Shown here piece after piece: positions 1-64,000 of a stretch of 64,000 nt of DNA. A program made the translations under genes and the position numbers. The DNA is taken from positions 124,001 through 188,000 of IMG/VR virus record IMGVR_UViG_3300034158_000023, one strand, 5' to 3'. How positions within the stretch are numbered: the stretch's first letter is position 1; every line of letters starts with the position of its first letter. The notes below the pieces were generated by a model that did not search any database, was not told the DNA's origin, and saw only the letters and a list, made by a program, of their open reading frames with translations.

Positions 1-819
1 GTACAGATGACTAGAAACTTTGGTTGTGCTGATAGACACATACGCGAATTCCAAATGAAGAACGAATTCTTGTTTAAGTTCTTCTCGTTGACCACGATGG
101 CTAAACATTATTTTGCGGCTAAGCACACCTGTGAAGGTATCGTGTATGACGTACCAGACTGGGAGATTAAAGGTTCTAACTTAAAGAACACGAAAGCTAC
201 AGCTGAGTTAATGGAAAGGTCTGATGGTCTCATTAAAGAAATAGCCCACAAAGTTATGGCTGGTGAGAAGATTCAACTGATTCCTATCCTTAAGGAGATT
301 GCAGATAAAGAAACTGAGATCATCAACAGTATCAGGTCAGGTAGTACAGAGTTCTTTGCTACAGGACAGATTAAAGACTTTAACAGTTATAAGCAGAAAG
401 AGAATGCTCCAGCTTGGCATAATTACTTACTGTGGTTAGAAGTCTTTGCTCCTAAGTATGGACAGACTCCTCCTCCAGCTTATACTGCTATTAAGGTTAA
501 CATCGAGTGTGATACTGGCGGTAAGATGAGAGCGTGGTTTGATGACATGCCTGATCAAGAGTTAGCTACTCGTTTCCGTGAGTTTATGCTTAGGTATAAG
601 AAAACTGCAATGACTGCGATTTGGTTACCTTCTGATCACGTTGGTGCTCACGGTATGCCAGATGAAATCATGATGGTTGTAAACGTACGTAAGATGATTA
701 TCGGAATGATGAAGAGCTACTACTTGATCTTAGAGTCTCTAGGGTTCCATATCCTTAACTCTAACGATACAAGATTGATCTCTGATGACTTAGCTGGGTT
801 TACTAAGAAAGCGGCATAA
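1..819 (+). CDS. C-terminal part of B-family DNA polymerase catalytic subunit (phiKZ gp50-like); 5'-truncated by window edge
   Basis: Frame is open to the window start (gta cag atg). Contains a K(H)Y...EIKG pattern resembling the PolB KxY/E-x-KG thumb region. Lies upstream of chimallin as in phiKZ. Confidence 0.7.
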   Translation, partial: VQMTRNFGCADRHIREFQMKNEFLFKFFSLTTMAKHYFAAKHTCEGIVYDVPDWEIKGSNLKNTKATAELMERSDGLIKEIAHKVMAGEKIQLIPILKEIADKETEIINSIRSGSTEFFATGQIKDFNSYKQKENAPAWHNYLLWLEVFAPKYGQTPPPAYTAIKVNIECDTGGKMRAWFDDMPDQELATRFREFMLRYKKTAMTAIWLPSDHVGAHGMPDEIMMVVNVRKMIIGMMKSYYLILESLGFHILNSNDTRLISDDLAGFTKKAA

Positions 820-841
820 AAGGAGCTCCTAGGAGCTCCTT
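820..841. terminator. Perfect 22-bp palindrome between convergent genes (bidirectional terminator)
   Basis: AAGGAGCTCCTAGGAGCTCCTT is its own reverse complement. The minus strand continues TTTATGCC. Confidence 0.75.
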
Positions 842-843
842 GT

Positions 844-1908
844 TTATGAAAACAATCTGTTGTAGATGAAGTCCATCTTCATGTTTACTAATGTAGATAG
901 GACAGAATCACTATACCAGTTCTCATTGTTTAGTCGTTTAAAGACACGCTCAAATTCTACTAAGTGTTTGGAGTTCTCTGGGTTAGGTTTACATGTCCCT
1001 AACAGAATCAGATAATCCATAGTAGTTAAGCAGGCCATTGCTTTACCTAACCTAGTCGGTGCAAAGTATGGAGTTTGTGCGTAAGCCAATCCAGTCGTGC
1101 CACTAGGTAAAGGTACAGAACTCAATACGTCTGCCCACTCGTAACTTTGCTCAGTGAACCTGTCTCGCATAGCTGTGAGAACGTCATGAGTAAAGGTCTC
1201 AGATGAGGATAAAGAAAATGGAATACGTTTTAAAGTATCAGCTGGTTTGGGATATGTACCTTCCAGTATTCTTGACAACCTGTTCAACCACGCTACGTCA
1301 TTGTGACTACGTATCATGTTTGGCAATACCCAGTTAGCTATAAACTGTCCAGTTGTTTGTGGGTTATCAGGATAAACTTTAAGTTGATACTGACGCCAGC
1401 AAATAAACATGTACATTAACATTGCTGCATCTATACCGATTACGGAGAAGCTCTCTTCGTTGGTATTAGGAACACCGTTCAACAAAGTGTAAGTGATGTC
1501 AGTTCTACCATGAGAGAAAACTTTTAATGGTTCTAACTCATACCAAGGTTTATTGCTAGTACGATCTAACTCTACGGAAAGTAATACTTCCTCGTAGCCA
1601 TAAAACCATCCTTTGCGAGCAAGTTTAGCGGAATGGATGGCTCCACCAATCTTAAGTGCGTTACATACGCTAGGAGATACGGAATCACAAATATCGAAGA
1701 ACCTTTCTTTATCACCTGACCATACCACGTTCATGGTGTTAATTAAAGTAACAAGAGGATGGTTAGATCGAACAGTCTCTCCACTAGCCCTATAATAGTC
1801 AATGGCTCGAATGGTGTTCTCGTTAATCCGTTTTTGCACATAAGACATTTTAGGAAACACTAGCGAGCGACGATTGGCATCTAGCTTAGTTTTAAATAGT
1901 TTAATCAC
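844..1908 (-). CDS. Conserved chimallivirus protein (phiKZ gp52-like, possibly virion-associated)
   Basis: 354-aa ORF with GTG start and GAGG SD. Syntenic position between DNA polymerase and chimallin, on the opposite strand. Confidence 0.55.
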   Translation of the reverse strand: MIKLFKTKLDANRRSLVFPKMSYVQKRINENTIRAIDYYRASGETVRSNHPLVTLINTMNVVWSGDKERFFDICDSVSPSVCNALKIGGAIHSAKLARKGWFYGYEEVLLSVELDRTSNKPWYELEPLKVFSHGRTDITYTLLNGVPNTNEESFSVIGIDAAMLMYMFICWRQYQLKVYPDNPQTTGQFIANWVLPNMIRSHNDVAWLNRLSRILEGTYPKPADTLKRIPFSLSSSETFTHDVLTAMRDRFTEQSYEWADVLSSVPLPSGTTGLAYAQTPYFAPTRLGKAMACLTTMDYLILLGTCKPNPENSKHLVEFERVFKRLNNENWYSDSVLSTLVNMKMDFIYNRLFS

Positions 1909-2068
1909 GCTAATGTCCTCGAGGTTTAATGAATCTACATACGATAGCTTTAACCTGTAATAATTTACACAGAGTATCTATTATATGTAACTAAACGAAT
2001 TTTATAATTCGTTATCTAATCCATATGCTGTTATGATCGAAAATTTACGTTTTCGAACTAATCGTGCG

Positions 2069-2078
2069 TATATATTAC
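2069..2078 (+). promoter_or_regulatory. Putative early (virion RNAP) promoter of chimallin
   Basis: Exact TATATTAC (2071-2078), the published phiKZ early consensus, about 55 nt upstream of the chimallin ATG. Confidence 0.6.
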
Positions 2079-2133
2079 CTATGTGAATCGCTACCATAAT
2101 AAAGCGATTTAGTCGACTATTTAATAAAAGGAA

Positions 2134-3972
2134 ATGCGTAACATGGCTTATAACGAAAAACCACAATCAAATTCTCACGCAACTGGTTACGGCGCACATG
2201 CACCTAAACCAAATGAAACTCCAGTTGGTGGTGGTAAATCTACTGCGCAAATGTTAAGTGGTATCTCTGCACCAATGGCCCACAATGGCAGCGGTGAAGC
2301 TCTTACCACAGTTTATGAAAACATGAAGTTGGTAATGGCTAAAGAAACTCAGCTGGCCAATTTTAAACTTCTGCCAATTGACGGCCAAGCTAATGGCTTG
2401 AACGTTAGTTCTGTTTTGATGTACGCTAAAAATCCACATGTCGATAACTCTTACGTGGTATACACGTTCCTGGTTGGCGCATCTGTTGGTGTCCTGCGTC
2501 CACGTGTCGCGAAGTTCCAAGAAGGTCAATACGACATTCCTGTTGTACTGTCTGACTTGTACGGTCCTACTTTACGTGAAGCCAACTTTGCAATCTTAGC
2601 CACTGCTATCGGTGCTAACGATGAAACTGCGATGACTGATGCGGGCGGTAATGCGTTCCCACGTAGTATGGCTCTGGATGACATGATCAGTTTCCGTACT
2701 TGTATCTATCATGGCGTTTACGCAATGAACAGTATCTTCGTAGACGATGCTGAAGAGCCACAAGTTTACGACCTGACTGACAAAGCAACAAACGTTTATT
2801 TCCATGGCGATCTAGACTTCCGTCCAGGTATTTTACAAAATGGCGCAGGTTCTCCTGTACGTCGTGATGTAACTATTGCAATCACTGCGGTAGATGGTGT
2901 AAACGGGCAAGACGTTGCTGACCAAACTTACGCAACAAGTCACTTACTGTCAAACTGTTCTGCTTATTTTGACATGGTGTTCACTGGTAAGAAACCACCA
3001 GTGCAAGCGTATTATGGCGGCCCAGTTGTAGAACCAACTCAGATGTTCACTCCTAAGTGCTGCATCGTTGACACTACAACAATGGCTGGTGTTACTCCAG
3101 AACTGCAAATCATGACTTTGGCATCAGCTACCAAGCTGTCAAGCGGTCAGTACACTCAGGCTTGGACTAACATGTTCAATCCAGCAGTAGGTGGCGCAAA
3201 CACCATGCATGACATCAGTGCCTTAGGTATTGAGTTAGGCTTCGGTGCTATCGATACCAATGCTCCTGATTGGAACCCACTTGAGTTCTGTAAGTTGTAT
3301 GTTGACGAACAGTTAGTTTACGCTCTACATGTTGAAGACGTGGGCGATTTAAGCTGGATGCACAAAATGCTGAAAGCTGCTGCGGAAAACAACACGCAAT
3401 CACGTCGCGATGATGCTAAAGCATACATCTGGGATGCCGCGGATAACTTGACTGGTAACAAAACTCTTAGCCAGTTTGTGAAGCCAACTGATGCGATCTG
3501 CTACATTGAAGATGACCGTATTTTCTTAGGTCACTACTTTGATAGCACTGGCGCTAAACGCGACCTGCGTGAAATCGATTACCTATATGCGTTAAAGCAT
3601 TTCGGTACCACTGATTTACCAATGGTAGTTGACTTCGGTTCTACGTTCAACCCAGAAACTGGTCCACTGGACTTACGTCTAGGTAAACGTAAACTGTTGA
3701 TCGAAGCTATGGTTTCTCAAAGCATCGTGATCGAAGGTTATGCAACACCACTGATTCTTGATCCAGTGTGGTTGACTGGCGTACAGAAAGCTATCGCAGC
3801 TGTTGGCGGCGAGCCTAAGTTCGAACACCTGTTACAAGGTCAACATACTCAACAACGCGAGTACAGTGCTCTGCGTCAATACGGTATGCAGGCGATTGCT
3901 CCAGTTGCTCAACAGTACGCTGCAAGCGGTTACTACGGCAATGGTTACTACGATCCACGCTTCGCTCGTTAA
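2134..3972 (+). CDS. chmA: Chimallin, major phage-nucleus shell protein (phiKZ gp54-like)
   Basis: 612 aa with highly expressed codon usage and a disordered N-terminus. Extended Gln/Tyr/Gly C-terminal segment. Immediately upstream of the nvRNAP beta' N-subunit, the invariant chmA position. Confidence 0.85.
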   Translation: MRNMAYNEKPQSNSHATGYGAHAPKPNETPVGGGKSTAQMLSGISAPMAHNGSGEALTTVYENMKLVMAKETQLANFKLLPIDGQANGLNVSSVLMYAKNPHVDNSYVVYTFLVGASVGVLRPRVAKFQEGQYDIPVVLSDLYGPTLREANFAILATAIGANDETAMTDAGGNAFPRSMALDDMISFRTCIYHGVYAMNSIFVDDAEEPQVYDLTDKATNVYFHGDLDFRPGILQNGAGSPVRRDVTIAITAVDGVNGQDVADQTYATSHLLSNCSAYFDMVFTGKKPPVQAYYGGPVVEPTQMFTPKCCIVDTTTMAGVTPELQIMTLASATKLSSGQYTQAWTNMFNPAVGGANTMHDISALGIELGFGAIDTNAPDWNPLEFCKLYVDEQLVYALHVEDVGDLSWMHKMLKAAAENNTQSRRDDAKAYIWDAADNLTGNKTLSQFVKPTDAICYIEDDRIFLGHYFDSTGAKRDLREIDYLYALKHFGTTDLPMVVDFGSTFNPETGPLDLRLGKRKLLIEAMVSQSIVIEGYATPLILDPVWLTGVQKAIAAVGGEPKFEHLLQGQHTQQREYSALRQYGMQAIAPVAQQYAASGYYGNGYYDPRFAR

Positions 3973-3986
3973 TTATTAAGTGTTAT

Positions 3987-4022
3987 AAAAAGAAGAGCTT
4001 TCGGGCTCTTCTTTTTTTGCCC
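3987..4022 (+). terminator. Intrinsic terminator after chmA
   Basis: AGAAGAGCT-TTCG-GGCTCTTCT followed by T-tract and GCCC. Confidence 0.85.
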
Positions 4023-4048
4023 AGTACATTACAATAAAAGGAAGCTGT

Positions 4049-5587
4049 ATGATACCAGATTCATATGGAAAAAAGCGGGTAAATCAGATGTTATCGGATT
4101 TATCTTATTTCCTTGAACAGCTAAGAATGTACAGAGAACAAAACTACTCTGGGATTAATCTCGAGTTCGTAGACTTCAGACGCACGTTAGAGTCTATGGA
4201 TCCACCACCGTTAATCTTAAACGATCGACCGCCATGCGTTACTAAAGAAGACCGCGAAGCTTTAGTGAAGTTAATACGTACGGATGTAGAGGGTGATACT
4301 CTTAACATCGTCCCTCGTTGCGGATGTGGTTTTAGATCTGGGGTAGAGTGGAAAAACACTCGATGTCCAGAATGTACAGACTTAGTTACTGCTATCACTG
4401 AACAACCGATTGAGTCACGCGTATGGTTACGCAGCCCTACTGGTGTAGCTCCACTGATAAACCCAACGTTCTGGTTGATCTTAAGCAGAGCGTTTACGAC
4501 ATCTAAGTTCTCTCCGCTAGAGTGGTTAGCTGATCGTAACTATGTAGGTAAGGACGTTAACACAGCTAAGTTTGCAACTGAGTCTCAGCGTTTAATAGAT
4601 GCTGGTTTTCAGCGGGGTTATAATAACCTGTATGAGCATTTCCCTGAGTACATGGGTAAGCTTATGGCTATGGGTTATACTAACCGAGCAGTATCTGAGA
4701 AGTTACGTACACTGTTAGAAAAATATGGGCATTTAGTTTATTCGGAGTATTTACCTTTACCTAATAAACTGGTGTTCCTAACAGAGAAAACTAGTGTACA
4801 CATCTATGCTGATAGTAACATCAAACATGCTTTAGAAGCAGCGGTGATTATTAGCAGTATCGATGAATCAGATCCCAACCTTACCTTACGTGTAAAAGAA
4901 ACTCGTGCTATTAAAGTGGTAACTTGTTTGTCTGGTTATGCTAGCTTACAATTTGCTAAAACGTTAGGCGGGAAACCTGGGTTATTCCGTAAGGAAATCT
5001 TAGGCTCTCGTATGAAGTGGGCTGGACGTTCTGTAATTGCATCTATCTCTGGTGTGCATGATTACGAAGAACTCCATCTGCCGTGGGGATATGCAATTGG
5101 GTTATTTAAGACTCATCTAACTAACAAACTGAAACGACGCGGTTGGTCGTCAGTGGAAATTGATAACTTCCTAGTTAGACACAGTACTAAGTATCACCCA
5201 TTGTTAGACAAGATATTCGTCGAGTTAATTAAAGAAACAGAGTTACCTGGGATACCTTGTATTCTACAACGAAATCCATCGTTGGCTAGAGGTAGTTCGC
5301 AATGCTTCTTTATTACTAAGATTAAGCATGATGTTGCAGACGTTACTATCGGCATGTCGGTATTGACGTTGGTAGCACCTAACGCGGACTTCGATGGCGA
5401 TAGCTTGAATAACTGGATTGTTCTTGATAAGACAATGTATAAGTATATTTCTCGTTTGGCACCACATACAAACGTGTTTGATTTGAATAGTGTAAGAACC
5501 ACGTCTAACACAGCTAAGTTGCAAACACCAACAACGGAAACTATAGCTAACTATATTAGACATGGTGACGCTAGATTTGTACCTTAG
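4049..5587 (+). CDS. Non-virion RNA polymerase beta' N-terminal/catalytic subunit (phiKZ gp55-like), uninterrupted
   Basis: Catalytic NADFDGD motif. Zn finger C-x-C...CPEC. GLFRKEILGSR...GRSVI and LQRNPSL correspond to beta' conserved regions. Confidence 0.92.
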   Translation: MIPDSYGKKRVNQMLSDLSYFLEQLRMYREQNYSGINLEFVDFRRTLESMDPPPLILNDRPPCVTKEDREALVKLIRTDVEGDTLNIVPRCGCGFRSGVEWKNTRCPECTDLVTAITEQPIESRVWLRSPTGVAPLINPTFWLILSRAFTTSKFSPLEWLADRNYVGKDVNTAKFATESQRLIDAGFQRGYNNLYEHFPEYMGKLMAMGYTNRAVSEKLRTLLEKYGHLVYSEYLPLPNKLVFLTEKTSVHIYADSNIKHALEAAVIISSIDESDPNLTLRVKETRAIKVVTCLSGYASLQFAKTLGGKPGLFRKEILGSRMKWAGRSVIASISGVHDYEELHLPWGYAIGLFKTHLTNKLKRRGWSSVEIDNFLVRHSTKYHPLLDKIFVELIKETELPGIPCILQRNPSLARGSSQCFFITKIKHDVADVTIGMSVLTLVAPNADFDGDSLNNWIVLDKTMYKYISRLAPHTNVFDLNSVRTTSNTAKLQTPTTETIANYIRHGDARFVP

Positions 5588-5599
5588 AATGGAGGAATA

Positions 5600-6229
5600 A
5601 TGGCTAGACTAATTGTTGGCAACGACGCAGTATTTGAAGCAATGCGTCCGGTTAATTTCACTGCACAGTTGTATGACTTTGTAGCGGAACAACAACAACG
5701 GTACCATCAAGCATTTGGTAACGTGCAAAATGCGCTTACTGATAAAATCCATCATTGGCAACAAGCGTTTGTAGCAACTGATGCAGCTCGAGTAGCTGGT
5801 GCAATCATGCGACAAGCGGAATCGTATTTCAACCCTGAAGGTTTCCGGTATTTAACCAACATGTGGGATATACAGAATGCTCCAAGCGATATGATACGTG
5901 GTCTTATGGCAATGCCTGAGGCTCGGAATCTAGCTAACAAGCAAATGTGTAACGCGTATGAAGGTCAGTACTTCGATGCTTTCCCTGCTGCTACTCCACA
6001 AGAACATCGTGATTACAAACTGGTGTATGACGGTATAATTGTAGACTCCGAAGATGATGACATCGATTACACGATGGTGTTATACGGAGATGACTTGGTA
6101 GTTGATGATCCTTATCAGTATCTACAAGTCGAGCAGAAGTATAATGTTATTGAAGCTCGCTCTTTGATGTGTAAAGCTTTAGCTGAGGACATAGACTTTA
6201 CTGATCCTATGAACAATAAGTTAAGGTAA
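5600..6229 (+). CDS. Conserved hypothetical protein of the chimallivirus core block
   Basis: 209-aa ORF with GGAGG SD and good codon usage. Function not recognised. Confidence 0.6.
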   Translation: MARLIVGNDAVFEAMRPVNFTAQLYDFVAEQQQRYHQAFGNVQNALTDKIHHWQQAFVATDAARVAGAIMRQAESYFNPEGFRYLTNMWDIQNAPSDMIRGLMAMPEARNLANKQMCNAYEGQYFDAFPAATPQEHRDYKLVYDGIIVDSEDDDIDYTMVLYGDDLVVDDPYQYLQVEQKYNVIEARSLMCKALAEDIDFTDPMNNKLR

Positions 6230-6239
6230 AATGAAATGA

Positions 6240-6267
6240 GGGGAGTTTCGGCTCCCTTTATTTTTTT
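6240..6267 (+). terminator. Intrinsic terminator
   Basis: GGGAGT-TTCG-GCTCCC followed by TTTATTTTTTT. Confidence 0.75.
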
Positions 6268-6283
6268 ACATATCGGAGTTAGT

Positions 6284-6700
6284 ATGAGCGATGATAACAA
6301 AATATGGATGCCTACACTAACCGTCAAAGGGTGGCTTAAAAGCTTAGAGGAAGTAATAGATACAGCACTAGCACATATGTTTGTATCAGATTACTCGCAA
6401 TCAAACTCTCACTACGGTAAAGTTACTTCATTCAGTTGGTTGGTAGCTAAGTGGGGACACAACCCTGCTGATATGGCGTCTGAGACAGAGCACACGATCC
6501 GTACGTATTTGTCTAAGTATGCTGATAAGGTGGATGTAACTGTTACTTACACTTATCCTGACAACGCCCAGAGTAGTAAGACGTATGACTTACAGATTGC
6601 TCTGAAGGTTTACAAAGATGGTGTGGCGTATGCGTTAGCTGAAAAGTTAGAGATTATTGATAGTAAGTTCAAAAGAGTTGCGGAGGTAGCAAATGGCTGA
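6284..6700 (+). CDS. Conserved small protein, possibly T4 gp25-like baseplate/sheath-initiator fold
   Basis: Start moved from 6236 (which would overlap the terminator) to ATG 6284, preceded by GGAG. The beta-rich C-terminus (VDVTVTY...YDLQIALKV) loosely resembles gp25-type folds. Confidence 0.45.
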   Translation: MSDDNKIWMPTLTVKGWLKSLEEVIDTALAHMFVSDYSQSNSHYGKVTSFSWLVAKWGHNPADMASETEHTIRTYLSKYADKVDVTVTYTYPDNAQSSKTYDLQIALKVYKDGVAYALAEKLEIIDSKFKRVAEVANG

Positions 6701-7283
6701 GATAGACTTAGACGTATTTAGGCAGAACTCTACGAGAGAGATTCGTCAACTAGAAAACGGTATGCGTAAACTATTAGACGATCTTGATAAAGAAGTTCCC
6801 ACTATACGTGAGAGCTTATTCGTGAATCGTTATTTGCCTCACATGGCTAACTGGAAGATACCTTTCCCTTGGGCAGCTTGGGTAAATGAAATTTCTTTCA
6901 TGTCAGCGAACCCAGTGCATGTTATTGATGACAACGGCAACATAGTCTGTACTGTGCCTCCTCTATGCGACACAGACGGTTTAATGTTAGTTAAATATAC
7001 CAATGAGACTAGCATTAATTATCAAGCCGCTGAAGCGTTCTCTGAAGCTGTCCGGTTACAACACATTGGCCAGCAGGTAATTTACAACAAACTAGGTCCT
7101 TATATCCCTAAGGGTAAACCTAGTACTAAATGGGCTGGCGTTTGGGATTCTGTGTTAGCACGGTATGGCTACCCTACCACAGTCGAAGTCTTGGCCAAGC
7201 TTAATAAATCAAAAAAAACTGGTGCCAGTAATGTTATAGACTTACCTATAACGGATTATTACGAAGATGGCGAGCTTATTTAA
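6693..7283 (+). CDS. Conserved hypothetical protein
   Basis: 196-aa ORF with GGAGG SD. Overlaps neighbours in operon fashion. Confidence 0.6.
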   Translation: MAEIDLDVFRQNSTREIRQLENGMRKLLDDLDKEVPTIRESLFVNRYLPHMANWKIPFPWAAWVNEISFMSANPVHVIDDNGNIVCTVPPLCDTDGLMLVKYTNETSINYQAAEAFSEAVRLQHIGQQVIYNKLGPYIPKGKPSTKWAGVWDSVLARYGYPTTVEVLAKLNKSKKTGASNVIDLPITDYYEDGELI

Positions 7284-8406
7284 TTTAACTAAGAATCCAG
7301 GTACGTTAAACTTAGCTGTGTTCGGTGATGTTCACTTAGGTAACCGCCGAACACTAGCTCCTGACGTAATCCGTGGGTTAGATTCTTTTTTCCCTAACGA
7401 TCCTGAAACTAAAGCTTTAGACATGATCGTGATAGAGGGAGATTTATTCGATGAAGGGTTAACCTTCTACTCTGAATTCCTAGGTAGAATTCAGAACTGG
7501 ATGTTACGCTTACTAAAGACATGCAAAGATAACGATATTGCTTTGCGTGTATTAGAAGGTACTCCTAGTCACGACATGCATCAGTCTAGACAGTTTGCAG
7601 TGTTGTTAGAAGCTACTAAGTGGGACATCGACTTTAAGTATGTAGAAGACTTAGAGTTAGAAAGACATCCTAAGTTTGGTGATATACTGTATGTACCAGA
7701 CGAATGGGGTGATAGCAATGAACATTGTTACACATCAGCTAGAAATTTGTTATCCTTACATGGATTAACTAAAGTTGACTACTGTATATTCCACGGAGCT
7801 TTCGAGCATCAATTACCACCAATAAAAGGTATTCCTACCCACGACTCAAAAGCGTGGCAGGAATTGGTGACGTATGCCCTCTTTGCTGGACATATCCATC
7901 AGTATTCTAAACATGGTCTTATATTAGCAGCAGGTAGTGCGGATAGGTTTACTCAAGGCGATGAAGCTCCTAAAGGGCACATCAGAGCGTCTTTAAGTCC
8001 TAATGGTAGTAAGTTTACCTTTAGAGAAAATAAGTTCGCTAAGAAGTATCTGACGATCGACTGTAGGCATCTATCAGTGGATGAAGCACTAGAGAAGATT
8101 AGAAAGTCAGTTAAAGTACCTAAGGGTAGTTTCTTAAGACTCAGGTATACAACCACCGATAACCTAATGCCGATGAAGCCTTATTTAAGGGCTGAGTATC
8201 CTGATTACTATTGGGATGACATTATTGAAGATGCTGGAACTGAAAAGCTAGAACAGAAACTGCTACCTGAAACTATTTATCAGAGTGTGCATCTGAACGC
8301 ATCCAACTTAGTCAGCCTTATGCAGAAGCGTATGGAGGCAGCTGGAAGTCCCGCAGAGAAAATAAAAGCTGCTATAGCTAAATTGGAGGCGCTATGTACA
8401 ACCTAG
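7267..8406 (+). CDS. Calcineurin-like metallophosphoesterase / SbcD-Mre11-like nuclease (phiKZ gp65-like)
   Basis: Motifs DVHLG, GDLFD, GTPSHD, FHG and GHIH occur in the correct order. Confidence 0.85.
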   Translation: MASLFNLTKNPGTLNLAVFGDVHLGNRRTLAPDVIRGLDSFFPNDPETKALDMIVIEGDLFDEGLTFYSEFLGRIQNWMLRLLKTCKDNDIALRVLEGTPSHDMHQSRQFAVLLEATKWDIDFKYVEDLELERHPKFGDILYVPDEWGDSNEHCYTSARNLLSLHGLTKVDYCIFHGAFEHQLPPIKGIPTHDSKAWQELVTYALFAGHIHQYSKHGLILAAGSADRFTQGDEAPKGHIRASLSPNGSKFTFRENKFAKKYLTIDCRHLSVDEALEKIRKSVKVPKGSFLRLRYTTTDNLMPMKPYLRAEYPDYYWDDIIEDAGTEKLEQKLLPETIYQSVHLNASNLVSLMQKRMEAAGSPAEKIKAAIAKLEALCTT

Positions 8407-9224
8407 ATAAAGTTATCTCTACTAGGGAGATAGGTGAGTTAGGCATTAGTATTGCTACCTCAGTAGCATTGGAGTCTTTGTTTAAAAAGACAGACATTAA
8501 TGAAACTGAGATATGGATTAACGTACGTACGTTGTTTCGTAACCTGCATGGTGCGATAGATGGAGACTATCGTAAGTTCCTATCAGCTGAGGCGTTAGTT
8601 CCTACGTTGATTGGAGAAATGGGTGTAATTACACGCAACATAGAAGCTAGTCCAGTAGGACATTTAGAAGTGCACTTCTATAGTTGTAGCTACAGTGATT
8701 TAACTCGTAAGTTACCTAATGCCATATTAAGGGAGGCACACACACCACTACAATTAATCTATACGGATTTAGAACAACAAACACTAGATCAGGTTAAAAA
8801 TAAACGTAACAGTTTAGAACAGCCGATGCATCTTTTCCAAACAACCATAAAAGGTCGCGCTACTCGAGCTAGAGCTGTGTTGTTGACACACAGTCCAATT
8901 GATTTACTGTTTAACGACTTCTCTAATGTTAGGTTATTAGAATCCCATACAGGAGCTTTAAAGAGCAAAACTGAATGGAACACTAAACTAACTAATGCCA
9001 AACTACTACCTCCGTTACCATTCAACGCTTTTACGGTGCAGGTGTTTGGTGATAACAACACGTACTTATCTGGGATGCCGATTAAGATTAAAGAAGCCGT
9101 TGTTAAGATGGCTGAAACTGATCGTTGGAATCCTATCTCCACGAATGATCGTATCTCGGCTAGCATTGCAAAAATGCCAGATAAGTTTGGTGCTCAGTTC
9201 TTAAAACGAGTGCTAAGATCATAA
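8394..9224 (+). CDS. Conserved protein, possibly degenerate PIN/FEN-like 5'-3' nuclease fold
   Basis: WINVRTLFRN, LTHSPIDLL and FGDN...SG loosely match FEN strand 1, SxDxDL and GDxxD motifs. Confidence 0.4.
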   Translation: MYNLDKVISTREIGELGISIATSVALESLFKKTDINETEIWINVRTLFRNLHGAIDGDYRKFLSAEALVPTLIGEMGVITRNIEASPVGHLEVHFYSCSYSDLTRKLPNAILREAHTPLQLIYTDLEQQTLDQVKNKRNSLEQPMHLFQTTIKGRATRARAVLLTHSPIDLLFNDFSNVRLLESHTGALKSKTEWNTKLTNAKLLPPLPFNAFTVQVFGDNNTYLSGMPIKIKEAVVKMAETDRWNPISTNDRISASIAKMPDKFGAQFLKRVLRS

Positions 9225-9275
9225 ATTATTCAACTTAGTTATATATGAAGAACTATTTTTTTTAAGGAAATCCCC

Positions 9276-9992
9276 ATGTCCTCTGGTAACCTGTTAGAAG
9301 AATTTAAAATGCGTTTAAGTGCCGACCCTTTACCTAACTGTAAAGTGTACGGTGATCGCAAAGCTGCTCCACAATTAGCTATTCGCATTAAAGACAACCA
9401 ACCACGTTTCGTTGTGTACACTAACGTGGAAAATGATAAAAACAATGGTATCATTGAAGCACCTATGGATTCTGTGGTGTTCATGACTGTAATGCAAATC
9501 ATCCGTGACGTTGCAGATGGGCGTAGTAAAGGTAATAAAATTCACAACCGTGGACACTACTTTAGTGCTCAAGGTCGTAGTGCAGAGCCAGGCGTATTGT
9601 CGGTTACTAGCATTGGTGTTAACGACAATGGTATCATCTGCATGTCAGTTGTGGCTAAAGGTCGTCCAGAAGCGGTGTTTAAGTTTGGTCCACATGAATG
9701 GCACCCAATGATGGATGCTAGCGGTAACGCTGTTACTGTGCAAGAGCAGTCACGTTTGTTTGCTTTAGGTTATGTTAACCTAATGGAAAAATGTGTAGTC
9801 CGTGTATTAGGCGATGAGTTCATTAATTATACTGACCTTAAAGCCCGTAAAGAAGCTAACCGTGCTGCACGTAGTGGTGGTAATGGTGGTAGCGGTGCTC
9901 GTCAGCAGTATGGTAACAATGGCGGCGGCGGGTATAACGCCAACCCTGCTCCTAAACCAAGTGACTCAGAAGGCGATGGGATGCCTTGGTAA
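9276..9992 (+). CDS. chmC: Probable ChmC, nucleus-associated Whirly-fold RNA-binding protein
   Basis: 238 aa: folded alpha/beta N-domain plus a Gly/Asn/Arg-rich disordered tail. Directly upstream of the sigma-like subunit and PicA, the known chmC position. Confidence 0.65.
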   Translation: MSSGNLLEEFKMRLSADPLPNCKVYGDRKAAPQLAIRIKDNQPRFVVYTNVENDKNNGIIEAPMDSVVFMTVMQIIRDVADGRSKGNKIHNRGHYFSAQGRSAEPGVLSVTSIGVNDNGIICMSVVAKGRPEAVFKFGPHEWHPMMDASGNAVTVQEQSRLFALGYVNLMEKCVVRVLGDEFINYTDLKARKEANRAARSGGNGGSGARQQYGNNGGGGYNANPAPKPSDSEGDGMPW

Positions 9993-10014
9993 TTAGTTAA
10001 GTAAAAGGCAAACG

Positions 10015-10036
10015 TGGGAGGGCTAACGCCCTCCCA
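10015..10036 (+). terminator. Hairpin terminator after chmC
   Basis: TGGGAGGGC-TAAC-GCCCTCCCA. No classical U-tract; followed by TCTATGTCG. Confidence 0.6.
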
Positions 10037-10057
10037 TCTATGTCGATCGAAATAAAA

Positions 10058-10076
10058 GTAGACATATATTATCCTA
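10058..10076 (+). promoter_or_regulatory. Putative early promoter, GTAGACATATATTATCCTA
   Basis: TATATTAT core close to the phiKZ early TATATTAC. The 19-mer is identical to 58951-58969. Confidence 0.65.
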
Positions 10077-10106
10077 GTAGCGTAACCACAATAAAAGGTA
10101 ACAACA

Positions 10107-11804
10107 ATGGAAATAATTGCTGGTGAGGTAATTGCTGGGAATAAAAAGTCTGTGCGTGTACGACACCAAGGTAACACTATAGACTTCGTAACTGTTAACC
10201 TAACCATCCCGGATCCACGGGAAGATTTCACAGCAGTCGTTGGTGCTATTAATGCTTTCTGGGGAACCCTACCCCTAGAATCGCAAAACAAACTCTTTGA
10301 GCTTTATCAAGAAGCGCATGAGATCATGGAATACGTAGGGGAGCATTTAATCCTACATGAACAGTTATCTAAAGTAAGTTGTGCCATAGTTGACTTCTAT
10401 ACGTACGAGTCTGTGCATTATTACATGCTTAAGAATCGACCTGTACATATCCCAGACGACTTAAAAATGTTCTATGATGAATTAAGCCCTGATAATTCAA
10501 GGACTTATTTACTAGATGATTATTTACATCTGGTAACATTCTCCGTTATTCTGAAATCCATGATTCCTATCTGGGGTGAATACATCCAGATTATTGCAAA
10601 CTCAGTGGGTAGTGAGTTTAAGGAATCACGTGCAGCTGCAATGATTAAATCATCTGCACTGATGCGCAGTAGTCCAGCTAAACGTTTAGAGCGTTATGTA
10701 GAAGCGTATGCTGATACAGATACTTTAAATCTACCTGCTGTGTTAGGTAACATGTCCAGTGTGGATTTCCCAGACTATCTGAGAACTCTAACTATTGTAC
10801 GTCGTTTAGCTACATGTAGACTTCCAGGTAATGCCGCATGTCCGAGTGATGCCCCTACGCATTTAATCCGTGACATCTACGGTTTCCTGAAAAGTAAAGT
10901 AAATAATGCCGATACTTTGTTCACTAAAAGTACTGTGCGTGATAAGTCCCCTGAAAGTGGTGACCGTAGTGGTGGGGATGAAGATAACACTTCTAAGATT
11001 GAATTAATAAAACTAAGGGAGGAAGTAGACAAAGGTGCTGTAGAAAGATATCGGTTAGATGCATTAAACGCTGAATGGTTATATCATCGCATTGACCATA
11101 CTGCGCCGTTAGACTTATTACAGTTGTGCCAAACTGAGATAAGTTCTAAGTTGCATTTAGCAAGTGATGCTTTTCGTATCTGGATAGTACGAAGAGTTAT
11201 ATGTGGTTTCCGTGTTATGAACCCACATCCTGATATCCGCTTAGATTTACTGGAACATGGATTAGCTACTGCGTTTGGCGATACCATGATTAAAAGTAAA
11301 ATCTTTGGTGCAATAGTTACGGATTATTTAGAACTACCTGAACGTATAAGTTTGATGGCTGTTACTCAAGCCTTACTGTTTCATTGGGGGTACCCTGACA
11401 TAGCTGCGTTGATAAGTTCAACTAGAACTGTCCAACCAGTTGGCTCATTCATGAGTGTACAAGTAGCACCAATCGACGGTAAGTTAGTTGAGTTATGTTT
11501 CGAGACTTATCCTTACTTAGCTTTATCTCCAGCAGCTAAAGTTGAATACGGTAAGTTACAAATCGAAGCGCAACGGAGTCAAAAAGGTCAGTCACAGTTC
11601 TATAGGCTTAAAGTGGCTAATAACCCTTTAATCACTAACGTGAATGCCTATGTCTTAGACTTAAATAAATACACTTGGGTATTACACGTACCTCAACAAT
11701 TAAGGTCTAGAATTAATTTCCGTAAGCAAGAAAATAAATGGGTAATACCAGAAGATCTAAAAAATCAATTGGTATCATTAGTACTAAAATCTAAAAGAGG
11801 TTAA
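10107..11804 (+). CDS. nvRNAP promoter-specificity (sigma-like) subunit (phiKZ gp68-like)
   Basis: 565-aa helical protein with a KSMIPIWGEYI segment. Located between ChmC and PicA. Confidence 0.65.
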   Translation: MEIIAGEVIAGNKKSVRVRHQGNTIDFVTVNLTIPDPREDFTAVVGAINAFWGTLPLESQNKLFELYQEAHEIMEYVGEHLILHEQLSKVSCAIVDFYTYESVHYYMLKNRPVHIPDDLKMFYDELSPDNSRTYLLDDYLHLVTFSVILKSMIPIWGEYIQIIANSVGSEFKESRAAAMIKSSALMRSSPAKRLERYVEAYADTDTLNLPAVLGNMSSVDFPDYLRTLTIVRRLATCRLPGNAACPSDAPTHLIRDIYGFLKSKVNNADTLFTKSTVRDKSPESGDRSGGDEDNTSKIELIKLREEVDKGAVERYRLDALNAEWLYHRIDHTAPLDLLQLCQTEISSKLHLASDAFRIWIVRRVICGFRVMNPHPDIRLDLLEHGLATAFGDTMIKSKIFGAIVTDYLELPERISLMAVTQALLFHWGYPDIAALISSTRTVQPVGSFMSVQVAPIDGKLVELCFETYPYLALSPAAKVEYGKLQIEAQRSQKGQSQFYRLKVANNPLITNVNAYVLDLNKYTWVLHVPQQLRSRINFRKQENKWVIPEDLKNQLVSLVLKSKRG

Positions 11805-11806
11805 CG

Positions 11807-13417
11807 ATGGTAGGTTCTAACGCGCCGATTCAAGTGGTGAAGATGGAATTGTTCCAAGCTGGAACATACAACCCACAATACAGACGGCCGATAGTGATGA
11901 ATGTTAATTTGTCTGACTGTAGCGCTTTCTCTGAAGCGACACAGAACGGTACACAATTCACACCTGGTCGTATAAGTAAAATTGTTAACAACATTGTTGG
12001 TATCTCTGCTACACCTGAACGCAATGCTCACACAACTGATGGTTCTGTACCCATCGTCAACGAATGGAGTAACGAACGTTGCCGCTTTACATTAGAGTTA
12101 TTGGAAACCCTTACAGCTACATCAAGGACTAGACATTTCTACATTGGTTATACTGATGCGGTAGGTTTTAGTCAGCAAGGTACTCGCGATGCTCTAATCG
12201 ACAGACGTATGCAGTTCTACGTCAATGCGGTAGTGTCAGTGATTGAGACTGATGTGTGGCAATCAGGTGCATTAACTACTATTACTCGTGTAAGTAGAAG
12301 TGATACGTACCTGACAGGCCAATGGGCACCTAATGTGCACATAGGGTTTAACGATTACTCTTGTCGCCCGCAAGAAGTAGTTGACCACATGCGAGCAGGT
12401 GTGATTATCAACCAAGCTGGCATACAAGCTCCAATCAACAACACTGGTGCAACTTTCTCTACAATGAAAGTTAAAACCTCGTTAGCGGCTAACTCAAGAC
12501 CTACTCAGTACCTGACGAATATTTTAGAGTGTTACACTAAAGCTTCGGCAGAACAGGAAGGGGGGTATCTCGACGAGCAGGTGCTATTCGAAAATGCTAG
12601 CGGTTATGGTACAGAGTCTCTGTTAAGCCATGAACCTCTGTTCCGTATTATCTCTATCGATCCAGTAATGCAATATGGCTTCTTTACGTTTGGTCAGTTA
12701 GAAGCTGGAGCGCCACACTTAGATAAAATTACCGATGTTCATCAATACGATGGTAGCGGTATGTTTGGTGCTGCGCAAGCTGGTACGACAGAGTTCATGC
12801 ATAATGCTACAATGGAGACACACATAACTTCAATGATTAACACGTCATTGCCAAGTTTGTTGATGGAGTCGTTGTTCCGTTCTATGCATATCCACGTTAG
12901 TAACAATAACGTCACAGCTACCCCGTTCTGTGAGTTAGTACCGCAACCTATATTACCAGGGGAAAACATGCCAAGACCGTCTTACACCACGTTATCTGCT
13001 AACATGGATGTAGGGTTCTGGTGGAGTCGATTCCGTCAAAGATTCTTAGACGAAGTCTTTAATGTGATTACTCAAAACAATATCAATATCGTTGATATGG
13101 TGATTAACATCAGTATCACAGGTGATATTTTAGTTTCATGTAGCGTGAATGGTTCACCTTTAACCGATTATCGAAATCCATGTTTCTGTAATCAGTTAAC
13201 TAGTTCACTAACTACAAACAACCCTGGTATGGTTGATGGCATTGCTAATGACATTTTCAGTCTAACCAACCACGCTGCCAATGTGTTAGGAGAAGCTATG
13301 ACTAACAGTCCATTTGCTCCAGCTAACCCATTTGAAGCACAAGCTGTACCTCTTTACACTCCGTCCAAACACGGTGCGCTAAGTGCCCCCGTTAAAACGT
13401 CCTCTCGTTGGGACTAA
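11807..13417 (+). CDS. picA: PicA/Imp1 nuclear protein-import factor (phiKZ gp69-like)
   Basis: 536 aa with an N-terminal GTYNPQYRRP segment typical of this family as I recall it. Follows the gp68-like gene. Confidence 0.7.
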   Translation: MVGSNAPIQVVKMELFQAGTYNPQYRRPIVMNVNLSDCSAFSEATQNGTQFTPGRISKIVNNIVGISATPERNAHTTDGSVPIVNEWSNERCRFTLELLETLTATSRTRHFYIGYTDAVGFSQQGTRDALIDRRMQFYVNAVVSVIETDVWQSGALTTITRVSRSDTYLTGQWAPNVHIGFNDYSCRPQEVVDHMRAGVIINQAGIQAPINNTGATFSTMKVKTSLAANSRPTQYLTNILECYTKASAEQEGGYLDEQVLFENASGYGTESLLSHEPLFRIISIDPVMQYGFFTFGQLEAGAPHLDKITDVHQYDGSGMFGAAQAGTTEFMHNATMETHITSMINTSLPSLLMESLFRSMHIHVSNNNVTATPFCELVPQPILPGENMPRPSYTTLSANMDVGFWWSRFRQRFLDEVFNVITQNNINIVDMVINISITGDILVSCSVNGSPLTDYRNPCFCNQLTSSLTTNNPGMVDGIANDIFSLTNHAANVLGEAMTNSPFAPANPFEAQAVPLYTPSKHGALSAPVKTSSRWD

Positions 13418-13433
13418 TAATAAAAGGTAAGTT

Positions 13434-15122
13434 ATGAACAATCCGAATGTAAATACATTATACACTGGCATCTTAACGGCGCTAGGTTATGAGGTGTTAC
13501 CCTCAGGTATGGTGATGGTTAAAACCGCTGATGCCCAACAGGTGTTACGCATAGATTCAAAAGCTGTGTATATTCCTACACAGGAAGTATTGAAAGACGC
13601 AGATTGGGATAACACTATTGTGTTCCATCCATGTGCTGAGAATGCGATTCGTAATGAATCTGTAATTCAACGCCGTCTGCGTACTTGGGTAAATACCAAT
13701 CTGTATTACAAGATACATTTTGCACTGAATCTGATTATGGAACTCAACGTAGATGTTGATAACCATAAGAACTTCAGTCCAGCCCAACGTGAGATGTTGA
13801 AAGTAATTGCTGAGACTGGCAATGTGACTAAGAAGCATCACAAGAAACTGGAAACTATTCTTAATAAGACAAGTGTAAATGGGGATACCCGTTTAATTAC
13901 TATCTTCATTAAGCGCAATGGGGTGCTGAATAACCAAGAGTATCGTCGTTGTGCTATGGTTAACTTCCCGTTCTTAGAGCCAGGTGATGGTGAAAAGAAA
14001 TCTATCTTTGGTGTTACTTTAACTAACCCAGAGTATAACATTTTGCGCTCGGTGTTTGAGTACGTCTTACCTAATTCATTTGGGGTAGACAATGCTTACA
14101 GTGCTGGTAGCTTAGATACAACTGCGCCTTCATTTGAAGCTTTGATGTTAGCATACGTTAACGTTACTGATCGTTTAAATGAAGTGTTCCGTTTGTTCTA
14201 CGATACTGGTCATGGTGCTGAAGACTTCATCAGTGACTTGAGTTGGGTAGAGTTACTAACCAGTGAAAACTTACTGCGCTTTAAGGCAGCGGTACCCGTT
14301 ACTCCAGGCAATGAAGGTGAAGCTATTACCACACGTACAGGAAACCCTGTAGGTAAAGGTAGTGTACAAACTGTAGCTCCAGTACCAGCAGCGGCGGCAC
14401 CATCGTGGCAGCAAGCTGTACCTAGTAGTGGAGTTCCAGCTCCAGTTGCTGCACCAGCTCCTACTGCTAGTGGTAAACAATCTTGGTCTGATATTAAGAA
14501 AGCTAACAACACCGGAGCACCAGCTGTAAATTTTCCGGTAGCGCCGGGGCCAGTTGGCTACGCTCCAGCGCCGCAACCCCAGTATCAGCCAACACCACAG
14601 TACGCACCGCAACCGCAGTATCAGGCCGCGCCAGCATTGCCGCAATACGCGCAGCCGCAAGCCCATATAACTCATCTGACAGTAAGAAGTGAGTTAAACG
14701 GGATATTAGAACTTGCTGATCCTGCTGGTAACATTGTTTCAATGCCTGTATGGGCATATGACCAAGCAATGGCACCGTTTAGAGCTCCACCGGGACAGCC
14801 ACCTGCGCATCCTGGATATGTTCCACCTGGTAGTAGTCCTGCTAGACAAGCTGTTGCGGCAGCGCGTGCAGCAGCAACATCCTATCAGTACGCATATCCA
14901 CAACCGCAGTACGGCGCACCAGTAGGTTATGCTGCACCACCTCCACAATACGGTGCACCGCAACCCCAGTATGGAGCTCCTCAATATGCTGTGGCTCCGC
15001 CTCAGTATGGAGCACCTGTACCACAATACGGTGCACCACCACCGCAGTATGGAGCTCCTGTGCCAGCTTATGGCGCACCTGCTCCACATTACCAACAACA
15101 CCCTGCCCACCAAAGACGATAA
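13434..15122 (+). CDS. Conserved protein downstream of PicA (phiKZ gp70-like) with long Pro/Gln/Tyr/Ala low-complexity tail
   Basis: Folded N-terminal ~290 aa followed by ~270 aa of low complexity with repeated PQYGAP. Synteny supports the assignment. Confidence 0.6.
   Translation: MNNPNVNTLYTGILTALGYEVLPSGMVMVKTADAQQVLRIDSKAVYIPTQEVLKDADWDNTIVFHPCAENAIRNESVIQRRLRTWVNTNLYYKIHFALNLIMELNVDVDNHKNFSPAQREMLKVIAETGNVTKKHHKKLETILNKTSVNGDTRLITIFIKRNGVLNNQEYRRCAMVNFPFLEPGDGEKKSIFGVTLTNPEYNILRSVFEYVLPNSFGVDNAYSAGSLDTTAPSFEALMLAYVNVTDRLNEVFRLFYDTGHGAEDFISDLSWVELLTSENLLRFKAAVPVTPGNEGEAITTRTGNPVGKGSVQTVAPVPAAAAPSWQQAVPSSGVPAPVAAPAPTASGKQSWSDIKKANNTGAPAVNFPVAPGPVGYAPAPQPQYQPTPQYAPQPQYQAAPALPQYAQPQAHITHLTVRSELNGILELADPAGNIVSMPVWAYDQAMAPFRAPPGQPPAHPGYVPPGSSPARQAVAAARAAATSYQYAYPQPQYGAPVGYAAPPPQYGAPQPQYGAPQYAVAPPQYGAPVPQYGAPPPQYGAPVPAYGAPAPHYQQHPAHQRR
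14890..15090 (+). repeat. Coding tandem repeats of (P)QYGAP(V/P/Q)
   Basis: Seven YGAP units in the last ~75 aa, with degenerate codons (cagtacggcgca, caatacggtgca, cagtatggagct). Confidence 0.85.
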
Positions 15123-15128
15123 GTCTTA

Positions 15129-15165
15129 GGGGCAAAAAGAGAGAGCTTCGGCTCTCTCTTTTTTT
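15129..15165. terminator. Bidirectional terminator
   Basis: AAAAAGAGAGAGC-TTCG-GCTCTCTCTTTTT between convergent genes. Minus strand continues TTTTTGCCC. Confidence 0.88.
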
Positions 15166-15490
15166 AGAATGTTTTACCGTATATCTCTAAGAGTACATCT
15201 TCGCTAGGTAACAATAGTCTAGTGAAATCACTATTAAAAGCTTGTGGGTTATCAATGCCATTTATAATCATAAACGCGACATGGTACTGAGGTGGTATCT
15301 GAATTACTTTAAATAGACTGAAGATATCATTTCTGTACTTAATTGTTTCTACTTCAGATAGATTTTTAATCTGAGTGTCAGGCCTATTTAAGATATAGTC
15401 TTTATGTGCTTTAATAGCTAACAACCATTTCTCCGTATAGAAGTTATCTGACCCTACGCTAGGTAGCTCTTTGGTTATGCTAAACGCCAT
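15164..15490 (-). CDS. Small conserved protein, possibly LysM-like/T4 gp53-type baseplate wedge component
   Basis: 108 aa with GAGG SD. KYRNDIFSLF...YHVAFMIINGIDNP resembles the gp53/gpX Y...W.I...N.I.DP pattern. Confidence 0.45.
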   Translation of the reverse strand: MAFSITKELPSVGSDNFYTEKWLLAIKAHKDYILNRPDTQIKNLSEVETIKYRNDIFSLFKVIQIPPQYHVAFMIINGIDNPQAFNSDFTRLLLPSEDVLLEIYGKTF

Positions 15491-15515
15491 TTTGGTATCC
15501 TCAATATAATCTAAG

Positions 15516-15526
15516 TATATATTATC
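15516..15526 (+). promoter_or_regulatory. Putative early promoter of nvRNAP beta operon
   Basis: TATATATTATC, followed by an ACAATAAAAGG leader and ATG at 15554. Confidence 0.55.
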
Positions 15527-15553
15527 ATTTAGTAAGTACTACAATAAAAGGAG

Positions 15554-17647
15554 ATGTCGGTGTCTTATATACAATATAAATACCCAGAACTTACGCAATG
15601 GGTATTGGATATAATAGCAAATTCACCTAACGAACACACCCCTGAAGTTCTAGGGTTAGCCACAGGATTAAATCAATACGCACATTGTAACAGCTCCCCA
15701 CGTATGGTTATGTTGGGATCACATCTATCACAAACACCAGTTATCTATGGTGCTGCTCCTAGACGTATTTATTCCGGTCTGGAAACTAAATACGGGGAAG
15801 GTACTTGGAAGCAGAAGTTAAATGAAGATGCGGTTATTAAGAAAGTAATTCCTAAATACCCAACTGCTGCCAACATGTTTAAATTAAACCCTAGCAGTTA
15901 TGTTATCTATCAAACTAAAGGACAATTAAAAACATTCAACCTGATGCAGTTAGATTTATATCACTCTACGCATCAGTCATTTGGTTATAAGAACGTAATG
16001 GTAAACCACCATCTATTACGGGAAAATCAACCAGTACTAAAAGACACAGTGTTCTCACAAAGTCCTAACATCCGTTTACATGCTGAGTGGGTAATCGGTA
16101 GAGACTTAGTGATTGCAAACATCTCTTTAGATGGGGTAATTGAAGATGGCGTGATTGTCTGTGATGATATCTTAGATGATCTAACCACAGTGCAAGTCGG
16201 TAAACGTAGTGCCTCTAGTGGTAAAGCTTATTACTTGTTAAACACGTATGGCACTAAAACGTTCTTTAAAGGTTTCCCTGATATAGGCGAGCATGTTAGA
16301 GAATGTGGTTTGTTGTTCGCTATGCGTAAGTTTGATTCTGATACAGCTGACATCGATATGGATATTGATAGCATGCAGTATGACGCTGTAGACACAGTAT
16401 TAGACAGATGTGTTTATGCAGTCGCTGGTGCTAAGATTACAGATATTCACATCATGCACTCTCATCTGTATAAAGGTAAGTCGATGAACTGTACTCCAGT
16501 TAACACTGAAGCGCAGATAGTTCGTTACTATGAAGCAGAAGGTAGAGCGTACAAAGCGTTGTTGGATACTGAAGCTGCTTTACGTCGTGAGTTTAAACAC
16601 ATCGAGTTAAGTCCTGGCTTAGAACGTTTGTGTGTAGAAGCTGAAGATTATCATTGGGCACCACATGCTGGGGCGTTAAAACGTACCTATCGTGCTACGC
16701 CGTTAGATGAATGGAATATAGACATCACGTTTGCGCATGACTATAAACCTAACATCGGCAGTAAAATCTCTGGATTACATGGGGATAAATCGGTTATCTG
16801 TGGTATCTGGCCAAGAGCTAACATGCCTACGGATGAATGGGGACGTTCCTCTGATCTCATATCAGCAGGCGGCACAACCATTAACCGGATGAACGTAGGG
16901 CGTTTGATTGAGCAGTATCTAGATGCAAGTGCATGGCATTTTGAAAGACACTTACGTGTATCTAAAGATCCAGAGCGTGACTTTTTAGAGTACTTAGCTT
17001 TAGCTAGTCCTATCTCATACAGCTGGTTGTTAGATTTACCTGAGGAGAAACTGAAAGAACAAGTTGCTCAAGCTCAAGAGTACTTGCGTTATTGTCTACC
17101 TCCTCACAGTCCTAACTTGAATGCCTTATTACCTTACGAGATGCAAAAGAGATTCCCTGTACCTAAGGGACATTTACGATACATCGATCCGCAAGGTAAG
17201 GTTAACATAACCGAAGACAAAATCATGTTGGGCTGTCAACACATAATCGTATCTGAAAAGAACGGTTATGATTGGGCGTCTGTAGCTGATGATGCTAAGT
17301 GTCAAATTTATGGCCCTCCTGCTAAGCTGTCTAATGCTGACAAATATAGTTCTCCTCGTAGACGTCAAACTACAAGGGGTTTAGGAGAAGCTGAATCTCG
17401 CAACCTTAACGCTGTTTGTGGGCCTGTGTTCGCTGCTCGTATCTTAGAGTATCAGAACAACCCGGATGCTGCTAGAGTGATGTCTAGGACGGTACTAACG
17501 CATCCTACACCTACTAACATTGATTGTATTATTAGCGATGCAATAGTGAAGCCTGGATTCTCTAGACCTTCTTTGTTAGCTAACCACATAATCAACGTAG
17601 CTGGTGTGCAGTACAGTACTCGGCGACCACGTAGTGTAGGAGTGTAA
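15554..17647 (+). CDS. nvRNAP beta C-terminal subunit (phiKZ gp71-73-like), uninterrupted
   Basis: IEDGVIV (beta region F/G) and GSKISGLHGDKSVI (GDK...RHGNKG equivalent). RMNVGRLIE and GLGEAE also match beta motifs. Confidence 0.9.
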   Translation: MSVSYIQYKYPELTQWVLDIIANSPNEHTPEVLGLATGLNQYAHCNSSPRMVMLGSHLSQTPVIYGAAPRRIYSGLETKYGEGTWKQKLNEDAVIKKVIPKYPTAANMFKLNPSSYVIYQTKGQLKTFNLMQLDLYHSTHQSFGYKNVMVNHHLLRENQPVLKDTVFSQSPNIRLHAEWVIGRDLVIANISLDGVIEDGVIVCDDILDDLTTVQVGKRSASSGKAYYLLNTYGTKTFFKGFPDIGEHVRECGLLFAMRKFDSDTADIDMDIDSMQYDAVDTVLDRCVYAVAGAKITDIHIMHSHLYKGKSMNCTPVNTEAQIVRYYEAEGRAYKALLDTEAALRREFKHIELSPGLERLCVEAEDYHWAPHAGALKRTYRATPLDEWNIDITFAHDYKPNIGSKISGLHGDKSVICGIWPRANMPTDEWGRSSDLISAGGTTINRMNVGRLIEQYLDASAWHFERHLRVSKDPERDFLEYLALASPISYSWLLDLPEEKLKEQVAQAQEYLRYCLPPHSPNLNALLPYEMQKRFPVPKGHLRYIDPQGKVNITEDKIMLGCQHIIVSEKNGYDWASVADDAKCQIYGPPAKLSNADKYSSPRRRQTTRGLGEAESRNLNAVCGPVFAARILEYQNNPDAARVMSRTVLTHPTPTNIDCIISDAIVKPGFSRPSLLANHIINVAGVQYSTRRPRSVGV

Positions 17648-17650
17648 GAT

Positions 17651-19660
17651 ATGGAAGTATTGTTAGCCCGTGATGTCGCAAATATGTCCGAACATGACAT
17701 TTGGACTATATTACCACCTAGATTCATTATGCGGTTTGATGATGGAGATATGGTGGTAGATGATCGACGCACTCAAATGTGTTACTACCTGTGGTGGCCA
17801 CTACGAGATTATCCTGATACCAAGATCTATAAATACCATCACATGGGTGCTGCTGGTTGGACATCTAAGTCAGTTTTGGAACTGAACGATGCAATGTGGT
17901 GGGATTGTTTTGATCAACACGGTAAATCCATCAACCCTGAATTAGGGGCGATGCGTAGTAAGCAGGAGATTAACCGTTTACACAACAGCGTATCTGTTAA
18001 CTTAGGTGCGCATGTGGCCAGTTTAGATATTCTGGATTTTGCTGAAGTAATGATGCATCCAGAGATCAAAGCTATTAACGATCATCTGCAATCGTTAGAT
18101 CAAACGGATTTAAGTGTACTGGTAATGATGGATGTTGAGATTGCTAAAGCTCACGCTGAAGTAACTCGCATTATGATGACCTGTCCTACACTTAAAGACA
18201 ACCGATTAGTTTGTGCTGTGCGTGCTAAGACGTCAGACATAAACCCAGTGTTGCAGATTATCTGTTGTCGTGGTAAGCCTACAGACATCGATAGTACAGT
18301 TTTCACTACTGCTATCGTGCGTGGGTTAGGTCATGGGTTATTCTCTCTTTACGATGTGTTAGCGGAGTCTAGAACTGCTGCTAAGGCACTAGAGTTACAG
18401 AAAGATCCATTAGCTGATACTGAGTACTTTAACCGTCAGATGCAATTGATCTGTGCTACCTTAGCGCATTTAGATGCTTACTGGCAACGCAACGTGGAAG
18501 GTCCTTATGAACTCCACGATTGTGGCACCAAACGTTATATCACTTGGCAAGTAGATAAACAAAACTTCCAAGATTTAGTGGGTAGTTACCGCGTAGATGA
18601 AAACGATCAATTGCACGTTATCCGTAAGGATGATGTACATCTGATTGGTACAGTGATTCAAATACGTAATGGTTTAACTTGTGCACATAAAGAAGAGAAC
18701 CATATATGCGCCGCTTGTTATGGCGAGTTGGAATTCTCTTTACCTGCTGGAACCAACGTAGCACACTTTGCATGTATTGTACTGTGCGCTATTATCTCGC
18801 AGAAAGTGTTATCAGTTAAGCATAACGAAACCTCTGCAACTGTAGCTGGTGCCGAAGTCCCTAGAGAGTATAGAAGACAATTACGTGCGTTGGGTAACTC
18901 TTATGGGTTCTCATTGGACTTAGATTTAAGTACGTCATGCTTGGCGATTAACAAAGATGATGTGCCTAGATTAAGTGATATCTATGAGACTAAGAACATC
19001 CATGATCTCCCCCTACGCAAAATAGGGACTATGCAGGATGTCACCATCATATCGGAAATACCAGGGTTGGGACTAACGTCGTCGTACGTACCAGTACGCT
19101 CAGGAACTACAGGAAGTAGTTTCACTTATGAATTCTTAGAATACATAAAAGCTACTGGGTTTGAGGTTGAACGTGAGACAATCATAATCAACCTTAAAGA
19201 TTGGGATATCATGAAACCAGTGTGGGAAATGTCGCGTAAGCACGCTAACATGCTGGACTTTATGGAAGCTATTAAGAAACTAGTTAAAGTTAGTGATGAC
19301 GATAAAACTACTAAACTCACCATGGACTTGGATGAGGAAGGTAACGTCTCTTTAGCGTTAAGTGGTTTCTATGATTTAGTTAGATCTAAGTTCCCATTTA
19401 ACCTTTCTTTATTAGGGGTTATAATGCGGTCTACTCTAGTAGTAGATAAAGAGCTAGGTGATTATCGAATCCCATGTGGAGATCAGATTGGTCAATTCGA
19501 ACAATTTGGTAAGACCATGGAAAAACGTTCGTTAGGTGGTGGTCTAGCCAACGAACGACATGAGGGGATATTTGTTAACCCTGATTCGTATATACTAACT
19601 GAACGTGGTGGACATCCTTTAGACGAAACTATACAACCAACTATGTCTTATTTCCCTTAG
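17651..19660 (+). CDS. nvRNAP beta' C-terminal subunit (phiKZ gp74-like)
   Basis: SRTAAKAL...LADTEYFNR (bridge-helix equivalent). Zn ligands CGT...C...ICAACYG. ISQKVLSVKH matches the trigger loop. Confidence 0.88.
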   Translation: MEVLLARDVANMSEHDIWTILPPRFIMRFDDGDMVVDDRRTQMCYYLWWPLRDYPDTKIYKYHHMGAAGWTSKSVLELNDAMWWDCFDQHGKSINPELGAMRSKQEINRLHNSVSVNLGAHVASLDILDFAEVMMHPEIKAINDHLQSLDQTDLSVLVMMDVEIAKAHAEVTRIMMTCPTLKDNRLVCAVRAKTSDINPVLQIICCRGKPTDIDSTVFTTAIVRGLGHGLFSLYDVLAESRTAAKALELQKDPLADTEYFNRQMQLICATLAHLDAYWQRNVEGPYELHDCGTKRYITWQVDKQNFQDLVGSYRVDENDQLHVIRKDDVHLIGTVIQIRNGLTCAHKEENHICAACYGELEFSLPAGTNVAHFACIVLCAIISQKVLSVKHNETSATVAGAEVPREYRRQLRALGNSYGFSLDLDLSTSCLAINKDDVPRLSDIYETKNIHDLPLRKIGTMQDVTIISEIPGLGLTSSYVPVRSGTTGSSFTYEFLEYIKATGFEVERETIIINLKDWDIMKPVWEMSRKHANMLDFMEAIKKLVKVSDDDKTTKLTMDLDEEGNVSLALSGFYDLVRSKFPFNLSLLGVIMRSTLVVDKELGDYRIPCGDQIGQFEQFGKTMEKRSLGGGLANERHEGIFVNPDSYILTERGGHPLDETIQPTMSYFP

Positions 19661-19665
19661 TAGAA

Positions 19666-19683
19666 GTGGGGGTTCGCCCCCAC
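19666..19683 (+). other. GC-rich UUCG hairpin without U-tract between beta' and helicase genes
   Basis: GTGGGGG-TTCG-CCCCCAC. Confidence 0.6.
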
Positions 19684-19700
19684 CCTTACAGGAGACAAGA

Positions 19701-21209
19701 ATGCCATGTTGTAAAATGGAAGTACTTACCCACGCATTTATTTTAACGGAGATTGACTCCAGGTTTAAATGGGTTATACACGCTTACGGTAAACGCTTTA
19801 TTGTAATGAAACGTGAGCGTGTAGGTCGTCAGATGATTGTGGTACCTGACAAAATGTATTGTTGGGCTAACGAATCTAGAACCGAGTTTAGGTTCCATCG
19901 TAATCAAAAGGATGAGTTTTTAGAGCACGCGGCTAGATGTGGGTTCAATGACATTCAGGTAACTGAGCGTCCCCTATATAAAGCTGCTAAAGTTAATGTG
20001 AGTTTGGTGGCAGCTTGGACACCTCGCCCTAACCAAGTGCCTATCATTGAGCATGTGTTAGCTCCTGGACACACTAAAGTTATTGCATTGCAGACAGGAC
20101 AAGGTAAAACTAGTACTAGTCTTAAATGTGGGGAATTAATAGGTGAAAGGATATTAGTATTAGCTTTAGGACGTTACCATGATAAATGGAAGTCTGACGT
20201 TATAAAGCAATACCGATTGAAGCCAGGGGAGATTATGACTGTTCGTGGTTCAGATCAGTTATACAACCTAATGCAAACGATAGACACTGACAAATGTATC
20301 CCTAGGGTAATCAACATCACCCTAGGTACGCTACGTGGATATATTGCGGAGTATAGTAGTCCTGGTCCTAAACCTGACTGGTTTGTTTCTCCTTGTAGGT
20401 TATGGGAGAAGTTAAAGATAGGCGTACGTATTACGGATGAAGTACATCAGCATTTCCACGCTAACTACATAATCGATTTGTTTACACACGTACCTAAAGC
20501 TATTTATCTGAGTGCTACGATAGAAACAGATAACCCTTTAACCAACGAGATGTCTAAGGTTAGTTTTCCTTTTAACACTCGTATGGGCGGTGGTGCATAC
20601 ATTAAGATTGCTAACGTTGTCTGTATCAGATACGCGTTAGAGAAGCGTGGTAGTATTCAATGTAGTGGGTTTGGTGGTAGTTATAACCACGGTAACTTTG
20701 AAACTAGTATGATGAAAAAGGAAAAGATCAAGCTGAACTATTTTGCTATGATTCTTACCTTGATCAATGAGTTTCATATACCCTACGCTAAACCTGGACA
20801 AAGGTTGCTAATCTTTGCTTACCGCGTAGATTTCTGCGTAGAGTTAGTAGAGTACCTGAAGATACATTTACCGCACCTAAAGATCTGTAAGTATACCTCA
20901 GATGATGCTACTGAGATTATCGAGCAACACGATGTCACAGTTACTACTTTAGGTTCTGCTGGTACAGCGCTAGATATAGATGGGTTATTGACATGTATGT
21001 TAACTATAGCTGTAGATAGCAGACAAGCAAACTTACAAGCATTGGGTAGACTAAGGGACATAATGTCTCCAGGACAAACTCCAATGTTCCTTTACTTGTG
21101 TTGTGAAGATATACCTAAACACGTGTCCTATCATCAAAGAAAAGAAACTGATATCTTTGCTGGGAAAACATTAAGCTACAGAACCATTAGTTACGCTAAC
21201 AAAATTTAG
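19701..21209 (+). CDS. Superfamily 2 helicase (phiKZ gp75-like)
   Basis: Walker A LQTGQGKT, DEVH, SAT and QALGRLR motifs. Confidence 0.9.
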   Translation: MPCCKMEVLTHAFILTEIDSRFKWVIHAYGKRFIVMKRERVGRQMIVVPDKMYCWANESRTEFRFHRNQKDEFLEHAARCGFNDIQVTERPLYKAAKVNVSLVAAWTPRPNQVPIIEHVLAPGHTKVIALQTGQGKTSTSLKCGELIGERILVLALGRYHDKWKSDVIKQYRLKPGEIMTVRGSDQLYNLMQTIDTDKCIPRVINITLGTLRGYIAEYSSPGPKPDWFVSPCRLWEKLKIGVRITDEVHQHFHANYIIDLFTHVPKAIYLSATIETDNPLTNEMSKVSFPFNTRMGGGAYIKIANVVCIRYALEKRGSIQCSGFGGSYNHGNFETSMMKKEKIKLNYFAMILTLINEFHIPYAKPGQRLLIFAYRVDFCVELVEYLKIHLPHLKICKYTSDDATEIIEQHDVTVTTLGSAGTALDIDGLLTCMLTIAVDSRQANLQALGRLRDIMSPGQTPMFLYLCCEDIPKHVSYHQRKETDIFAGKTLSYRTISYANKI

Positions 21210-21234
21210 GAGGCTTAGGCCTCCTTTTTTGCCC
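21208..21234 (+). terminator. Intrinsic terminator
   Basis: AGGAGGC-TTAG-GCCTCCT followed by TTTTTGCCC. Confidence 0.8.
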
Positions 21235-21255
21235 CTAAAATAAAAGGAATACAAA

Positions 21256-22038
21256 ATGCAATTAGATAAACTAAACTCACTTTTCCCCAATGCTTTAATC
21301 GTGGGGAAATTATATACTTTCAGCTCTTGGTCTAGCACAGATCATTGTTACCACACTACCGCGGTTGCTGTGTGTATAGAAAGTTGCGATCTTAATAAGC
21401 AAATGGAACTCTTTAATGACATATCTGATCTCCAAGATACCCCAGAGGATTACCGCAACACCAATTGGAATACCTGTGAAACTTTTGTGGGGTTCTTAAT
21501 CCGTGAGAAATATTTAGTTCCAATTGAATTAGAGGAGGTCATATTTGCTGGCGTAGAGGTTAAAGGTCCAGTAGGACTAGAATGTATTGCTGCCGACTAC
21601 GCTAAGTACAAAGCTGAGCAAACCAGCAAAAAAGTAAACCTGTTGACAGCGGCCGATATTATAAAACCTAACGAAGACATTCCAGAGGTGGGGACGATGC
21701 GAACCGATGGGAAATTCACTATAACAACCAAAAGAAAGTCTGAGAGTCAATTGATAACAGAAGGACAAGTTTGCACTTTTACTTCTTGGGTATTTGAAAC
21801 TGATAGTTACGACCCCTATAAAACGTGCGTATGTTTAAAGGATTTTGACATAAGCCAACTACGCGCCGAGTGGGAAGCACATCGTTTAAATGTTGCTAAC
21901 GACAGGGAAATGCATTGGGAAACTTGTGTAGCATTTGCTGACTATGTAATTGAAGCTGGTTATCTGAAAGAGATCCCAGTAACTGAAATGGTTGTTTACC
22001 ATCAAACCACCGAAATTATTACTACAATAAAAGGATAA
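21256..22038 (+). CDS. Hypothetical protein with two internally duplicated domains
   Basis: GKLYTFSSW...NWNTCETFVGFLIREKYL aligns by eye with GQVCTFTSW...HWETCVAFADYVIEAGYL. Confidence 0.65.
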   Translation: MQLDKLNSLFPNALIVGKLYTFSSWSSTDHCYHTTAVAVCIESCDLNKQMELFNDISDLQDTPEDYRNTNWNTCETFVGFLIREKYLVPIELEEVIFAGVEVKGPVGLECIAADYAKYKAEQTSKKVNLLTAADIIKPNEDIPEVGTMRTDGKFTITTKRKSESQLITEGQVCTFTSWVFETDSYDPYKTCVCLKDFDISQLRAEWEAHRLNVANDREMHWETCVAFADYVIEAGYLKEIPVTEMVVYHQTTEIITTIKG

Positions 22039-22045
22039 CGCCGTA

Positions 22046-22651
22046 ATGAAAATCTATCTTATACCAATAGGCTCTCTAGAAGATTTAAAACCTCCAGTAA
22101 CAAATGCTGAAATTCTTAAAATGTCTAAAACCGACATAATGGCGTTAGAGTTGCGTGCCGCAGCTAATCCCTTAGCATTCATCAATAAATACTTGTTTGC
22201 TACATACATGCCATCTAACTGGAATTATGACTACTTTAAAGAGGTGTGTGCATCTGTCGACTACATTTTGGCTAACCAGCAGGCCTACAATTTTAACTCA
22301 GTGGATATAGAAAAACTTAACGACATTAGTATTTACTTTAATACCCTTAAAGACTACTGGACTAACTACGTTTCTTACATCGAGCAAGAATCCGGCGTAT
22401 CGGTTGAAATAGCATATTCACTAGCCTTTAAAATGCATGTAGCTGTACTAGATGATGGCGGAGATACTGAAGTTATCAAAATCTTAGCAGATGATAGGGT
22501 GCAACAAAGTACTTCACATATGTTAGCGGCAGCAGTCCCACTTATTTTATCCTTCCATTCATTGCACGCCGATTGTTTGGAAAGGCTGCAAAAAGCTTGG
22601 CCAAAATACGGTTATGCTTTAGCAGATGTAATAAACCTTAAACGACACTAA
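22046..22651 (+). CDS. Hypothetical protein
   Basis: 201-aa ORF with an ACAATAAAAGG leader. Confidence 0.6.
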   Translation: MKIYLIPIGSLEDLKPPVTNAEILKMSKTDIMALELRAAANPLAFINKYLFATYMPSNWNYDYFKEVCASVDYILANQQAYNFNSVDIEKLNDISIYFNTLKDYWTNYVSYIEQESGVSVEIAYSLAFKMHVAVLDDGGDTEVIKILADDRVQQSTSHMLAAAVPLILSFHSLHADCLERLQKAWPKYGYALADVINLKRH

Positions 22652-22657
22652 CACAAA

Positions 22658-22694
22658 CGGCAAAAGAAGAGAGTTTTACCTCTCTTCTTTTTTT
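22658..22694. terminator. Bidirectional terminator
   Basis: AAAAGAAGAGAG...CTCTCTTCTTTT between convergent genes. Minus strand continues TTTTGCCG. Confidence 0.8.
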
Positions 22695-22705
22695 GTGGTT
22701 TTTAC

Positions 22706-23359
22706 TTACTTGTTGCACTTAAGGTTAAGTTTGTAAATGTTCCCAATGTCGCTGGCTGGACGTACGAAAGCAACGCGCATCTGTGGGTTATAAACAATAC
22801 AATCGTCTAAGGTACACTTAAACTGTGTAGCTACAGCTTTACCGCTATCTAAACGCACCATAGCGTAACCATCTTCATTGATGCCCACTACACGCTTAAT
22901 GGTAAGGTCAGTAGTAAGTACGTGTTGTACTTTCTCTGTCTCCCAGAACTCTTCAGGGGCAGCGTTCCACGAATGGTCGTTTACATAAGATTGCTGAATT
23001 GCTTTAACTGTAGAGATTGGATCTGGATCATCAGGATCTAACTTAACCTCTATAGAAGCGCTATGTTGGTCAACTAATGCATAACCTTCTTCAAAGGCTT
23101 TAGCTGGGCTTAGAGATACGTAGCCGTCTTCGTAAACTACATAGTAACACCCAGGTACAAACACAGGTTTACTGATGCAATCTGCTGGTAATGGTAAACG
23201 CAGACGTTGTCTATAACCATCAACACTTACTACGGTTACTAGCGGTAAGTTATCACTATCGCCATCTGCACCTAAATCATGAATTTCTAACACCTTAACT
23301 GCTTTTACAACTTTGTGGCAAGTGTAGAGGGCCAGTAGTTCATCTAATGTCTTACCCAT
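22706..23359 (-). CDS. Small-phage-domain protein (Y.CHK.V.A.K...YYVVYEDGY.S.SP..AFEEGY family) with a probable second degenerate copy
   Basis: The motif is read directly from the translation. The family link is from memory of widespread phage proteins. Confidence 0.55.
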   Translation of the reverse strand: MGKTLDELLALYTCHKVVKAVKVLEIHDLGADGDSDNLPLVTVVSVDGYRQRLRLPLPADCISKPVFVPGCYYVVYEDGYVSLSPAKAFEEGYALVDQHSASIEVKLDPDDPDPISTVKAIQQSYVNDHSWNAAPEEFWETEKVQHVLTTDLTIKRVVGINEDGYAMVRLDSGKAVATQFKCTLDDCIVYNPQMRVAFVRPASDIGNIYKLNLKCNK

Positions 23360-23368
23360 TTCAATTCC

Positions 23369-23809
23369 TTATAAACAAATGTGTATTTTATTTTTAATGG
23401 ACTCTAGGTATTTATAGAGTAGTGGTTTTACTTCAGTTGGGTAATCTAAACCACCGTTACCACAACCTAAAGGAGGGATAGCTATATCGCAGTCTCCTAA
23501 CTTATCAAGATTGTCAACTAACTTAGTACAGATAGTTTCAACCCATTCTAACTTAGAACCATTAGACCAATGGTCTTTTGTTGCAACCAATAAAATAAGC
23601 TCCTTAGAGGTAATGTAATAAGGTAGTATACTTCCAGGTTTCATTATACCTAGGCGACACTTCTCTTTATAGTTGCGTAAGATACTTGGGTATCTTTTTT
23701 TCGCTTCTAATGCTATCCCTTTACCCATGACGCCTACACAGTTAACTGTTACCAGTTTAATAGGCGCTGGATGTTCGAATATATTACTTACCCCTTCGGA
23801 AACTATCAT
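23369..23809 (-). CDS. Macrodomain ADP-ribosylhydrolase, DarG-like
   Basis: VNCVGVMGKGIAL, ATKDHW (DarG PTKxHW with catalytic Lys) and IAIPPLGCGNGGLD. Confidence 0.88.
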   Translation of the reverse strand: MIVSEGVSNIFEHPAPIKLVTVNCVGVMGKGIALEAKKRYPSILRNYKEKCRLGIMKPGSILPYYITSKELILLVATKDHWSNGSKLEWVETICTKLVDNLDKLGDCDIAIPPLGCGNGGLDYPTEVKPLLYKYLESIKNKIHICL

Positions 23810-24135
23810 CGGTTAAGTTCCTTCTCCAAATCATTCAATGCAGAATTTGGATTTGGTTTAGTTAAATCAATGGCGCACAATCGCAGCATTTCATCTGCTG
23901 AGGCTCTACTTTGCTTTAAGAACGTAGGGAAATCTACACCGAATGCATCTTTCACTTTTAGATTCTTAAATCTAAGCATATACTGAAACTCTAAGGAGTC
24001 AGACATTACGTCTTCCTTAGGATGGAAACCAACCCTACTTAAAGGATCGACTCGTTCAGCTAAGTCATGGTCGCATATGCCGTAGAGTTTATCATAGGTT
24101 TCATTTATGATAACTCTACTAGCTAAAGCTGACAC
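23806..24135 (-). CDS. Conserved ORF, probably the -1 frameshift extension of the upstream 526-aa gene (chaperone gpT-like)
   Basis: The only start is a GTG without SD. The frame stays open upstream past the T7 run at 24261-24267. C-terminal KDAFGVDFPTFLKQSR resembles the helical tails of tail-chaperone extensions. Confidence 0.55.
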   Translation of the reverse strand: MSALASRVIINETYDKLYGICDHDLAERVDPLSRVGFHPKEDVMSDSLEFQYMLRFKNLKVKDAFGVDFPTFLKQSRASADEMLRLCAIDLTKPNPNSALNDLEKELNR

Positions 24136-24210
24136 TGGAACTTTAATGGCAGCGAATAATGTCTTCGCTACCTGACCCTCAGCAACATGACGTCCAAACT
24201 GTTGACTTCG

Positions 24211-24267
24211 TACCGTATCTGCTACGGTAGTTTGGTCAGCAGATAAGACTGCTGCATTAGAAAAAAA
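24211..24267 (-). promoter_or_regulatory. Candidate programmed -1 frameshift signal
   Basis: Slippery U UUU UUU in correct phase, 6-nt spacer, CAGCAG-UCUUAU-CUGCUG hairpin, then UACCGUA-GCAGA-UACGGUA hairpin. Confidence 0.6.
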
Positions 24268-25802
24268 GTGCTGACTCCATCGATAGGATGAACTACACGA
24301 GTTTCTCCATTCTCTGTTACTAACCAGTCATGGCAGTTAGGGCATTCGTAGTTAGGGATACCCACAAACGAAACTAAAGACTCGTTCATGAATTTCTCAA
24401 TGCCTTCTACGATAGCATTAACGAAGTCATCGTTTTCTGACCAGATACCTAACTGCTCTTCGATTGCTTCATCGTCAGATACCTCTAACAGATGATCACC
24501 TACGGTCATTTCAATACGATCAATCCAGTGACCATAGTTACGCAGGATAGTAGCAATACGCATGTCTGTATAGTGCTTAATGCGCTCTGCTTCAGACAAC
24601 ACTGTACCAAACGCCGTTTCTGTACGATGTTCTAACTCAGTCGCCCATCGCGCACCAGAATGGATGTGCTTAGCCACACTAGGTACACTAAAGAACACTT
24701 TAACCGTATCAGTCAAAACGATATGGTTGTTAGCGTAGTAGAACTCATCTTGATACGATTTAAGATCAGCATCACTAACCTTACCTGGTCTAGTAATGAT
24801 CTTAAGTTGGTTAGAGTTCAACATGTTGTGATCTACAACAACCATCTTAGCTACCAGCACTTGACGTCTTGCCACGTGTGTACATTTGTTAGGATCACTA
24901 GTACAAGGTTGTGCAAATGGGAAACCTGCACTGTGGATACAGTGAGCCATATACGCAGCAAGGATTTGCATGTCTGGTAAACGAACTGCTTCCAAGAACT
25001 TCTCGTAGTCGTTACCTGATTCAATACCTACTGAAACACAGTGATCGTAAATGAAACGAATCAAGTTACGGTTAATGGCAAAAGAGTCATTAGAGAAAAT
25101 AGCACCGCGTGTGTTGCGCCCTAACAAGTTACGATCAGATGCAATCAAACGATCCAACTCTACCTGTTCAGATAGCGGAGGCGTACGCAGCGTTACAGAG
25201 AAACCAGAACCCCACAGAGGGAACGAGTTAGCTCCGCCCATGCTAGTCATAGCACTCATTTGCAGAACAGCTTCACGACCTTTTAAAGTACCACTACCGC
25301 TAGGAGCACCAGGCACTAGTTTACGTGGTCCAAAGATAGTACCAGCATAACCAACAGAGTTAACCCAATTAGCTGTAGGTCTAAATGCCGCAGCGTTTAA
25401 ACCATCACTAACAACGTTAGAATAGCTAGCAGCGTTAGATAAATGACGTGACCACTCGGTAGTCTCAGCAGTGGCGTCTAATTTATCCCAATCTGTAGAG
25501 ATATGCTCTAGGACGTTTAATGAGGTACCTAGAATACTTACTGGTGGTACGTCTTCATATGAGTCAAACGTTTTACCATTAGCATCTGTACGAGCAACAA
25601 TAAAGTTAGCAGCAACCGCTACTTTTGCACCAGGAGGTTGAGTAGGCACATATGGAGCTTTAGGAGCGATCTCTTCTTTAGGTGCTTCAGGTTCCTCAGG
25701 GATAACAACAGCTGTCTCCTCTTCAGTAACTGGCACACTAACAACTTCTTGTTCATCTACTGGGATACCAGTAGTTCCAGTGGTAGTTGGATTATTTTCC
25801 AT
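24222..25802 (-). CDS. Conserved morphogenesis protein, possible tail/baseplate-hub assembly chaperone (T4 gp26/gp51- or gpG-like)
   Basis: 526 aa with an acidic Pro-rich N-terminus. Cys pairs CTSDPNKC and CPNC, as in hub-assembly chaperones. Confidence 0.5.
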   Translation of the reverse strand: MENNPTTTGTTGIPVDEQEVVSVPVTEEETAVVIPEEPEAPKEEIAPKAPYVPTQPPGAKVAVAANFIVARTDANGKTFDSYEDVPPVSILGTSLNVLEHISTDWDKLDATAETTEWSRHLSNAASYSNVVSDGLNAAAFRPTANWVNSVGYAGTIFGPRKLVPGAPSGSGTLKGREAVLQMSAMTSMGGANSFPLWGSGFSVTLRTPPLSEQVELDRLIASDRNLLGRNTRGAIFSNDSFAINRNLIRFIYDHCVSVGIESGNDYEKFLEAVRLPDMQILAAYMAHCIHSAGFPFAQPCTSDPNKCTHVARRQVLVAKMVVVDHNMLNSNQLKIITRPGKVSDADLKSYQDEFYYANNHIVLTDTVKVFFSVPSVAKHIHSGARWATELEHRTETAFGTVLSEAERIKHYTDMRIATILRNYGHWIDRIEMTVGDHLLEVSDDEAIEEQLGIWSENDDFVNAIVEGIEKFMNESLVSFVGIPNYECPNCHDWLVTENGETRVVHPIDGVSTFFLMQQSYLLTKLP

Positions 25803-26274
25803 CTTCTTTAACCTCTAACGCCATAGCGTAATCAGTGATTTGCGCTGCTAATGGTAATGCAGTGTTTTGATAATTCTCGATCCAGCTCACATACTGCTGG
25901 GATAGTTCTAAGCAGTTGAGTTGATATGTCTCTGCTGAGTTAGTTTTTTCTATCTCAGGAAGAGCTAAGTGGATCTTTGCTAGTTCAGCTGAAGCAACTT
26001 TAACTACTTGGGCATACTGAGGTGCCAGCTTTAACACTTCAGGGATAGCTGCCATCCCAGGCACAGTAATGATAGGGGCTATCTCTCTGGCTGATACCAA
26101 TAATTGTTCAGCAGTGGAAGCAAATACTTTTAACTCGCGTTTAGCGCGCTTAGTAGTTTTATTGTGTACGAAGTTAGAGCCACTTACTTTAATGGCATCT
26201 CGTAACGCAACAGCAGCGTTTTTATTTTGTTTGTTCATTTTTCCAGATTCCCGTAAATTGGCAATTGTATACAT
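25792..26274 (-). CDS. Conserved hypothetical helical protein (true start may be ATG at 26238)
   Basis: 160-aa ORF overlapping the next gene's start in operon fashion. Confidence 0.55.
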   Translation of the reverse strand: MYTIANLRESGKMNKQNKNAAVALRDAIKVSGSNFVHNKTTKRAKRELKVFASTAEQLLVSAREIAPIITVPGMAAIPEVLKLAPQYAQVVKVASAELAKIHLALPEIEKTNSAETYQLNCLELSQQYVSWIENYQNTALPLAAQITDYAMALEVKEDGK

Positions 26275-26320
26275 ATGGTAAGTAGATTGAATAATTTATA
26301 ACACATTAAAGGAGTACCTC

Positions 26321-27166
26321 ATGTCTCAGAAATTCCTAACTTGGGCAACACTTTCGCTAGGTCCTGTTAAAGCTACACAATTACACGATAGTTTTGAATT
26401 AGCGTCTTTAGTATTAGAAGATGATGTTTGGGAGGTTGCTGAACAACCGTACTTCAGAAGCAATATCGATAGTCCAGGTGAGTTACAGACTTGGATCCAG
26501 AGTCAAGCTTACATGTACATCGTCAGAGCTTGTCAGGCGTTCGGTGTAACGATAGATGAATCTGTCGGTATAGAAGCTATAGGCAACATCAATAGCATCT
26601 TACGTACGCTTATAGAGCTTACTGGTGACTTCCAACTACCTGAAGAGGTTATCTCATTAGAAGATATGGATTGCTCTGATTCTGAGAAGTTGACTAAGAT
26701 GGTTACCATCGTAGAAACATGGGTAGAGGAAGAAGATGTCCTAGGACTAATCTCTGATATGAGTTTGAAGGTAATTCCTCGTATCCTCAACAACTGTAAG
26801 TCGTTAATGCCTCCAGAGACGGATGAGATTGATGAACCAGTAACTCCTAAATACTTAGCTCAAGTTAGTGCTTTGATTAAAAGCCTTGAGCGCTCTTCTA
26901 TGGTGTCTGAATACTTCAGTGAGGGCAATGCCTTAGGTTATAGCTTAGCGCAGTATATGACTGTGTTTGGGGGCTTCCTGGCTACCTTGGAAGAACCTAA
27001 AGAGTTAGCTATCAACTTGATGTTAGTTTTGTATTACACTGAGGACTTATCTGAACCTCAGCAGAAAGACCTGTTACGTATCTTAGATAAAATTGTCCCA
27101 GACATCCACTTAGCTGCTGATGTAGGGGTTATGTTAACGCGGATGTTTAAGGAACTGTCACTATGA
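26321..27166 (+). CDS. Conserved acidic protein (phiKZ gp79-like) co-transcribed with vRNAP subunit
   Basis: 281 aa with GGAG SD and ATGA overlap with the RNAP subunit gene. Confidence 0.55.
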   Translation: MSQKFLTWATLSLGPVKATQLHDSFELASLVLEDDVWEVAEQPYFRSNIDSPGELQTWIQSQAYMYIVRACQAFGVTIDESVGIEAIGNINSILRTLIELTGDFQLPEEVISLEDMDCSDSEKLTKMVTIVETWVEEEDVLGLISDMSLKVIPRILNNCKSLMPPETDEIDEPVTPKYLAQVSALIKSLERSSMVSEYFSEGNALGYSLAQYMTVFGGFLATLEEPKELAINLMLVLYYTEDLSEPQQKDLLRILDKIVPDIHLAADVGVMLTRMFKELSL

Positions 27167-28455
27167 CGCCGTTTACGTATTTACTAGAAGCTATTAACGC
27201 TGGAGCTCATTTAAGATCAGAATGGGTAACTAGAGCGTTCTGTGTTTCTAACATCGGTAATGAGATTACTGATGAGTCTTACGACTACCAGTTGTTGAAC
27301 GTCGATGGAGTTTATGGTTTTGTAAAAGGGGCTGAAGTTATAGTAATCCCTGACACTGATGTCACTAAACCACTACTGCACAAAAACGCACCGATTGAAC
27401 TTAAGAAAGGTTGGTTACCTAACGTAAACCAAGACGTTATTACTTTGGTGGGTAACGTGATAGCAAACGCTATTATGTTCATCTATCCGTTTGAACACAA
27501 GTTCCCTTTCTTACTAGGTAAGTTTAACTTAGGTAAGATTGAAAAGCAGATCATCCAAAACCTTTATGATGATGTTGGAGAAGGGGAGTCAGAAGAGGCT
27601 GATAAGTTCTACGTACGTGAGCTGGTTAAGTTCATCGATGCTACAGTTTCTCTAACTGGCTTTAACGACCTGTTTGTGCCTGGTGCTACCGAGTATACCT
27701 TAGGACCTGCTCCAAAGGCTCTAGCACGCATGAAGGAGCTTCTAGCGGAACATAAAGATCATCTAGACGATCCTGTTGTAATTGCCGACATTCAGAAGGA
27801 GATCGAAGTTCTAGATAGAGAGTACATAGCAAGCGATCCAGATGCTGGATTCTATTTTAAAGATAAATCCTTTAAAGTAGTCCGTATGAAAATGTACTAC
27901 ATGTACGGTATCGAGAAGAACTTTGCTAACGATGGCACTTATACGTTTATCGAGAAGCCTCTCAACGATGGATGGGATCTATCTAAATTACCGGAGATGT
28001 CTAACACAGCACGTGATGGTTCGTTTAAGCGTGGTGCTGAAACTGCATTAGCTGGTGAGAAGGTTAAGATAGCTTTCCGTGCAATGACTGGTGTAGTTGT
28101 AAACGTTGAGGACTGTGGTAGCATGGTAGGGGAACCTATTCACATGTACTCTGACAAATACCTTAACTTTGTAGGTAGCACCTTTATCATAAACGGTAAG
28201 CTAGTGAAGGTAGATGAGTCTAACGTAGAGTCTTTCAAAGATCAAACGATGTTAGTGAGATCTCCTACTACCTGTAACGTGATCGATGGTAACCTCTGCG
28301 TTGTGTGCGTTGGTGATTTCATTAGGTCTCGTGAGAACACTCTAGGAGCTAGGGTAGCTGAGATCCCATCTACGATGATGGGACTCTCCATGGGTGCTAT
28401 GCATGGTAAGGCTTTGAAGACTGTGCAGATAGATATAGCTAGAGCGTTAACATAA
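27163..28455 (+). CDS. Virion RNA polymerase beta' middle subunit (phiKZ gp80-like)
   Basis: RGAETALAGEKVK (bridge helix), Zn ligands DCGS...C...LCVVCVG, and MMGLSMGAMH (trigger loop). Confidence 0.85.
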   Translation: MTPFTYLLEAINAGAHLRSEWVTRAFCVSNIGNEITDESYDYQLLNVDGVYGFVKGAEVIVIPDTDVTKPLLHKNAPIELKKGWLPNVNQDVITLVGNVIANAIMFIYPFEHKFPFLLGKFNLGKIEKQIIQNLYDDVGEGESEEADKFYVRELVKFIDATVSLTGFNDLFVPGATEYTLGPAPKALARMKELLAEHKDHLDDPVVIADIQKEIEVLDREYIASDPDAGFYFKDKSFKVVRMKMYYMYGIEKNFANDGTYTFIEKPLNDGWDLSKLPEMSNTARDGSFKRGAETALAGEKVKIAFRAMTGVVVNVEDCGSMVGEPIHMYSDKYLNFVGSTFIINGKLVKVDESNVESFKDQTMLVRSPTTCNVIDGNLCVVCVGDFIRSRENTLGARVAEIPSTMMGLSMGAMHGKALKTVQIDIARALT

Positions 28456-28458
28456 TCA

Positions 28459-28487
28459 GGGGAGGGGTAAAACCCTCCCTTATGCCC
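28459..28487 (+). terminator. Hairpin terminator followed by TATGCCC
   Basis: GGGGAGGG-GTAAAA-CCCTCCCT then TATGCCC. Confidence 0.7.
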
Positions 28488-28499
28488 AGTTAAATGGAG

Positions 28500-28511
28500 A
28501 TATATATCATC
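28500..28511 (+). promoter_or_regulatory. Putative early promoter ATATATATCATC
   Basis: Variant of the ATATATYATC motif at 10064, 15517, 30577 and 58957. Confidence 0.5.
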
Positions 28512-28714
28512 TATTTGTAACAAGCCGACATATAATACTTAAGACAAATCTTATTTTATTACACCTATCTTATTATATGTTTAAACGCCCTTGACGTTGC
28601 TCTGCACGCCCCTGGCGTCTATGCTGTTTATATATATAAGGAAATCTAAGAAAGTATAAGAAACACGTATAAACAGCATACACAGGAGAGGGTACAAAGC
28701 CCTCTCCGTATGCC
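28512..28714 (+). ncRNA. Candidate structured non-coding RNA (or DNA cis element)
   Basis: No credible + strand ORF. Three inverted-repeat stems (10, 5 and 13 bp) between a promoter motif and a terminator hairpin. Confidence 0.4.
28685..28714 (+). terminator. Hairpin terminator followed by GTATGCC
   Basis: GGAGAGGG-TACAAAG-CCCTCTCC then GTATGCC. Confidence 0.7.
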
Positions 28715-28740
28715 TATATAAAACCATAAAAGGAAAACCA

Positions 28741-29190
28741 ATGAGTAAACGTAAAGCTAAAGCTAAAAGCAAACCTGAGGTAACTGATCACTCCAGGATC
28801 TTAGAAACTATCCTAGGAGATAAACTCCACTGGTTACACAGAGGAATGGCAAAGCAAACCTTAGAAGATGCAGCAGGAGATCCTATCTATCGATACAGCC
28901 TATACAGAGGCAACGTAGTGATAGACTTCTACCCATCTACACCAGAAGCTATCACCTTGAGAGATACTATCCCATTCGCAGCTGATATGGCTATCTTACT
29001 AAAGAATCAACTTTGTATCAACACAGTTGATAACTTCCGTAATACATTGCTAGACGTATGCTTACATAAAGCTAAAAGCCGTAAGTTACACATAGAAGGT
29101 TTTGTTAAACAGGTTTATTACTCCATGCAGATAAACCCTGAGCTATTTGCAACCAACGCATTTACAACTAACACATTTGAAGGTAAGTAA
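28741..29190 (+). CDS. Hypothetical protein with basic N-terminus
   Basis: 149 aa with an ATAAAAGG leader. Confidence 0.6.
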   Translation: MSKRKAKAKSKPEVTDHSRILETILGDKLHWLHRGMAKQTLEDAAGDPIYRYSLYRGNVVIDFYPSTPEAITLRDTIPFAADMAILLKNQLCINTVDNFRNTLLDVCLHKAKSRKLHIEGFVKQVYYSMQINPELFATNAFTTNTFEGK

Positions 29191-29537
29191 TGGAAGAGTT
29201 CTATCAGTTACGTAACATCGGCGTGCATTCAGCATTAGTTTATTTACTATACGTCTACATTAGCAGTTACCATATGTTAGACGATTCACCACTAGCACCC
29301 AAGCCCCCTTTAAGTGTAGTCTTAGTTACTATTATGATGATAGTGGCTAGCAACTCTACCGTTATCTTCAGTATGTTAATCGGGGTATTGTTTGTAGTGA
29401 GCGTAGCAGCTGGCATACGTAAAGCTAAGGTTAATAATTCCAACTTCGTCGACTTAGGTTGGATGATGACTGGTATGCTATACCTTACGTTATTGATCAA
29501 TGCTGGACTAGATGTTTTAAATAACTTACAGTCCTAA
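29190..29537 (+). CDS. Small multi-pass membrane protein
   Basis: 115 aa with three to four hydrophobic segments. TAATG overlap with the upstream gene. Confidence 0.6.
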   Translation: MEEFYQLRNIGVHSALVYLLYVYISSYHMLDDSPLAPKPPLSVVLVTIMMIVASNSTVIFSMLIGVLFVVSVAAGIRKAKVNNSNFVDLGWMMTGMLYLTLLINAGLDVLNNLQS

Positions 29538-29584
29538 TTATTATGTATACTTTGACTTACCGAGTATAACGAACGGAGCAACCC

Positions 29585-30514
29585 ATGACTAAGAAACGAA
29601 CTAACCAATCTAAAGGTACCGCTATGGAACAGAAAGATACTGCACCAGTTGTTGACACTAATGTTGAAACCTCAGTAGAAGAAGGTGTTGCTACTGAACT
29701 TGATACCAGCGTAGCCCAAGAAGGCGAAGCTACAGGCGAAATCAATACACCTGTAGAATCTGATACTTTAGTTGAAGGTGAAACTGCCACTACTGACAAA
29801 GTTGCTAAGCTTGTAGGTTTGAACGCTGACCATGAGGGCGAATATGATTCATCCGTCTTGCATACTCCTAAAATTGTTAGTGAGATCGATGCAGCTTCAT
29901 TGGAGCAAGCATCTGGCGATGCTACAGATGGTATCACTGAAGGTAGTGTTGCTACTGCTACTGAAGAAACTCCCGCTAGTACAGCTGTAGGTCTAGAAGA
30001 TCTAGATCCTCAACCTAAGCTAGACGAAGAAGAGCAAGAACCTGGTCACTATTATGATCCAGTTGATGACTATTCCGTCTTTGCTCGTAGCCTTCGTGAA
30101 ACCCTGCGTAGCTACACAGTTACTATGGCTCCTAACTACCCAGTAACTCCATCTGAGATGTTGGCGCAACAAGCATCACTGGCACGTAGCTTAAACCGTG
30201 TGTTCAATCACCCTAACGTAGTTGAGTTCCAAGAAGCTATGGACGTATTAGTACGTTCTATGAAAGCGAACCCAGAAACGTTCTCTGTCCGTTATATCAA
30301 TCGCGGTATGGATAATGTAACTCTGAGCGCTGATGCACGTAAGCAATTTGAAACTGTTATGTTCATCCTCCCGATTTCTGTATTAAGTGCGGATGGTCGT
30401 ACACATTACCTCAACTACGGCAGCAAGCTAAGTAGCCTCTTCCCTGAAGACAAAACTGGCGCTGTAGGTAATCGCTTACAATCTTGGATCAAGCGTTATT
30501 TAAGTATTGAATAA
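29585..30514 (+). CDS. Conserved protein with long acidic disordered N-terminus and helical C-domain (phiKZ gp81-like position)
   Basis: About 150 aa of E/T/D-rich region, highly expressed codon usage and a GGAG SD. TATG (late-promoter motif) at 29542. Confidence 0.6.
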   Translation: MTKKRTNQSKGTAMEQKDTAPVVDTNVETSVEEGVATELDTSVAQEGEATGEINTPVESDTLVEGETATTDKVAKLVGLNADHEGEYDSSVLHTPKIVSEIDAASLEQASGDATDGITEGSVATATEETPASTAVGLEDLDPQPKLDEEEQEPGHYYDPVDDYSVFARSLRETLRSYTVTMAPNYPVTPSEMLAQQASLARSLNRVFNHPNVVEFQEAMDVLVRSMKANPETFSVRYINRGMDNVTLSADARKQFETVMFILPISVLSADGRTHYLNYGSKLSSLFPEDKTGAVGNRLQSWIKRYLSIE

Positions 30515-30528
30515 TCTTATCCATATTA

Positions 30529-30557
30529 GGGAGAGCTACGGCTCTCCCGTTATGCCG
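30529..30557 (+). terminator. Hairpin terminator followed by TTATGCCG
   Basis: GGGAGAGC-TACG-GCTCTCCC then GTTATGCCG. Confidence 0.75.
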
Positions 30558-30575
30558 TTTCGAAAATAACCTACG

Positions 30576-30587
30576 GATATATCATCC
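30576..30587 (+). promoter_or_regulatory. Putative early promoter GATATATCATCC
   Basis: Same motif family as other early promoters. Followed by ACAATAAAAGG and ATG at 30622. Confidence 0.55.
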
Positions 30588-30621
30588 ACGTGTATACACC
30601 TTACAATAAAAGGAAAGTTCA

Positions 30622-31413
30622 ATGCATTTGCCAGATGAGTGTACAGAAAGTAAAAAACCTAATTACCTTGAAATAGCTAATATCCTAGCTACAGAGTTAC
30701 AAGTGGAACTTAAACCGTATTACAGTAAAAATGATAAAGCGCATCAGTGGGATCATGTGCTCCAGGTGTTAGATAACGTGACTTACATTTTCTATCATTT
30801 AGATCGATCTCCTAAGTTGGCGCAGTGGGCTAGTGAGCTAGGTGAAGACATAGTAGTTAGTTTTACAAAAACTGCTATAGCCGCGTTGTATCACGATATG
30901 TTCTCTACGGAGAATCGTAAGGAACATCACGAGCTAGCTAAAGCATTTATCATCAAAGGTGATGATTACCTACTTGCGATAGACAAAGCAGCGCGAGTAC
31001 ACATAGGTCAGATCGCTTCTGAGCACCGTGCAAGCTTTAAAGATGAGTACTCTAGCATCGAGTGTGAAATCTTAGCAGCGGCTGATAGAGGAGCTCCTGA
31101 TGTAGATGCGTACATCATGCGAAGTATTCTCTATGCCCACACTAAACGTAAGTACTCTAAACTGGATAGTCTGGTGCATGGACTAATCCACATCGGACAG
31201 AAGTTTGGTAGCAACAAGAATGCCAAAGTTCCTGACTGGTACGACGATTTCTACAAAGAACAAATTCGTCGTTCTAAAGGTATGTTTGAGTTATGTGGCA
31301 ACACTCAGTTTGATGCTGAGATGGCTATAGGGTTTGTAAGAACATATTTCGATCTAGATACTAAAGTTCGTCAATGGGCAGAAGAAATCGTGTTAGATGG
31401 TTTGCCATGGTAG
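30622..31413 (+). CDS. HD-domain metal-dependent phosphohydrolase
   Basis: H...H (AHQWDH), ALYHD, EHR and AAAD motifs in HD-family order. Confidence 0.8.
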   Translation: MHLPDECTESKKPNYLEIANILATELQVELKPYYSKNDKAHQWDHVLQVLDNVTYIFYHLDRSPKLAQWASELGEDIVVSFTKTAIAALYHDMFSTENRKEHHELAKAFIIKGDDYLLAIDKAARVHIGQIASEHRASFKDEYSSIECEILAAADRGAPDVDAYIMRSILYAHTKRKYSKLDSLVHGLIHIGQKFGSNKNAKVPDWYDDFYKEQIRRSKGMFELCGNTQFDAEMAIGFVRTYFDLDTKVRQWAEEIVLDGLPW

Positions 31414-31441
31414 TATGTAGCGCTTAGCCGTTAATTATTGA

Positions 31442-31478
31442 CGGCATATGAGAGAGTGTCCCCACTCTCTCTTTTTTT
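31442..31478 (+). terminator. Intrinsic terminator
   Basis: CGGCATAT, then GAGAGAGTG-TCCC-CACTCTCTC and a T-tract. Confidence 0.8.
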
Positions 31479-31497
31479 ATTATAAAAGGATTTCCAC

Positions 31498-32169
31498 ATG
31501 AAACAAGATGAAGTAGGTAACCCAATAGTTAAAGCGTTGGTAGGTACTGAATATTGTACTCGCCAAATAAATATGCATGAAGTTCTAGAACTTGAAGCGT
31601 CGGCAGACACTAGTACCGTAGCTGAGGATAAGTTTGTCGAATCTATCAAAGCTATACGAGAAGAGTTAAAGTCTGCACCAAACTTATCTTTAGATGCAGC
31701 CAAGAACTCATTACGAGAAATTATGCATAGCGTTAAGATAACTGCTTTACCAAATGTTACCCCAGTACAAAGTGTGGTATTCAGCTGTAAAGAATATGGG
31801 GAGCAAAGTTGGTCCTTAGCCGTTATTCGAGCAGTGTCAACCAATAACGAACTATTTAATTCTTTAGTAGATGATGAGTTACTAGAGCGGGTATCTAATG
31901 ACCAAAGTCTGCTTTATAAACTACTGAAAATGTTAACCCTAGATAACATAGATTTAAAACATGTTGGTTTTTCAACGATTCAAATTCTTACCATAGAAGC
32001 AATCGTTAGCGCTAACTTGAACCAATATCTGCATGGGGATCGTCTCATTACAGAAAAGGTATTCACCTGTGAAATAGAACAGGTGGTACCTATAATTGGA
32101 CGACCAGGCATTGATGCAATTAAAAGGCGTTTAGCATTGATCGTTAAAATATTGTCAGACTACCTGTAA
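31498..32169 (+). CDS. Hypothetical protein
   Basis: 223 aa with a TAAAAGG leader. Confidence 0.55.
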   Translation: MKQDEVGNPIVKALVGTEYCTRQINMHEVLELEASADTSTVAEDKFVESIKAIREELKSAPNLSLDAAKNSLREIMHSVKITALPNVTPVQSVVFSCKEYGEQSWSLAVIRAVSTNNELFNSLVDDELLERVSNDQSLLYKLLKMLTLDNIDLKHVGFSTIQILTIEAIVSANLNQYLHGDRLITEKVFTCEIEQVVPIIGRPGIDAIKRRLALIVKILSDYL

Positions 32170-32177
32170 GCACACCT

Positions 32178-32217
32178 GGCATAAAGGGAGAGTGTAAGCT
32201 CTCCCTTATTTTTTTTT
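32178..32217. terminator. Bidirectional terminator
   Basis: AAGGGAGAG-TGTAAG-CTCTCCCTT plus T-tract on +. TTTATGCC follows on -. Confidence 0.8.
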
Positions 32218-32220
32218 GTT

Positions 32221-33957
32221 TTATGCTACTTCTTTCTGTGTCTCTTCTACCCCTAGGATAGAATCGTTACTAGCTCCTTGGTTTAGATAAGCGCTGTAGA
32301 TAGCAGTAAGTGCAGGGAACGCATGAATAGTTTCACAATAGTTAATGGCATTAGTTACACCACCACTTAAGTTCAATCCCACTCTACGGCGATCTTCCTC
32401 ACTCACACCTTCGATTTTAACTAACTCTAAAGTTGTAGTACCCTTAGAAGCGTTCATAACGATCTCACCCCATGGGTAAGCTGAACGGATGTCTAAGTCA
32501 GATACATACAAACGAATCAGAGTTTGTAAATCTTCTACGTCTTCAATACACTTAAGACCATTCACTTCGACTAAGTGAGTAGCTAGTGTAATGATCCAAT
32601 CTTCTGTGCCGATAACCAGATCATCTAACTCATCTGCCATCTTATCGGAAACGCAGCAAATAACCCTACCATGTTTCAAGAAGAAGAAATGTAAGTCCTC
32701 TGCTAGCTGTTTAGGTGTAGAGGAGAATAACCTGTAGGGACTAGCACCTACTAGTTCAGATAGAGAAATACTTAAGTCTTTAGTTTTCTCATCTAACAAC
32801 TCCACACCGATACAGTCGAATAAGTTATAGATTAGGTATTCAATCTTATACTTCTTCTGCATGAACTCATGCCAAGCTAACTTAACGTAACCATCAGCAA
32901 AATTAAAGTTCAGCTTACGTTTACCTAAGATCTTCTCTAGGATTGCATCTAACGCATAAGACTTCTCGTTACCTTTAGCCTTACGTAGGAATGCATATGT
33001 GCCCATAGCACAAATCCAGTAAGACTTAGAAGGTGTAATTAACGTATGCCATCTTTCATGCATAGAGAATGTCATTACGCCGCCATCTGCTTTAATGCGG
33101 TTGGCTGGACCTTCAATGTAATTACATTCACGGAACTCTGGATCCACTCCAGGATCACTAAAGTGTATAGCTGGATCAATCCCATCACGTTCTAAGGTTT
33201 GAATCATCTTAGGTACGTCGAAGTTCATGTTCCATGTAGCTACGAAATCAGCACCATATTCGTGTACACGTTTCAGCAACTCAATTACTATCTGAGTGTC
33301 TGATTCTACTTCAACTATCTCTAGTTTGATACCACGAGACTTTTCATACTGACCTAAATGCTCAGAGAACGCTGCACGAATCTTTTCTTCAGCTTTAACG
33401 ATACTACCCATAAACCTTTTAGAATAACAAAGGAATGCTTTATCTTTAAATGTGATAGAGCCTGAAATGATGTCACCCATTTCTTTATGATCACGTCTAC
33501 CACCTAACACGTTGGTCTCTAAGTCGAGTACCGCTATGCTATTAGGACTTACGATATCTTTCCAGGTAGTTAGATACTTAGTTTTAACTAATGCTTCTGG
33601 AGTAATGTCAGTACCGTAGATGTACTGACTTCTACCTAACTGACGCATGTTCAGATTGCTAGTAGGTAGGTTTAAAGCTTTAGCTATCTTCAAAGGCATA
33701 GTAGCGGTGTTGCTGCTACGCTTCTGTAGTCTGGTTAGTGACTCACTTTCTTTTTTGTCTTTATGTTTACGATAACCTTCTTTTGTAATATACCAATCGC
33801 GTTCAAAGTTAACAATCTTTCTAAGATTGGGTTCTCTAGTACCATCAGGTAAATGTTTATACTCTTTTACAAACACAGCATCATTAGAAGGATTATGTTT
33901 AGATTTAACGTAAACTATATGCTTCGCCTCTAACTTAAAATCTTTATCGGTGCTCAC
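32221..33957 (-). CDS. Split B-family DNA polymerase, N-terminal subunit with 3'-5' exonuclease and motif A (phiKZ gp82-like)
   Basis: ExoI DLET, ExoII WNMNFD, ExoIII YNLFD and polymerase motif A DLDIRSAYP. Start reassigned to GTG 33957 (GGGAG SD) to avoid overlap with the divergent gene. Confidence 0.85.
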   Translation of the reverse strand: MSTDKDFKLEAKHIVYVKSKHNPSNDAVFVKEYKHLPDGTREPNLRKIVNFERDWYITKEGYRKHKDKKESESLTRLQKRSSNTATMPLKIAKALNLPTSNLNMRQLGRSQYIYGTDITPEALVKTKYLTTWKDIVSPNSIAVLDLETNVLGGRRDHKEMGDIISGSITFKDKAFLCYSKRFMGSIVKAEEKIRAAFSEHLGQYEKSRGIKLEIVEVESDTQIVIELLKRVHEYGADFVATWNMNFDVPKMIQTLERDGIDPAIHFSDPGVDPEFRECNYIEGPANRIKADGGVMTFSMHERWHTLITPSKSYWICAMGTYAFLRKAKGNEKSYALDAILEKILGKRKLNFNFADGYVKLAWHEFMQKKYKIEYLIYNLFDCIGVELLDEKTKDLSISLSELVGASPYRLFSSTPKQLAEDLHFFFLKHGRVICCVSDKMADELDDLVIGTEDWIITLATHLVEVNGLKCIEDVEDLQTLIRLYVSDLDIRSAYPWGEIVMNASKGTTTLELVKIEGVSEEDRRRVGLNLSGGVTNAINYCETIHAFPALTAIYSAYLNQGASNDSILGVEETQKEVA

Positions 33958-34031
33958 AGTTGTTCTCTCCCTGTCGGTCCGTATATGATGTACATACTGT
34001 GTAAAGTAAAACTTTTTTATGGAGTTATCCC

Positions 34032-35306
34032 ATGTTTCCAGAGAATGTATTTGTCGGCATAGAAGCAATGGCGTATAAAGCCAGAGAAAACTTCTACCCT
34101 CAGTTAGTTACTAAATTCCAGCACGTTTTAGACCATATAGACCTATCTATTCCTCGTCGCATACTGGATTGCAATATCCCTAAATTGGTAGGCGATGAGT
34201 TTAACATGAACGTTACCGTAACTGTAGAGAAGTCCACTCAGTATGGTGCGTACATGATTGCTCCTGATTTAAAAACAAACCACGCCTTATTATCTTCCTG
34301 GCGCAACACCTATTCAGAAGCTGGTGCATCTTTAAAGTATCTAAAGAGTTCTAAACTGAAATCTATCAATGGTTCTGTGTCTAGAGCTACTGGTAAGGTG
34401 TTTGGTGATTTCTCTAAAATACAAGCTCCTATCGTAATGTCAGAAGCTTTATTCGATGGTACGTTTACAGCCAGAGAGCTAGCTTCTATGTTCAGTCATG
34501 AGTTAGGTCACTTCTGGACTTACTTAGAATGTTTAGCCAGAACAGTAACAGCTAACTTAGCCTTAGCAGCAGTGTTACAAGAGTTGACTGGTACGCAAGA
34601 TGTTAAAATGAACTTCCAGTTAATCACAGAACTAGAAAACGTAACTGGTACGAAAATCCCTAACGCCAAGCAAGTAGCTAACTACAGATCAACTGAAAAG
34701 TTACACACCGTAGTAGTGAACGAAGTTTATAAACAAACTGTATCGTCAACTGAATATGGTAGCCTTTATGACCAAGCTGGTTGGGAATCTCAATCGGATA
34801 TGTTTGTTAATCGTCTAGGTGGTGGTAAAGACCTAACCACGGCACTGCACAAAATCCATAAGAAATATGGTGACGCTGCATACTGGGGAGCAACAGGTTG
34901 GTACATCTGGCAAATCCTGTCAGTAGCACTAACTCTGGTAGTGACATGGCCGATCTTATTAGCTGTCTTTTTCGTATTGGCGTTGTCTGGAACTCACCCA
35001 GAGACAAATGAGTATGATACGATTGCCGCTAGATGTAACAGAATCAAGTTGGATATCGTTGGTTCATTGCGCAATAAAGGGCTAGCAAAAGAAGAAGTAA
35101 AACAAACTCTGGCTGACATAGACGAGATTGAAGTAGCTTTAGAAAATGCCGTAGATAGACAACCATGGTTAACAGGTTTAATGGTGGTAGTCTGGAATCC
35201 CTTTAGAAAACAAGCCAAAGAAAAACAGATGCAACAACTTCTGGAAGAACTAGCTAACAACCCACTGTTAATAACCGCAGCTCGCTTTAAAACAGCTGAT
35301 TATTAA
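34032..35306 (+). CDS. Putative internal head protein with M48 (HtpX/Ste24-like) zinc metalloprotease signature and TM segments
   Basis: SHELGH (HExxH) and downstream ESQSDMFV...ALHKI (ExxAD-like). Hydrophobic helices. N-terminal GIE|A resembles the head-protease site. Confidence 0.7.
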   Translation: MFPENVFVGIEAMAYKARENFYPQLVTKFQHVLDHIDLSIPRRILDCNIPKLVGDEFNMNVTVTVEKSTQYGAYMIAPDLKTNHALLSSWRNTYSEAGASLKYLKSSKLKSINGSVSRATGKVFGDFSKIQAPIVMSEALFDGTFTARELASMFSHELGHFWTYLECLARTVTANLALAAVLQELTGTQDVKMNFQLITELENVTGTKIPNAKQVANYRSTEKLHTVVVNEVYKQTVSSTEYGSLYDQAGWESQSDMFVNRLGGGKDLTTALHKIHKKYGDAAYWGATGWYIWQILSVALTLVVTWPILLAVFFVLALSGTHPETNEYDTIAARCNRIKLDIVGSLRNKGLAKEEVKQTLADIDEIEVALENAVDRQPWLTGLMVVVWNPFRKQAKEKQMQQLLEELANNPLLITAARFKTADY

Positions 35307-35317
35307 GGATCATTCCG

Positions 35318-36439
35318 ATGAGATTAAAAATTACTACTAACCGTAATCACGATACGGGGATTGAGGCGTTAGAACAAGAGCTGTCACCTCAAGAGCAACG
35401 CGCTGATGAGTATTTGAAGTTAAATGATACCATTGGTGCCTTAAGAGCTGAACCCTCTGTAAACACACCTACGGAAGGCACAGAGAGCTTCCAGCATAAG
35501 ACAGCATCTACTGAGTCTTTAGTAATTGCTGGTATCATTGCAGCGTCAGCTTTAGTGATGGCGGCTATCTACAAAATCTACAAACACTTTGCAGATAAGC
35601 CAGCCTCAGACAACGCTATCCGTGTAGCTCAAGATCTAGAAGATCTGAAAGACTCCACAGATTTAAATGGTGGTGCTACATCCATTACCTCAAGTGCTGC
35701 TAACAGCGGACATTTGCGTAAAGTGATGGCCTTGTATTTAGCTAGTGTTAAACTCACTACTGATAAGCAAGGTATGTTAATCGGTTTTAAACCAGTGCAC
35801 GAGTTCCTTAACTCAGTACAAGTATTGGTAGCTAAACTAGGTGTACTAGCAGCCGAGAAAACTGGTACGGTTTCAGGTACTCTAAGTAAAGAAGACTTAG
35901 ATACTACTAAATTTGAAACCACATACAACAACGTGATTCGTTTGTTGAATGAATTACAGTGGAAGATGCCAGAAGACTTTAAGAAGTCCTTTGCTATCTC
36001 AGAACCTAAGCTCTTTGTTTTTGGTGGAGAGTATAACTACATCAAAGGTATTGATCTAGCGTTCAGTGAACTTCAAACCCACTTAGCTAAGACTAATGAT
36101 AAAGATGTGGTTACAGCGGCTGAACTGTCTAAGTTGATGTTAAGTCCATCTCTGCGTGAGACTATAGTGCAGTGTGGCAACATCTCTAAAACGTTAGAGT
36201 CAGAAGGTGAAGCTATCTCTAAAGCCGCTGAGAAAGCAGAGACCACCATCAAAGGTTTAGGTCATGACTTAGCTACTACTCAAGATGATATCGAGTTAAA
36301 GAAATTAGCTCTGTATGTTGAGATCGTTAAAGCTACGGCTAACATCTACAAGAAACAAAATTTAATTACCATTGCCGCCGTTAAGTACGTGGAAGAAGTA
36401 GCCAAAGTAATGAAAGCTGCATCTAACACCATCGATTAA
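35318..36439 (+). CDS. Putative internal head/ejection protein
   Basis: Propeptide motifs GIE|A, GTE|S and STE|S, followed by hydrophobic LVIAGIIAASALVMAAIY. Confidence 0.65.
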   Translation: MRLKITTNRNHDTGIEALEQELSPQEQRADEYLKLNDTIGALRAEPSVNTPTEGTESFQHKTASTESLVIAGIIAASALVMAAIYKIYKHFADKPASDNAIRVAQDLEDLKDSTDLNGGATSITSSAANSGHLRKVMALYLASVKLTTDKQGMLIGFKPVHEFLNSVQVLVAKLGVLAAEKTGTVSGTLSKEDLDTTKFETTYNNVIRLLNELQWKMPEDFKKSFAISEPKLFVFGGEYNYIKGIDLAFSELQTHLAKTNDKDVVTAAELSKLMLSPSLRETIVQCGNISKTLESEGEAISKAAEKAETTIKGLGHDLATTQDDIELKKLALYVEIVKATANIYKKQNLITIAAVKYVEEVAKVMKAASNTID

Positions 36440-36450
36440 GGATTTCTACA

Positions 36451-36816
36451 ATGATCACCCAAGACCAGATTAACATGCTCGTTAGTTTTCTTCGCAACGG
36501 AGAAAAGAAGTCATCTCGTGGTAAGTTGTTAACTATTGCCATCGCGTATTCTATCCCTGTAGCGCAGACTAGCGAAGATAGTCTTAAGAGTTTCCCAGGC
36601 TATTTCACTACTGCCTGTGAAGCGTTGAGCAAAATCAATGAAGAACACATCATCCCGATTAAACAAATCACGGAAGACATCCGTAAGACGTTTTTCTATC
36701 GCATCACGGCGTTTGATCTACCTCAGGTTGAAATCCCCGCAGTGTTATCCGATTTAGATGGTGACGACATTTTTGATTTGTCGACATTGAAGCGCAACTT
36801 AAAAGACATTTTCTAG
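36451..36816 (+). CDS. Small conserved protein in head-protein operon
   Basis: 121 aa with TAAGGA SD. Confidence 0.6.
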   Translation: MITQDQINMLVSFLRNGEKKSSRGKLLTIAIAYSIPVAQTSEDSLKSFPGYFTTACEALSKINEEHIIPIKQITEDIRKTFFYRITAFDLPQVEIPAVLSDLDGDDIFDLSTLKRNLKDIF

Positions 36817-36870
36817 CATAACCTTGATCCATGGGTAGCGCCATGGATCATTTGCCTTAAGGAATTTATT

Positions 36871-38274
36871 ATGTTCGATTATGCTGAATACGATAAAGCG
36901 CAAAAAGCCTTAACCGTTTTACGCGATATCCAAGAGAACGTTAAAGTAAACGGTGTGTCTAGAGCCGATATCACATATGCTCTAGAAGCCGCCGAGATTT
37001 TCAAACTCCCTAATCGGTACCCAGTTAACTCATTCACTGCTGAAGCTAGTAGCACTAATTTAGACGTGGCTCTAGAAAGTCTATCTGAAGGTCAACGCCT
37101 AGGTTACTCTATTTTAACTGGTGTGATCGTAGGTCTCTTAGCTAAGATCATTTCTTATTTTTTCACTGGTGGTAGTAGCGGTGGTTCTGGTAGTTCGGCT
37201 CCGTACATTGCAAAGCAGAACCACACTCTGGAACAATTCGCAAATCTTAAAAAGATTGCTGTGTTGGAAAGAGAGAGAGCTGACGAGATAGCATCTATGG
37301 GTGTTAGACGTAAAGCTATGCGTAAAGTGCTAGGAGATGTAGAGATCTCTGAGTACATGTTGCAACATCCCTATACACGGATTGCATTTGAAACCTTGTG
37401 TTCTCATAACGCTAAGTTTAGAAAATGTACTTCGTTTTTAGGTGAGCTCCAGAAACGTGAAAACCTTCGAAGCATTTATGTCTTCATTATGCAAGAGCTA
37501 AATGATTCTTTGTTAGAGATGATCGAAACTGCTGATGCCATTAAAGAGTGGGTGTACGCTCGTCGTCGTGGTGGCAACAGAGAAAAAGTAATCGAGCCAC
37601 GTTTGCAGATCCCTGGCCCAATGTTAGATCGCTTTATTGCACGTGGTACTAAATCAGTCCATGGCTGGTTAGCAGCTAACAATATCGTTGGCCCTGGCAT
37701 GATGATTGATGTTACGCCACCAGATGAGTACAAAGGGGTACCTATCCCAACGGAAGATATCCCGTTGTTCTTACTGATCGAAACATTTAAGTTTATGAAT
37801 CAGATGAGCAGTGATCCTACAGGCATCAAGTTTGCGGAACCTACTGACTATCTAGATCGTTTAATCACAGCAAAAGAAAAACTGTTGCTGCGGGTTACTA
37901 GTTCTACGGTGTTAGAAGAATGGGAACCTTTACCTAATGCTACGCCTAAAGACTACGATCCAATGGACAGAGCTACTTTACTTAACAAACGTGTAAGTAA
38001 AGCGTACGATAAGACTGAGTGGAATACTCTTTTCTCTAAGCCTAAACCTGATGGTAAGGATGGCGATGAAGAGAGCGATTGGTTTGTAGGGGAAAGTTGG
38101 AAGTTAGTGGATATCTATTTTGACGGAGTACAGAGTCTCTATAAAGAATCTGCAATTCTGTTGAAGATGGCTAACGATATTATTTCTGGTATGCATGACG
38201 CTTTGCGCATCGTGGACAAGTATCAGAAAGAACTCAAAACTGAAACTAAAGAAACTGAACCTGCTGCTGAGTAG
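36871..38274 (+). CDS. Putative internal head/ejection protein
   Basis: ALE|A and ALE|S motifs, then hydrophobic ILTGVIVGLLAKIISYFF and a Gly/Ser linker. Confidence 0.65.
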   Translation: MFDYAEYDKAQKALTVLRDIQENVKVNGVSRADITYALEAAEIFKLPNRYPVNSFTAEASSTNLDVALESLSEGQRLGYSILTGVIVGLLAKIISYFFTGGSSGGSGSSAPYIAKQNHTLEQFANLKKIAVLERERADEIASMGVRRKAMRKVLGDVEISEYMLQHPYTRIAFETLCSHNAKFRKCTSFLGELQKRENLRSIYVFIMQELNDSLLEMIETADAIKEWVYARRRGGNREKVIEPRLQIPGPMLDRFIARGTKSVHGWLAANNIVGPGMMIDVTPPDEYKGVPIPTEDIPLFLLIETFKFMNQMSSDPTGIKFAEPTDYLDRLITAKEKLLLRVTSSTVLEEWEPLPNATPKDYDPMDRATLLNKRVSKAYDKTEWNTLFSKPKPDGKDGDEESDWFVGESWKLVDIYFDGVQSLYKESAILLKMANDIISGMHDALRIVDKYQKELKTETKETEPAAE

Positions 38275-38284
38275 ACAACATAGA

Positions 38285-38315
38285 AGAGGAGCTCCTAGGA
38301 GCTCCTCTATGCCGT
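38285..38315. terminator. Perfect 24-bp palindrome between convergent genes, followed by ATGCCG
   Basis: AGAGGAGCTCCTAGGAGCTCCTCT. Same 20-bp core as 821-840. Confidence 0.75.
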
Positions 38316-41213
38316 TTATTCCTTGTGGGCTATGAAGTCTACCAAGATAGCTTCTTCTATGCCTAGGGATGCGTTTGACAGCACCTTAAGGTTACGTCTA
38401 ACACTACAGCGAGTAGCTTCATCCACAGCAGTGAATGTAGAGATATCTCTATCTGGGCCCATAGGATCCATTTCAATACTCAACACGTCACCCTTGATAG
38501 CCACTTTAAGCATATCTGTAATACCAGCAATACTTACCGTAGCTTCTTTCAAAGCTTCGTTAATAACTCGCTTAGTAGTTTTAGTTATGCTTTCACGCAA
38601 TAGTAGATTACCGTAGTTAAGTCTAGTCATGTAGTAAGTAACCACAAAACTTAATCTAGCAGGAATCTCCACAACCACGTTACTACCTACAATTACTTTG
38701 TTCTGTCCTAAAGACTTCTTAGGATAGTAGTAAAGTTCAGTCTTAGCATGGAGTTGTGGTTTAATCGAGTTTAACTTACCAGATAAGAACTCTAATACAG
38801 TATCAGCAATAGTGTTTCTGTAAGCCACATCAGTTACACTGTTACTAAAGTAATAAGCTCCATCTACTAAAAACAAATCTATTTGACGATCTGTTTTCCT
38901 AGGTTTAACTACGATAGGTAAACCACTTTCATCATAAACCACGTCAGAGGCTTTAGCTTTGTAAACTACCTGCCCGTCGTCGTCTAATAAAGGATCACCC
39001 TTATGGATTAGCACGTTGTACTTAGCTTCTCCGTTCTCTATCCAGATTTTAGGTAACCCAGTTATTGGATCAGTTTCTAAAATGGTGTCTGGGTAAGTGT
39101 AAGGTACATCCACCCCGTATGTGGCATACTGCACGCTACTATCAACGGTTCTGCCATTACTCCACAAGTTAGTAAGAGCCTCACCAAACTTCAGCTCCAC
39201 AGACTCCTGTACAATCCCCACAACTTCATCAGGCAACAAGTGTCTACCTAATCGTAAGTCGATGTCACTCTTACTTAAGCCGTAGATAGAGTAATCAGAA
39301 ACCCCATAGATCAAACTGAACTTCTCAGTTAACCCACAACCGAAGTTACGTACTTGGTCAGAGAACATACTGAAGTTATTCAACATTATTAAATCTCTAC
39401 TATCGATATCTAAAGTAGTTTTAATAGTGAATTCCCAAATAGCGTTACCTTCCTCAGTAACTGCTTTAAGTACCCCATTTAAAAACGCTGGGTTGTTTTC
39501 TTTATCTGGAATGAAACTTAATTGACAGAACAGTTTCTCCATAGGCAAGTCTTGGTAGTTATCACCAGACAGAACCTCGATCGTCAATACCCAGTTGTCG
39601 CCTTTTCTAACAAACGAAAGTTTATTAGTGGCTACGTTAAGTTGAGTAGTGTCGTTCTCTAAGATAAACTGTCTGCTAGTTACGTTAGCATTACCTAAGT
39701 AATAAGCACGGCAATCGAAAGAGTTACCAGTTGCATCCAGTACATAGTGGAATGGCGAATACATAAACTCAGTAGAGTTCACAGCAGTAGCCAAAGCATC
39801 ATTAGACAACCCTAGATAGAAAGGGTGTTCCAAGTTTGACACCACAGTTACAATACCGTTCTCACTTTTATAGAGAGTATCGGGAGTTACAGTTAAACGT
39901 AATCCGTTGTCTCTAGTGTTAGATGAGGTAGCCAGATCATCCATGTTGGTTTGTAACGTACCAATCATACAAGCTGCCCCTGAAGTAAACTCAGAGTTAG
40001 CAACCGCAGGTAGATGTCGAGTAGCTTGATAAACACGACGCATCAAGTTGTCGATACTAAGAATGATAGTAAACCCATCAATTTCAAAGTTAGTACGTAG
40101 CTGCGCTTCAGTGATTGGGTTAGTAGTGCGGTTAGCATTCTCAATAGAACGTTTACGCGCTTCCTCAAAGGTTAGTCCACTACGACCACCGTTAACCTTA
40201 CCGTCACCAGCAATACCCATCACACTCCAAGATTCCAAAGGAGTATAATAAATAGAATCAGTGATGTCAGTAAACCCTTTACCATACTCTAGCGAGAACG
40301 CATTAGATACGTACTCACCCATATCTAAATTAACTGGGCCTTTAGAGGTGTAGATAATGATCTTAATCTGAGGAGGCAACTTACCTTCACTGAAATAGAT
40401 TCTAGGGATAGTTACCCGTAAAGAATTACCAGAGTAACGTAATAAAGCAGTATTGACCCGCTTGTCGTAAATTAACTCACTGTGAGTAGTTACGAACGGT
40501 GTCTCTACTCCAGATGCACTAATACCAATCACTTCACAGTGGTAGAAGTTATCAGAAAGAGCATACGCTTTATTAAAACCTACAGATGGGTTTAGAGTAT
40601 CGAAAAACTCTTTTCTATCTAACTGCACTAGCTGGATTGGTAAGTTGATCATCTCAACTTCACTTAACACACCTTGTTTCCATTCCACGATGTTTGTTTC
40701 TAGTGGACGGATTACGCTTTGTACAGTACTGTCGTAAACTACTTGAATGCCACCGTGAGACATTACCCGGATCTCAATTGGGTAGAGAGTCATAAACGGG
40801 ATACCAGTTACGGTAATTTTAGTGTACTTAGGAATAATTAATTTACGTACTCCAGTATCACCTACCTTAACTGCTTTAGCGTAGATCTCATCCTTACTAA
40901 AGTAAACGTTAAAGTTACCGACAGCATAAGTGCAGAACAGGTTAAGGTAATCCACATCAGCCATATGGCGATACAGATCTTCCCATGACTCTACAGTAGA
41001 CTTCTCTACCTTAGTCAATGCAGTCTCCATGCGAATCAAAGCAGCAGCCGCTAATTCACTACCCATCTCTAACGTAAACACAAATGGGTTAGTAGCATCA
41101 ACTAAGTCAGTAGCTCCTGCCATAATGGATTCTAAACGCTCAAACTGGTAACGCTGAAATGTTGCTGGGGAATAACCAGTCTTTAGTAGCGTATCAATAA
41201 TTCCAGTCATCAT
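38316..41213 (-). CDS. Large baseplate wedge protein (phiKZ gp87-like; T4 gp6-like)
   Basis: 965 aa. IIPKYTKIT and GGRSGLTFEEAR...AN...ITEAQL resemble baseplate-J/gp6 GG.d.Es.e..R...a....vT..D. Synteny supports this. Confidence 0.7.
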   Translation of the reverse strand: MMTGIIDTLLKTGYSPATFQRYQFERLESIMAGATDLVDATNPFVFTLEMGSELAAAALIRMETALTKVEKSTVESWEDLYRHMADVDYLNLFCTYAVGNFNVYFSKDEIYAKAVKVGDTGVRKLIIPKYTKITVTGIPFMTLYPIEIRVMSHGGIQVVYDSTVQSVIRPLETNIVEWKQGVLSEVEMINLPIQLVQLDRKEFFDTLNPSVGFNKAYALSDNFYHCEVIGISASGVETPFVTTHSELIYDKRVNTALLRYSGNSLRVTIPRIYFSEGKLPPQIKIIIYTSKGPVNLDMGEYVSNAFSLEYGKGFTDITDSIYYTPLESWSVMGIAGDGKVNGGRSGLTFEEARKRSIENANRTTNPITEAQLRTNFEIDGFTIILSIDNLMRRVYQATRHLPAVANSEFTSGAACMIGTLQTNMDDLATSSNTRDNGLRLTVTPDTLYKSENGIVTVVSNLEHPFYLGLSNDALATAVNSTEFMYSPFHYVLDATGNSFDCRAYYLGNANVTSRQFILENDTTQLNVATNKLSFVRKGDNWVLTIEVLSGDNYQDLPMEKLFCQLSFIPDKENNPAFLNGVLKAVTEEGNAIWEFTIKTTLDIDSRDLIMLNNFSMFSDQVRNFGCGLTEKFSLIYGVSDYSIYGLSKSDIDLRLGRHLLPDEVVGIVQESVELKFGEALTNLWSNGRTVDSSVQYATYGVDVPYTYPDTILETDPITGLPKIWIENGEAKYNVLIHKGDPLLDDDGQVVYKAKASDVVYDESGLPIVVKPRKTDRQIDLFLVDGAYYFSNSVTDVAYRNTIADTVLEFLSGKLNSIKPQLHAKTELYYYPKKSLGQNKVIVGSNVVVEIPARLSFVVTYYMTRLNYGNLLLRESITKTTKRVINEALKEATVSIAGITDMLKVAIKGDVLSIEMDPMGPDRDISTFTAVDEATRCSVRRNLKVLSNASLGIEEAILVDFIAHKE

Positions 41214-42300
41214 TACCTCCTAACAATTTTAGATAGTTCTCAATAGAACAATACCAGAAAAGTTCCCCAGTATCTTCATGGATTAATGGAGTGCCTAAAT
41301 AGTTAGCACCTTTTAATAAGTTTCTAGGTATTTTAACCCATGTTTCACTTTGCTCACCTACAGTAGTCAGACTGCCATTGGAGTTCATATCTACGATTAG
41401 TAAGGCTGGGTTGAATCTAGCCACCAAACGGTTGAACTCTCTGAAGTTGATTGGATCATTGTACTCAGCTACGTTACATTTAAAAGTAACTGGTAATTGT
41501 TCCTGTGATCTTTGCATGGTGTCACCACCAGTAAAGTTAAACAAAGAACCGATTGGGAACGTCGTAGGGAATCCACCCATACCAGTTACAGCTGAGTGTT
41601 GAATGTACTGACGACCTGGATCTAAAATAAAATGGTAGATACGGGTTTTAGAATCAATGGCGATATTAATCTGATTGATTAGATATGGTTCCATGTTTTC
41701 AAACCGTACCCCGTACATGTAGTACAACCACGTTAAGATAAGTAAAGCTATCGGACTACCTTGAGTGTTTCTAAACGACGCGGTTAAATCAAACTCACCG
41801 TTGTGTTTAGCAATACCAGTCAACATACTCCAAGACTCACGCATCACCCCTTCCTTACTACTGTAAGTTTCTGGGTTGATATCAGGCCATCCAGATAAGC
41901 TCACTAAGTTGTTAGTCAACACAGCCATGAATGGATTGAGTTCATCTATCAATGGAGATGTTATGCCCCTATCGTTAGACATTGGATCTAATAATGTGCG
42001 AATGGCTCTCTGAATAGTAGGTGGTTCATCTTGCTGCGTAGCTAATGGCATTAGTACCCGTTGCTTCGCAAGGTTATCGTATGACAAATTTAAATCCGGT
42101 CTGGTAAAGAAGATAATACCAGTGTTATCTTGTGTTGATGCCACTGGGTTACCGAGCCCACGATGGTTGATGCCCCGCATCATGTTCAGATATGCATCAT
42201 TAAGCTGCCCTATACCACTCTTACGTGATATCAGGTCAAGGAGTTCTTCCATATTTTGAAAATAGGGAGACTCAGCAGATGACGTACTTTTTTCGGCCAT
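41194..42300 (-). CDS. Baseplate/tail-tube-fold structural protein (phiKZ gp88-like)
   Basis: 368 aa. FFTRPDLN, SLSGWPD and FDLTASFRN...W..YM pattern of tube-like folds. Synteny. Confidence 0.6.
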   Translation of the reverse strand: MAEKSTSSAESPYFQNMEELLDLISRKSGIGQLNDAYLNMMRGINHRGLGNPVASTQDNTGIIFFTRPDLNLSYDNLAKQRVLMPLATQQDEPPTIQRAIRTLLDPMSNDRGITSPLIDELNPFMAVLTNNLVSLSGWPDINPETYSSKEGVMRESWSMLTGIAKHNGEFDLTASFRNTQGSPIALLILTWLYYMYGVRFENMEPYLINQINIAIDSKTRIYHFILDPGRQYIQHSAVTGMGGFPTTFPIGSLFNFTGGDTMQRSQEQLPVTFKCNVAEYNDPINFREFNRLVARFNPALLIVDMNSNGSLTTVGEQSETWVKIPRNLLKGANYLGTPLIHEDTGELFWYCSIENYLKLLGGNDDWNY

Positions 42301-42327
42301 TTTTAACTCCTACTAAAGGAAAATAAC

Positions 42328-43434
42328 ATGTTTGAAGATAAAATTGTAGATAGTGTTACAAAGTTTGCGGGCAACATCCCGGATCTCTTTAAAGGAGTGA
42401 CAAGTGACTCGTACGTAGACTACACTAAGAACCTACGCATCGAACCAATCGTTCTCGTAGACACCACCATTCAGAACCAAGAAGTAGCTTCTAATTTATT
42501 GTCAGTGCTAACTAACGTGTTCTCTGGTTATGTGCTACAAGCGTTTACTGTTAGCGCCACTATCGGTAATATTCAAGTTGCTCGGCATTTAGACAAACTG
42601 AATCCTAATCGTAGTATTGGCGATTCATTGGTTGGCACTTTTGCTGATGCGGTTAGTACAGAATCGCATATGTTCCGTCTGCCAAACTACAAACAACCAA
42701 ATAAAGCATATCATCATGGCTTAGAAGCTTCTTATGCCGATGATAAAGCTAACGTCACAAAACATGTGACAAAAGATGCAATCGGTATGTTGAATGACAT
42801 CCCTTCATTAGCTGTTGGTAAGATGTTAGAGGTTACCTTAGTTAAAGATGGTGAGTCTATCAACTTCCCAATTTCGATTCGTTTAGCTCCTGTTGGTGTA
42901 AGTCCTAGTATCTTCCGTACTGTGTTTGGTATCGGCGGTAATAAGAACAAACCAATGGAACGCTGGCACAGATGGCGTAGCGGTGAGTTAACTTTCATTG
43001 GCGATATGATTTGGTGTAATGATTTAATCGACCAACATCGTGAAGCGTTACGTCAAGATCGTTCTGGCTTCTATAAGCAAGTTTTAGATAGCCGACGTAA
43101 AAACCGTATTTCTGCGATCTTCTCTGGTCAACCTAGCGTAGCTTCAGCTTCCAACGTAGCATGTATCACATCTGCTACTGCTTTGGAAATCGAACAAGAG
43201 TTAGGCGGTCCGTTAAAGTCTCCTAAAGTGCGTGAAGGTTTGTTCAAAGTCGGTTCTCTCATGCTGCTAGCTGTGTTAGACCCTGAGTGGGAAACCGCAA
43301 CTATTTATCACCGCGGGATACCTTTACCTACAGAAGTGTCTTTCCGTGACTTAAAGCCACTGTCCAAAGGTAGTGGTCCAGACATCGCTGAGATTTTAAA
43401 AGCGTACACTGCGGCTAAAGCCCCAACATTCTAA
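42328..43434 (+). CDS. Virion head protein (phiKZ gp89-like)
   Basis: 368 aa with STE|S and GLE|A protease-type motifs. Synteny. Confidence 0.6.
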   Translation: MFEDKIVDSVTKFAGNIPDLFKGVTSDSYVDYTKNLRIEPIVLVDTTIQNQEVASNLLSVLTNVFSGYVLQAFTVSATIGNIQVARHLDKLNPNRSIGDSLVGTFADAVSTESHMFRLPNYKQPNKAYHHGLEASYADDKANVTKHVTKDAIGMLNDIPSLAVGKMLEVTLVKDGESINFPISIRLAPVGVSPSIFRTVFGIGGNKNKPMERWHRWRSGELTFIGDMIWCNDLIDQHREALRQDRSGFYKQVLDSRRKNRISAIFSGQPSVASASNVACITSATALEIEQELGGPLKSPKVREGLFKVGSLMLLAVLDPEWETATIYHRGIPLPTEVSFRDLKPLSKGSGPDIAEILKAYTAAKAPTF

Positions 43435-43444
43435 GAGGTTACTC

Positions 43445-44344
43445 ATGGGTATTGAAACATTCGTAAAAAGTCTTCTGCCTAGTATTGATAAAAGTACTAT
43501 TCTAGAAGACGCAGCGACCACAGTAGAAGAACTTAAGGAGTGTACTCTGCCTCCGTACATTGCTACGATTGATGCTAAGTTGTTCACTGGAGATTATCGT
43601 TTCCAGTCTGATTGGATGTTCCGTCGCAACCGTGATTTCAAGTCACGCTTCCGTGGTACTAACGGTAGTTTGATTGAAGTGATTGCTCTGACACTAGGTA
43701 CCGTTTTAAAGCGCACTGAGTTCATCCAGGACGCTTTAGAGAAAGACTTAGTACATGACCTAGCCCGCGATGGCATTAGTTACCCTAAGGCCACTCTGGT
43801 GCAGTTATTGGAACTTGCTTCATTCTACTCTCGTTATGCACGTCGTTTTCTTTTGATGTGTTATGCTTGTGAGATCCCTGAGTTTAACAAAGAGATATCT
43901 AAAGAGAGACCTTTCTCTAAGATTGAAGTTAAACAAATGGAAGAACAGTTCGGTGCTTTTATATCTGTAACTGAAATCTTCTCTCGCAACGAACGTGATT
44001 TTAATGCAGCCTTAACTAGCATTCCTGATATGTTAGTGGATTTAGCAGATGCTCAAGTTACTCATGCGGTAGCTGGCACTGGTAATCTGAATCCAATGGC
44101 GTTAGGCTTTATTAGCCATGTGTGGAACCCCATTTATCACATCCGTATGGCTGTGGCTAACTGGCAGAACACTCGTTGTTTAGCGGCTAAAGAAGAAGCG
44201 ACTGCTCTAGAGTATCGCTTAGCTCAAATGCGTTTAGCTTTAGAAGGCGAACAGAATGCCGCTTTAGAAAAGCGCATCGAATACACTGAGCGCCGTTTAA
44301 TGAACTTAAACGTGGAAATCGCTAAACTTGAAAAGGTGAAGTGA
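43445..44344 (+). CDS. Virion head protein (phiKZ gp90-like) with C-terminal coiled coil
   Basis: 299 aa with heptad-rich C-terminus. Synteny. Confidence 0.6.
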   Translation: MGIETFVKSLLPSIDKSTILEDAATTVEELKECTLPPYIATIDAKLFTGDYRFQSDWMFRRNRDFKSRFRGTNGSLIEVIALTLGTVLKRTEFIQDALEKDLVHDLARDGISYPKATLVQLLELASFYSRYARRFLLMCYACEIPEFNKEISKERPFSKIEVKQMEEQFGAFISVTEIFSRNERDFNAALTSIPDMLVDLADAQVTHAVAGTGNLNPMALGFISHVWNPIYHIRMAVANWQNTRCLAAKEEATALEYRLAQMRLALEGEQNAALEKRIEYTERRLMNLNVEIAKLEKVK

Positions 44345-44345
44345 T

Positions 44346-44855
44346 ATGAAACCGAGCAGTTATCAATCGTATCCAAGTTCTTTCCGTTCCCCAGTGTATT
44401 CCACTGAACGTATGACCATTACAGCTGACGAACAAATTAAACATTTGTATGCGCAGTATAAGTCACACTTAGTGTCAGTGGACACCTGGGAATTCCATGC
44501 TGAGTTGATTGCTAATGTCCGCCGTTTGTTCGGTGACTTCTTAGCATGGCTAGACGCACAAGACCATAATGTGTACATCTCTAAAACCGCTTATAATTTG
44601 ATAGTTGATACTATTCAATTTATAAAGGGTAAGCGGAGACCTATCGCATTACGTTCCGCTATGGGTCTAATCCAAATGGAAAGAGACTCTGGTGAGTTTC
44701 AAAACTTGAGCGCTGAACGTAGAAACACTAAACTTCGTGAGTTAGTTGACTTCGACGGACGTGACTTCATTTACCTATGGTTGAAGCAACCAAATGGGTT
44801 AGATGACATGTTATGTACAACGCATTTTATTTTTGGCAAAGAAGTGCAGCAATAG
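44346..44855 (+). CDS. Conserved protein in head operon (phiKZ gp91-like position)
   Basis: 169 aa, directly adjacent to the upstream gene. Confidence 0.55.
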   Translation: MKPSSYQSYPSSFRSPVYSTERMTITADEQIKHLYAQYKSHLVSVDTWEFHAELIANVRRLFGDFLAWLDAQDHNVYISKTAYNLIVDTIQFIKGKRRPIALRSAMGLIQMERDSGEFQNLSAERRNTKLRELVDFDGRDFIYLWLKQPNGLDDMLCTTHFIFGKEVQQ

Positions 44856-44877
44856 CACTTATTTTTAGGAGCTCTAT

Positions 44878-46284
44878 ATGAGACGTTTACCCCTCCGTGC
44901 AAAAGCAGGGTTAGAATCGGGCGACGGCGAGTTAGACTTGACATCTACAGACCCTGTAGACATGTCGGAGTTTGAATCTGAAGCTAGCGCTGTAGCCGAA
45001 CACACCCGTGAGGTAACTGATGCCAATGAAGCAGTGATGGGCTTAGAAGCCATTGCTATGGGCATTCAGTCTACTCTGAAAGGCCGTGGTTTAGATCGTA
45101 ATGCCGCTATGTTTGCTCACATCGCTACTGCTGCATATTGCGACCGTCTGCGTGTGAACAACCCATTGCCTTCTTTGGAAAACTTTGGTGCTACTACTTC
45201 ACAGCTCACGATGACTCGTGCTGGCCTAGAAGATGTTAAGCAAAAGATCAAAGATGCTTGGAAATGGATCATTGATCTGTTACAGTCCGGCATCCGTAAA
45301 GTAAATGAGTATTATCAGCGTGTTTGGGCTCAAGCTCCACGTTTGATTACTAAAGCGCAAGCTATCTCTAAACAGGTGTCTGAACTGAAAACAGGTAAGT
45401 CTAAAGATGGTAAAAACATCGACGTAGACAAATCTTCTTTCACTACTGTACACGTAGCCAAAGCCGTAGATGGTGCTGGCCTTGTAGGTGGCATGAAGCA
45501 GTTAGAAAGCATCAGTGGTGATATCTTTGTTGATTACGTCAAGAAAGTTACTGACTGGGGCGATCAAGTCGTAACCAGTACTACTGACATCGATTATGCT
45601 GATGACAACCGTTTCACTGAAACTGTCAATAAGCTGATGGAGCACAAGCTAGAAACTGATAAGTTAGTAGCTGCTGCAACTGTTGCTTCTCAAGCTGGTC
45701 CTAATGCAGGCGGTAAAGAAACTCCTGAAATTATGGGCGGCAAGAAAATCTTCGTTAAAATCGGTGCCGATGTATCTGCTGAGAAAGCTCCTGGTACTGA
45801 AGACGACCAAACTGGTACTGCTCCAGGCGCAGAAAAAACAGCTGGCGCTACTGTAGTCCTAGCCGATTGGCGTGGTTTCGTAAACCCATTATCTGATACA
45901 CGTGTGTATTTAGGTTCTGCTTATGAAACTGAACCAGAGCTAAGCGACAAATCAGTTGCAACCTTTGAAGCTCAACAAATTGGTAGTATCGCAGCTTCTG
46001 CTGAAGCATTGTGTACTATTATTATGAACTACAAAGCAGGTAATAAGCGCGCCAATGATTTACGTCAAAAGGCCATTACCGCAGCTAAGCGTGCTCAAAC
46101 TAACGCCGTCAAAGCTGACGACCTTAGCAAAGACAACGCGACAGTGGCTGGTCAGTTGAATAAAGTTGTTGCTGCTGTAAACACTTTGTTAACTCAGCCA
46201 AACCAAGAGTTCAGTGCGCACATGTTACGTGTCACTAACGTATGTCTGCAATTGTGTGAAAAGTCTTTAGCTAATTACAAATAA
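44878..46284 (+). CDS. Internal head (inner body/ejection) protein, phiKZ gp93-97 paralog family
   Basis: Acidic propeptide with GLE|S, GLE|A, SLE|N and GLE|D. WKWIIDLLQSGIRKVNEYYQRVW helix typical of the family. Confidence 0.7.
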   Translation: MRRLPLRAKAGLESGDGELDLTSTDPVDMSEFESEASAVAEHTREVTDANEAVMGLEAIAMGIQSTLKGRGLDRNAAMFAHIATAAYCDRLRVNNPLPSLENFGATTSQLTMTRAGLEDVKQKIKDAWKWIIDLLQSGIRKVNEYYQRVWAQAPRLITKAQAISKQVSELKTGKSKDGKNIDVDKSSFTTVHVAKAVDGAGLVGGMKQLESISGDIFVDYVKKVTDWGDQVVTSTTDIDYADDNRFTETVNKLMEHKLETDKLVAAATVASQAGPNAGGKETPEIMGGKKIFVKIGADVSAEKAPGTEDDQTGTAPGAEKTAGATVVLADWRGFVNPLSDTRVYLGSAYETEPELSDKSVATFEAQQIGSIAASAEALCTIIMNYKAGNKRANDLRQKAITAAKRAQTNAVKADDLSKDNATVAGQLNKVVAAVNTLLTQPNQEFSAHMLRVTNVCLQLCEKSLANYK

Positions 46285-46370
46285 GTAATAGTTTGAGTCT
46301 TGGCACGTTAAACCCTGTTATGAGGAACATTATCAGTTCCTCACTAATTCTTTTTTGAAGGATACAATGT

Positions 46371-47723
46371 ATGAAATTACGTATTAATGGCGCAAGCGGT
46401 TTTTCAGCTGGTTTAGAAGATGCAGAAGTTGAAGCTGGTATGTCAGAAGGCGAAGCTGCGATTGCTGCTGCTGAAACTGCTACTGACGTAGCTGAAATCG
46501 AAAGCGACCTTACCAACGCCACTCGTCTTGAAGATCAAGCCGAAGGTATGGAAGACGCTGCTGAAGTTATCGACGGCATCGAACGCGCTACTCCAGGTGA
46601 AGTTCAACTTGCAGACGTGGCTTCTAGCCTAGCAACTGCTGGTACTGACGCTGAAGTTGAAATCTTCGAAGATGCTCCAGAAGGCGAAGCAGTATCTGTG
46701 GAATCTTTCACTAATCGTAAGATTGGTACTGAAGGTCTGAAAGAAATGGCTCAGAAGTTCTGGGCTGAAGTTAAGCGCCTTGTTGCCAAAGCTTGGGAAG
46801 CTATTCTCAAATTCTGGCGTAAAGTGACTGACCAAGTTCCAGGTGTTGTTAAAGCTGCTCGTTCTCTGCGTACTCGCGCTGAAGATGCCGCTGGTAAATC
46901 ACTTAAGTCTGAAGACAAGAAACTCAAAGCTGGCTCTGCTGGTTTAGCGTTAGTCTTAGGCGACAGTTACCCAACTTCTGCTGGCGATGTTACTAAAGCC
47001 GTTGAAAACATGACTGCTGTAGCTAAAATCGTTTTAGATGCTGATGCTAAATCAGTACACGAAGGCGGCGAAGCTTTACAATCTGCTATCAACGATTTCG
47101 ATGTTGAGAAAGCAGAAGAGTCACTGAAGAAAGTAACTGACAAAGTTAAAGCTGGCGGTTTCGGTCAATCTGGCGCATGTAAAACTGCAATCGGTTCAGA
47201 CAGCCGTTACGGTAACGGTTTAACTGCAACTAAGTCTGTTGATCTTCCAGGCGGCGTGATCCTTGTTGCTTCTAAAGCACCAAATGAATCTAACGGTGGT
47301 CTGTTAGGTTGGGCTGCTGCGTTACGTTCACAATCAGTTGCCGTTGTACACCACAACGACAAAGACAAAAAGTCTATCACTGAGAAAGACGTAACTACCT
47401 TGTCTCTGCAAGAGATCAAGAAAGTTGCTGATCAAGCCGAAGATCTTGCACTGGTTGTTAAAGGTTTCCAAGAGAAGCATTTACGTAAACTGGAACAAGC
47501 ATCTAACAAGATGAAAGGCGCTGGTGACAAAGTTGCGAAACAAGTCACTGAAGAAACTCCAGCTCTTGCTCAAAAGCAATATCAAGCCGCTCTGCGTTTC
47601 GTTACTGCATACGCTGCATGGTCTGCTTCTCCATTCAACCGTATCGCACAGATGTCTCTGACAACTGCTCGCGCTGCTATTGAAGTGGGTAACAAGTCTG
47701 TTGGTAAATACTCAGCTGCTTAA
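46371..47723 (+). CDS. Internal head (inner body/ejection) protein, paralog of upstream gene
   Basis: GLE|D, SVE|S and GTE|G motifs. FWAEVKRLVAKAWEAILKFWRKV helix. Strong high-expression codon bias. Confidence 0.75.
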   Translation: MKLRINGASGFSAGLEDAEVEAGMSEGEAAIAAAETATDVAEIESDLTNATRLEDQAEGMEDAAEVIDGIERATPGEVQLADVASSLATAGTDAEVEIFEDAPEGEAVSVESFTNRKIGTEGLKEMAQKFWAEVKRLVAKAWEAILKFWRKVTDQVPGVVKAARSLRTRAEDAAGKSLKSEDKKLKAGSAGLALVLGDSYPTSAGDVTKAVENMTAVAKIVLDADAKSVHEGGEALQSAINDFDVEKAEESLKKVTDKVKAGGFGQSGACKTAIGSDSRYGNGLTATKSVDLPGGVILVASKAPNESNGGLLGWAAALRSQSVAVVHHNDKDKKSITEKDVTTLSLQEIKKVADQAEDLALVVKGFQEKHLRKLEQASNKMKGAGDKVAKQVTEETPALAQKQYQAALRFVTAYAAWSASPFNRIAQMSLTTARAAIEVGNKSVGKYSAA

Positions 47724-47746
47724 TCGCACTCGGGTATTGAAATGAG

Positions 47747-47776
47747 GAAGGGGGCTTCGGCTCCCTTCTTTTGCCG
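47747..47776 (+). terminator. Intrinsic terminator
   Basis: GAAGGGGGC-TTCG-GCTCCCTTC then TTTTGCCG. Confidence 0.85.
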
Positions 47777-47828
47777 TCAGTTATAAATTACCACAGAGCC
47801 TAATGGTGTAGGCAACTGAGGAGGCACT

Positions 47829-48110
47829 ATGCGCCAAATATACACCACTGATAAAATCCTAAAGTTATTTAAATGGTTAAATAGTCTACCTAAAGAAAGA
47901 TTACCATTTGTACCAGTGACAGATAATGAGTTGGAAGAACTACTTGTTCTAGGTACCAACTTCGATGTATTGGAACCAATTCCTGACACTTTTGCAGACG
48001 TACGCGTTAACATGCATGGGTTTACACTAAGGTGCCGACATGGAAGGCTATCTATTTTTACCTGTAAAGATGACGTATTAAAACTGTATGTATTGAAGGG
48101 GGCTAAGTGA
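47829..48110 (+). CDS. Small hypothetical protein
   Basis: 93 aa with GAGGAGG SD. Confidence 0.6.
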   Translation: MRQIYTTDKILKLFKWLNSLPKERLPFVPVTDNELEELLVLGTNFDVLEPIPDTFADVRVNMHGFTLRCRHGRLSIFTCKDDVLKLYVLKGAK

Positions 48111-48580
48111 TGTTGATATGGACTACAAGTGGGATGATGGAACATGACCATAATGCAGATGGGGTATTGTACCTTAACTGCTATAGCCAAGCCTCCACTC
48201 AGTTAGGTAGGGATCTATCTAACTTTGCTAGTTTAGGGTTTACTATTCCAGGCGTGGGAAGGTTTGCATCTATGGAAGGACTTTGGCATTGGGTAGCAAC
48301 TGGTAAGAAGTATCCTGAGTTCATGAGCATGAACGGATACAAAGCTAAGATGGCTAGTCGTAGCTACAAGAAAGTACATAACCCTAACTTTGAGCAGGAT
48401 ATCTGTGCTGGAGTAGAAGCTAAACTAACTCAGAACCCAACTCTACTTCAAGCTTTGATTGCTAATAAATTACCGTTAGCACATTTTCGTTTTAACCATC
48501 AGCAATTAATGGACATCCCTCCTGATCAAATGTTCTGGTTAGAGGCTATCGACAATGTTAGACGATGTTATGATTTCTAA
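48107..48580 (+). CDS. NADAR-like protein (T4 gp30.3-like putative ADP-ribosylhydrolase)
   Basis: YSQASTQLGRDLSNF...FASMEGLWH and KLTQNPTL match the NADAR LSNF...F.S.E..(Y/W) and K..Q.P.L pattern. Confidence 0.6.
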   Translation: MMLIWTTSGMMEHDHNADGVLYLNCYSQASTQLGRDLSNFASLGFTIPGVGRFASMEGLWHWVATGKKYPEFMSMNGYKAKMASRSYKKVHNPNFEQDICAGVEAKLTQNPTLLQALIANKLPLAHFRFNHQQLMDIPPDQMFWLEAIDNVRRCYDF

Positions 48581-48602
48581 TACCTGATTCAAAGGAGTTC
48601 CC

Positions 48603-50153
48603 ATGCCCGCATTAGCACTACCCGTGGTTGAGACGTACAACGCCATAGAAAGACCTGTAGCCGTAGATATCGCTAAACGCCTAGCAAGTATATCAGGGTT
48701 AGATGTACCGATCATTATAAGCTTCCCAGGAGCTAATGACGCCATGCCTCTTTTCGATAGCCGCTTACAGCAAGATAAGAATGCTGATAGTGCTGTCTAT
48801 AAGAACCGCAGTAAGTTTTCTATTACAGTAACTGAAAGTTATTTGGAAGGTACGGAACTCAACACTATCGTTAGATCACGTGATGCTCCAGTTTTATTTG
48901 CCGATGAAGCACTGGGTGTAGAAATGTATCCAGTGTACAGTGCTACTGAAGTAAGAATGTCATTTACCTATCGTGCTCAGGATAGACGTGAAGCTGAAAT
49001 CTTTAGAGACCAATACCGAATCAAACTAGCTGAAGGTGTGCGTGAGTTAGTAATGTCTGCTGCGTATGAAATACCTGTACCTAAAGAGTATCTAATGATA
49101 CTCAAGCAGATACACACTCTACGTGAAAAGCAAGGAGGGTACGGGGAGACTTGGGCTAAGTGGATGAACACTAACTTAAGTCCTAAAGCTACGGTTTTAA
49201 CCACCATGGCTGGTACTGAACCTTTGTTAGTTTTTAAAGAAAGACAAGAAGGGATTTTAGGTTACTGGGATTTTGATTTACCTCCAGAACATTCGAAGGG
49301 TGAAACTGGCAGTACTTACGAATTAACCATGGATTTCATTTACACTTATGAAAAGCCTATCAACTTTGTTTTACGTTATCCTCTGGTGGTACATAACCAG
49401 ATGTTGCCTAAGCGATTTGTGCCTGCAAGAAACTTAAAGTATTATTCTCGCATGGAAGGTACTAAAAGTGAAACTAATGCAGCGTATGACATGTTCCGTA
49501 AACTGTCAGGGTATTATTACAACACCTTAGATGGAATCTCTCAGCCTTTTGCAGACGAGTTCTCACCTAGAACAGTAATGCCTAATATGTTTAACGCTCT
49601 CACACAGCTTATACGCGTTGATTTACAAAACCCTAGGCAAGTTATCAACCTGAAGGAATTCTATCCTTACAGAGCTTCCCAAGGCGTTCTAGACGCACTA
49701 ACTCTGTTCCAGTCGACAGTGGCTGTACCTTACATGTCTCCTTTTACGTTATGTCTATTTGAAAACGGTGTTAGGGTACATGAATCTAAGGTTGTAATGG
49801 ATGCTGAGTTTAATGTTAGCACTAACTACGACATGGACATTCGCAAGACTTACCATTTAGGTATCTACTTGCTAATCAATCCAGCGTTGTTACAACCAGC
49901 AGCAGAATCTACCCTACTGAACAATCCAACTATTTGTTTAAACTATGCTGATACCCTAAGATGCCTATCAGATGAACCTAACTATGAAATAGAAGTATTA
50001 GCTGACCGATTAGTGAATCGTAACAGTTGGTGGTATTTTGTACGTACACTTAGAAGTGTGCATTCGGTTTATCGAAATAAGATTTGGCAATCTTGGAATT
50101 TAGTTGCTAGTTGTACAGTAGTCACTGAGGTAAAAACAAATGCCACCATTTGA
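48603..50153 (+). CDS. Virion structural protein (phiKZ gp98-like; neck/tail-junction candidate)
   Basis: 516 aa with GGAG SD. Synteny. Confidence 0.55.
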   Translation: MPALALPVVETYNAIERPVAVDIAKRLASISGLDVPIIISFPGANDAMPLFDSRLQQDKNADSAVYKNRSKFSITVTESYLEGTELNTIVRSRDAPVLFADEALGVEMYPVYSATEVRMSFTYRAQDRREAEIFRDQYRIKLAEGVRELVMSAAYEIPVPKEYLMILKQIHTLREKQGGYGETWAKWMNTNLSPKATVLTTMAGTEPLLVFKERQEGILGYWDFDLPPEHSKGETGSTYELTMDFIYTYEKPINFVLRYPLVVHNQMLPKRFVPARNLKYYSRMEGTKSETNAAYDMFRKLSGYYYNTLDGISQPFADEFSPRTVMPNMFNALTQLIRVDLQNPRQVINLKEFYPYRASQGVLDALTLFQSTVAVPYMSPFTLCLFENGVRVHESKVVMDAEFNVSTNYDMDIRKTYHLGIYLLINPALLQPAAESTLLNNPTICLNYADTLRCLSDEPNYEIEVLADRLVNRNSWWYFVRTLRSVHSVYRNKIWQSWNLVASCTVVTEVKTNATI

Positions 50154-51501
50154 ATTAGATAATGAAAGCGGGGTTGTTGATAACAAAAACCCTAATGATG
50201 CACCAGCTCCTTATCAGACGACGGCAGTAGATAACGCCTATAGTCCAGTGCGTAGTTTATTAACCCACGTAGAAGGTGCTAAGTGGGTACTGGACGATTA
50301 CTTTAGCCAATACTTAGGTATGGATCAAGCAGTCGATCAACAGAACGTTAACTCAGTTGCAGTTTACCAGCAGTACTTGCGCATTAAAGAATTTGAAATG
50401 CGGGTTAGCTCACCGCTAGACATTTCATCTGATACTAGTAGCCGTGAATTCCAATTAGTTGGTTCAGCCACTATGTACCCAGGTTTCATCCCCAACAAAG
50501 GCGATATGTTTGTTGCCATGATTGGAGATGGTCGTAAAATGTTGTTTACTCTAACCGACATAGAAAAGAAAACTATGTTGTTAGATGCGGTGTATGAAGT
50601 CAGTTACGAGAGTGTGGATTATCTAAGTCCAGACTTAGAACAAAACTTGCTGTCCAAAGTAGTTAAGACAGTAACTTTTGTAAAAGAGTTTATGGCGTTA
50701 GGTAATACCCCATTCCTAGTGGATAGTGAATACTCTACTCTAAAAGAGTTAAGAGAATGGATCCATAAATTACCATTGGAATATGTAAGAGAGTTCTTCG
50801 ATGAAGAGTTCTCTACCTTCTTGATCCCAGGACAAGATAAACCAATGTACGATCCATTTATTGTGAAGTTTGCTAAAGCTACGATGTCTACTCATCAAGA
50901 ACCTTTATGGGCTCGTGTGAGAGAACACAACTGCGATAACGGTAGAGACAGTGGATATACAACTATCCTAGACACTCTGTTGGAAACCAACGAACGTGGT
51001 TTAGATTTTGTGCAGCAGTTCTTTGCGGTGTTCTTTGTTCGCGGGCAACATCGAAACACTACGTTTGGAACAGTGACGTATTCTGGTATAGATAACGTCT
51101 ACTATCCTAAAGGTAATGATTCACTTGGTTACCTTAATGAGAACGTGCCATTTAAACCTTCCCCACCGCGTGAGTTTAATCGCCCGATAGATTTAAGTAT
51201 TGTTATCTCTGATACCACTCTGGAAGGGCTAACAGCACCAGACATGATTTCTGTAGACTCTATACGTCCTGTGACTGTAGATAACTATTACATACTTTCC
51301 AAAGCGTTCTATGAGAGTGATCAGGCTAACATGTCAGCATTAGAATTGTTGTTGCATGCTACGTATTACTCAAAACCTTTATGCCACTTCACGCTGTTGA
51401 ATTTATGTAAGAAGTCGGTGTACTGGGGAGTGTTAGAACGATTCTATTACTTACCACTGTTGCAGTTCTTATTGGTGGTTTCTAAGAAGGATGTAAACTA
51501 A
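50140..51501 (+). CDS. Virion structural protein (phiKZ gp99-like; neck/head-closure candidate)
   Basis: 453 aa. YPGFIPNKGDMF resembles the P..GD.I of head-closure proteins. Synteny. Confidence 0.55.
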   Translation: MPPFELDNESGVVDNKNPNDAPAPYQTTAVDNAYSPVRSLLTHVEGAKWVLDDYFSQYLGMDQAVDQQNVNSVAVYQQYLRIKEFEMRVSSPLDISSDTSSREFQLVGSATMYPGFIPNKGDMFVAMIGDGRKMLFTLTDIEKKTMLLDAVYEVSYESVDYLSPDLEQNLLSKVVKTVTFVKEFMALGNTPFLVDSEYSTLKELREWIHKLPLEYVREFFDEEFSTFLIPGQDKPMYDPFIVKFAKATMSTHQEPLWARVREHNCDNGRDSGYTTILDTLLETNERGLDFVQQFFAVFFVRGQHRNTTFGTVTYSGIDNVYYPKGNDSLGYLNENVPFKPSPPREFNRPIDLSIVISDTTLEGLTAPDMISVDSIRPVTVDNYYILSKAFYESDQANMSALELLLHATYYSKPLCHFTLLNLCKKSVYWGVLERFYYLPLLQFLLVVSKKDVN

Positions 51502-52089
51502 ATGGAATACAAATGCGAACAAGATACTCCAGCGTGGAAACTATTCCATACTGAATTTCTAGTTAGTATCCCTGCGGCTCACGTACGATCAGCCCATGAT
51601 CAAAAAGTGTTTGGCTTTGTTAGTACCGGAGATTCTGAGTACGATAAACAGTTAGCTCATGCACACACGAAAGTGTACCGGAAGATCCCCGAGTTAGCTG
51701 AACTGTTAGATGCTGGAGTAAACCCTAACATTCTTAACCCAGATAACCAGATCCCTCGGATGACTGAGTTGATCAAAGCGCATATCCAAGAGATTGATAA
51801 CTTACAAAGTGGTCGATACTCCAGGGTGCGTCCGGAGGATGAATTAGATCCTGAGGTATTGGAAGAACTCCAGTTATTGGAAAAGTTCTCTGCGTGGATG
51901 AATAAAGTCCCACGGGATGAAAAGCCTATCGACAACTCGCCAAAAGGTTACGCAGCTTATTTGCAGCGCTTCAAGCTTATGTCTATGGGTGGCTTAGAAG
52001 GTGCTCCACCATCTGTCCCTATTAAACCGTTCACAAACGCTGACAGCGGGTTTACTAAGAAAGGACTAAGGAGAATACCTAGATGGTAG
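51502..52089 (+). CDS. Conserved protein (phiKZ gp100-like)
   Basis: 195 aa, abutting the upstream stop codon. Confidence 0.55.
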   Translation: MEYKCEQDTPAWKLFHTEFLVSIPAAHVRSAHDQKVFGFVSTGDSEYDKQLAHAHTKVYRKIPELAELLDAGVNPNILNPDNQIPRMTELIKAHIQEIDNLQSGRYSRVRPEDELDPEVLEELQLLEKFSAWMNKVPRDEKPIDNSPKGYAAYLQRFKLMSMGGLEGAPPSVPIKPFTNADSGFTKKGLRRIPRW

Positions 52090-53402
52090 TAAAAAGCCTC
52101 ACAACGCATGCTGAGGTAGTTAAATCTATCCAGGCCGATACCTACCCAACTTACTTTGAATACAAGTGTCAGTTCACAGTCAATGGTTTAGTGATCGACA
52201 CTTTAAAAACTGTGGAGATAGATATAGCCGAAGACTATGCGAATGGTTATGGGGCTGCTATCATAATCTCTGTGGCCATGATTTTAGATGACTACATGCA
52301 GAAGGTTTATCCTAATCGGAATGCGTTAACCTGTACTCTGGTTAAAAAGGCGGTTACAACTGGAGTTACAGCTGTAACTCCTTTGATGTCTACTACGGTA
52401 GAGTATTCCGTGGTGCCATTAGACAACGTTGACATGGCTGCATCTGCTAAAGTTAACTTTGATGGTAAGTTAGGGATAGGAACATTTAAGTTCCAGTTGA
52501 TCCCATTACCTTTAGAGAAACTTAGACTAGAAACTGTCAGTGGGGTATATCCGGAAGCCGCAGCGATTGATGTACTTAAAGTGTTACTAGGTAATGCTAC
52601 CCGTAAACGAGCTACAAACAGTTCTAACGCGTTTACTGGGTTTGCCGCTACCGAGCCACCTAAAGAGATCAAAGTAAAGCCACAGCTGATAATTAAGCCC
52701 ACTAACGTGCTTGATCTACCTACGTACTTACAGAAACATTGTGGTGGTATCTACAACCATGGTATTGGTTGTTATTTCTACAATACTTTCTGGTATATAT
52801 ACCCACTGTACGATTGCACTAGATACGATAGAGCAAAACGCACTTTGGATATTGCAGTACTGCCCCAACAACAAACTATCGGCATAGATAAAACTTATGC
52901 TTACGTTAACAACCGAGCATTTATTTTAATCACTGCTGAGTTCCAAGAAACAGATAACCGAGATGTAAAAATGTTAAACAAGGGTAATGGCGTTAGGTTC
53001 TCTAATGCTACTATCATGTTTGATGAGTTTACTACTCGTGGTGGAAACAAAGCTACTACTGATATCACTAAGAACGTTTCACAGTTTGTTTTAAGTGAAC
53101 GTGAAACAGGTGACCAGTATGCTCCATTCAGTGATAATGAGATTACTGATAACGTAGCGCAGGAACTGTCTAAGCTAAGTGCTAGAATGGGGACGGAAGT
53201 AACTATGCGATGGAAGTATGCTAACCCTGATATCCTATATCCTGGGATGCCAGTCAAAGTACACTTCCCCGTAGAAGGTGGGGTTAAAGAAAGGTTAGGG
53301 GTATTGTTAGCTATACAAACATATGGCCGTACTTTACAACCAGAAATGACTGCAATGAAAGTAGGTATGGAAGTTGCATTAAAGTTATTCTTAGCTGACT
53401 AA
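52083..53402 (+). CDS. Virion structural protein, baseplate hub-like (phiKZ gp101-like)
   Basis: 439 aa, beta-rich, C-terminal LYPGMPVKV typical of hub (gp27/VgrG-like) proteins. Confidence 0.55.
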   Translation: MVVKSLTTHAEVVKSIQADTYPTYFEYKCQFTVNGLVIDTLKTVEIDIAEDYANGYGAAIIISVAMILDDYMQKVYPNRNALTCTLVKKAVTTGVTAVTPLMSTTVEYSVVPLDNVDMAASAKVNFDGKLGIGTFKFQLIPLPLEKLRLETVSGVYPEAAAIDVLKVLLGNATRKRATNSSNAFTGFAATEPPKEIKVKPQLIIKPTNVLDLPTYLQKHCGGIYNHGIGCYFYNTFWYIYPLYDCTRYDRAKRTLDIAVLPQQQTIGIDKTYAYVNNRAFILITAEFQETDNRDVKMLNKGNGVRFSNATIMFDEFTTRGGNKATTDITKNVSQFVLSERETGDQYAPFSDNEITDNVAQELSKLSARMGTEVTMRWKYANPDILYPGMPVKVHFPVEGGVKERLGVLLAIQTYGRTLQPEMTAMKVGMEVALKLFLAD

Positions 53403-53409
53403 CATAAAC

Positions 53410-53440
53410 TGGGAGGACTGCTAGTCCTCCCATTATGCCG
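53410..53440 (+). terminator. Hairpin terminator followed by TTATGCCG
   Basis: TGGGAGGACT-GCT-AGTCCTCCCA then TTATGCCG. Confidence 0.75.
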
Positions 53441-53526
53441 TGACTGGAAAACTTTCTAAATATATATTGTTTTAGTAGTAAGAAAGCATAAAGCTTTCTA
53501 TTCATAAAACAATAAAGGGTATTACC

Positions 53527-53616
53527 ATGAACAAATTCGAAAAGTTTGTTGAGCGCAACCAAGAAGTTCTACTGTTAATCTCTGCCGTGATTGGGTTGAT
53601 GTACAAATATATTTAG
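53527..53616 (+). CDS. Unannotated 29-aa small membrane-type peptide MNKFEKFVERNQEVLLLISAVIGLMYKYI
   Basis: ACAATAAAGGG leader, upstream ATATATATTG promoter-like motif, and downstream hairpin. Confidence 0.5.
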   Translation: MNKFEKFVERNQEVLLLISAVIGLMYKYI

Positions 53617-53628
53617 TTTAATTATATG

Positions 53629-53657
53629 GGAGGTAGTGCACTTAAGTGCGCACCTCC
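53629..53657 (+). terminator. Hairpin after small ORF
   Basis: GGAGGT-A-GTGCAC-TTAA-GTGCGC-ACCTCC. TTTTTTGCCG lies shortly downstream. Confidence 0.6.
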
Positions 53658-53687
53658 TAAACCTATATTTTTTGCCGGAGGTGTAAA

Positions 53688-53942
53688 ATGAGTAAACGTA
53701 AAGTTGAATTAAACTTCGATACTGAAGCAGGTATTCCAGATGCTGTTGCTACTGTACGCCCTATCAACGGACAAACAGAAACCGCAGTAAGAGTGTATGT
53801 CGTAGGTGAAGGTGAAGACCTAGCCGTAGAAGAATTAATAGAGGAAGTTAGACAGCAGTTATCCGCTGATGGCGTATACGTCATGACCTCCCTTAAAATT
53901 CCAACTACTGAGACACACGCATGGAAATCTATTACCCATTAA
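53688..53942 (+). CDS. Small acidic hypothetical protein
   Basis: 84 aa with GGAGG SD. Confidence 0.6.
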   Translation: MSKRKVELNFDTEAGIPDAVATVRPINGQTETAVRVYVVGEGEDLAVEELIEEVRQQLSADGVYVMTSLKIPTTETHAWKSITH

Positions 53943-54166
53943 TCGCTAGACTTAAGATGACTATGCTAATCGTTGGGTTAGTATGGTCATTGGCTTATGC
54001 CGCTGTAGCGGTAGAGAAGAAAAATAAAATGATGGTCATAGAGGATGTCGTGGTAGAAGCATCATATGAAAACCATCTGTATAATAAAAGGATTTCCAAT
54101 GATTCACAGCATAAATCTGACATGTACAAGAAGCAAAGAAGCAAGCCAGTATTCCATGTACATTGA
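53921..54166 (+). CDS. Small hypothetical protein with N-terminal hydrophobic segment
   Basis: 81 aa with hydrophobic LIVGLVWSLAYAAVAV. Overlaps the next gene by 68 nt, which lowers confidence. Confidence 0.4.
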   Translation: MEIYYPLIARLKMTMLIVGLVWSLAYAAVAVEKKNKMMVIEDVVVEASYENHLYNKRISNDSQHKSDMYKKQRSKPVFHVH

Positions 54167-54470
54167 GTTGCCACCACTCCCTAAGCAGATCTATGATCGA
54201 TCTACAAAGATGTGTATGGTAACTGTAAACGACGTTACATTCCCTTTCTCTGTCACACTACCACTAGAGAAAGATTATCTAAATCCAGAACTTGAAGCAA
54301 TGCCTAAAGTTGATCTGTGGAACTTCCAATCTAAACTTAGAGAACTCAAAATACTTGCTGATGATGAATTTCTCTGCACCGTGCAAACTGGCCTTAAGTT
54401 TAAGGAAAGGCACAAGGGTGCTAACGTTAGACCGGATGAAGCAGCTGCCATTAAATACGAATGGAACTAA
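54099..54470 (+). CDS. Hypothetical protein
   Basis: Start reassigned to ATG 54099 behind AATAAAAGG. Confidence 0.6.
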   Translation: MIHSINLTCTRSKEASQYSMYIELPPLPKQIYDRSTKMCMVTVNDVTFPFSVTLPLEKDYLNPELEAMPKVDLWNFQSKLRELKILADDEFLCTVQTGLKFKERHKGANVRPDEAAAIKYEWN

Positions 54471-54471
54471 A

Positions 54472-54522
54472 CGGCATAAAGAGAGAGCTTAGTGCTCTCT
54501 CTTATTTTTTTGTTTTATGCCG
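54472..54522. terminator. Bidirectional terminator flanked on both sides by CGGCATAA/TTATGCCG
   Basis: GAGAGAGC-TTAGT-GCTCTCTC with T-tract on +. TTTATGCCG follows on -. Confidence 0.82.
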
Positions 54523-56062
54523 CCATATCAAACCAGCTGTCATCACGATCGTCGTTTACGCTACGACCACCTGGCTTCTTAAGGGATAGATCTTCTCCTT
54601 TAAGATCATCTCGACAGCCCCCTGCATCAAAGAACGGCAGAACACAATAGAGATCTTTCTCTGGTGTCTGTGGCCCACTCTTACGATGCTTACCACGCTG
54701 TAGTGTAAGGTAACTTCGCCCATTAACTTTAACGATGTGGATAAGTATCTCAATGTCAACTTCTTGGTCGATCGTCTTACAGCTATCGTAATACCCTTTG
54801 TTGACGATTTCTTTTACAAAGTCGTCAGTACCATTACGCAACAGATATTTCGCCTCTGTTGAAATCTGATGCGGTGTAATGAAGGCTATCTTACGTGGGT
54901 TAGTAAAGTTACGTACACGACGGAACAAATCACGAGTATCTGAACCAGTTGGGCCTTGAGTACAACCTACCTTACTAAACATGTTCAGGTAGTCAACTGT
55001 GAGTAGATGGATTTCATAACCTTCTGACTCATAGAACATAATCAAGTTAAACAGTTTCTGATAGGTGAACTCAGACGGGTTAACACGCAACATCTTAAAC
55101 GCGTAACCATTGATACTAGTTTCTTCGTAAATGTACTTAGCGGCCTCCTCAGGAGTAACTGCGGTACAATCTGCCACCTCTCCTGTTCGGTTTTCTTTTA
55201 GGCTAGAATACGTTAACAGAATGTTATCTGTTAGTTGGTTCTCTGACGAGATGTGTAAGATAAGTGGTTTCTTATCTGGGTCTAACATATACGGTTTATT
55301 GTAAAGAGCTACCTGCTTAGTTAAGTTCAGAGTAAAACCAGTTTTATAGTTATGTTGTAGTGCACCAACAACCATAAAGTCACCACGACGAATACCAGCA
55401 TGTGATCCCAACATACGGTTCACAGCTTGATACCCAAACTGGAGCATACCTTCTAAACTCGTTTCATCTTGTGCTTCTTTAAAGAGGCCAGCTATTTCTT
55501 CCACATTAGAAAAGTCAACCTCGCCTAATACACCAGCCATACCCTTAGCACCTTGGGCATTACTTTCAACAGTGTACTTCTCAAGATTACTTTGCATCTC
55601 AGTAGCAAAGTTGGTTACATCGATTTGTTCTGTGGTGTATAAAGCACGTTGTACGCATGATCTAATGTAGGCTTGGAAATCTCGCTGTTTAATAAAGTTC
55701 TGTATGAGCTTTGAGTACTCAAGGATCTTTTTCTTAGTTAGTTCAGGAGAGATTTCATCACCAAGTGCATCTGTAATTGCTGTATAGATATGAGTATCAC
55801 TCATGCAGTTGATTTTAATTCTTTGCAATAGTGCTTGTTTATCTAATGGTTCCCCTTTGTCTAAGTCGCACATATGCAATACTGTATGACGTAGGCCGTA
55901 CAGTATTTCCTTATTGTCATCTGTCTCTAAAGTAGCCGCAGGCATTTCCATGGCCTCGACGATTTCTTTTATATGAGCTGAGCTATCGCCTGATTTACCT
56001 AGGGCCATGTTCTCCCAATATAGTAAAGTGATGGCATGCACTAATAATAATCTCGGTTCCAT
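54515..56062 (-). CDS. DnaB-like replicative helicase (phiKZ gp118-like)
   Basis: GIRRGDFMVVGALQHNYKT (variant Walker A), LLTVDYL (Walker B), PHQ and RGKHR. Confidence 0.9.
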   Translation of the reverse strand: MEPRLLLVHAITLLYWENMALGKSGDSSAHIKEIVEAMEMPAATLETDDNKEILYGLRHTVLHMCDLDKGEPLDKQALLQRIKINCMSDTHIYTAITDALGDEISPELTKKKILEYSKLIQNFIKQRDFQAYIRSCVQRALYTTEQIDVTNFATEMQSNLEKYTVESNAQGAKGMAGVLGEVDFSNVEEIAGLFKEAQDETSLEGMLQFGYQAVNRMLGSHAGIRRGDFMVVGALQHNYKTGFTLNLTKQVALYNKPYMLDPDKKPLILHISSENQLTDNILLTYSSLKENRTGEVADCTAVTPEEAAKYIYEETSINGYAFKMLRVNPSEFTYQKLFNLIMFYESEGYEIHLLTVDYLNMFSKVGCTQGPTGSDTRDLFRRVRNFTNPRKIAFITPHQISTEAKYLLRNGTDDFVKEIVNKGYYDSCKTIDQEVDIEILIHIVKVNGRSYLTLQRGKHRKSGPQTPEKDLYCVLPFFDAGGCRDDLKGEDLSLKKPGGRSVNDDRDDSWFDMAA

Positions 56063-56094
56063 ATATTTTTTTACCTAATTAAAAGGGAGTCATC

Positions 56095-56616
56095 ATGATC
56101 AATAAGAGTCATTACGTGACTATTGTACCCAAATGGTTAGCTGACCAGTTAGCGTTAGTTGGTGAAGATTTGAAGATAGTTGAAGACTTTCAAAAACTAT
56201 CCGCTATAATATCAGCAAGTGAAATAAGTTATTACTTTTTATCTATTCAAAAGCTCCGTGAATACCTTCCTGATGCGTTTGATGATATGCGATTGTTATC
56301 AGAAAAAAGTAATAATTTGCAATGGGTGTCTGAAAACGGTGATGTTATAGCTAAGGCAAAGTTAGAATTCGATAAAGCTTTTTATAAGGCCAAAGGAAAT
56401 TTAACTAAAGATGATGTAGATCTTATAGTGAGACGCACGTCTTATAAACCTAAAGCTATTGCTGATGATACTCTAGCATTAGTTGGATTTGATTGCGAAA
56501 CCGAATACCCCTATTCGAAGTTCTTACGTGATTGTTGCGCTGAATTAAATAAACAAATATTATTTGACCAGTATAGCAACATGGAAGTGTTTCGACAATA
56601 CACAAGACATGCTTAA
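56095..56616 (+). CDS. Conserved protein upstream of capsid gene (phiKZ gp119-like)
   Basis: 173 aa with GGGAG SD. Synteny. Confidence 0.55.
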   Translation: MINKSHYVTIVPKWLADQLALVGEDLKIVEDFQKLSAIISASEISYYFLSIQKLREYLPDAFDDMRLLSEKSNNLQWVSENGDVIAKAKLEFDKAFYKAKGNLTKDDVDLIVRRTSYKPKAIADDTLALVGFDCETEYPYSKFLRDCCAELNKQILFDQYSNMEVFRQYTRHA

Positions 56617-56660
56617 TAATAGTGTGTAATTTAATTCTGACGACTCCATCGGTCGTATAG

Positions 56661-56664
56661 TATG
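56661..56664 (+). promoter_or_regulatory. Possible late (nvRNAP) promoter TATG upstream of MCP
   Basis: The phiKZ late consensus is TATG at the start site. The motif is short, so support is weak. Confidence 0.3.
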
Positions 56665-56721
56665 CAGTAGTGGCCTCGGCCGTTATTATATTCCTTAAGA
56701 TTAACCTTCCAGAGGTACGTT

Positions 56722-58887
56722 ATGTCCCATTTTACACGAGTAGATCAAAGTTCAGGTCTTGGTGCTCTGTACGCAACCATTAATGCAACTCTTTCTAAAC
56801 AAGCTGCGGTTGTTGCAAACGACGTTACTGCTAGAGCTGTAGCTGGTTTAGAGTCTGCTGCTATTGGCGCTCACCGCGACACTCACAAAAACATTGAGAA
56901 CATGCTGTCACAGTGTGTTACTAGCGTTCCAAGCGTCGCTGCCCCAACTTGCCACGGCTTAGAAGCTGCTGCAATCCTTGTAGCTGCATCAAGCAATCCA
57001 TCTGTTTATCACGACGCCGTACGTGGTGCACAAAACATCCACGCTAAACTGCGTGAGTTCGGTCCTTTAGGTAGCGGTAACGCAGGTGCTTTAAGCTACT
57101 CTACTGGTACTGAGTCATTTGATACTCAAGAACTAGCCAAGCACACTGTACAGTCAATCACTTACACGATTGATGCCGTTCGTCAAGATGCATTAGGTGA
57201 ATTGTTCTTCCCAACAATCGTAGCAACTCCAGACCAAGCTTTCTATAAAGCTTCTGTAGTTCGTCCTACGATCTTCCGCGGTATTACTCACAGTCGTGAT
57301 GGTAATCCGACCAAGTGGGAAAAGTACAACCTGTTAGACGCGTATCGTGATGCTTCTTTACTGAAGAACGATTCAACTCGTCTGATTCCATATGCTTCAT
57401 CTGAAGCAGTTGACAACTTAGCGCCTGTTTCTGAAATCGCTACAGTTAACGTTAAAGTCGGCGACTGGACTGTTCCATCACGTCCTCTGAAAATGGGTAA
57501 GAAGATTAACCTTATCGGTATCTCCATGCACCCAGATTTAGTAGCTAACGGTGTTTGTGATCAAACTGACCACATTGACCGCGCTGCACGTGTTGAAGCG
57601 TTGTATGTTAAAGTTACCAAAACTGGTAACGCTGCGCCAGCTGAGATCATCAAGTTCAACGTTTTAGGCATGCCATCAAGCAACTTCTACAAGACGCAAG
57701 AAGGTAAAGGCTACGACGCAATGCTCAAGATGACTCTGCGTTCATTGCGCCTTGACAAAAACACCAAGTCTATCTCTGGTGCAGTTCCAGCTATGTTAGC
57801 TGATTTCGTAGCAGCCAACTTAGCAGTTGACTTAGAAACTGTTGTTGACGGTGAATTGAACTTCGAACAAGGTACTGCAAACGTTCGCGGTAGCCACCTG
57901 ACTCCACGTGCAATTTACGACGTGTCTTCTGATCTGGCTACTCAGTTAACTACGCATGCTTCTTTGGAAAATTTAGTATTCGAACCAGTTTACTGGGACA
58001 TCGATGCTCACCTGACTAACACCAACCGTCGTACTCGCGGTACCATGTTAGACAATGACGTCTTCGAAGAAATTTACACCATCGGTTTGTTAGCTCCTAT
58101 CAGCGTACAGAAGCCAGTGCACCTTACTGACAAATCTGCTGTCACTGAAGTTGAAACAGATACTCTGGTTAAAGCTACTCACGTGATCATCAGTAACAGC
58201 GCTGTAACAACTCTGCTGAACTACTGTGAACATTTGAAATCTTTCTACCACAAAAATATCAATCACCTGCGTGCTGCATCTATCGACGGTGAAGGTATTG
58301 AAGGTATCGGTCGTTTATTGGTAACTCCATTCTACGCCGAAGCTGAAATCGACTTAGTTGAAGTAATCAACTCATTGACTTCAACTGATAAGATGAGCGA
58401 CTTACGTGGTTACTTCACTGGTTTCATCACTGAACTCGGTTACCGTATGGCTCAACGTTCTGGTTACTTGCCTGTGTTACGTCAGTACACTAACAACCCA
58501 GAAGCTACGCCTACACTACTGATCGGTACTGACCAAGTGTTGCCACAGTTCATGATGATCAATGGCGATCCACGTGCTGTCGGTCCTACTCTGAAGCATG
58601 AGATCGCATCAAGCCCAGATGACCGTATGGTTGGTGAAATCATCCTTAGCTTCGGCAAGGTAGATGACAAGAACTTCTGTCCTCTGAACTCTGGTAACAT
58701 GATCTGGATTCCAGAGTGGATTTCTACAATCCCAGTAAACCGCGGTGGCGCTACTGTGAATGAAACTTGCGTACAACCACGTTTCCGTCACGTGATCAAC
58801 TTACCAATCTTCGCACGTATCAAAGTTACTAACCTTGATAAGTACTTAGGTACTAAGATGAACATCGCTTACAAAGAAGTCGTTTAA
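56722..58887 (+). CDS. Major capsid protein (phiKZ gp120-like)
   Basis: 721 aa with extreme codon bias. Propeptide with GLE|S, GLE|A and GTE|S (E131). QDALGELFFPTIV and C-terminal QPRFRHVINLPIFARI typical of phiKZ-like MCPs. Confidence 0.92.
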   Translation: MSHFTRVDQSSGLGALYATINATLSKQAAVVANDVTARAVAGLESAAIGAHRDTHKNIENMLSQCVTSVPSVAAPTCHGLEAAAILVAASSNPSVYHDAVRGAQNIHAKLREFGPLGSGNAGALSYSTGTESFDTQELAKHTVQSITYTIDAVRQDALGELFFPTIVATPDQAFYKASVVRPTIFRGITHSRDGNPTKWEKYNLLDAYRDASLLKNDSTRLIPYASSEAVDNLAPVSEIATVNVKVGDWTVPSRPLKMGKKINLIGISMHPDLVANGVCDQTDHIDRAARVEALYVKVTKTGNAAPAEIIKFNVLGMPSSNFYKTQEGKGYDAMLKMTLRSLRLDKNTKSISGAVPAMLADFVAANLAVDLETVVDGELNFEQGTANVRGSHLTPRAIYDVSSDLATQLTTHASLENLVFEPVYWDIDAHLTNTNRRTRGTMLDNDVFEEIYTIGLLAPISVQKPVHLTDKSAVTEVETDTLVKATHVIISNSAVTTLLNYCEHLKSFYHKNINHLRAASIDGEGIEGIGRLLVTPFYAEAEIDLVEVINSLTSTDKMSDLRGYFTGFITELGYRMAQRSGYLPVLRQYTNNPEATPTLLIGTDQVLPQFMMINGDPRAVGPTLKHEIASSPDDRMVGEIILSFGKVDDKNFCPLNSGNMIWIPEWISTIPVNRGGATVNETCVQPRFRHVINLPIFARIKVTNLDKYLGTKMNIAYKEVV

Positions 58888-58906
58888 CGATTACTTAGTA
58901 TGACTT

Positions 58907-58940
58907 AAAAGAGAGGGGCTTCGGCTCCTCTCTTTTGTCC
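58907..58940 (+). terminator. Intrinsic terminator after MCP
   Basis: AAAAGAGAGGGGC-TTCG-GCTCCTCTCTTTT then GTCC. Confidence 0.88.
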
Positions 58941-58950
58941 CGAACTTATC

Positions 58951-58969
58951 GTAGACATATATTATCCTA
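58951..58969 (+). promoter_or_regulatory. Putative early promoter, identical to 10058-10076
   Basis: GTAGACATATATTATCCTA. Confidence 0.65.
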
Positions 58970-59017
58970 CTGCACAACAATCAAAAATGGAATTATAATA
59001 AGCAGGATGGTCTAAGC

Positions 59018-60016
59018 ATGACAGACACATCAACTCCGATTACTATTCAGCCACCTAAATTAAACAAGGAGATAGCTCTACCTGAAGTGCCTGGATTCCA
59101 GATGAACATTTCAATATGGAATCTTACCAGTATTTCCATCTATGTTAAAGATGCGAATAACAGTGTTTATGAAATATTGTCCCAACAAGAGCCCGGAGGT
59201 CTCTTAGCGGTATACTACAATGTAAGAACTAAAGTTTCTGTTAAAAAATATCGGATACAACCATTGTGTAGGGAATGGGGTAACCGAGTACTTCTGGAAA
59301 GTGAGTTTAGTAATGATGATAGGGCATTTTATATCCCAGAGTTAAATTTAGTAATGGGAACTAAAGAAAGTGTGGAGCGTACTCCACACCCGTTATGCTG
59401 TATCAACCACTCTACAAGACATAAAGTTTTGAGTGACACAGTTGTTTGTGAGTACACGTTGGTAGATAATGATGGAGTGCTCCCACAAATCTGGTTGATG
59501 GATTGTGGCGAGATACGTACATTAACAGCTATCAAAGATGAGACCAGACTTCCTGGTATCTATGTATCCAGTAACAACATCGTTACAGAGGGTGAGTTAT
59601 TAAATAAAGCAAGCAGAGTGTTCCACCCCATGAACCAAGTTTTAGAAGCCATGACTGAAAGGAAATCTAGCGGATTGTTAGCTTATGTATTCCCGAATAG
59701 GTTAGATGCAATGACACACGGAGAGCCACATAAAGTGGCGGAACGTATGCACGCAGAACAGATGGCTACCTTAAAACGAGACAAAGAACTACAAGCACTA
59801 GAGTTAGATGACCTTAAACGGAACCATGAACTCAAGCTGATAGAGTTAGATCAAAAGCAGAAAGAGGTAGAGCACATAAGTAAACTCCAAAGTCTCCACA
59901 CTAAGGATTATTATGATGCTAAATCTTACGTACGTAAAGATTCCATCGAATGGTGGAAGATTGTGCCTGCGGCAATCTCTTCAGTAGTTCTAGTAGCAAC
60001 GGTTTTTAAAGCATGA
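59018..60016 (+). CDS. Conserved protein (phiKZ gp122-like) with C-terminal coiled coil and hydrophobic tail
   Basis: 332 aa with heptad region and terminal WWKIVPAAISSVVLVATVF. Confidence 0.55.
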   Translation: MTDTSTPITIQPPKLNKEIALPEVPGFQMNISIWNLTSISIYVKDANNSVYEILSQQEPGGLLAVYYNVRTKVSVKKYRIQPLCREWGNRVLLESEFSNDDRAFYIPELNLVMGTKESVERTPHPLCCINHSTRHKVLSDTVVCEYTLVDNDGVLPQIWLMDCGEIRTLTAIKDETRLPGIYVSSNNIVTEGELLNKASRVFHPMNQVLEAMTERKSSGLLAYVFPNRLDAMTHGEPHKVAERMHAEQMATLKRDKELQALELDDLKRNHELKLIELDQKQKEVEHISKLQSLHTKDYYDAKSYVRKDSIEWWKIVPAAISSVVLVATVFKA

Positions 60017-60023
60017 GGGTAAA

Positions 60024-61634
60024 ATGAGCGATCATTTGTTTGAAGCGGCTAAAAGGAACATACCTAACATTAACAAACGTTTTATCGAGGGGGTGCCAGT
60101 ACAGGAATTAGCTCATGCAAAAGAACACATAGATCGATACTTCAAGATTGCTTCTCAGAACTTTCCACCAGGTGTAGAGTATTTGCGAGTAGAACGTTGT
60201 ACTCCACAAGAAGCGCATGAAGCCTTAACGGGGAAAAAGCGGGGCTCTCAAAAGCCTACGGCCAATAGACCTAACTACGATTTAGCTAGAACAGATATGT
60301 TCATGTTAAAAGTATTTCTACGGTTTAATGGTGAAGACATCCCTCCTAAGTTTTTAGGTGTGCCGTTTGCAGAGCAAGCAGGTACTATCCATTTACGTGG
60401 GCCTTTAAACACCATCTCACCAGTGTTGGCAGATCCTATCTTATCTGTATCCAAGGACAGTATCTTTATTCCTTTCCTACGAGATAGAGTCACGTTTTAT
60501 CGCCACACTTACTACTACCGTAAAAATGGACTTACGGTTAATAAGTACATAGTCTGGTCTCCAATTCACAGCTATGCACCTAAAGCTACCGCTACAAACA
60601 GTATAAAAACAACAGTACCGCACTACCTATTTTGTAAACTCGGTCTACATGAGGCGTTTCGCCTTTATGCTGGCGCAGAGATTGCTGTAGGGTATGATGA
60701 GATAAATACTGATACCTACCCAGCTTCACAGGGATGGGATATCTATGAATCCAATGGACAACCTTTGAAAAGGAGATCTGTAGCTACGGCAAAATCGTTA
60801 GTACGTTTAGCGATGCGTAGCGAAGTGAGTAACAACTTAACACAAAGTATGTTGGCAGCATTTTTCTATTTAGTAGATGCGTTCCCAGAACGAGTACTAC
60901 CTAAATACTGTCACGACCCAGCGTTATGGAAAGTTCTTATGGGGTTATTGTTAGAGTATTCTGATAGGAATGAGGGACGATTGATTTCTGATATCGAAAC
61001 TCATTTAGCTTCACTTGACCAATACGTAGACACAATAGTAAAAGACGACTTATCGAAAGTTAATATATTCGTTAATGACATCTATGAGTTATTTGTCTAT
61101 ATGACTAAAAACATTTCCGCTCATTTGATTGGAGCCACACCAAACGACCTGTTCGAAAAGAAACTGATGGTAAACCGATATGTTCTCCTAGATTACATTA
61201 AGGCTATCTTTAACTTCAGTTATAAACTAAACAGTGGTAGTGGGAAACGTGATTTGTCATTAAAGGTTATTAACCAAGCAGCTGGGAAGTTCTTAAATCC
61301 CAACATCATTTACAATTTACCGAAGTCTCATGGTGAAGTGAATATTGTAAGCTCGCCTGGTGACTGCTATTTGTTCAAACATACCTGTAGATACATTTTA
61401 CAAGTGGATGCAACATCTCGCAGAGGTAGTGGTAAAAGAAGAGCAGAAGATAGTTCAAGGTCGCTACATGTGTCCTTAGCCTATGTCGCTAGTGCTCGTA
61501 ACTTACCTAAACCTGAACCAACTGGTCAAACGCAAGCAAATCCGTGGGTGGAGTTCACTCATGATTTACATATCAGAGCTAACCCTAAAACTCTGGCGCT
61601 AAGAACAGCTACACAGAAATTGATTGCTAGATAA
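60024..61634 (+). CDS. nvRNAP beta N-terminal subunit (phiKZ gp123-like)
   Basis: 536 aa. LGVPFAEQAGTIHLRG...ISPVL, LFEKKLMVNRYVL and PKPEPTGQ correspond to beta N-terminal regions. Synteny after MCP. Confidence 0.8.
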   Translation: MSDHLFEAAKRNIPNINKRFIEGVPVQELAHAKEHIDRYFKIASQNFPPGVEYLRVERCTPQEAHEALTGKKRGSQKPTANRPNYDLARTDMFMLKVFLRFNGEDIPPKFLGVPFAEQAGTIHLRGPLNTISPVLADPILSVSKDSIFIPFLRDRVTFYRHTYYYRKNGLTVNKYIVWSPIHSYAPKATATNSIKTTVPHYLFCKLGLHEAFRLYAGAEIAVGYDEINTDTYPASQGWDIYESNGQPLKRRSVATAKSLVRLAMRSEVSNNLTQSMLAAFFYLVDAFPERVLPKYCHDPALWKVLMGLLLEYSDRNEGRLISDIETHLASLDQYVDTIVKDDLSKVNIFVNDIYELFVYMTKNISAHLIGATPNDLFEKKLMVNRYVLLDYIKAIFNFSYKLNSGSGKRDLSLKVINQAAGKFLNPNIIYNLPKSHGEVNIVSSPGDCYLFKHTCRYILQVDATSRRGSGKRRAEDSSRSLHVSLAYVASARNLPKPEPTGQTQANPWVEFTHDLHIRANPKTLALRTATQKLIAR

Positions 61635-61655
61635 ATAATAAAAGGTAAAAGTACG

Positions 61656-63446
61656 ATGAACAACACCGTGAATGAAACACTTTTGATGGAAATGATTTGG
61701 CGTGAGTTAGAAAGCTTACGTCGGGTTAGAGCCGTTAACGAATATAATTCGTTCTTAGCGTCTCAGCAGTATCGTGGTCCTATGGTTGATAAGTTGTTTA
61801 ATAACACCTGTGAGTATTTGTTAGCCATGGCTTCAGTAGAAGGTGTCCCACCTGATGCAGTTATGGAGCAAGCAGTGCGTGACTCTATACAAGCGCATGT
61901 TGCTCACTTCATTGAAAAACAACCGCAGCTTATTAACACATTTAGCCCTACTGAGATAGCAGGGTTAAAGAACTACGCTATGCGTAAAGTAATGATGGAT
62001 GATTTAATCGGTTCTGTTATGGAAATCGAAATCCAAAACGCTCCTGCTCCTGGGGAACGTGACTTGGGTAGTAAACGCCGTCGTCGCCAACGCGCAGGGT
62101 CTTCTGACCAACCAGCTACAACAAACGCCCCAGAAGATAGAAACGATTCTGGTCCCAGACGTCGCAAAGGTAGTAGAACAGAGTTAGAACGTGCTCCTAC
62201 TCCACCACCTAAGCGCGCTAGTATCCGGGAATCCATCACCCCCACGGGAGCTAAGCCGATGCCTGCCAAAGCACAACCACAAAAAGTAGTAGAGGCACCT
62301 GTAGAAAACATCATGAAAACGGGCGTTATTATCAAGCGCTTAGAAGGACAAGAAATGGACTACCACAAACACCAGTCAGTAAAGATCTTTGATACATCTA
62401 AACCTGCGCCAGACCGCCCTAAGAACTTTGAAGCTCAAGTTCGTATGGCTCCTTTGGTGCGTCCGGTGTTAGCTGAAACCTTCGATGAACCTGATACGAT
62501 CGAAGTGTTGGATGCTGGCTCATCGGAAACTGAGTATGAAGCGATCCCGTTACTGAAGAATCAATCTCCAATGATCTTTAGTGTTACAGCGGCATGTGTA
62601 GCAGCTCGTAGTGAGATCCGTAACTCTGAGTTTAACGTGCCTGGTCGTCAGACTGGTATTGTGGAATTTGAAGTTCTTACTCCAGTGCAATACTTCGAAG
62701 ATCCTACCAGTGCTAACATTGCAATGAATGAACATTATCTGTTCCCATTGCTTAACTACAAAGACCAAAACGAATTTGGTATTGTGGAATGGCATGCGCG
62801 TTTAGAACATGCTGTGGAAATGTCTGACTGTGCTATGGCTACTGCACTGTTAACTCAGTTAGACCGTTTAGCTACTGTAGAGTTTAACAACTTCCTCAAG
62901 TACACCTTAGGGTTACAATCATCGATTGATAGTTTCATTGAAGACTTCCATGACTTCTATGCAGCTGTATCGAAATCTATGACTGTGCCAGTATTAGATG
63001 CATTGTTAGGTGAAGCGGTAGAAGGTGTACGTAACAATGATGTAGCTGGTGCTATGTTAGTGAAACGTATTGCTGATGTCCGTATATTACCACAATCGCT
63101 TTTATCTTCAGGTGTAACTGATACACAAGGCGTGACGCTATGTATCGTGCAACCAGTTAGTGTAATGACGTTAGGTGCTAACTCTTCTGAGTTGCAGTTC
63201 GCTACAACGTCTAGTGATTACAACAGCATTACTGCTAAGTATGTAAAAGATGAGCCACATGTCATCTCTGGCCTCCTGCGTATGTTTACTGCTGCATTAC
63301 TAAGTCGTAAAGAAAGTAGTGTGTACCTATGTACCAACGACAATGACATTTTCCATATCCGTGATATGACGCGTATTGAAGATGGCACACCTGTGTTGCA
63401 TTTAGGTATTAAGTATCTTACTAACCCATTTACTTTGGGTCTGTAA
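61656..63446 (+). CDS. Conserved chimallivirus protein with Arg-rich disordered linker
   Basis: 596 aa with an AATAAAAGG leader. Core-genome position after the nvRNAP beta N-subunit. Confidence 0.6.
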   Translation: MNNTVNETLLMEMIWRELESLRRVRAVNEYNSFLASQQYRGPMVDKLFNNTCEYLLAMASVEGVPPDAVMEQAVRDSIQAHVAHFIEKQPQLINTFSPTEIAGLKNYAMRKVMMDDLIGSVMEIEIQNAPAPGERDLGSKRRRRQRAGSSDQPATTNAPEDRNDSGPRRRKGSRTELERAPTPPPKRASIRESITPTGAKPMPAKAQPQKVVEAPVENIMKTGVIIKRLEGQEMDYHKHQSVKIFDTSKPAPDRPKNFEAQVRMAPLVRPVLAETFDEPDTIEVLDAGSSETEYEAIPLLKNQSPMIFSVTAACVAARSEIRNSEFNVPGRQTGIVEFEVLTPVQYFEDPTSANIAMNEHYLFPLLNYKDQNEFGIVEWHARLEHAVEMSDCAMATALLTQLDRLATVEFNNFLKYTLGLQSSIDSFIEDFHDFYAAVSKSMTVPVLDALLGEAVEGVRNNDVAGAMLVKRIADVRILPQSLLSSGVTDTQGVTLCIVQPVSVMTLGANSSELQFATTSSDYNSITAKYVKDEPHVISGLLRMFTAALLSRKESSVYLCTNDNDIFHIRDMTRIEDGTPVLHLGIKYLTNPFTLGL

Positions 63447-63460
63447 GGTAGTTAGGAATT

Positions 63461-63488
63461 AGAGGGCTTCGGCCCTCTTTTTTTGCTG
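63461..63488 (+). terminator. Intrinsic terminator
   Basis: AGAGGGC-TTCG-GCCCTCT then TTTTTTGCTG. Confidence 0.85.
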
Positions 63489-63520
63489 TATCGTATGGTG
63501 CAATTTAAGCAGGATGAGAT

Positions 63521-64000
63521 ATGGCTAAGTTAATACGCAGAACTGTTAGCGTAGAAGCAGAAGATGTTTCTGGAGCAACAGTAAAAGAAAAAGAACACGT
63601 ATGGTTATTACGTGGGGTAGACATAGAACAAATTAAAAAGTTAGCCACATCTAGTGAACTTCAAGAACAGTGGAGTTTCATGGGACCTAATGCTAACCTA
63701 CGAGTACGAGCGATAGATAACACTACGTTTATACAAACAGGTAAGTCTTGGGTAGATGGAGTAGACGGCAAAGATGAAACACAGCTAGAAACTAATCTAG
63801 CCATGTTTAAAGTCTTTAAGTCGTTAGCTACGTCAGGTATGGTTAAACGTCGTTACATAGTGCCGTATCGTGGACATACCTTAGAAGTGGATATCTTCTT
63901 TGAAGGTCATGTACCTGATGGTAGACCAGCTGAGTGGTGCAAGGTGGATCTAGAAGTTAAAGATCTTTCTTTACCTGTACCTGATTTGCCATTTACTGCT
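63521..64000 (+). CDS. CYTH-like (triphosphate tunnel metalloenzyme) protein, 3'-truncated; not in supplied ORF track
   Basis: Manually translated MAKLIRRTVSVEAEDVSGATVKEKEH...LRVRAID...KRRY...LEVDIF...KVDLEVK contains the CYTH ExE, LRxR, KxR and EvD elements. AGGA SD. Confidence 0.7.
   Translation, partial: MAKLIRRTVSVEAEDVSGATVKEKEHVWLLRGVDIEQIKKLATSSELQEQWSFMGPNANLRVRAIDNTTFIQTGKSWVDGVDGKDETQLETNLAMFKVFKSLATSGMVKRRYIVPYRGHTLEVDIFFEGHVPDGRPAEWCKVDLEVKDLSLPVPDLPFTA

What the first reader, a model, noticed from the sequence alone, without database searches (positions are those of the whole stretch)
811..63488. Terminator hairpins carry a conserved 3' signature (T/A)TGCC(G/C) instead of, or after, the U-tract
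Seen: directly 3' of many hairpins, in the direction of a terminating transcript, is TATGCC or TTTGCC. On +: 4015 (TTTTGCCC), 21227, 28481, 28709, 30550, 38308, 47769, 53433 and 53668. On -: 811-820, 15130, 22658, 31442, 32178 and 54472. Weaker variants occur at 10039 (TATGTCG), 58933 (TTTTGTCC) and 63481 (TTTTGCTG). Several of these hairpins have no U-tract at all. Two genes (polymerase and DnaB) even end in identical GCG GCA TAA codons, which form the complement of the motif. Inference: a phage-RNAP-specific termination or pausing signal, a 3'-end processing site or a protein-binding site. Because TATG is the phiKZ late start motif, it could instead be a re-initiation or antisense promoter.
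Basis: partly seen in the sequence, partly recalled or inferred. Interest (0 to 1): 0.62.

Follow-up and report, generated by a model that had tools for sequence, protein, structure and literature searches.

The report
Conserved tail on jumbo-phage terminator hairpins
The GC-rich hairpins at gene ends of this uncultured nucleus-forming jumbo phage carry a fixed T(A/T)TGCCGT tail, which is this lineage's version of the conserved terminator motif already mapped by RNA 3'-end sequencing in phiKZ and 201phi2-1; the pattern is real but largely known.

Summary
In the 215-kb genome, 31 of 55 strong intergenic hairpins carry [AT]TGCC within about 9 nt of the stem, always on one side only. Chance gives about 1% per flank (p~1e-35). 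The consensus is T-W-T-G-C-C-G-T-Y-W. The bare 6-mer is not enriched in bulk, so the signal is purely positional. The hairpins lie only in tandem or convergent gene gaps, never in divergent ones, so this is a gene-3'-end element.

The tail matches the phiKZ terminator motif (hairpin + TTATKYYGT; Putzeys 2024), which was also reported for 201phi2-1. I also found it in Xoo-sp14, Ea35-70 and RSF1, and weakly in Goslar. It is absent from PCH45, a Vibrio phage and PBS1.

Laying the published phiKZ coordinates on the phiKZ sequence puts RNA 3' ends inside the box, from TAT| to TATGYY|, always before the conserved GT. No phiKZ start site among about 119 read falls on a hairpin-abutting TATG. Here too, downstream genes have their own phiKZ-early-like promoter (ATATATTAYC), 15-30 nt past the box.

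Best reading: intrinsic-type terminators whose U-tract is replaced by a conserved box. The promoter reading is disfavoured. There are no RNA data for this phage. It is a new member of a known kind, and why the tail is conserved remains open.

The parts
811..843 (-). Hairpin 818-843, then TTTTATGCCGC on the - strand (G at 815). It terminates the virion-protein gene 844-1908(-). The box complement forms the last codons and stop (GCG GCA TAA) of the DNA-polymerase ORF 1-819(+).
   Evidence: E 1e-8
3985..4023 (+). Hairpin with A/T extension, then a T-run and GCCCA (G at 4019), after the nuclear-shell-protein gene 2134-3972. U-tract subclass.
10005..10046 (.). One hairpin (10015-10036) with a box on both strands: + TCTATGTCGA (weak, G 10042) and - CGTTTGCCTTT (G 10009).
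15129..15165 (-). Hairpin 15134-15165, then TTTTTGCCCC on the - strand (G 15133), in a convergent gap. The + side has a T-run.
   Evidence: E 3e-9
21208..21235 (+). Hairpin 21208-21225, then TTTTTTGCCCC (G 21231), in a tandem gap.
22657..22691 (-). Hairpin 22662-22691, then TTTTGCCGTTT on the - strand (G 22661), in a convergent gap. The + side has a T-run.
28458..28488 (+). Hairpin 28458-28481, then TTATGCCCA (G 28484).
28685..28715 (+). Hairpin 28685-28707, then GTATGCCTA (G 28711). An upstream GCATAC can pair with GTATGC and extend the stem.
30529..30558 (+). Hairpin 30529-30548, then GTTATGCCGT (G 30554). A separate early-like promoter (GGATATATCATCC) follows about 25 nt later, then the gene at 30622.
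31441..31473 (-). Hairpin 31448-31473. The - strand has ATATGCCGTC (G 31445) and the + strand has a T7 run. It sits between two + genes, so the - strand box faces antisense transcription only.
32176..32207 (-). Hairpin 32184-32207, then TTTATGCCAG on the - strand (G 32180). It terminates the DNA-polymerase gene 32221-34068(-). The + side has a T9 run.
   Evidence: A related strain has a different hairpin plus TTTTTGCTGC here.
36825..36858 (+). Hairpin 36825-36850, then TTTGCCTT (G 36854).
   Evidence: E 0.17
38285..38315 (+). Hairpin 38285-38308, then ATGCCGTTT (G 38311), pointing into the convergent gene 38316-41213(-). The - side has the weaker TCTATGTTGTC.
47744..47777 (+). Hairpin (one mismatch), then TTTTGCCGTC (G 47773).
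53408..53441 (+). Hairpin 53408-53434, then TTATGCCGTG (G 53437). Upstream CATAA pairs with TTATG.
54471..54503 (-). Hairpin 54479-54503, then TTTATGCCGTTT on the - strand (G 54475). It terminates the DnaB-like gene 54515-56062(-). The + side has a T-run, then a second TTATGCCGC (54515-54523) that is the complement of the DnaB stop region.
   Evidence: best hit, E 2e-10
58907..58941 (+). Hairpin, then TTTTGTCCC (weak variant, G 58937), after the major head gene 56722-58887. An early-like promoter (CATATATTATC) lies at 58956.
63461..63489 (+). Hairpin 63461-63478 (the same hairpin sequence occurs three times in the genome), then TTTTTTTGCTGT (weak variant, G 63485).

Best explanation
**What they are.** These are the transcription terminators of a nucleus-forming (chimallin-encoding) jumbo phage that transcribes with its own multisubunit RNA polymerases. 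Each is an intrinsic-type terminator. It has a GC-rich stem-loop whose sequence varies by compensatory changes. The usual 7-9 nt U-tract is replaced by, or ends in, a conserved box T-(A/T)-T-G-C-C-G-T.

**Relation to known motifs.** The box is this lineage's version of the conserved terminator tail TTATKYYGT, described at experimentally mapped transcript 3' ends in phiKZ and reported to recur in 201phi2-1.

**How it most likely works (inferred).**
- By analogy with the phiKZ 3' ends, RNA should end inside the box, from ...UAU to ...UAUGCC. That is 6-10 nt after the GC-rich stem and just before the conserved G at +3.
- The stem-proximal UUAU would give the weak RNA:DNA hybrid that the hairpin disrupts.
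- The two pyrimidine-then-G steps (TAT|G and CC|G) resemble the Y(-1)G(+1) elemental pause signal of multisubunit polymerases. They would hold the enzyme in the termination window.
- The downstream GT would act from the DNA or as the incoming nucleotide, not from the RNA.

**Extended stems.** An upstream CATA often pairs with TATG. This lengthens the stem and makes the element work, more weakly, on the opposite strand too.

**Status of each step.** Shown here: anatomy, statistics, gene context and family conservation. Taken from relatives: that 3' ends map in the box. Inferred: the pause mechanism.
For: **Enrichment and context.** The positional enrichment is p~1e-35, on one side only. Hairpins occur only in tandem or convergent gaps and never in divergent ones. 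The core box is co-oriented with the upstream gene in 14 of 17 tandem gaps, and it follows a - strand gene in 11 of 14 convergent gaps.

**Structure versus sequence.** The box consensus extends beyond what was imposed. Stems vary with compensatory changes at 6 of 7 pairs while the tail stays fixed.

**Host family.** The window encodes a nuclear shell protein, split RNA-polymerase beta-like proteins and a phiKZ-type major head protein.

**Published motifs.** The phiKZ terminator motif is hairpin + TTATKYYGT at 61 mapped terminators. 201phi2-1 motif A (n=59) resembles it, and selected terminators work in a reporter trap.

**My survey of relatives.** Hairpin + TATGYYG is enriched in:
- phiKZ: 17 of 48 hairpins versus about 0.2 expected;
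- Xoo-sp14: 6 of 25;
- Ea35-70: 5 of 14.

It is present in RSF1 and Goslar.

**phiKZ 3' ends.** The phiKZ 3'-end coordinates laid on the phiKZ sequence fall at -1, +1 or +2 from the G at 15 hairpin+TATG terminators. That is 4-8 nt after the stem.

**Separate promoters.** A separate promoter motif lies downstream of the box, as in phiKZ P017, P028 and P034.
Against: - There are no RNA data for this phage. The only runs holding it are contigs, probably DNA.
- The phiKZ 3' ends could be exonuclease-trimmed or processed ends rather than release sites.
- The hairpin has the opposite polarity to phiKZ: purine-rich 5' arm here, pyrimidine-rich in phiKZ. The full phiKZ motif finds nothing in the window, and the exact tail pattern TTATKYYGT is not enriched in bulk.
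- PCH45 and a Vibrio chimallivirus lack the box, so it is not required by all polymerases of this type.
- GCC at the RNA 3' end is a strong hybrid, which is unusual for intrinsic termination.
- The pause reading rests on general knowledge of bacterial RNA polymerase, not on a test.
Confidence: 0.8

Rival explanations
1. The TATG of the box is a phiKZ-type late promoter, with the start at the G. The polymerase would re-initiate right after the terminator hairpin, or would make antisense RNA in convergent gaps.
For: [quoted passage not shown]
- About half of the tandem gaps here have no separate promoter between the box and the ribosome-binding site, for example genome 6128, 77788 and 84037.
- In phiKZ, two late starts (P049, P075) lie on a second TATG only 5-10 nt past a terminator hairpin.
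Against: - 14 of 31 core boxes point into the end of a convergent gene, and none lies in a divergent gap where promoters are needed.
- 10 of 31 boxes have TTTG rather than TATG, and every TATG position matters for the phiKZ promoter.
- Hairpin-less TATGCCG copies look like background.
- Of about 119 phiKZ start sites read, none is on the G of a hairpin-abutting TATG. The next gene's start is 5-45 nt further on.
- A candidate hairpin-free TATG lies upstream of the major head gene and is followed by CAG, not CCG.
Confidence: 0.08
2. The hairpin plus tail is mainly an RNA-level tag rather than a release signal. It could be a 3'-end processing or trimming stop, a stabiliser, or the binding site of a phage RNA-binding protein, for example for export of mRNA from the phage nucleus.
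For: - Mapped phiKZ 3' ends retain UAUG(YY).
- CATA...TATG pairing would leave a long terminal hairpin with a 1-2 nt overhang.
- The box occurs in several nucleus-forming lineages and not in the non-nucleus phage PBS1.
- How mRNA leaves the phage nucleus is an open question.
Against: - The conserved G+3 and T+4 lie beyond the mapped RNA ends, so an RNA reader would not see them.
- The nucleus-forming PCH45 and a Vibrio chimallivirus lack the box.
- The only known export-linked RNA binder, ChmC, binds near start codons with no motif detected.
- 201phi2-1 terminators stop transcription in uninfected cells.
Confidence: 0.1
3. It is a DNA-level element: a binding site for a dimeric phage protein on the CATA-hairpin-TATG pseudo-palindrome, or a mobile or recombinogenic terminator-promoter cassette.
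For: - The flanks are pseudo-symmetric.
- Identical hairpins are reused at several loci.
- Hairpin-box-promoter cassettes recur.
- A related strain has a different hairpin at the same site.
Against: - The core box is strictly one-sided and oriented with the upstream gene.
- Stems vary by compensatory change, as expected for an RNA structure.
- Cassette reuse is compatible with plain terminators.
Confidence: 0.02

Closest known systems
Conserved intrinsic-terminator motif of phiKZ (Putzeys et al. 2024, microLife, PMC10914365): 5'-BCCYCCCCHWWDGGGRRGGBYTTATKYYGT-3'
   Same: A GC-rich stem-loop at gene ends is followed by T-A-T-G/T-Y-Y-G-T in place of a long U-tract. Bidirectional copies occur in convergent gaps, and early promoters start right after the box.
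   Different: - Here K is always G and YY is almost always CC (TATGCCGT). phiKZ mostly has TT, TC or CT.
- Here the 5' arm of the stem is purine-rich (GGGAGAG...CTCTCCC), the reverse of phiKZ (CCCTCCC...GGGAGGG).
- A third of the sites here keep a T-run before the GCC.
- The full phiKZ pattern finds no match in the window.
Terminator motifs A and A/B of Pseudomonas phage 201phi2-1 (PMC11512511)
   Same: Motif A is reported to resemble the phiKZ motif. Motif B upstream lengthens the stem, which corresponds to the CATA...TATG pairing seen here. Terminators of this phage work in a reporter trap.
   Different: I did not see the logos or tables (no supplements are held), so the match is taken from the authors' statement. 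The host and genome are only distantly related.
Canonical bacterial intrinsic (Rho-independent) terminator
   Same: A GC-rich hairpin is followed by a weak, U-rich hybrid. The predicted release window is 6-10 nt after the stem. A-tract/U-tract bidirectional forms occur in convergent gaps.
   Different: Two thirds of the sites have only UUAU or UAU instead of a 7-9 nt U-tract and are missed by a hairpin-plus-T-run scan. A sequence-specific GCCGT follows, which ordinary terminators lack.
[quoted passage not shown]
   Same: The same four bases, in the same phage family.
   Different: The location, orientation and start-site data in phiKZ do not fit promoter use of the box. TTTG variants are tolerated here, but the promoter does not tolerate substitutions.
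Elemental pause consensus G(-10)Y(-1)G(+1) of bacterial RNA polymerase, and the sequence-specific class II pause/termination signal of T7 RNA polymerase (from my own knowledge, not checked here)
   Same: A short DNA-encoded signal with a pyrimidine at the RNA 3' end and G as the next base halts the enzyme. The box offers two such steps at the mapped 3' ends.
   Different: No test here shows pausing. The T7 signal needs no hairpin and belongs to a single-subunit enzyme.

Membership tests
phiKZ-type conserved terminator (Putzeys 2024) | Tail TTAT-K-YY-GT directly after the stem | tested here: met
   The consensus of the 31 core sites is T-W-T-G-C-C-G-T-Y-W. TATGYYG follows 19 of 61 strong hairpins versus 0.2 expected. 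A is replaced by T in 10 of 31 sites.
phiKZ-type conserved terminator (Putzeys 2024) | Stem-loop CCYCCCC-HWWD-GGGRRGG (pyrimidine-rich 5' arm) | tested here: not met
   The stems here are GGGAGRG...CYCTCCC, the opposite polarity. The full IUPAC motif with up to 3 mismatches gives 0 hits. A GC-rich stem with a tetraloop is present all the same.
phiKZ-type conserved terminator (Putzeys 2024) | Transcript 3' ends map at the element | not testable with these tools
   No RNA run holds this phage. The runs laid are contigs, probably DNA. In phiKZ the ends fall at -1 to +2 from the G.
phiKZ-type conserved terminator (Putzeys 2024) | Host genome is a phiKZ-like (Chimalliviridae) phage with its own multisubunit RNA polymerases | tested here: met
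   An RNA-polymerase beta-like ORF is 30-35% identical to chimallivirus proteins. The nuclear shell protein, major head protein and DnaB-like PHROG families match.
Canonical intrinsic terminator | GC-rich hairpin just downstream of a gene, in the gene's orientation | tested here: met
   Hairpins lie 0-140 nt (mostly <25 nt) after stop codons, only in tandem or convergent gaps.
Canonical intrinsic terminator | U-tract of about 7-9 nt after the stem | tested here: not met
   21 of 31 core sites have TAT before the G and at most 3-4 T. The generic scan misses them. 10 of 31 do have a T-run.
phiKZ late promoter | TATG with transcription starting at the G | not testable with these tools
   The sequence is present at 21 of 31 sites, but there are no 5'-end data for this phage. 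In phiKZ, none of about 119 start sites read is on a hairpin-abutting TATG.
phiKZ late promoter | Lies upstream of, and co-oriented with, the gene it drives; independent of a hairpin | tested here: not met
   14 of 31 point into convergent genes, none lies in a divergent gap, and hairpin-less copies are background.
N4-type hairpin promoter (virion RNA polymerase) | DNA hairpin with a 5-7 bp stem and 3-nt loop upstream of early genes, read by a single-subunit giant polymerase | tested here: not met
   Stems are 7-13 bp with mostly 4-nt loops and lie at gene 3' ends. The polymerases here are multisubunit beta/beta'-like. The family definition is from my own knowledge.

The most novel reading that the evidence does not exclude
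The same four bases, TATG, could serve these sigma-less phage polymerases as both start and stop signal. At promoters, the beta-lobe pocket of the non-virion polymerase captures non-template TATG with G at +1. During elongation, the same capture just after a hairpin would arrest the enzyme and trigger release. In compact tandem junctions it might let the enzyme restart on the spot, a stop-start gene junction like those of negative-strand RNA viruses. The evidence does not exclude this for the TATG subclass. It is weakened by the TTTG variants, by phiKZ tails with T in place of G, and by the lack of start sites on the box in phiKZ.
Probability: 0.1. Interest if true: 0.7.

Novelty: new member of a known kind. 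Interest (0 to 1): 0.3.

Why it matters
How the sigma-less multisubunit RNA polymerases of nucleus-forming jumbo phages terminate is not understood. A 2025 review of these phages does not mention termination at all.

A phage only about 30% identical in its polymerase keeps the same T-A-T-G-Y-Y-G-T tail, despite a different GC content and an inverted stem polarity. The tail also recurs in Xanthomonas, Erwinia and Ralstonia phages but not in PCH45 or a Vibrio phage. This suggests the tail is selected by conserved phage machinery and is not an accident of phiKZ.

This gives three practical gains:
- a rule for annotating transcription units in uncultured chimalliviruses;
- a set of natural variants (GCC versus GTT, TAT versus TTT, with or without CATA pairing) for termination assays;
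- a defined question: whether the non-transcribed GT acts through the DNA.

As a discovery it is modest, because the motif is already published.

Tried and rejected
**Searches that gave nothing.**
- Close relatives for orthologous-site covariation: the search for related loci in viral contigs (two queries) and metagenome contigs found none. Megablast against phages found nothing.
- RNA evidence: the look-up of sequencing runs gave no RNA holder. Read laying was run on 5,001 letters, and returned only contigs, probably DNA. Their breaks at hairpins are assembly effects, so nothing can be said about transcript ends.
- Rfam: no family in the window.
- Supplements of the two PMC papers are not held. 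I used the bioRxiv supplement of the phiKZ paper instead. Its printed sequences have dropped letters, so I used only the coordinates, laid on the GenBank sequence.

**Patterns that failed in bulk.**
- The exact phiKZ patterns are not enriched, or are absent, in bulk.
- The bare 6-mer is not enriched.

**Ideas rejected or left unsupported.**
- Chance: p~1e-35.
- Mobile repeat: stems differ by compensatory changes.
- N4-like hairpin promoter: wrong place and wrong polymerase.
- An mRNA-export tag bound by ChmC: the ChmC paper reports no motif and binding near start codons, so the idea is unsupported but not excluded.

Full report
**Where the window lies.** The window is bases 124,001-188,000 of a single 215,386-bp contig with 41.4% GC. 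Its ends share an exact 127-nt overlap. A beta-like RNA-polymerase ORF (15554-17647) is only 30-35% identical to proteins of phiKZ-like jumbo phages, with Xanthomonas phage Xoo-sp14 the best match. PHROG scans name four landmarks:
- a nuclear shell protein (2134-3972);
- a phiKZ-type major head protein (56722-58887);
- a DnaB-like helicase (54515-56062, - strand);
- two DNA-polymerase pieces (1-819 on +, and 32221-34068 on -).

The genome is therefore an uncultured nucleus-forming chimallivirus. It was assembled from a peat metagenome, and near-identical DNA occurs in biofilm, wastewater and freshwater runs.

**Checking the observation.** The site at 53668 is the exception. Its TTTTTTGCCGG lies about 12 nt beyond an imperfect hairpin and overlaps the ribosome-binding site of the next gene. 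A covariance model built from the other sites does not find it.

That model, run without filters over both strands of the window, recovers 18 of its 19 training sites at E<=2e-4. The atypical 36854 site scores only E 0.17. Beyond the training sites it finds only opposite-strand echoes and one weak extra hit at 6226-6271.

**Statistics.**
- Genome-wide there are 92 hairpins with dG<=-10, and 55 of them are intergenic by a crude gene call.
- Of the 55 intergenic hairpins, 31 carry [AT]TGCC within about 9 nt of the stem end, on one side and never both. Only 1 of the 37 hairpins inside genes does.
- The chance rate is 1.0% per 11-nt window, so the binomial p is about 1.5e-35.
- TATGCCGT occurs 25 times. 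18 copies lie in the 5% of the genome that is intergenic, and 17 directly follow a hairpin.
- Aligned on the G, T at -3 is invariant (31/31) although I did not impose it. After GCC come G (21/31), T (22/31), Y (26/31) and W (31/31). The box is T-W-T-G-C-C-G-T-Y-W.

The bare 6-mer is not enriched in bulk (71 versus 63+-7). The signal is its position next to hairpins. Hairpin-less TATGCCG copies are scattered through genes, like background.

**Anatomy and context.**
- Stems differ from site to site by compensatory changes (6 of 7 consensus pairs), while the tail stays fixed.
- All stems have a purine-rich 5' arm and a pyrimidine-rich 3' arm. This reads the same on both strands.
- Hairpins occur only between tandem or convergent genes, never between divergent ones.
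- In tandem gaps the core box is on the gene strand 14 times and on the other strand 3 times.
- In convergent gaps it follows the - strand gene 11 times and the + strand gene 3 times. The other side then usually has a plain T-run or a weaker TATGYYG.
- An upstream CATA often pairs with TATG, extending the stem.
- Two thirds of the sites have no real U-tract, and a generic hairpin-plus-T-run scan misses them.

This is the layout of a terminator, not of a promoter.

**What is already known.** Putzeys et al. (2024) mapped transcript ends in phiKZ by ONT-cappable-seq. They reported that 61 intrinsic terminators share the motif BCCYCCCCHWWDGGGRRGGBYTTATKYYGT, a stem-loop followed by TTAT and KYYGT. 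A second study found a motif in 201phi2-1 (n=59) that its authors say strongly resembles it. An upstream motif there lengthens the stem. Eight selected terminators also stopped host RNA polymerase in a reporter trap. The tail found here, TTATGCCGT, is a perfect instance of TTATKYYGT.

**My own survey of relatives.** I took 30-50 kb from each of ten jumbo phages, and 100 kb from phiKZ.
- Hairpin + TATGYYG is strongly enriched in phiKZ (17 of 48 strong hairpins, about 0.2 expected), Xoo-sp14 (6 of 25) and Ea35-70 (5 of 14).
- It is present in RSF1 and Goslar.
- EL and OBP have TATG with a different continuation.
- PCH45 uses plain T-runs.
- A Vibrio chimallivirus and the non-nucleus Bacillus phage PBS1 lack the motif.

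The box is thus widespread in the family but not universal. In phiKZ the full motif has the opposite stem polarity, and the full phiKZ pattern finds nothing in this window.

**Where the RNA ends, and where the next RNA starts, in phiKZ.** The bioRxiv supplement of the phiKZ paper lists the coordinates. I laid them on the GenBank sequence, because the printed sequences have dropped letters.
- At 15 terminators with hairpin + TATG, the called 3' end is the U before the G (4 cases), the base after the G (6) or the second base after it (5). It is always before the conserved GT and lies 4-8 nt after the GC-rich stem.
- So the box sits where a U-tract would. Its first half is transcribed, and its GT lies just beyond the RNA.
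- Of about 119 start sites read (P008-P126), none is on the G of a TATG that abuts a terminator hairpin.
- Downstream genes start 5-45 nt further on, at their own late, middle or early promoters. Several early promoters begin right after the box.

**The same holds in this genome.** Many gaps read: stop codon, hairpin, TATGCCGT, 15-30 nt, ATATATTAYC, about 35 nt, ATAAAAGGA, ATG. The motif [ACT]ATATAT[TC]A[TC][CT] resembles the phiKZ early promoter. It has 21 copies, of which 16 are intergenic, all on the + strand and 27-75 nt before a start codon in 14 of them. The box is therefore separate from the promoter of the next gene.

**Mechanism.** I commit to the following account.
- These are intrinsic-type terminators of the phage's multisubunit polymerases.
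- UUAU next to the stem provides the weak hybrid.
- Release occurs in the window 6-10 nt after the stem, which here ends at CC|G.
- The two pyrimidine-G steps resemble the elemental pause signal of multisubunit polymerases. This comparison comes from my own knowledge, not from a test.
- The conserved GT would act through the DNA or as the incoming nucleotide.

The first point is well supported by relatives. The remaining points are inference. Against it: there are no RNA data for this phage, the phiKZ ends might be trimmed, and GCC makes a strong hybrid end.

**Rivals.**
- Promoter or restart at the box G is disfavoured by orientation, by the TTTG variants, by the background behaviour of hairpin-less copies and by the phiKZ start sites. 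About half the tandem gaps lack a separate promoter, however, and two phiKZ late starts lie on a second TATG 5-10 nt past a hairpin, so a minor dual role is not excluded.
- An RNA tag for stability, processing or export is not excluded. It would not explain conservation beyond the RNA end, and the known export-linked binder ChmC shows no motif.
- A DNA-binding site or mobile cassette is unlikely.

**Verdict.** The pattern is real and highly non-random. It is this lineage's version of a terminator motif published for phiKZ and 201phi2-1, so it is a new member of a known kind. What remains interesting is that the tail is kept across very distant family members, and that its role, and any link to the identical late-promoter tetranucleotide, is still unexplained.

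Noticed in passing
window 2069, 10063, 15516, 28501, 58956 (+); 21 copies in the genome: A candidate promoter motif [ACT]ATATAT[TC]A[TC][CT] resembles the phiKZ early promoter TATATTAC. 16 of its 21 copies are intergenic, all on the + strand and mostly 27-75 nt before a start codon. It often lies 15-30 nt after a terminator box, forming terminator-promoter cassettes.
   Followed up: partly
upstream of many genes, e.g. window 4030-4048, 10090-10106, 30605-30621: A very uniform ribosome-binding region, ATAAAAGGA. AAAGGA lies within 22 nt of 44 of 214 crude gene starts.
   Followed up: partly
window 20000-39999: Sigma-70-like promoter matches are fewer than in shuffles (33 versus 47+-6). This fits a phage that does not rely on host RNA polymerase.
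   Followed up: no
genome ends (outside the window): bases 1-127 and 215260-215386: An exact 127-nt overlap joins the two contig ends. It indicates a circular assembly or terminal redundancy, and it includes a hairpin plus T-run.
   Followed up: partly
window 63461-63478 and genome 82399, 106838; window 38285-38308 and genome 30144: Identical terminator hairpins are reused at distant loci: AGAGGGCTTCGGCCCTCT three times and AGAGGAGCTCCTAGGAGCTCCTCT twice. This could reflect duplication, recombination between cassettes or convergence.
   Followed up: partly
window 32184-32220, 29791-29896, 28751, 29150: A strain about 97% identical, in wastewater runs X4 and X5, differs at several points. After the polymerase gene it has a different hairpin followed by TTTTTGCTGC. 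A 104-nt stretch is replaced by 29 other letters. It also has in-frame deletions of 6 and 15 nt.
   Followed up: partly
window 31441-31473 (-) and 10005-10036 (-); genome 68085 (-): Three core boxes lie on the strand opposite to both flanking genes, so they could only stop antisense or read-through transcription from further away.
   Followed up: no
window 56660-56680: A hairpin-free TATAGTATGCAG lies about 57 nt upstream of the major head gene. It is a candidate phiKZ-type late promoter (compare phiKZ P119L ...TTGCTATG).
   Followed up: no
window 1-819 (+) and 32221-34068 (-): Two separate DNA-polymerase ORFs (PHROG 2927 C-terminal part and PHROG 3011) lie on opposite strands. phiKZ-like genomes are annotated the same way.
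   Followed up: no
window 6226-6271: A weak match to the terminator model on both strands (E 0.02-0.09), between the tandem genes 5600-6229 and 6236-6700. It may be a degenerate member.
   Followed up: no

Follow-up and report, generated by a model that had tools for sequence, protein, structure and literature searches.

Several phages and at least one bacterial gene make two forms of a protein through a -1 shift near the end of a reading frame. In lambda, the tail assembly chaperone gene pair gpG/gpGT consists of two overlapping frames, and a -1 slip on G GGA AAG, a few codons before the stop of the first frame (about 140 aa), yields in a fixed ratio a short and a long product that share their N-terminal part; no strong stimulatory structure is required, the products are apparently not in the virion, and the gene lies between a tail tube gene and a tape-measure gene. 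This arrangement is reported to be conserved among long-tailed phages even where the sequences have diverged beyond recognition (Xu, Hendrix and Duda 2004). The myovirus P2 makes its tail chaperone pair gpE/gpE+E' by a -1 slip on a T-run, T TTT TTG, and in E. coli dnaX a -1 slip on a homopolymeric heptamer, aided by an upstream SD and a downstream hairpin, gives tau and a truncated gamma in a set ratio. In Thermus dnaX, by contrast, it is RNA polymerase that slips. T4 has baseplate hub assembly proteins of 208-249 aa (gp26, gp26' and gp51; phrog_150), whose forms arise by internal initiation (26') and by gene duplication (26 and 51), and not by frameshifting.

A sequence-only reading of 64,000 nucleotides of IMG/VR virus record IMGVR_UViG_3300034158_000023 (positions 124,001 to 188,000; hereafter the window) proposed that a programmed -1 ribosomal frameshift followed by two hairpins produces a lambda gpG/gpGT-like pair for tail or hub assembly in a jumbo phage, of a kind that its author did not know from phiKZ-like phages. 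We evaluated this proposal by comparative sequence analysis and structure prediction. The observation itself proved correct in every sequence detail, whereas the interpretation was only partly supported, as described below.

Sequence of the putative recoding site

The features of the locus, all on the minus strand, are as follows.

25792-26274 (-): upstream gene in the position of phiKZ gp78, overlapping the start of gene A by 11 nt
24222-25802 (-): gene A (zero frame), 526 aa, homolog of phiKZ gp77, PhiPA3 gp074 and 201phi2-1 gp136; the short product
24261-24267 (-): slippery heptamer U UUU UUU in X XXY YYZ phase, on the conserved Phe513-Phe514
24222-24261 (-): dual-coding overlap, the last 12 codons plus stop of A in frame 0 and the first 13 codons of B in frame -1
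24237-24254 (-): hairpin 1, 6 bp with a 6-nt loop, 6 nt after the heptamer
24211-24229 (-): hairpin 2, 7 bp, spanning the stop codon of A
23806-24261 (-): B reading frame (-1 relative to A), 151 codons plus the TGA stop (23808-23806), inferred to be translated only as the C-terminal extension of A-B
24135-24137 (-): GTG, the only canonical start in the B frame, rejected as the real start
23369-23809 (-): macro-domain gene, whose ATG overlaps the B stop (ATGA), so that it is in the same operon

Gene A ends in ...HPIDGVSTFFLMQQSYLLTKLP*, and its codons ACT TTT TTT CTA place the heptamer in phase 12 sense codons before the TAG. A 6-nt spacer separates the heptamer from hairpin 1 (CAGCAG/CUGCUG), which is followed by hairpin 2 (UACCGUA/UACGGUA). 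The -1 frame is open from 24327 to the TGA, and its first ATG, GTG or TTG is the GTG at 24135, 42 codons into B and without an SD. The slipped product would comprise 514 + 151 = 665 aa, with the junction ...VSTFF-SNAAVLSADQTTVADTVR. A T7 run alone is not surprising in this DNA, as the window contains 17 matches against 22 +/- 6 expected; its significance comes from conservation.

Gene A matched phrog_4585 (E 6.8e-79), and tblastn found hits in 186 jumbo-phage records; four Cys residues (C300, C307, C487 and C490) are invariant. Pfam gave no family for A or B, and PHROGs gave only unannotated families. IMG/VR scans with A of the window, of LucasX and of pEa_SNUABM_54, and with an alignment of A, returned only the window's own contig or nothing, while a word-indexed protein search found only 4 relatives of A, even with a 30-sequence profile, and 7 of B. 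The macro-domain gene (Pfam Macro, E 1.5e-6; phrog_335) follows B also in Goslar and in the related loci L005, L006, L031, L034, L036, L037 and L039, and the upstream gene has a conserved position in the annotated relatives.

Conservation of the site and of the B frame

The sequence-only reading had named a conserved T-run and -1 overlap in orthologs as a test of the proposal, and we examined 36 related loci from at least 19 lineages below 35% aa identity, which included phiKZ, PhiPA3, 201phi2-1, Goslar, RAY, SPN3US-like, Vibrio, Ralstonia, Burkholderia, Xanthomonas and Bacillus phages as well as metagenomic contigs. In 36 of 36 loci B is in the -1 frame of A, and that frame is open across a T5-T8 run at the homologous Phe-Phe. 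A perfect in-phase U UUU UUN was present in 28 of 36 loci, and every locus kept at least an in-phase U UUY; the remaining eight loci have only T5-T6 without a perfect heptamer (N UUU UUY or U UUU NNN), which would be weak sites. The position is pinned to the run: in the locus L038 a -1-frame TAA sits immediately before TTT TTT, and in L036 the zero-frame stop is 4 codons after it.

Selection was also evident at the nucleotide level. The first Phe codon is TTT in 30 of 30 loci, where the mean expectation is 0.34, even in phages in which TTC dominates gene A (2 TTT vs 17 TTC in FLC8, 2/17 in DT01 and 5/19 in FLC1-1B), and the product of the expectations is 1.4e-16. The preceding wobble base is T in 26 of 30, where the T3 frequency is 0.30.

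An alignment of 30 B-frame translations showed conserved motifs (FG; E-AYD..yGI.DH) upstream of the first canonical start, which lies at residue 86 in phiKZ, 88 in AgentSmith, 78 in Ea277G and 43 in the window. The 151-aa stretch of the window hit phrog_12109 over profile positions 6-141 of 147, starting at residue 11 and thus upstream of the GTG. Between the stop of A and the GTG, the window and L005, one of its two nearest relatives, differ at B-frame codon positions [2,1,13], with 12 synonymous and 1 non-synonymous codon changes. Initiation at the GTG would therefore remove 42 residues that are conserved and under purifying selection, including the FG motif. The dual-coding overlap is nearly invariant in the relatives at 84% and 76% aa identity. 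A conserved RBS and start of B, which would have spoken against the proposal, was found nowhere as a conserved feature, although a few lineages have a start early in B (L031 ATG at residue 21, 201phi2-1 TTG at 9, Eowyn TTG at 15, and RAY an ATG upstream of the run), so that free B may also be made there.

We also looked for natural in-frame fusions. The 150 best of 1515 family representatives are 453-645 aa long, in nearly all of them the match to A runs to within about 15 residues of the C-terminus, and in none is there room for a roughly 150-aa B domain, indicating that the two-frame layout is maintained. One candidate (P0010/L032, a Logan contig with T5 where its relative Ea277G has T7) looked like a fusion, but it has a second indel further on and was treated as an error-prone assembly, not as evidence.

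The hairpins are not a conserved stimulator

RNAfold of the 60 nt after the heptamer gave -17.7 kcal/mol in the window (z = -3.7 against shuffles), and the window and its two nearest relatives, L005 and L006, have hairpins at 6 and 31 nt (z -2.9 to -4.0). Hairpin 1 retains 6/6 pairs in these three, but only 3/6, 1/6 and 3/6 in L031, L034 and L036; hairpin 2 shows one compensatory C-G to U-A change in L005, 5/7 pairs in L006 and L031, and 4/7 in L034. The hairpins are absent at 59% B identity and beyond, and the family-wide median z of the downstream fold is about 0. A role for them as a general stimulator was thus not supported, and they remain a possible lineage-specific one. An SD-like motif lies upstream in 9 of 36 loci against a 16% background and is not enriched, and a search of Rfam gave no significant match (best E 0.28, 23 bits against a gathering score of 60).

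Predicted structure of A and genomic context

A and B were handled separately. The AlphaFold model of A, made with an alignment of hits from the family-representative search, was confident (pLDDT 88.9, pTM 0.85). In a Foldseek search of BFVD it matched proteins of T4-like phages named baseplate hub assembly chaperone, assembly protein or hub subunit at E 4.8e-6 to 3.6e-3 with target TM 0.48-0.58 (the hits named baseplate hub assembly chaperone/protein include E 4.8e-6, 6.3e-6 and 3.5e-4, target TM 0.49-0.58). These targets are themselves predicted structures, and neither a fold search nor a sequence search of the PDB gave a match. Proteins named tail assembly or tape-measure chaperone matched only at E 0.55-3.1 and probability 0.09-0.57. 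At the sequence level, hhalign aligned only the last 40 residues of A with the C-terminus of T4 gp26 (CPxC...FFxL; probability 32-38%) and found no relation between A and gp51. A and all 30 orthologs hit only phrog_4585 and phrog_8054, whereas T4 gp26 and gp51 hit phrog_150. B showed no detectable relation to T4 gp25, gp26 or gp51.

The locus is not in a tail module, as its neighbours are the gp78-position gene, the macro-domain gene, RNA polymerase beta-type subunits and a helicase, and the synteny is the same in phiKZ, 201phi2-1, Goslar and SPFM17. Indirect indications of a non-virion protein are that the Churi ortholog is listed as a non-structural protein found 15 min after infection (PMC11849849), and that 201phi2-1 gp136 carries no mass-spectrometry note whereas its neighbour gp138 does.

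None of the 25 annotated GenBank records inspected joins the two CDS, and full-text literature searches found no description of the arrangement; a 2026 jumbo-phage review contains no mention of frameshift, recoding or slippage, and "gp77" in the Goslar, PCH45 and PhiPA3 papers refers to other proteins. The statement that such a pair is not described for phiKZ-like phages was to this extent supported.

Interpretation

Of the original proposal, a programmed -1 shift at the T-run producing a short/long pair and a role in tail or hub assembly were supported. We consider a conserved programmed -1 recoding site, with ribosomal slippage, to be the best explanation, and hold it with moderate confidence. 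In this model, most ribosomes translating gene A would read through ACU UUU UUU CUA and stop 12 codons later, giving the 526-aa protein, while a fraction would slip back one base on U UUU UUU, where the Phe-tRNAs re-pair with UUU in the -1 frame, and continue through UCU AAU GCA for 151 more codons. In the resulting 665-aa A-B protein the last 12 residues of the C-terminal helix of A would be replaced by a flexible linker and a helical B domain, B having no usable start of its own in this phage. As A appears from its predicted fold to be a large relative of the T4 gp26/gp51 baseplate-hub assembly factors, the pair would most likely act as a fixed-ratio short/long non-virion assembly factor for the tail hub, in the way lambda gpG/gpGT and P2 gpE/E+E' work. 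Our analysis establishes the site, its phase, its conservation and the coding constraint on the B frame, whereas the ribosomal nature of the shift, its efficiency, the production of the trans-frame protein and the role in assembly are inferences from these data. We regard recoding of some kind as very likely, a ribosomal rather than a transcriptional mechanism as more likely than not, and a hub or tail assembly role, which rests on similarity between predicted structures and on a weak hhalign hit, as about as likely as not.

The alternative that survives best, although we think it unlikely, is that the products are the same but the phage (or host) RNA polymerase stutters on the T-run and adds one U to a fraction of transcripts, which would then encode A-B in a single frame. 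The element is a pure homopolymer (T7-T8 in 26 of 36 loci), no conserved ribosomal stimulator was found, and selection for T at the preceding wobble base lengthens the run as much as it completes a heptamer. Because the phase of the run is fixed by the conserved Phe-Phe, its phase does not separate the two mechanisms. Furthermore, these phages transcribe with their own unusual multisubunit RNA polymerases, encoded next to this locus, whose slippage behaviour has not, to our knowledge, been described. However, ten of 36 loci have only T5-T6, which is short for efficient polymerase slippage, whereas the in-phase U UUY kept at every locus is enough for single-tRNA ribosomal slippage, and the second codon is TTC in 9 loci, which ends the run instead of extending it.

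It is very unlikely that there is no recoding and that B is an ordinary gene, started at a non-canonical or weak start or by termination-reinitiation after A, with the T-run merely encoding Phe-Phe. All 25 GenBank records inspected do annotate B as a separate CDS, a few lineages have the early starts noted above, and Phe-Phe is a protein-level motif that T4 gp26 also has. Nevertheless, the annotated starts are not conserved and cut off conserved B motifs, with up to 88 conserved-frame codons preceding the first canonical start; the 36 of 36 -1 phase and a frame always open back to the T-run are not expected for an independent gene; and the TTT and wobble-T preferences go against the local codon usage, whereas T4 encodes the same Phe-Phe as TTC TTT. 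An assembly error or a recently broken single gene can be all but dismissed, since, although the window matches a metagenomic contig and homopolymers are error-prone (as the T5 of L032 illustrates), the same two-frame layout appears in 36 independently sequenced genomes, including isolate phages sequenced by different groups, in no case as a single ORF, and with the B frame under purifying selection.

If this interpretation is true, every phiKZ-like phage, including the laboratory models phiKZ, PhiPA3, 201phi2-1, Goslar, RAY and the SPN3US group, would make a roughly 650-700-aa protein that appears in no annotation we inspected, and the ORFs now listed downstream of gp77 homologs (for example PHIKZ076.4, 80 aa) would be truncated fragments of its C-terminal domain. 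This would correct the gene catalogue of a much-studied phage family and add a recoding event in a gene family and genome position outside the classic tail-chaperone case. It would also give a concrete handle, a single synonymous change, for asking what the gp26/gp51-type hub assembly factors do, and a natural test of whether the unusual phage RNA polymerases or the ribosome perform the slip. A further reading, which we consider doubtful although it is not excluded, is that the A/A-B pair is the missing counterpart, in phiKZ-like and T4-type myoviruses, of the frameshifted gpG/gpGT chaperone. On this reading a gp26/gp51-type hub assembly factor would be made in two forms by an ancient -1 frameshift kept across the whole nucleus-forming jumbo-phage family and its relatives, while T4 would reach the same end by gene duplication and internal initiation. 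This would tie the T4 hub "catalysts", unexplained since the 1970s, to the general short/long chaperone logic of tail length and hub assembly.

Comparison with described systems

With lambda gpG/gpGT the locus shares two overlapping frames, a predicted -1 slip a few codons before the stop of the first frame, a predicted short/long pair (526 and 665 aa) with a common N-terminal part, an apparent lack of need for a strong stimulatory structure, products apparently not in the virion, and an arrangement kept although the sequences diverge beyond recognition. It differs in the size of A, in a predicted fold that matches chaperone folds only weakly, in its position away from any tube and tape-measure genes, and in having a U-run as the slippery sequence. 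The pair would therefore work like gpG/gpGT, but membership of that family was not supported. With P2, also a myovirus, it shares a -1 slip on a T-run, predicted in the case of this locus, and the P2 sequence is identical to the heptamer U UUU UUG of Erwinia phage pEa_SNUABM_54, but the protein family, size and genomic position are different.

With T4 gp26, gp26' and gp51, A shares the predicted fold similarity, two Cys pairs and a C-terminal motif (hydrophobic-P-x-x-CPxC...FFxL) found at the very end of T4 gp26; T4 gene 26 also gives two products, and the next T4 gene (25) starts in the -1 frame, overlapping the stop of 26. However, A does not hit phrog_150, is much longer than the T4 proteins, and T4 has no slippery run. 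Finally, as in E. coli dnaX, a -1 slip on a homopolymeric heptamer would yield two forms of one protein in a set ratio, but in dnaX the shift truncates the protein and relies on an upstream SD plus a downstream hairpin, whereas here the shift would extend the protein and no conserved stimulator is seen.

The sequence elements at the end of ORF A

We examined the minus strand of positions 23700-24420 of the window and listed its ORFs, and every sequence statement of the sequence-only reading, which had proposed a -1 frameshift near the end of a 526-aa ORF, was confirmed. The elements, all on the minus strand, were as follows.
25802 to 24222: ORF A, 526 aa, ending ...HPIDGVSTFFLMQQSYLLTKLP before its stop codon.
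24267-24261: U UUU UUU heptamer in X XXY YYZ phase, formed by the two Phe codons and the preceding Thr codon (ACT TTT TTT).
24327 to 23808-23806: open -1 frame, ending at a TGA.
24135: GTG, the first ATG/GTG/TTG of the -1 frame, preceded by AAAGTTCCA and no SD.
24254-24237 and 24229-24211: two hairpins downstream of the heptamer.

A slip on the heptamer would give a product of 514 + 151 = 665 aa. The 60 nt following the heptamer were predicted to fold to -17.7 kcal/mol (z = -3.7). In the +1 frame a TAA follows the T-run directly (TTC TAA, 24260-24258, minus strand), so that a transcript or ribosome shifted the other way would end right after Phe-Phe; this was not conserved in phiKZ. A T7 run by itself was not remarkable in this window (17 matches, against 22 +/- 6 in shuffled sequences), and the case therefore depends entirely on comparative evidence. 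Most other T7-T9 runs in the window (32209-32217; also 4012, 9256, 15159, 22688, 54505, 56066 and 63478) lie between ORFs, at the ends of genes, and may be terminator T-tracts or promoter regions.

Families of A and B

ORF A matched phrog_4585 (E 6.8e-79), a family of unknown function, and no Pfam family. A tblastn search found A in 186 phage records, all jumbo phages, including phiKZ (PHIKZ077), PhiPA3 (074), 201phi2-1 (gp136), Goslar, RAY, SPN3US-like Salmonella phages, and Vibrio, Ralstonia, Burkholderia, Xanthomonas and Bacillus phages, all at under 30% identity. The 151-aa translation of the -1 frame from the slip site (B) matched phrog_12109 over profile positions 6-141 of 147, starting at residue 11, whereas the 109-aa ORF from the GTG covered only positions 42-141. 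The N-terminal third of this family is therefore encoded upstream of the only canonical start.

Conservation of the -1 phase and the T-run

In order to test whether this arrangement is conserved, we compared 36 loci, comprising 25 annotated GenBank loci, the window's own 215-kb IMG/VR contig (IMGVR_UViG_3300034158_000023, to which the window is 100% identical) and 10 metagenomic relatives, which fall into at least 19 groups below 35% aa identity in A. In all 36, the ORF after A is in the -1 frame of A, and that frame is open back across a T-run lying on a conserved Phe-Phe, 4-44 codons before the stop of A. The run is T5 in 3 loci, T6 in 7, T7 in 19 and T8 in 7. Twenty-eight loci have a perfect in-phase U UUU UUN, and the other eight have N UUU UUY or U UUU NNN. 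The possible shift window is pinned to the run, as in one locus (L038) a -1-frame TAA directly precedes TTT TTT, and in another (L036) the zero-frame stop follows 4 codons later.

Codon choice at the site was then compared with that expected in 30 of these loci. The first Phe codon is TTT in 30/30, although TTC is preferred in gene A of many of them (FLC8, 2 TTT vs 17 TTC; DT01, 2/17; FLC1-1B, 5/19), and the product of the expectations is 1.4e-16. The wobble base of the preceding codon is T in 26/30, whatever the amino acid (Thr, Ile, Val, Gly, Leu, Tyr, Ala), against a mean T3 frequency of 0.30. T4 gp26, which has the same C-terminal Phe-Phe, encodes it as TTC TTT and so has no slippery run.

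A shortened run was seen in L032, a contig of an Ea277G-like phage from the Logan assembly of SRR32346285. At L032:1330-1345 the run is T5 instead of T7, which puts A and the N-terminal part of B in one frame (protein P0010, 253 aa), but a second indel further on breaks the frame again. This is probably an error-prone assembly, although it could be run-length polymorphism.

Coding constraint in the B frame upstream of any canonical start

The B-frame translations taken from the slip site aligned across the family with conserved motifs, namely an FG motif at about residues 22-45, then E-AYD..yGI.DH, then HP.ED. These motifs precede the first canonical start in many phages, as this start is at residue 86 in phiKZ, 88 in AgentSmith, 78 in Ea277G and 69 in RAY. 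Between the stop of A and the GTG, the window and its 84%-identical relative L005 differ at B-frame codon positions [2,1,13], which is 12 synonymous and 1 non-synonymous codon change.

The deposited annotations of the ORF after the gp77 homolog are inconsistent across the 25 GenBank loci. B is given starts at non-homologous positions, leaving 'gaps' of up to 218 nt; in phiKZ (L001:3782-4242) PHIKZ076.4 is an 80-aa fragment after such a 218-nt gap, RAY gp266 (L018:2601-3149) is started at an ATG upstream of the T-run, and other records use GTG or TTG. None of the CDS entries is flagged as joined.

An exhaustive HMMER scan found 1515 cluster representatives of A, of which the best 150 are 453-645 aa. 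In nearly all of these 150 the A match runs to within about 15 residues of the C-terminus, and none leaves room for a roughly 150-aa B domain, so that no in-frame A-B fusion was seen. Evolution keeps the two-frame layout, as expected if both forms are needed.

Stimulatory elements and the nature of the probable slip

The hairpins are intact in the window and in L005 (with one compensatory C-G to U-A pair), and largely so in L006, the other of the window's two nearest relatives, but they are lost in the further relatives L031 (59% B identity, T7 kept), L034 and L036. Across 30 loci the median z of the downstream fold was about 0. An SD-like motif 5-20 nt upstream occurred in 9/36 loci, against a 16% background, and an Rfam search returned no significant match (best E 0.28, 23 bits against a gathering score of 60). 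The only conserved element seen is therefore the U-run, as in lambda G/GT and P2 E/E+E', which are not known to need a strong stimulator.

Because the phase of the run is dictated by the Phe-Phe motif, we cannot rule out that slippage is instead by the phage RNA polymerase. We favor the ribosome for two reasons, as every locus keeps at least an in-phase U UUY, and ten loci have only T5-T6, which is short for polymerase stuttering.

Predicted structure and possible function

With a 113-sequence alignment, AlphaFold gave a confident model of A (pLDDT 88.9, pTM 0.85), with a C-terminal helix at residues 509-524 that contains the slip site; the long form would therefore lose the last 12 residues of that helix. 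B was predicted to be helical, with a disordered first 13 residues (pLDDT 70.9). Four Cys residues of A, C487/C490 (CPxC, window 24333-24344, minus strand) and C300/C307 (PC-x6-C-x-H, window 24882-24905, minus strand), are invariant in 113 family members, which suggests a structural zinc site bridging two distant segments. T4 gp26 also has two Cys pairs.

A Foldseek search of the PDB with the A model found nothing. In BFVD, after the jumbo-phage orthologs, A matched proteins named 'baseplate hub assembly chaperone' (Acidovorax phage ACP17, E 4.8e-6, target TM 0.58), 'baseplate hub assembly protein, bacteriophage T4-like' (E 6.3e-6) and 'baseplate hub subunit' (Vibrio phage VH7D, E 3.5e-4), whereas tail-assembly-chaperone folds matched only at E 0.5-3. 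Alignment with hhalign placed the last 40-50 residues of A on the very C-terminus of T4 gp26, although with a probability of only 32-38%, sharing P-x-x-CPxC...FFxL. T4 gp26 ends ...CPECGKTHAHVIRGLKEFFELL before its stop (NC_000866 115802-115869, minus strand; L033:2803-2870 in our T4 locus), which is the same C-terminal motif as in protein A. T4 gene 25 starts in the -1 frame, overlapping the stop of gene 26 (TAATG), and an internal-start product, 26', is also annotated in T4. Both T4 gp26 and gp51 belong to phrog_150. B matched only its own orthologs, and showed no relation to T4 gp25, gp26 or gp51.

The Churi ortholog of phiKZ gp077 is listed as a non-structural protein detected 15 min after infection (PMC11849849). 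The neighboring genes encode RNA polymerase beta-type subunits, a helicase and a macro-domain protein, and not tail proteins. The macro-domain gene (window 23369-23809, minus strand; Pfam Macro, phrog_335 'phosphatase') follows B with an ATGA overlap, and is a conserved neighbor in the window's clade and in Goslar, but not in phiKZ.

Discussion

The observation made in the sequence-only reading was correct, and the frameshift that it proposed is strongly supported. Its interpretation was upheld only in part, as the hairpins that it placed after the heptamer are lineage-specific, and as the likeness that it drew to lambda gpG/gpGT did not extend to membership of that family. The heptamer, its phase, its conservation and the constraint on the B frame are what our comparisons show, whereas the production of a trans-frame protein, a slip by the ribosome rather than by the polymerase, and a part in assembly, including absence from the finished virion, are inferred. 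We found no description of this site in the full-text literature that could be searched, which did not cover most subscription journals, nor in the papers that were read, among them a 2026 review of jumbo phages. A conserved -1 frameshift in a phage tail-assembly gene is in itself already known; what would be new is its presence, unannotated, in several model phages, in a gene whose assembly-factor role is plausible but inferred. In this view the A/A-B pair would work like gpG/GT, but it differs from that family in position, size and predicted fold. Although A was not found to belong to phrog_150 by sequence profile, its nearest relatives by predicted fold are the T4 gp26/gp51 hub assembly factors.

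What the first reader, a model, noticed from the sequence alone, without database searches (positions are those of the whole stretch)
28500..28714. ORF-free, multi-stem ~200-nt unit with its own promoter and terminator: candidate phage ncRNA or cis element
Seen: the unit lies between the vRNAP-subunit terminator and a second terminator. A promoter-like ATATATATCATC is followed by three inverted repeats: ACATATAATA/TATTATATGT (28528-28537 with 28571-28580, enclosing a TAAGA-CAAA-TCTTA mini-hairpin), ACGCC-CCT-GGCGT (28606-28618), and a perfect 13-bp TATGCTGTTTATA/TATAAACAGCATA (28620-28632 with 28668-28680). The terminator hairpin at 28685-28707 closes it. The longest + ORF is 12 aa without an SD. 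This is the longest intergenic stretch in an otherwise tightly packed window. Inference: a structured early sRNA (host-protein decoy, antisense regulator or nucleus-associated RNA), or an AT-rich cruciform origin or packaging site.
Basis: partly seen in the sequence, partly recalled or inferred. Interest (0 to 1): 0.75.

Follow-up and report, generated by a model that had tools for sequence, protein, structure and literature searches.

The report
ORF-free early leader cassette, jumbo phage
A 285-base gene-free gap in a nucleus-forming jumbo phage holds a genuine phage early promoter, then a conserved regulatory cassette (three copies in the genome) and phage-type terminators, so it probably makes a short early RNA of the kind already mapped in phage phiKZ; its function is unknown.

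Summary
Window 28456-28740 has no conserved ORF. All the reported inverted repeats are exact, and the stretch folds better than shuffles.

Genome-wide motif surveys explain most parts:
- The "ATATATATCATC" box is one of about 24 phiKZ-type early (virion-RNAP) promoters in this 215-kb genome. It is the only one not followed by SD+ATG within about 85 nt.
- The GC hairpins followed by T(T)ATGC belong to the terminator class mapped experimentally in phiKZ and 201phi2-1 (hairpin + YTTATKYYGT).
- The "perfect 13-bp repeat" is two terminator tails in opposite orientation.

The predicted product is an RNA of about 195 nt (perhaps also about 110 nt). This matches the known class of "5'UTR-derived sRNA candidates made by premature termination" in giant phages.

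Two points are new:
- The 3' two-thirds (28557-28735) is one of three paralogous ~180-nt intergenic cassettes in the genome, all inside early operons.
- The gap is as conserved as the neighbouring RNAP gene in near relatives. One relative keeps the cassette but has lost the promoter.

No transcript data could be obtained. An origin or packaging role has no support. Verdict: new member of a known kind, moderate interest.

The parts
28460..28489 (+). T1: terminator of the upstream RNAP-subunit gene. GC hairpin 28460-28479 (dG -17.1) plus tail TTATGCCCAG.
   Evidence: It has the same hairpin+tail type as dozens of sites genome-wide. It matches the phiKZ terminator motif hairpin+YTTATKYYGT (PMC10914365). 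The stem covaries in relatives.
28478..28521 (+). Early (virion-RNAP type) promoter. The -10 box TATATATCATC lies at 28501-28511, with a weaker CCA -30 block at 28487-28489 and a TTG at 28515-17 where the family has GTG. The inferred TSS is about 28515-28519.
   Evidence: The box is invariant in 9 of 10 relatives. A PWM built from 18 other promoters scores it 22.5 bits; family members score 20.5-42.9 and the best background site 11.8. Family members precede chimallin and RNAP beta genes. The consensus equals the phiKZ/201phi2-1 TATATTAC..GTG (PMC7058600). The TSS position is inferred from PMC7598289 and is not mapped.
28528..28580 (+). A hairpin occurs at this place in most relatives, but support is weak.
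   Evidence: z is only -1.5 to -2. No covariation was seen. RNAalifold prefers pairing the 3' arm with 28631-28653 instead.
28557..28735 (+). Paralogous intergenic cassette. It is one of three copies in the genome; the others are at genome 17445-17626 and 83886-84074.
   Evidence: nhmmer profiles match in both directions, E 1e-8 to 5e-11. Alignments are A5 and A8.
28590..28605 (+). Conserved linear block CTTGACG..GCTCT(GC), shared by the three paralogs and the relatives.
28606..28629 (+). T2: 5-bp GC mini-hairpin (28606-28618, dG -6.0) plus terminator-type tail CTATGCTGTTT. A 21-nt stretch (28616-28636) is identical at genome 17528-17548.
   Evidence: The stem is kept by compensatory changes: ACGCC/GGCGT, ACGAC/GTCGT, CTAG/CTAG, AGCC/GGCT (read by eye).
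28668..28680 (+). 3' arm of the 13-bp inverted repeat. It is the reverse complement of the terminator-tail consensus, i.e. the minus-strand tail of T3, and it overlaps the extended base of T3.
   Evidence: One search lists the minus-strand hit at genome 152680. The same arrangement occurs at other terminators, e.g. genome 61193 and 17026. The arm is absent from paralogs 2 and 3 and from L002.
28676..28714 (+). T3: strong terminator. The core hairpin is 28685-28707 (dG -17.6). It is extended by GCATAC/GTATGC to dG -24.1 and followed by the tail GTATGCC.
   Evidence: Both the core and the extension covary, with G-U pairs valid only on the + strand. 201phi2-1 has comparable elongated terminators combining motifs A and B (PMC11512511).
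28725..28743 (+). The phage's consensus SD (CATAAAAGGA) and the ATG of the downstream fast-evolving 149-aa gene (28741-29190).

Best explanation
The gap is a cis-regulatory leader of an early operon in a phiKZ-like, nucleus-forming jumbo phage.

How it is built and should work:
1. After terminator T1 closes the RNAP-subunit gene, a genuine but below-average early promoter (box 28501-11) starts transcription near 28517. The polymerase is presumably the injected virion RNAP.
2. In every other early unit of this genome the promoter runs into an SD+ATG after about 45 nt. Here the polymerase first crosses a conserved ~180-nt cassette.
3. The cassette consists of AU-rich blocks, a GCTCT block and a covarying 4-5-bp GC mini-hairpin with a terminator-type tail (T2, weak). 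A strong extended terminator (T3) follows, 29 nt before the ATG.
4. Most transcripts should therefore stop at T3, giving a ~195-nt ORF-free early RNA, and perhaps some at T2 (~110 nt). Read-through, or re-initiation at the TATG in T3's tail, would express the downstream genes.

This is the same arrangement that ONT-cappable-seq and Northern blots showed in phiKZ and 201phi2-1 as '5'UTR-derived sRNA candidates made by premature termination'.

Shown here: membership of the promoter and terminator motif families, absence of an ORF, conservation, and paralogy.
Inferred: the transcript ends, the termination efficiencies, and any function of the RNA or of the read-through control.
For: Host phage type:
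- The genome is a 215-kb phage with chimallin and split RNAP genes.

Promoter:
- About 24 sites in the genome score at least 20 bits, all on the + strand and nearly all intergenic.
- The finding's site scores 22.5 bits against a best background of 11.8.
- Its box is invariant across relatives down to 47% protein identity.
- All other intergenic copies are followed by SD+ATG within 30-85 nt. This one is 239 nt away.

Terminators:
- The hairpin + T(A/T)TGC(C/T)GT signal is strongly intergenic: 18 of 25 TATGCCGT copies lie in the 8% of the genome that is intergenic.
- The signal occurs on both strands at convergent gene junctions, so it acts as a terminator.
- It equals the phiKZ motif found at mapped 3' ends (PMC10914365).
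- Stabilities are T1 -17.1, T2 -6.0 and T3 -17.6/-24.1 kcal/mol.

No gene:
- No ORF is conserved. Rfam and tRNA scans are negative.

Selection:
- DNA identity of the gap, the RNAP gene and the downstream gene is 0.90/0.86/0.73 in L001 and 0.82/0.78/0.33 in L006.
- The syntenic ORF-free gap (240-500 nt) exists only in the clade with at least 46% identity.
- The 47% clade shows the same layout with different sequence: early box, ~300 nt of strongly structured RNA (z -6.2), then two canonical terminators.

Cassette:
- Three paralogs lie inside early operons.
- Locus 2 is about 95% identical in a relative whose downstream protein is only 49% identical.

Precedent:
- 17 phiKZ and 8 201phi2-1 short RNAs arise by termination just after a TSS, and two phiKZ examples were confirmed by Northern blot.
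Against: - No transcript evidence exists. The only public runs holding this phage are environmental metagenomes with fragmentary contigs. A 419-nt contig over the gap in one 'RNA' library starts at the same place as a DNA-library contig.
- The promoter is near the bottom of its family, with weak -30 and -20 blocks.
- One relative (61% identity, L217) has lost the promoter but keeps the cassette. Paralogs 2 and 3 have no promoter of their own. The short promoter-to-T3 RNA therefore cannot be the only selected product.
- T2's stem is very weak for a terminator.
- No robust consensus fold exists. The RNAalifold covariation term is +1.14 and the family-wide alignment keeps only the terminator.
- The tail TATG also matches the phiKZ late-promoter core, so the roles of the hairpin+tail signals may be mixed.
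Confidence: 0.55

Rival explanations
1. It is a stand-alone trans-acting early sRNA gene. The ~195-nt RNA itself is the selected product and acts on host or phage targets by base-pairing or protein binding. The downstream gene is served by other signals.
For: - The unit has its own promoter and its own terminator, with no ORF.
- Its conservation is at or above that of the RNAP gene.
- 13 nt (28668-28680) are perfectly complementary to the T2-type tail at paralog locus 2.
- Conserved sRNAs are reported in giant phages (PMC11512511).
Against: - The promoter is lost in L217 while the rest is kept.
- Two paralogs lack a promoter and sit in 3'UTR/leader positions.
- The complementary 13-mer is missing from L002 and from the paralogs, and it equals a generic terminator tail.
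- No covariation-supported fold exists outside the terminators.
- No other promoter for the downstream gene was found.
Confidence: 0.17
2. The cassette is a conditional-termination or antitermination signal, working like lambda nut. The GCTCT block plus mini-hairpin, transcribed upstream of a strong terminator, would load a phage factor onto the phage polymerase so that delayed-early genes behind T3 are read only later. The three copies would mark three such switch points.
For: - Three paralogous copies exist, each inside an early-promoter operon and each just upstream of a strong terminator and the next gene.
- A linear block is conserved next to a small covarying hairpin.
- The cassette is retained without the promoter in L217.
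- Two modes of read-through were seen at 5'UTR terminators in phiKZ, and antitermination was suggested for 201phi2-1.
Against: - This is purely architectural. No factor is known.
- Only GCTCT resembles boxA.
- The hairpin is followed by the ordinary terminator tail, so it may simply be a weak terminator.
- No expression data exist.
Confidence: 0.13
3. It is a DNA-level element such as a replication origin, a packaging site or a protein-binding cruciform.
For: - The region is AT-rich with several inverted repeats that fold well on both strands.
- Three copies per genome could be binding sites.
Against: - GC skew shows no change here.
- All recognisable signals are directional transcription signals on the + strand.
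- The conserved stems tolerate G-U pairs, which would be A-C mismatches on the other strand or in a cruciform.
- The long inverted repeat is not conserved in L002 or in the paralogs.
Confidence: 0.05
4. It has no dedicated function. It would be a pile-up of ordinary promoter and terminator modules, or a decaying small gene, spread by recombination between similar intergenic cassettes.
For: - Every recognisable piece is a generic genome-wide motif.
- The 13-bp repeat follows from the tail consensus.
- Similar promoter-plus-stem-loop cassettes are known as recombination substrates in T4-type phages (own knowledge, not checked here).
Against: - The non-generic blocks (28557-28605 and 28630-28655) are conserved across relatives and paralogs.
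- The gap evolves more slowly than the flanking genes.
- Locus 2 is 95% conserved next to a 49%-identical gene.
- No ORF remnant shares a frame between copies (and reading).
Confidence: 0.1

Closest known systems
5'UTR-derived sRNA/ncRNA candidates made by premature termination in giant phages. Examples in phiKZ are the 71 nt RNA upstream of PHIKZ221, the 141 nt RNA upstream of PHIKZ302 and the 196 nt 5'UTR_gp40. 201phi2-1 has sRNAs including sRNA005.
   Same: - An early or other phage promoter is followed within 250 nt by a phage-type terminator, with no SD-preceded ORF.
- The unit lies just upstream of a gene.
- The sequence is conserved among relatives and the function is unknown (PMC10914365, PMC11512511).
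   Different: - There is no sequence similarity. The phiKZ PHIKZ302 and PHIKZ297 leaders look unrelated.
- The conserved giant-phage sRNA upstream of phiKZ gp182 sits in a 55-nt gap in a different genomic context.
- Transcripts are not demonstrated here.
- Here the leader is a three-copy paralogous cassette, which has not been reported for the phiKZ cases as far as the papers read show.
phiKZ-type intrinsic terminators (GC hairpin + YTTATKYYGT), and the elongated motif A/B terminators of 201phi2-1.
   Same: - T1, T2 and T3 are hairpins followed by T(T)ATGC(C/T).
- T3 has the elongated base.
- The class is genome-wide and also marks convergent junctions.
   Different: - The tails of T1 and T3 deviate after TATGCC (CA and TA in place of GT).
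- T2 has only 5 bp.
phiKZ/201phi2-1 early (vRNAP) promoters, TATATTAC...GTG.
   Same: - The same -10 box.
- The same three-block layout at -10, -20 and -30.
- The same placement upstream of chimallin and RNAP genes.
   Different: - This copy has TCAT in place of TTAC and TTG in place of GTG.
- Its upstream blocks are weak.
- Use by a virion RNAP is inferred by analogy.
Lambda nut sites (boxA + boxB hairpin upstream of tR1/tL1).
   Same: The resemblance is in how it might work only: a short linear block plus a small hairpin, transcribed between an early promoter and a terminator, in more than one copy per genome.
   Different: - The boxA and boxB consensus sequences are not present.
- Host Nus factors are not expected to serve phage multisubunit RNAPs.
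- No N-like factor has been identified.
This is a lead recalled from general knowledge, not a tested membership.

Membership tests
phiKZ-type early promoter | AT-rich ~10-nt box TATATTAC-like, centred near -10. | tested here: met
   TATATATCATC lies at 28501-28511. The pattern occurs 3 times in the window against 0.18 expected and 14 times in the genome, all on the + strand.
phiKZ-type early promoter | Conserved -20 and -30 blocks and the downstream GTG, scored as a whole motif. | tested here: met
   The leave-out PWM scores it 22.5 bits. Family members score 20.5-42.9 and the best non-family site 11.8. This copy is at the weak end of the family.
phiKZ-type early promoter | Transcription starts here early in infection, by the virion RNAP. 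| not testable with these tools
   No infection RNA-seq exists for this phage.
phiKZ-type intrinsic terminator | GC-rich hairpin followed by YTTATKYYGT. | tested here: met
   - T1: hairpin + TTATGCCCAG.
- T2: hairpin + CTATGCTGT.
- T3: hairpin + GTATGCCTA.
(motif.) The last two tail positions deviate in T1 and T3.
phiKZ-type intrinsic terminator | RNA 3' ends map to the tail. | not testable with these tools
   No usable RNA data exist.
5'UTR-derived sRNA candidate (premature termination) | A terminator lies within 250 nt downstream of a promoter, upstream of the gene's SD. | tested here: met
   The box ends at 28511. The T2 tail is at 28620 and the T3 tail at 28709. The SD is at 28730. This rests on sequence signals only.
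5'UTR-derived sRNA candidate (premature termination) | No ORF of 10 aa or more preceded by an SD. | tested here: met
   The longest + ORF is 22 aa, TTG-started and without SD. None is conserved.
5'UTR-derived sRNA candidate (premature termination) | An abundant short transcript sharing its 5' end with the long mRNA. | not testable with these tools
   Only environmental contigs are available.
Any Rfam family / tRNA / tmRNA | A covariance-model or ARAGORN match. | tested here: not met
   There are 0 matches at gathering score in the window. The best sub-threshold hit has E 0.057 and covers only the T1 hairpin. ARAGORN finds 0 genes.
- An alternative long-range helix shows 8 double changes against 3.1 expected, but the +2 slide control is nearly as good.
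- Only the terminators survive in the family-wide alignment.
- Few lineages are available: 5-6.
Replication origin / packaging site | A strand-composition switch, iterons or terminal-repeat features. | tested here: not met
   Cumulative GC skew rises smoothly through 28-29 kb. The only repeats found are transcription-signal motifs. There is no direct test of replication or packaging.
Lambda-type nut site | boxA consensus plus a boxB hairpin bound by N. | not tested
   By eye, only GCTCT resembles boxA. The consensus is recalled from memory and no tool was applied.

The most novel reading that the evidence does not exclude
The three paralogous cassettes (window 28557-28735; genome 17445-17626 and 83886-84074) are RNA signals that control termination by the phage's own multisubunit RNA polymerases. 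They would be a nut-like timing switch that separates immediate-early from delayed-early genes in a nucleus-forming jumbo phage, with the short early RNA as its visible by-product.
Probability: 0.12. Interest if true: 0.75.

Novelty: new member of a known kind. Interest (0 to 1): 0.4.

Why it matters
Temporal control in nucleus-forming jumbo phages is poorly understood. Their two RNA polymerases use no host factors. Dozens of short promoter-proximal RNAs have been mapped in phiKZ and 201phi2-1, but none has a known function.

This locus shows that the same arrangement exists in a distant, uncultured lineage, where the closest RNAP subunit among deposited phages is under 38% identical. The arrangement is under purifying selection. 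Its core is a repeated cassette that can persist without its promoter.

That gives a compact, comparative handle for asking whether these leaders regulate termination. The handle consists of three paralogs, a covarying mini-hairpin and a natural promoter-loss variant. If the leaders only mark ordinary promoter-terminator junctions, the finding is routine annotation.

Tried and rejected
- **Rfam** at gathering and at E up to 10, and **ARAGORN**: nothing.
- **blastn of the locus against deposited phages**: no match. The nearest RNAP subunit there is under 38% identical.
- **IMG/VR** by protein and by three DNA patterns: no relatives, only chance hits.
- **JGI metagenome scan**: only distant phages (43% identity or less), with no gap after the gene.
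- **Public sequencing runs**: only peat, wastewater and freshwater metagenomes. The laid contigs are short and uninformative about transcription, and the contig start at 28460 is shared by a DNA library.
- **Sigma-70 promoter**: none in the gap, and the region has fewer consensus hits than shuffles. TTGACG at 28591 has no -10 at a workable spacing (read).
- **Small proteins**: not conserved, and the frames differ between paralogs.
- **Late-promoter reading of hairpin+TATG**: judged secondary, because the signal also sits at convergent gene ends on both strands.
- **Concerted evolution of the two 21-nt-identical copies**: rejected. In the L001 phage, locus 2 keeps the sequence while locus 1 differs.
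- **Paralogy of the genes downstream of the cassettes**: none.
- **Synteny with the conserved giant-phage sRNA upstream of phiKZ gp182**: different context.
- **Family-wide consensus fold**: not obtained.

Full report
**What the window is.** The window is bases 124001-188000 of a single 215,386-bp contig with 41% GC. It encodes a nuclear-shell protein (chimallin, window 2134-3972) and several split RNA-polymerase beta/beta' pieces. It is therefore a phiKZ-like, nucleus-forming jumbo phage. The lineage is distant: the best match of the 430-aa RNAP subunit (27163-28455) among deposited phages is under 38% identical. The locus has no DNA match there or in IMG/VR.

**The observation.**
- The 285-nt gap 28456-28740 has no ORF with a ribosome-binding site. 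The longest + ORF is 22 aa with a TTG start, and nothing is conserved on either strand.
- The stretch 28516-28716 folds with z = -4.25, but its complement folds with z = -5.44. The repeats are real, but energy does not tell the strand.
- Rfam and ARAGORN find nothing.
- The other 285-nt gap in the window (53403-53687) contains a 29-aa ORF with a good SD. The finding is therefore the longest truly ORF-free stretch in the window.

**The promoter.**
- The box TATATAT(C/T)A(C/T)C occurs 14 times in the genome. All copies are on the + strand and nearly all are intergenic.
- With looser matching, about 24 sites share a 44-nt motif of the form T.TC.AA...TA..TATATATTA.C.T.GTG.
- This is the phiKZ/201phi2-1 early-promoter consensus TATATTAC...GTG (PMC7058600). 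Such early promoters have conserved blocks near -10, -20 and -30 (PMC7598289 and PMC11512511).
- Copies precede chimallin and RNAP beta genes, as expected for early genes.
- A PWM built without the finding's site scores it 22.5 bits. Other family members score 20.5-42.9 and the best background site scores 11.8.
- The box is invariant in relatives down to 47% RNAP identity.
- Every other intergenic copy is followed by the phage's SD (ATAAAAGGA) and a start codon within 30-85 nt. Here the distance is 239 nt.

**The terminators.**
- A survey of GC hairpins shows that dozens are followed by T(T)ATGCCGT or TTTTTGCCGT.
- TATGCCGT is concentrated in the 8% of the genome that is intergenic: 18 of 25 copies.
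- The signal occurs on both strands at convergent gene ends, for example window 38285-38308 and 32184-32207. It therefore belongs to terminators rather than, or not only to, TATG late promoters.
- This is the motif reported at mapped 3' ends in phiKZ, hairpin + YTTATKYYGT (PMC10914365), and again in 201phi2-1. There, an added upstream motif lengthens the stem (PMC11512511).
- The gap holds three such signals:

| Signal | Hairpin | dG (kcal/mol) | Note |
|---|---|---|---|
| T1 | 28460-28479 | -17.1 | closes the RNAP-subunit gene |
| T2 | 28606-28618 | -6.0 | tail CTATGCTGT |
| T3 | 28685-28707 | -17.6 | -24.1 with the GCATAC/GTATGC extension |

Several other terminators have this symmetric arrangement.
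- That repeat is reduced to 8-11 bp in relatives. It is absent in L002 and in the paralogs.

**Relatives.** A protein search in public assemblies found RNAP-subunit relatives at 92, 85, 74, 66, 62, 61 and 45-48% identity. Their contigs were fetched.
- The ORF-free gap is syntenic and 240-500 nt long in most relatives of at least 46% identity; a 45% relative (L216) has an 82-nt gap and a GIY-YIG-type gene there instead. More distant phages have almost no gap.
- In near relatives the gap is as conserved as the RNAP gene and much more conserved than the downstream gene. DNA identities for gap, RNAP gene and downstream gene are 0.90/0.86/0.73 in L001 and 0.82/0.78/0.33 in L006.
- The downstream gene is homologous throughout but evolves fast.
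- The 47% clade (L009-L011) has the same layout with unrelated sequence. It has the early box, about 300 nt of strongly structured ORF-free RNA (z = -6.2), then two canonical terminators before the gene.
- One 61% relative (L217) lacks the promoter box entirely but keeps the downstream blocks.

**A repeated cassette.**
- A 21-nt stretch (28616-28636) is identical at genome 17528-17548.
- Profile searches show that window 28557-28735 is paralogous to two other intergenic elements, genome 17445-17626 and 83886-84074. The searches hit reciprocally.
- All three lie inside operons headed by an early box, between a stop codon and the next SD+ATG.
- Shared blocks, in order:
  - an AU-rich TCTAT..TAT block;
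  - CTTG.AG;
  - GCTCT;
  - a 4-5-bp GC mini-hairpin whose stem differs by compensatory changes (ACGCC/GGCGT, ACGAC/GTCGT, CTAG/CTAG, and AGCC/GGCT in L005);
  - a terminator-type tail;
  - ATATATAAAG;
  - a strong terminator with an extended base.
- Locus 2 is about 95% identical in the L001 phage, although the protein that follows it is only 49% identical.
- The genes flanking the three copies are not paralogous.

**Structure.**
- RNAalifold's own consensus instead pairs 28565-28580 with 28631-28653 around T2. This gives 91% of cells paired and 8 pairs with double changes against 3.1 expected (1 of 500 shuffles).
- However, a +2 slide scores almost as well because of the TA repeats, and the structure was derived from the same alignment.
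- Across the nine-sequence family alignment only the terminator and its extension are kept. Their G-U pairs are valid only on the + strand RNA.
- The solid structural elements are therefore the terminators and the mini-hairpin. The rest is conserved mainly as primary sequence.

**Transcription evidence.** None could be obtained. Runs containing the phage are peat (probably the source), wastewater, freshwater and similar metagenomes. The laid contigs are 150-420 nt at low depth. The one longer contig over the gap in an 'RNA' library begins at 28460, exactly where a DNA-library contig begins, which is probably an assembly break at the hairpin.

**Interpretation.**
- The best-supported reading (about 0.55) is a cis-regulatory leader of an early operon. 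A modest early promoter runs into a conserved cassette that ends in a strong terminator just before the gene.
- An RNA of about 195 nt (perhaps also about 110 nt) should accumulate early. Downstream genes would depend on read-through or on initiation at the tail TATG.
- This is the arrangement described as premature termination in 5'UTRs, which gives sRNA candidates in phiKZ (17 cases, two confirmed by Northern blot) and 201phi2-1 (8 cases). None has a known function. There is no sequence relationship to the phiKZ examples inspected.
- The promoter-less paralogs and the promoter-less relative argue that the cassette itself is the selected unit, rather than a stand-alone sRNA gene.
- Whether the cassette tunes termination (a nut-like switch), stabilises or marks the RNA, or binds a protein cannot be decided here.
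- An origin or packaging role has no support.

**Verdict.** The finding is a real, conserved, ORF-free early unit. It is a new member of a known kind, and the three-copy cassette is a modestly new twist.

Noticed in passing
window 53403-53687 (also genome 112647 and 214436): A variant early promoter (PWM 22.6 bits, box at window 53462) is followed by a conserved hairpin AGAAAGC-ATAAA-GCTTTCT, an SD and a 29-aa ORF (53527-53616, hydrophobic C-terminus). The promoter+hairpin block occurs three times in the genome.
   Followed up: partly
L011:3033-3042 versus L009:4960-4969 and L010: These contigs from one study are nearly identical, but differ by four clustered transitions in 10 nt of the 3' arm of the first hairpin after the early promoter (TAACATATGT to TAGTGTGTGT). 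All four would keep pairing as G-U on the + strand RNA, yet the wobble helix is no longer the predicted optimum.
   Followed up: partly
whole genome, e.g. window 38285-38308 and 32184-32207: Terminators at convergent gene ends, and many at tandem junctions, are symmetric. The hairpin is flanked by the reverse-complemented tail on one side and the tail on the other (ACGGCATA-hairpin-TATGCCGT), which lengthens the stem. This looks like the motif A/B combination described for 201phi2-1.
   Followed up: partly
window 2069-5587 and 15516-19660: Early boxes precede chimallin (2134-3972), followed by an RNAP beta piece (4049-5587), and precede two further RNAP beta pieces (15554-17647, 17651-19660). 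These are probably the non-virion polymerase. The 430-aa subunit next to the finding has no early box, which fits a virion-polymerase subunit.
   Followed up: partly
genome 84074-85012 (outside the window; L214:2075-3013): The gene behind paralogous cassette 3 matches a QueC-like queuosine-biosynthesis family (phrog_1550, E 4e-17).
   Followed up: no
L216:2501-5438: In a 45% relative (211-kb contig) the orthologous RNAP subunit is 556 aa. It is followed by a 394-aa gene with a faint GIY-YIG hit instead of the ORF-free gap, possibly a homing-endonuclease insertion.
   Followed up: no
window 23369-23809 (-), by orthology to L001:1199-1639 and L003:1032-1469: The orthologous 145-146-aa proteins in relatives carry a Macro domain hit (PF01661). 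The window's own copy was not scanned.
   Followed up: no
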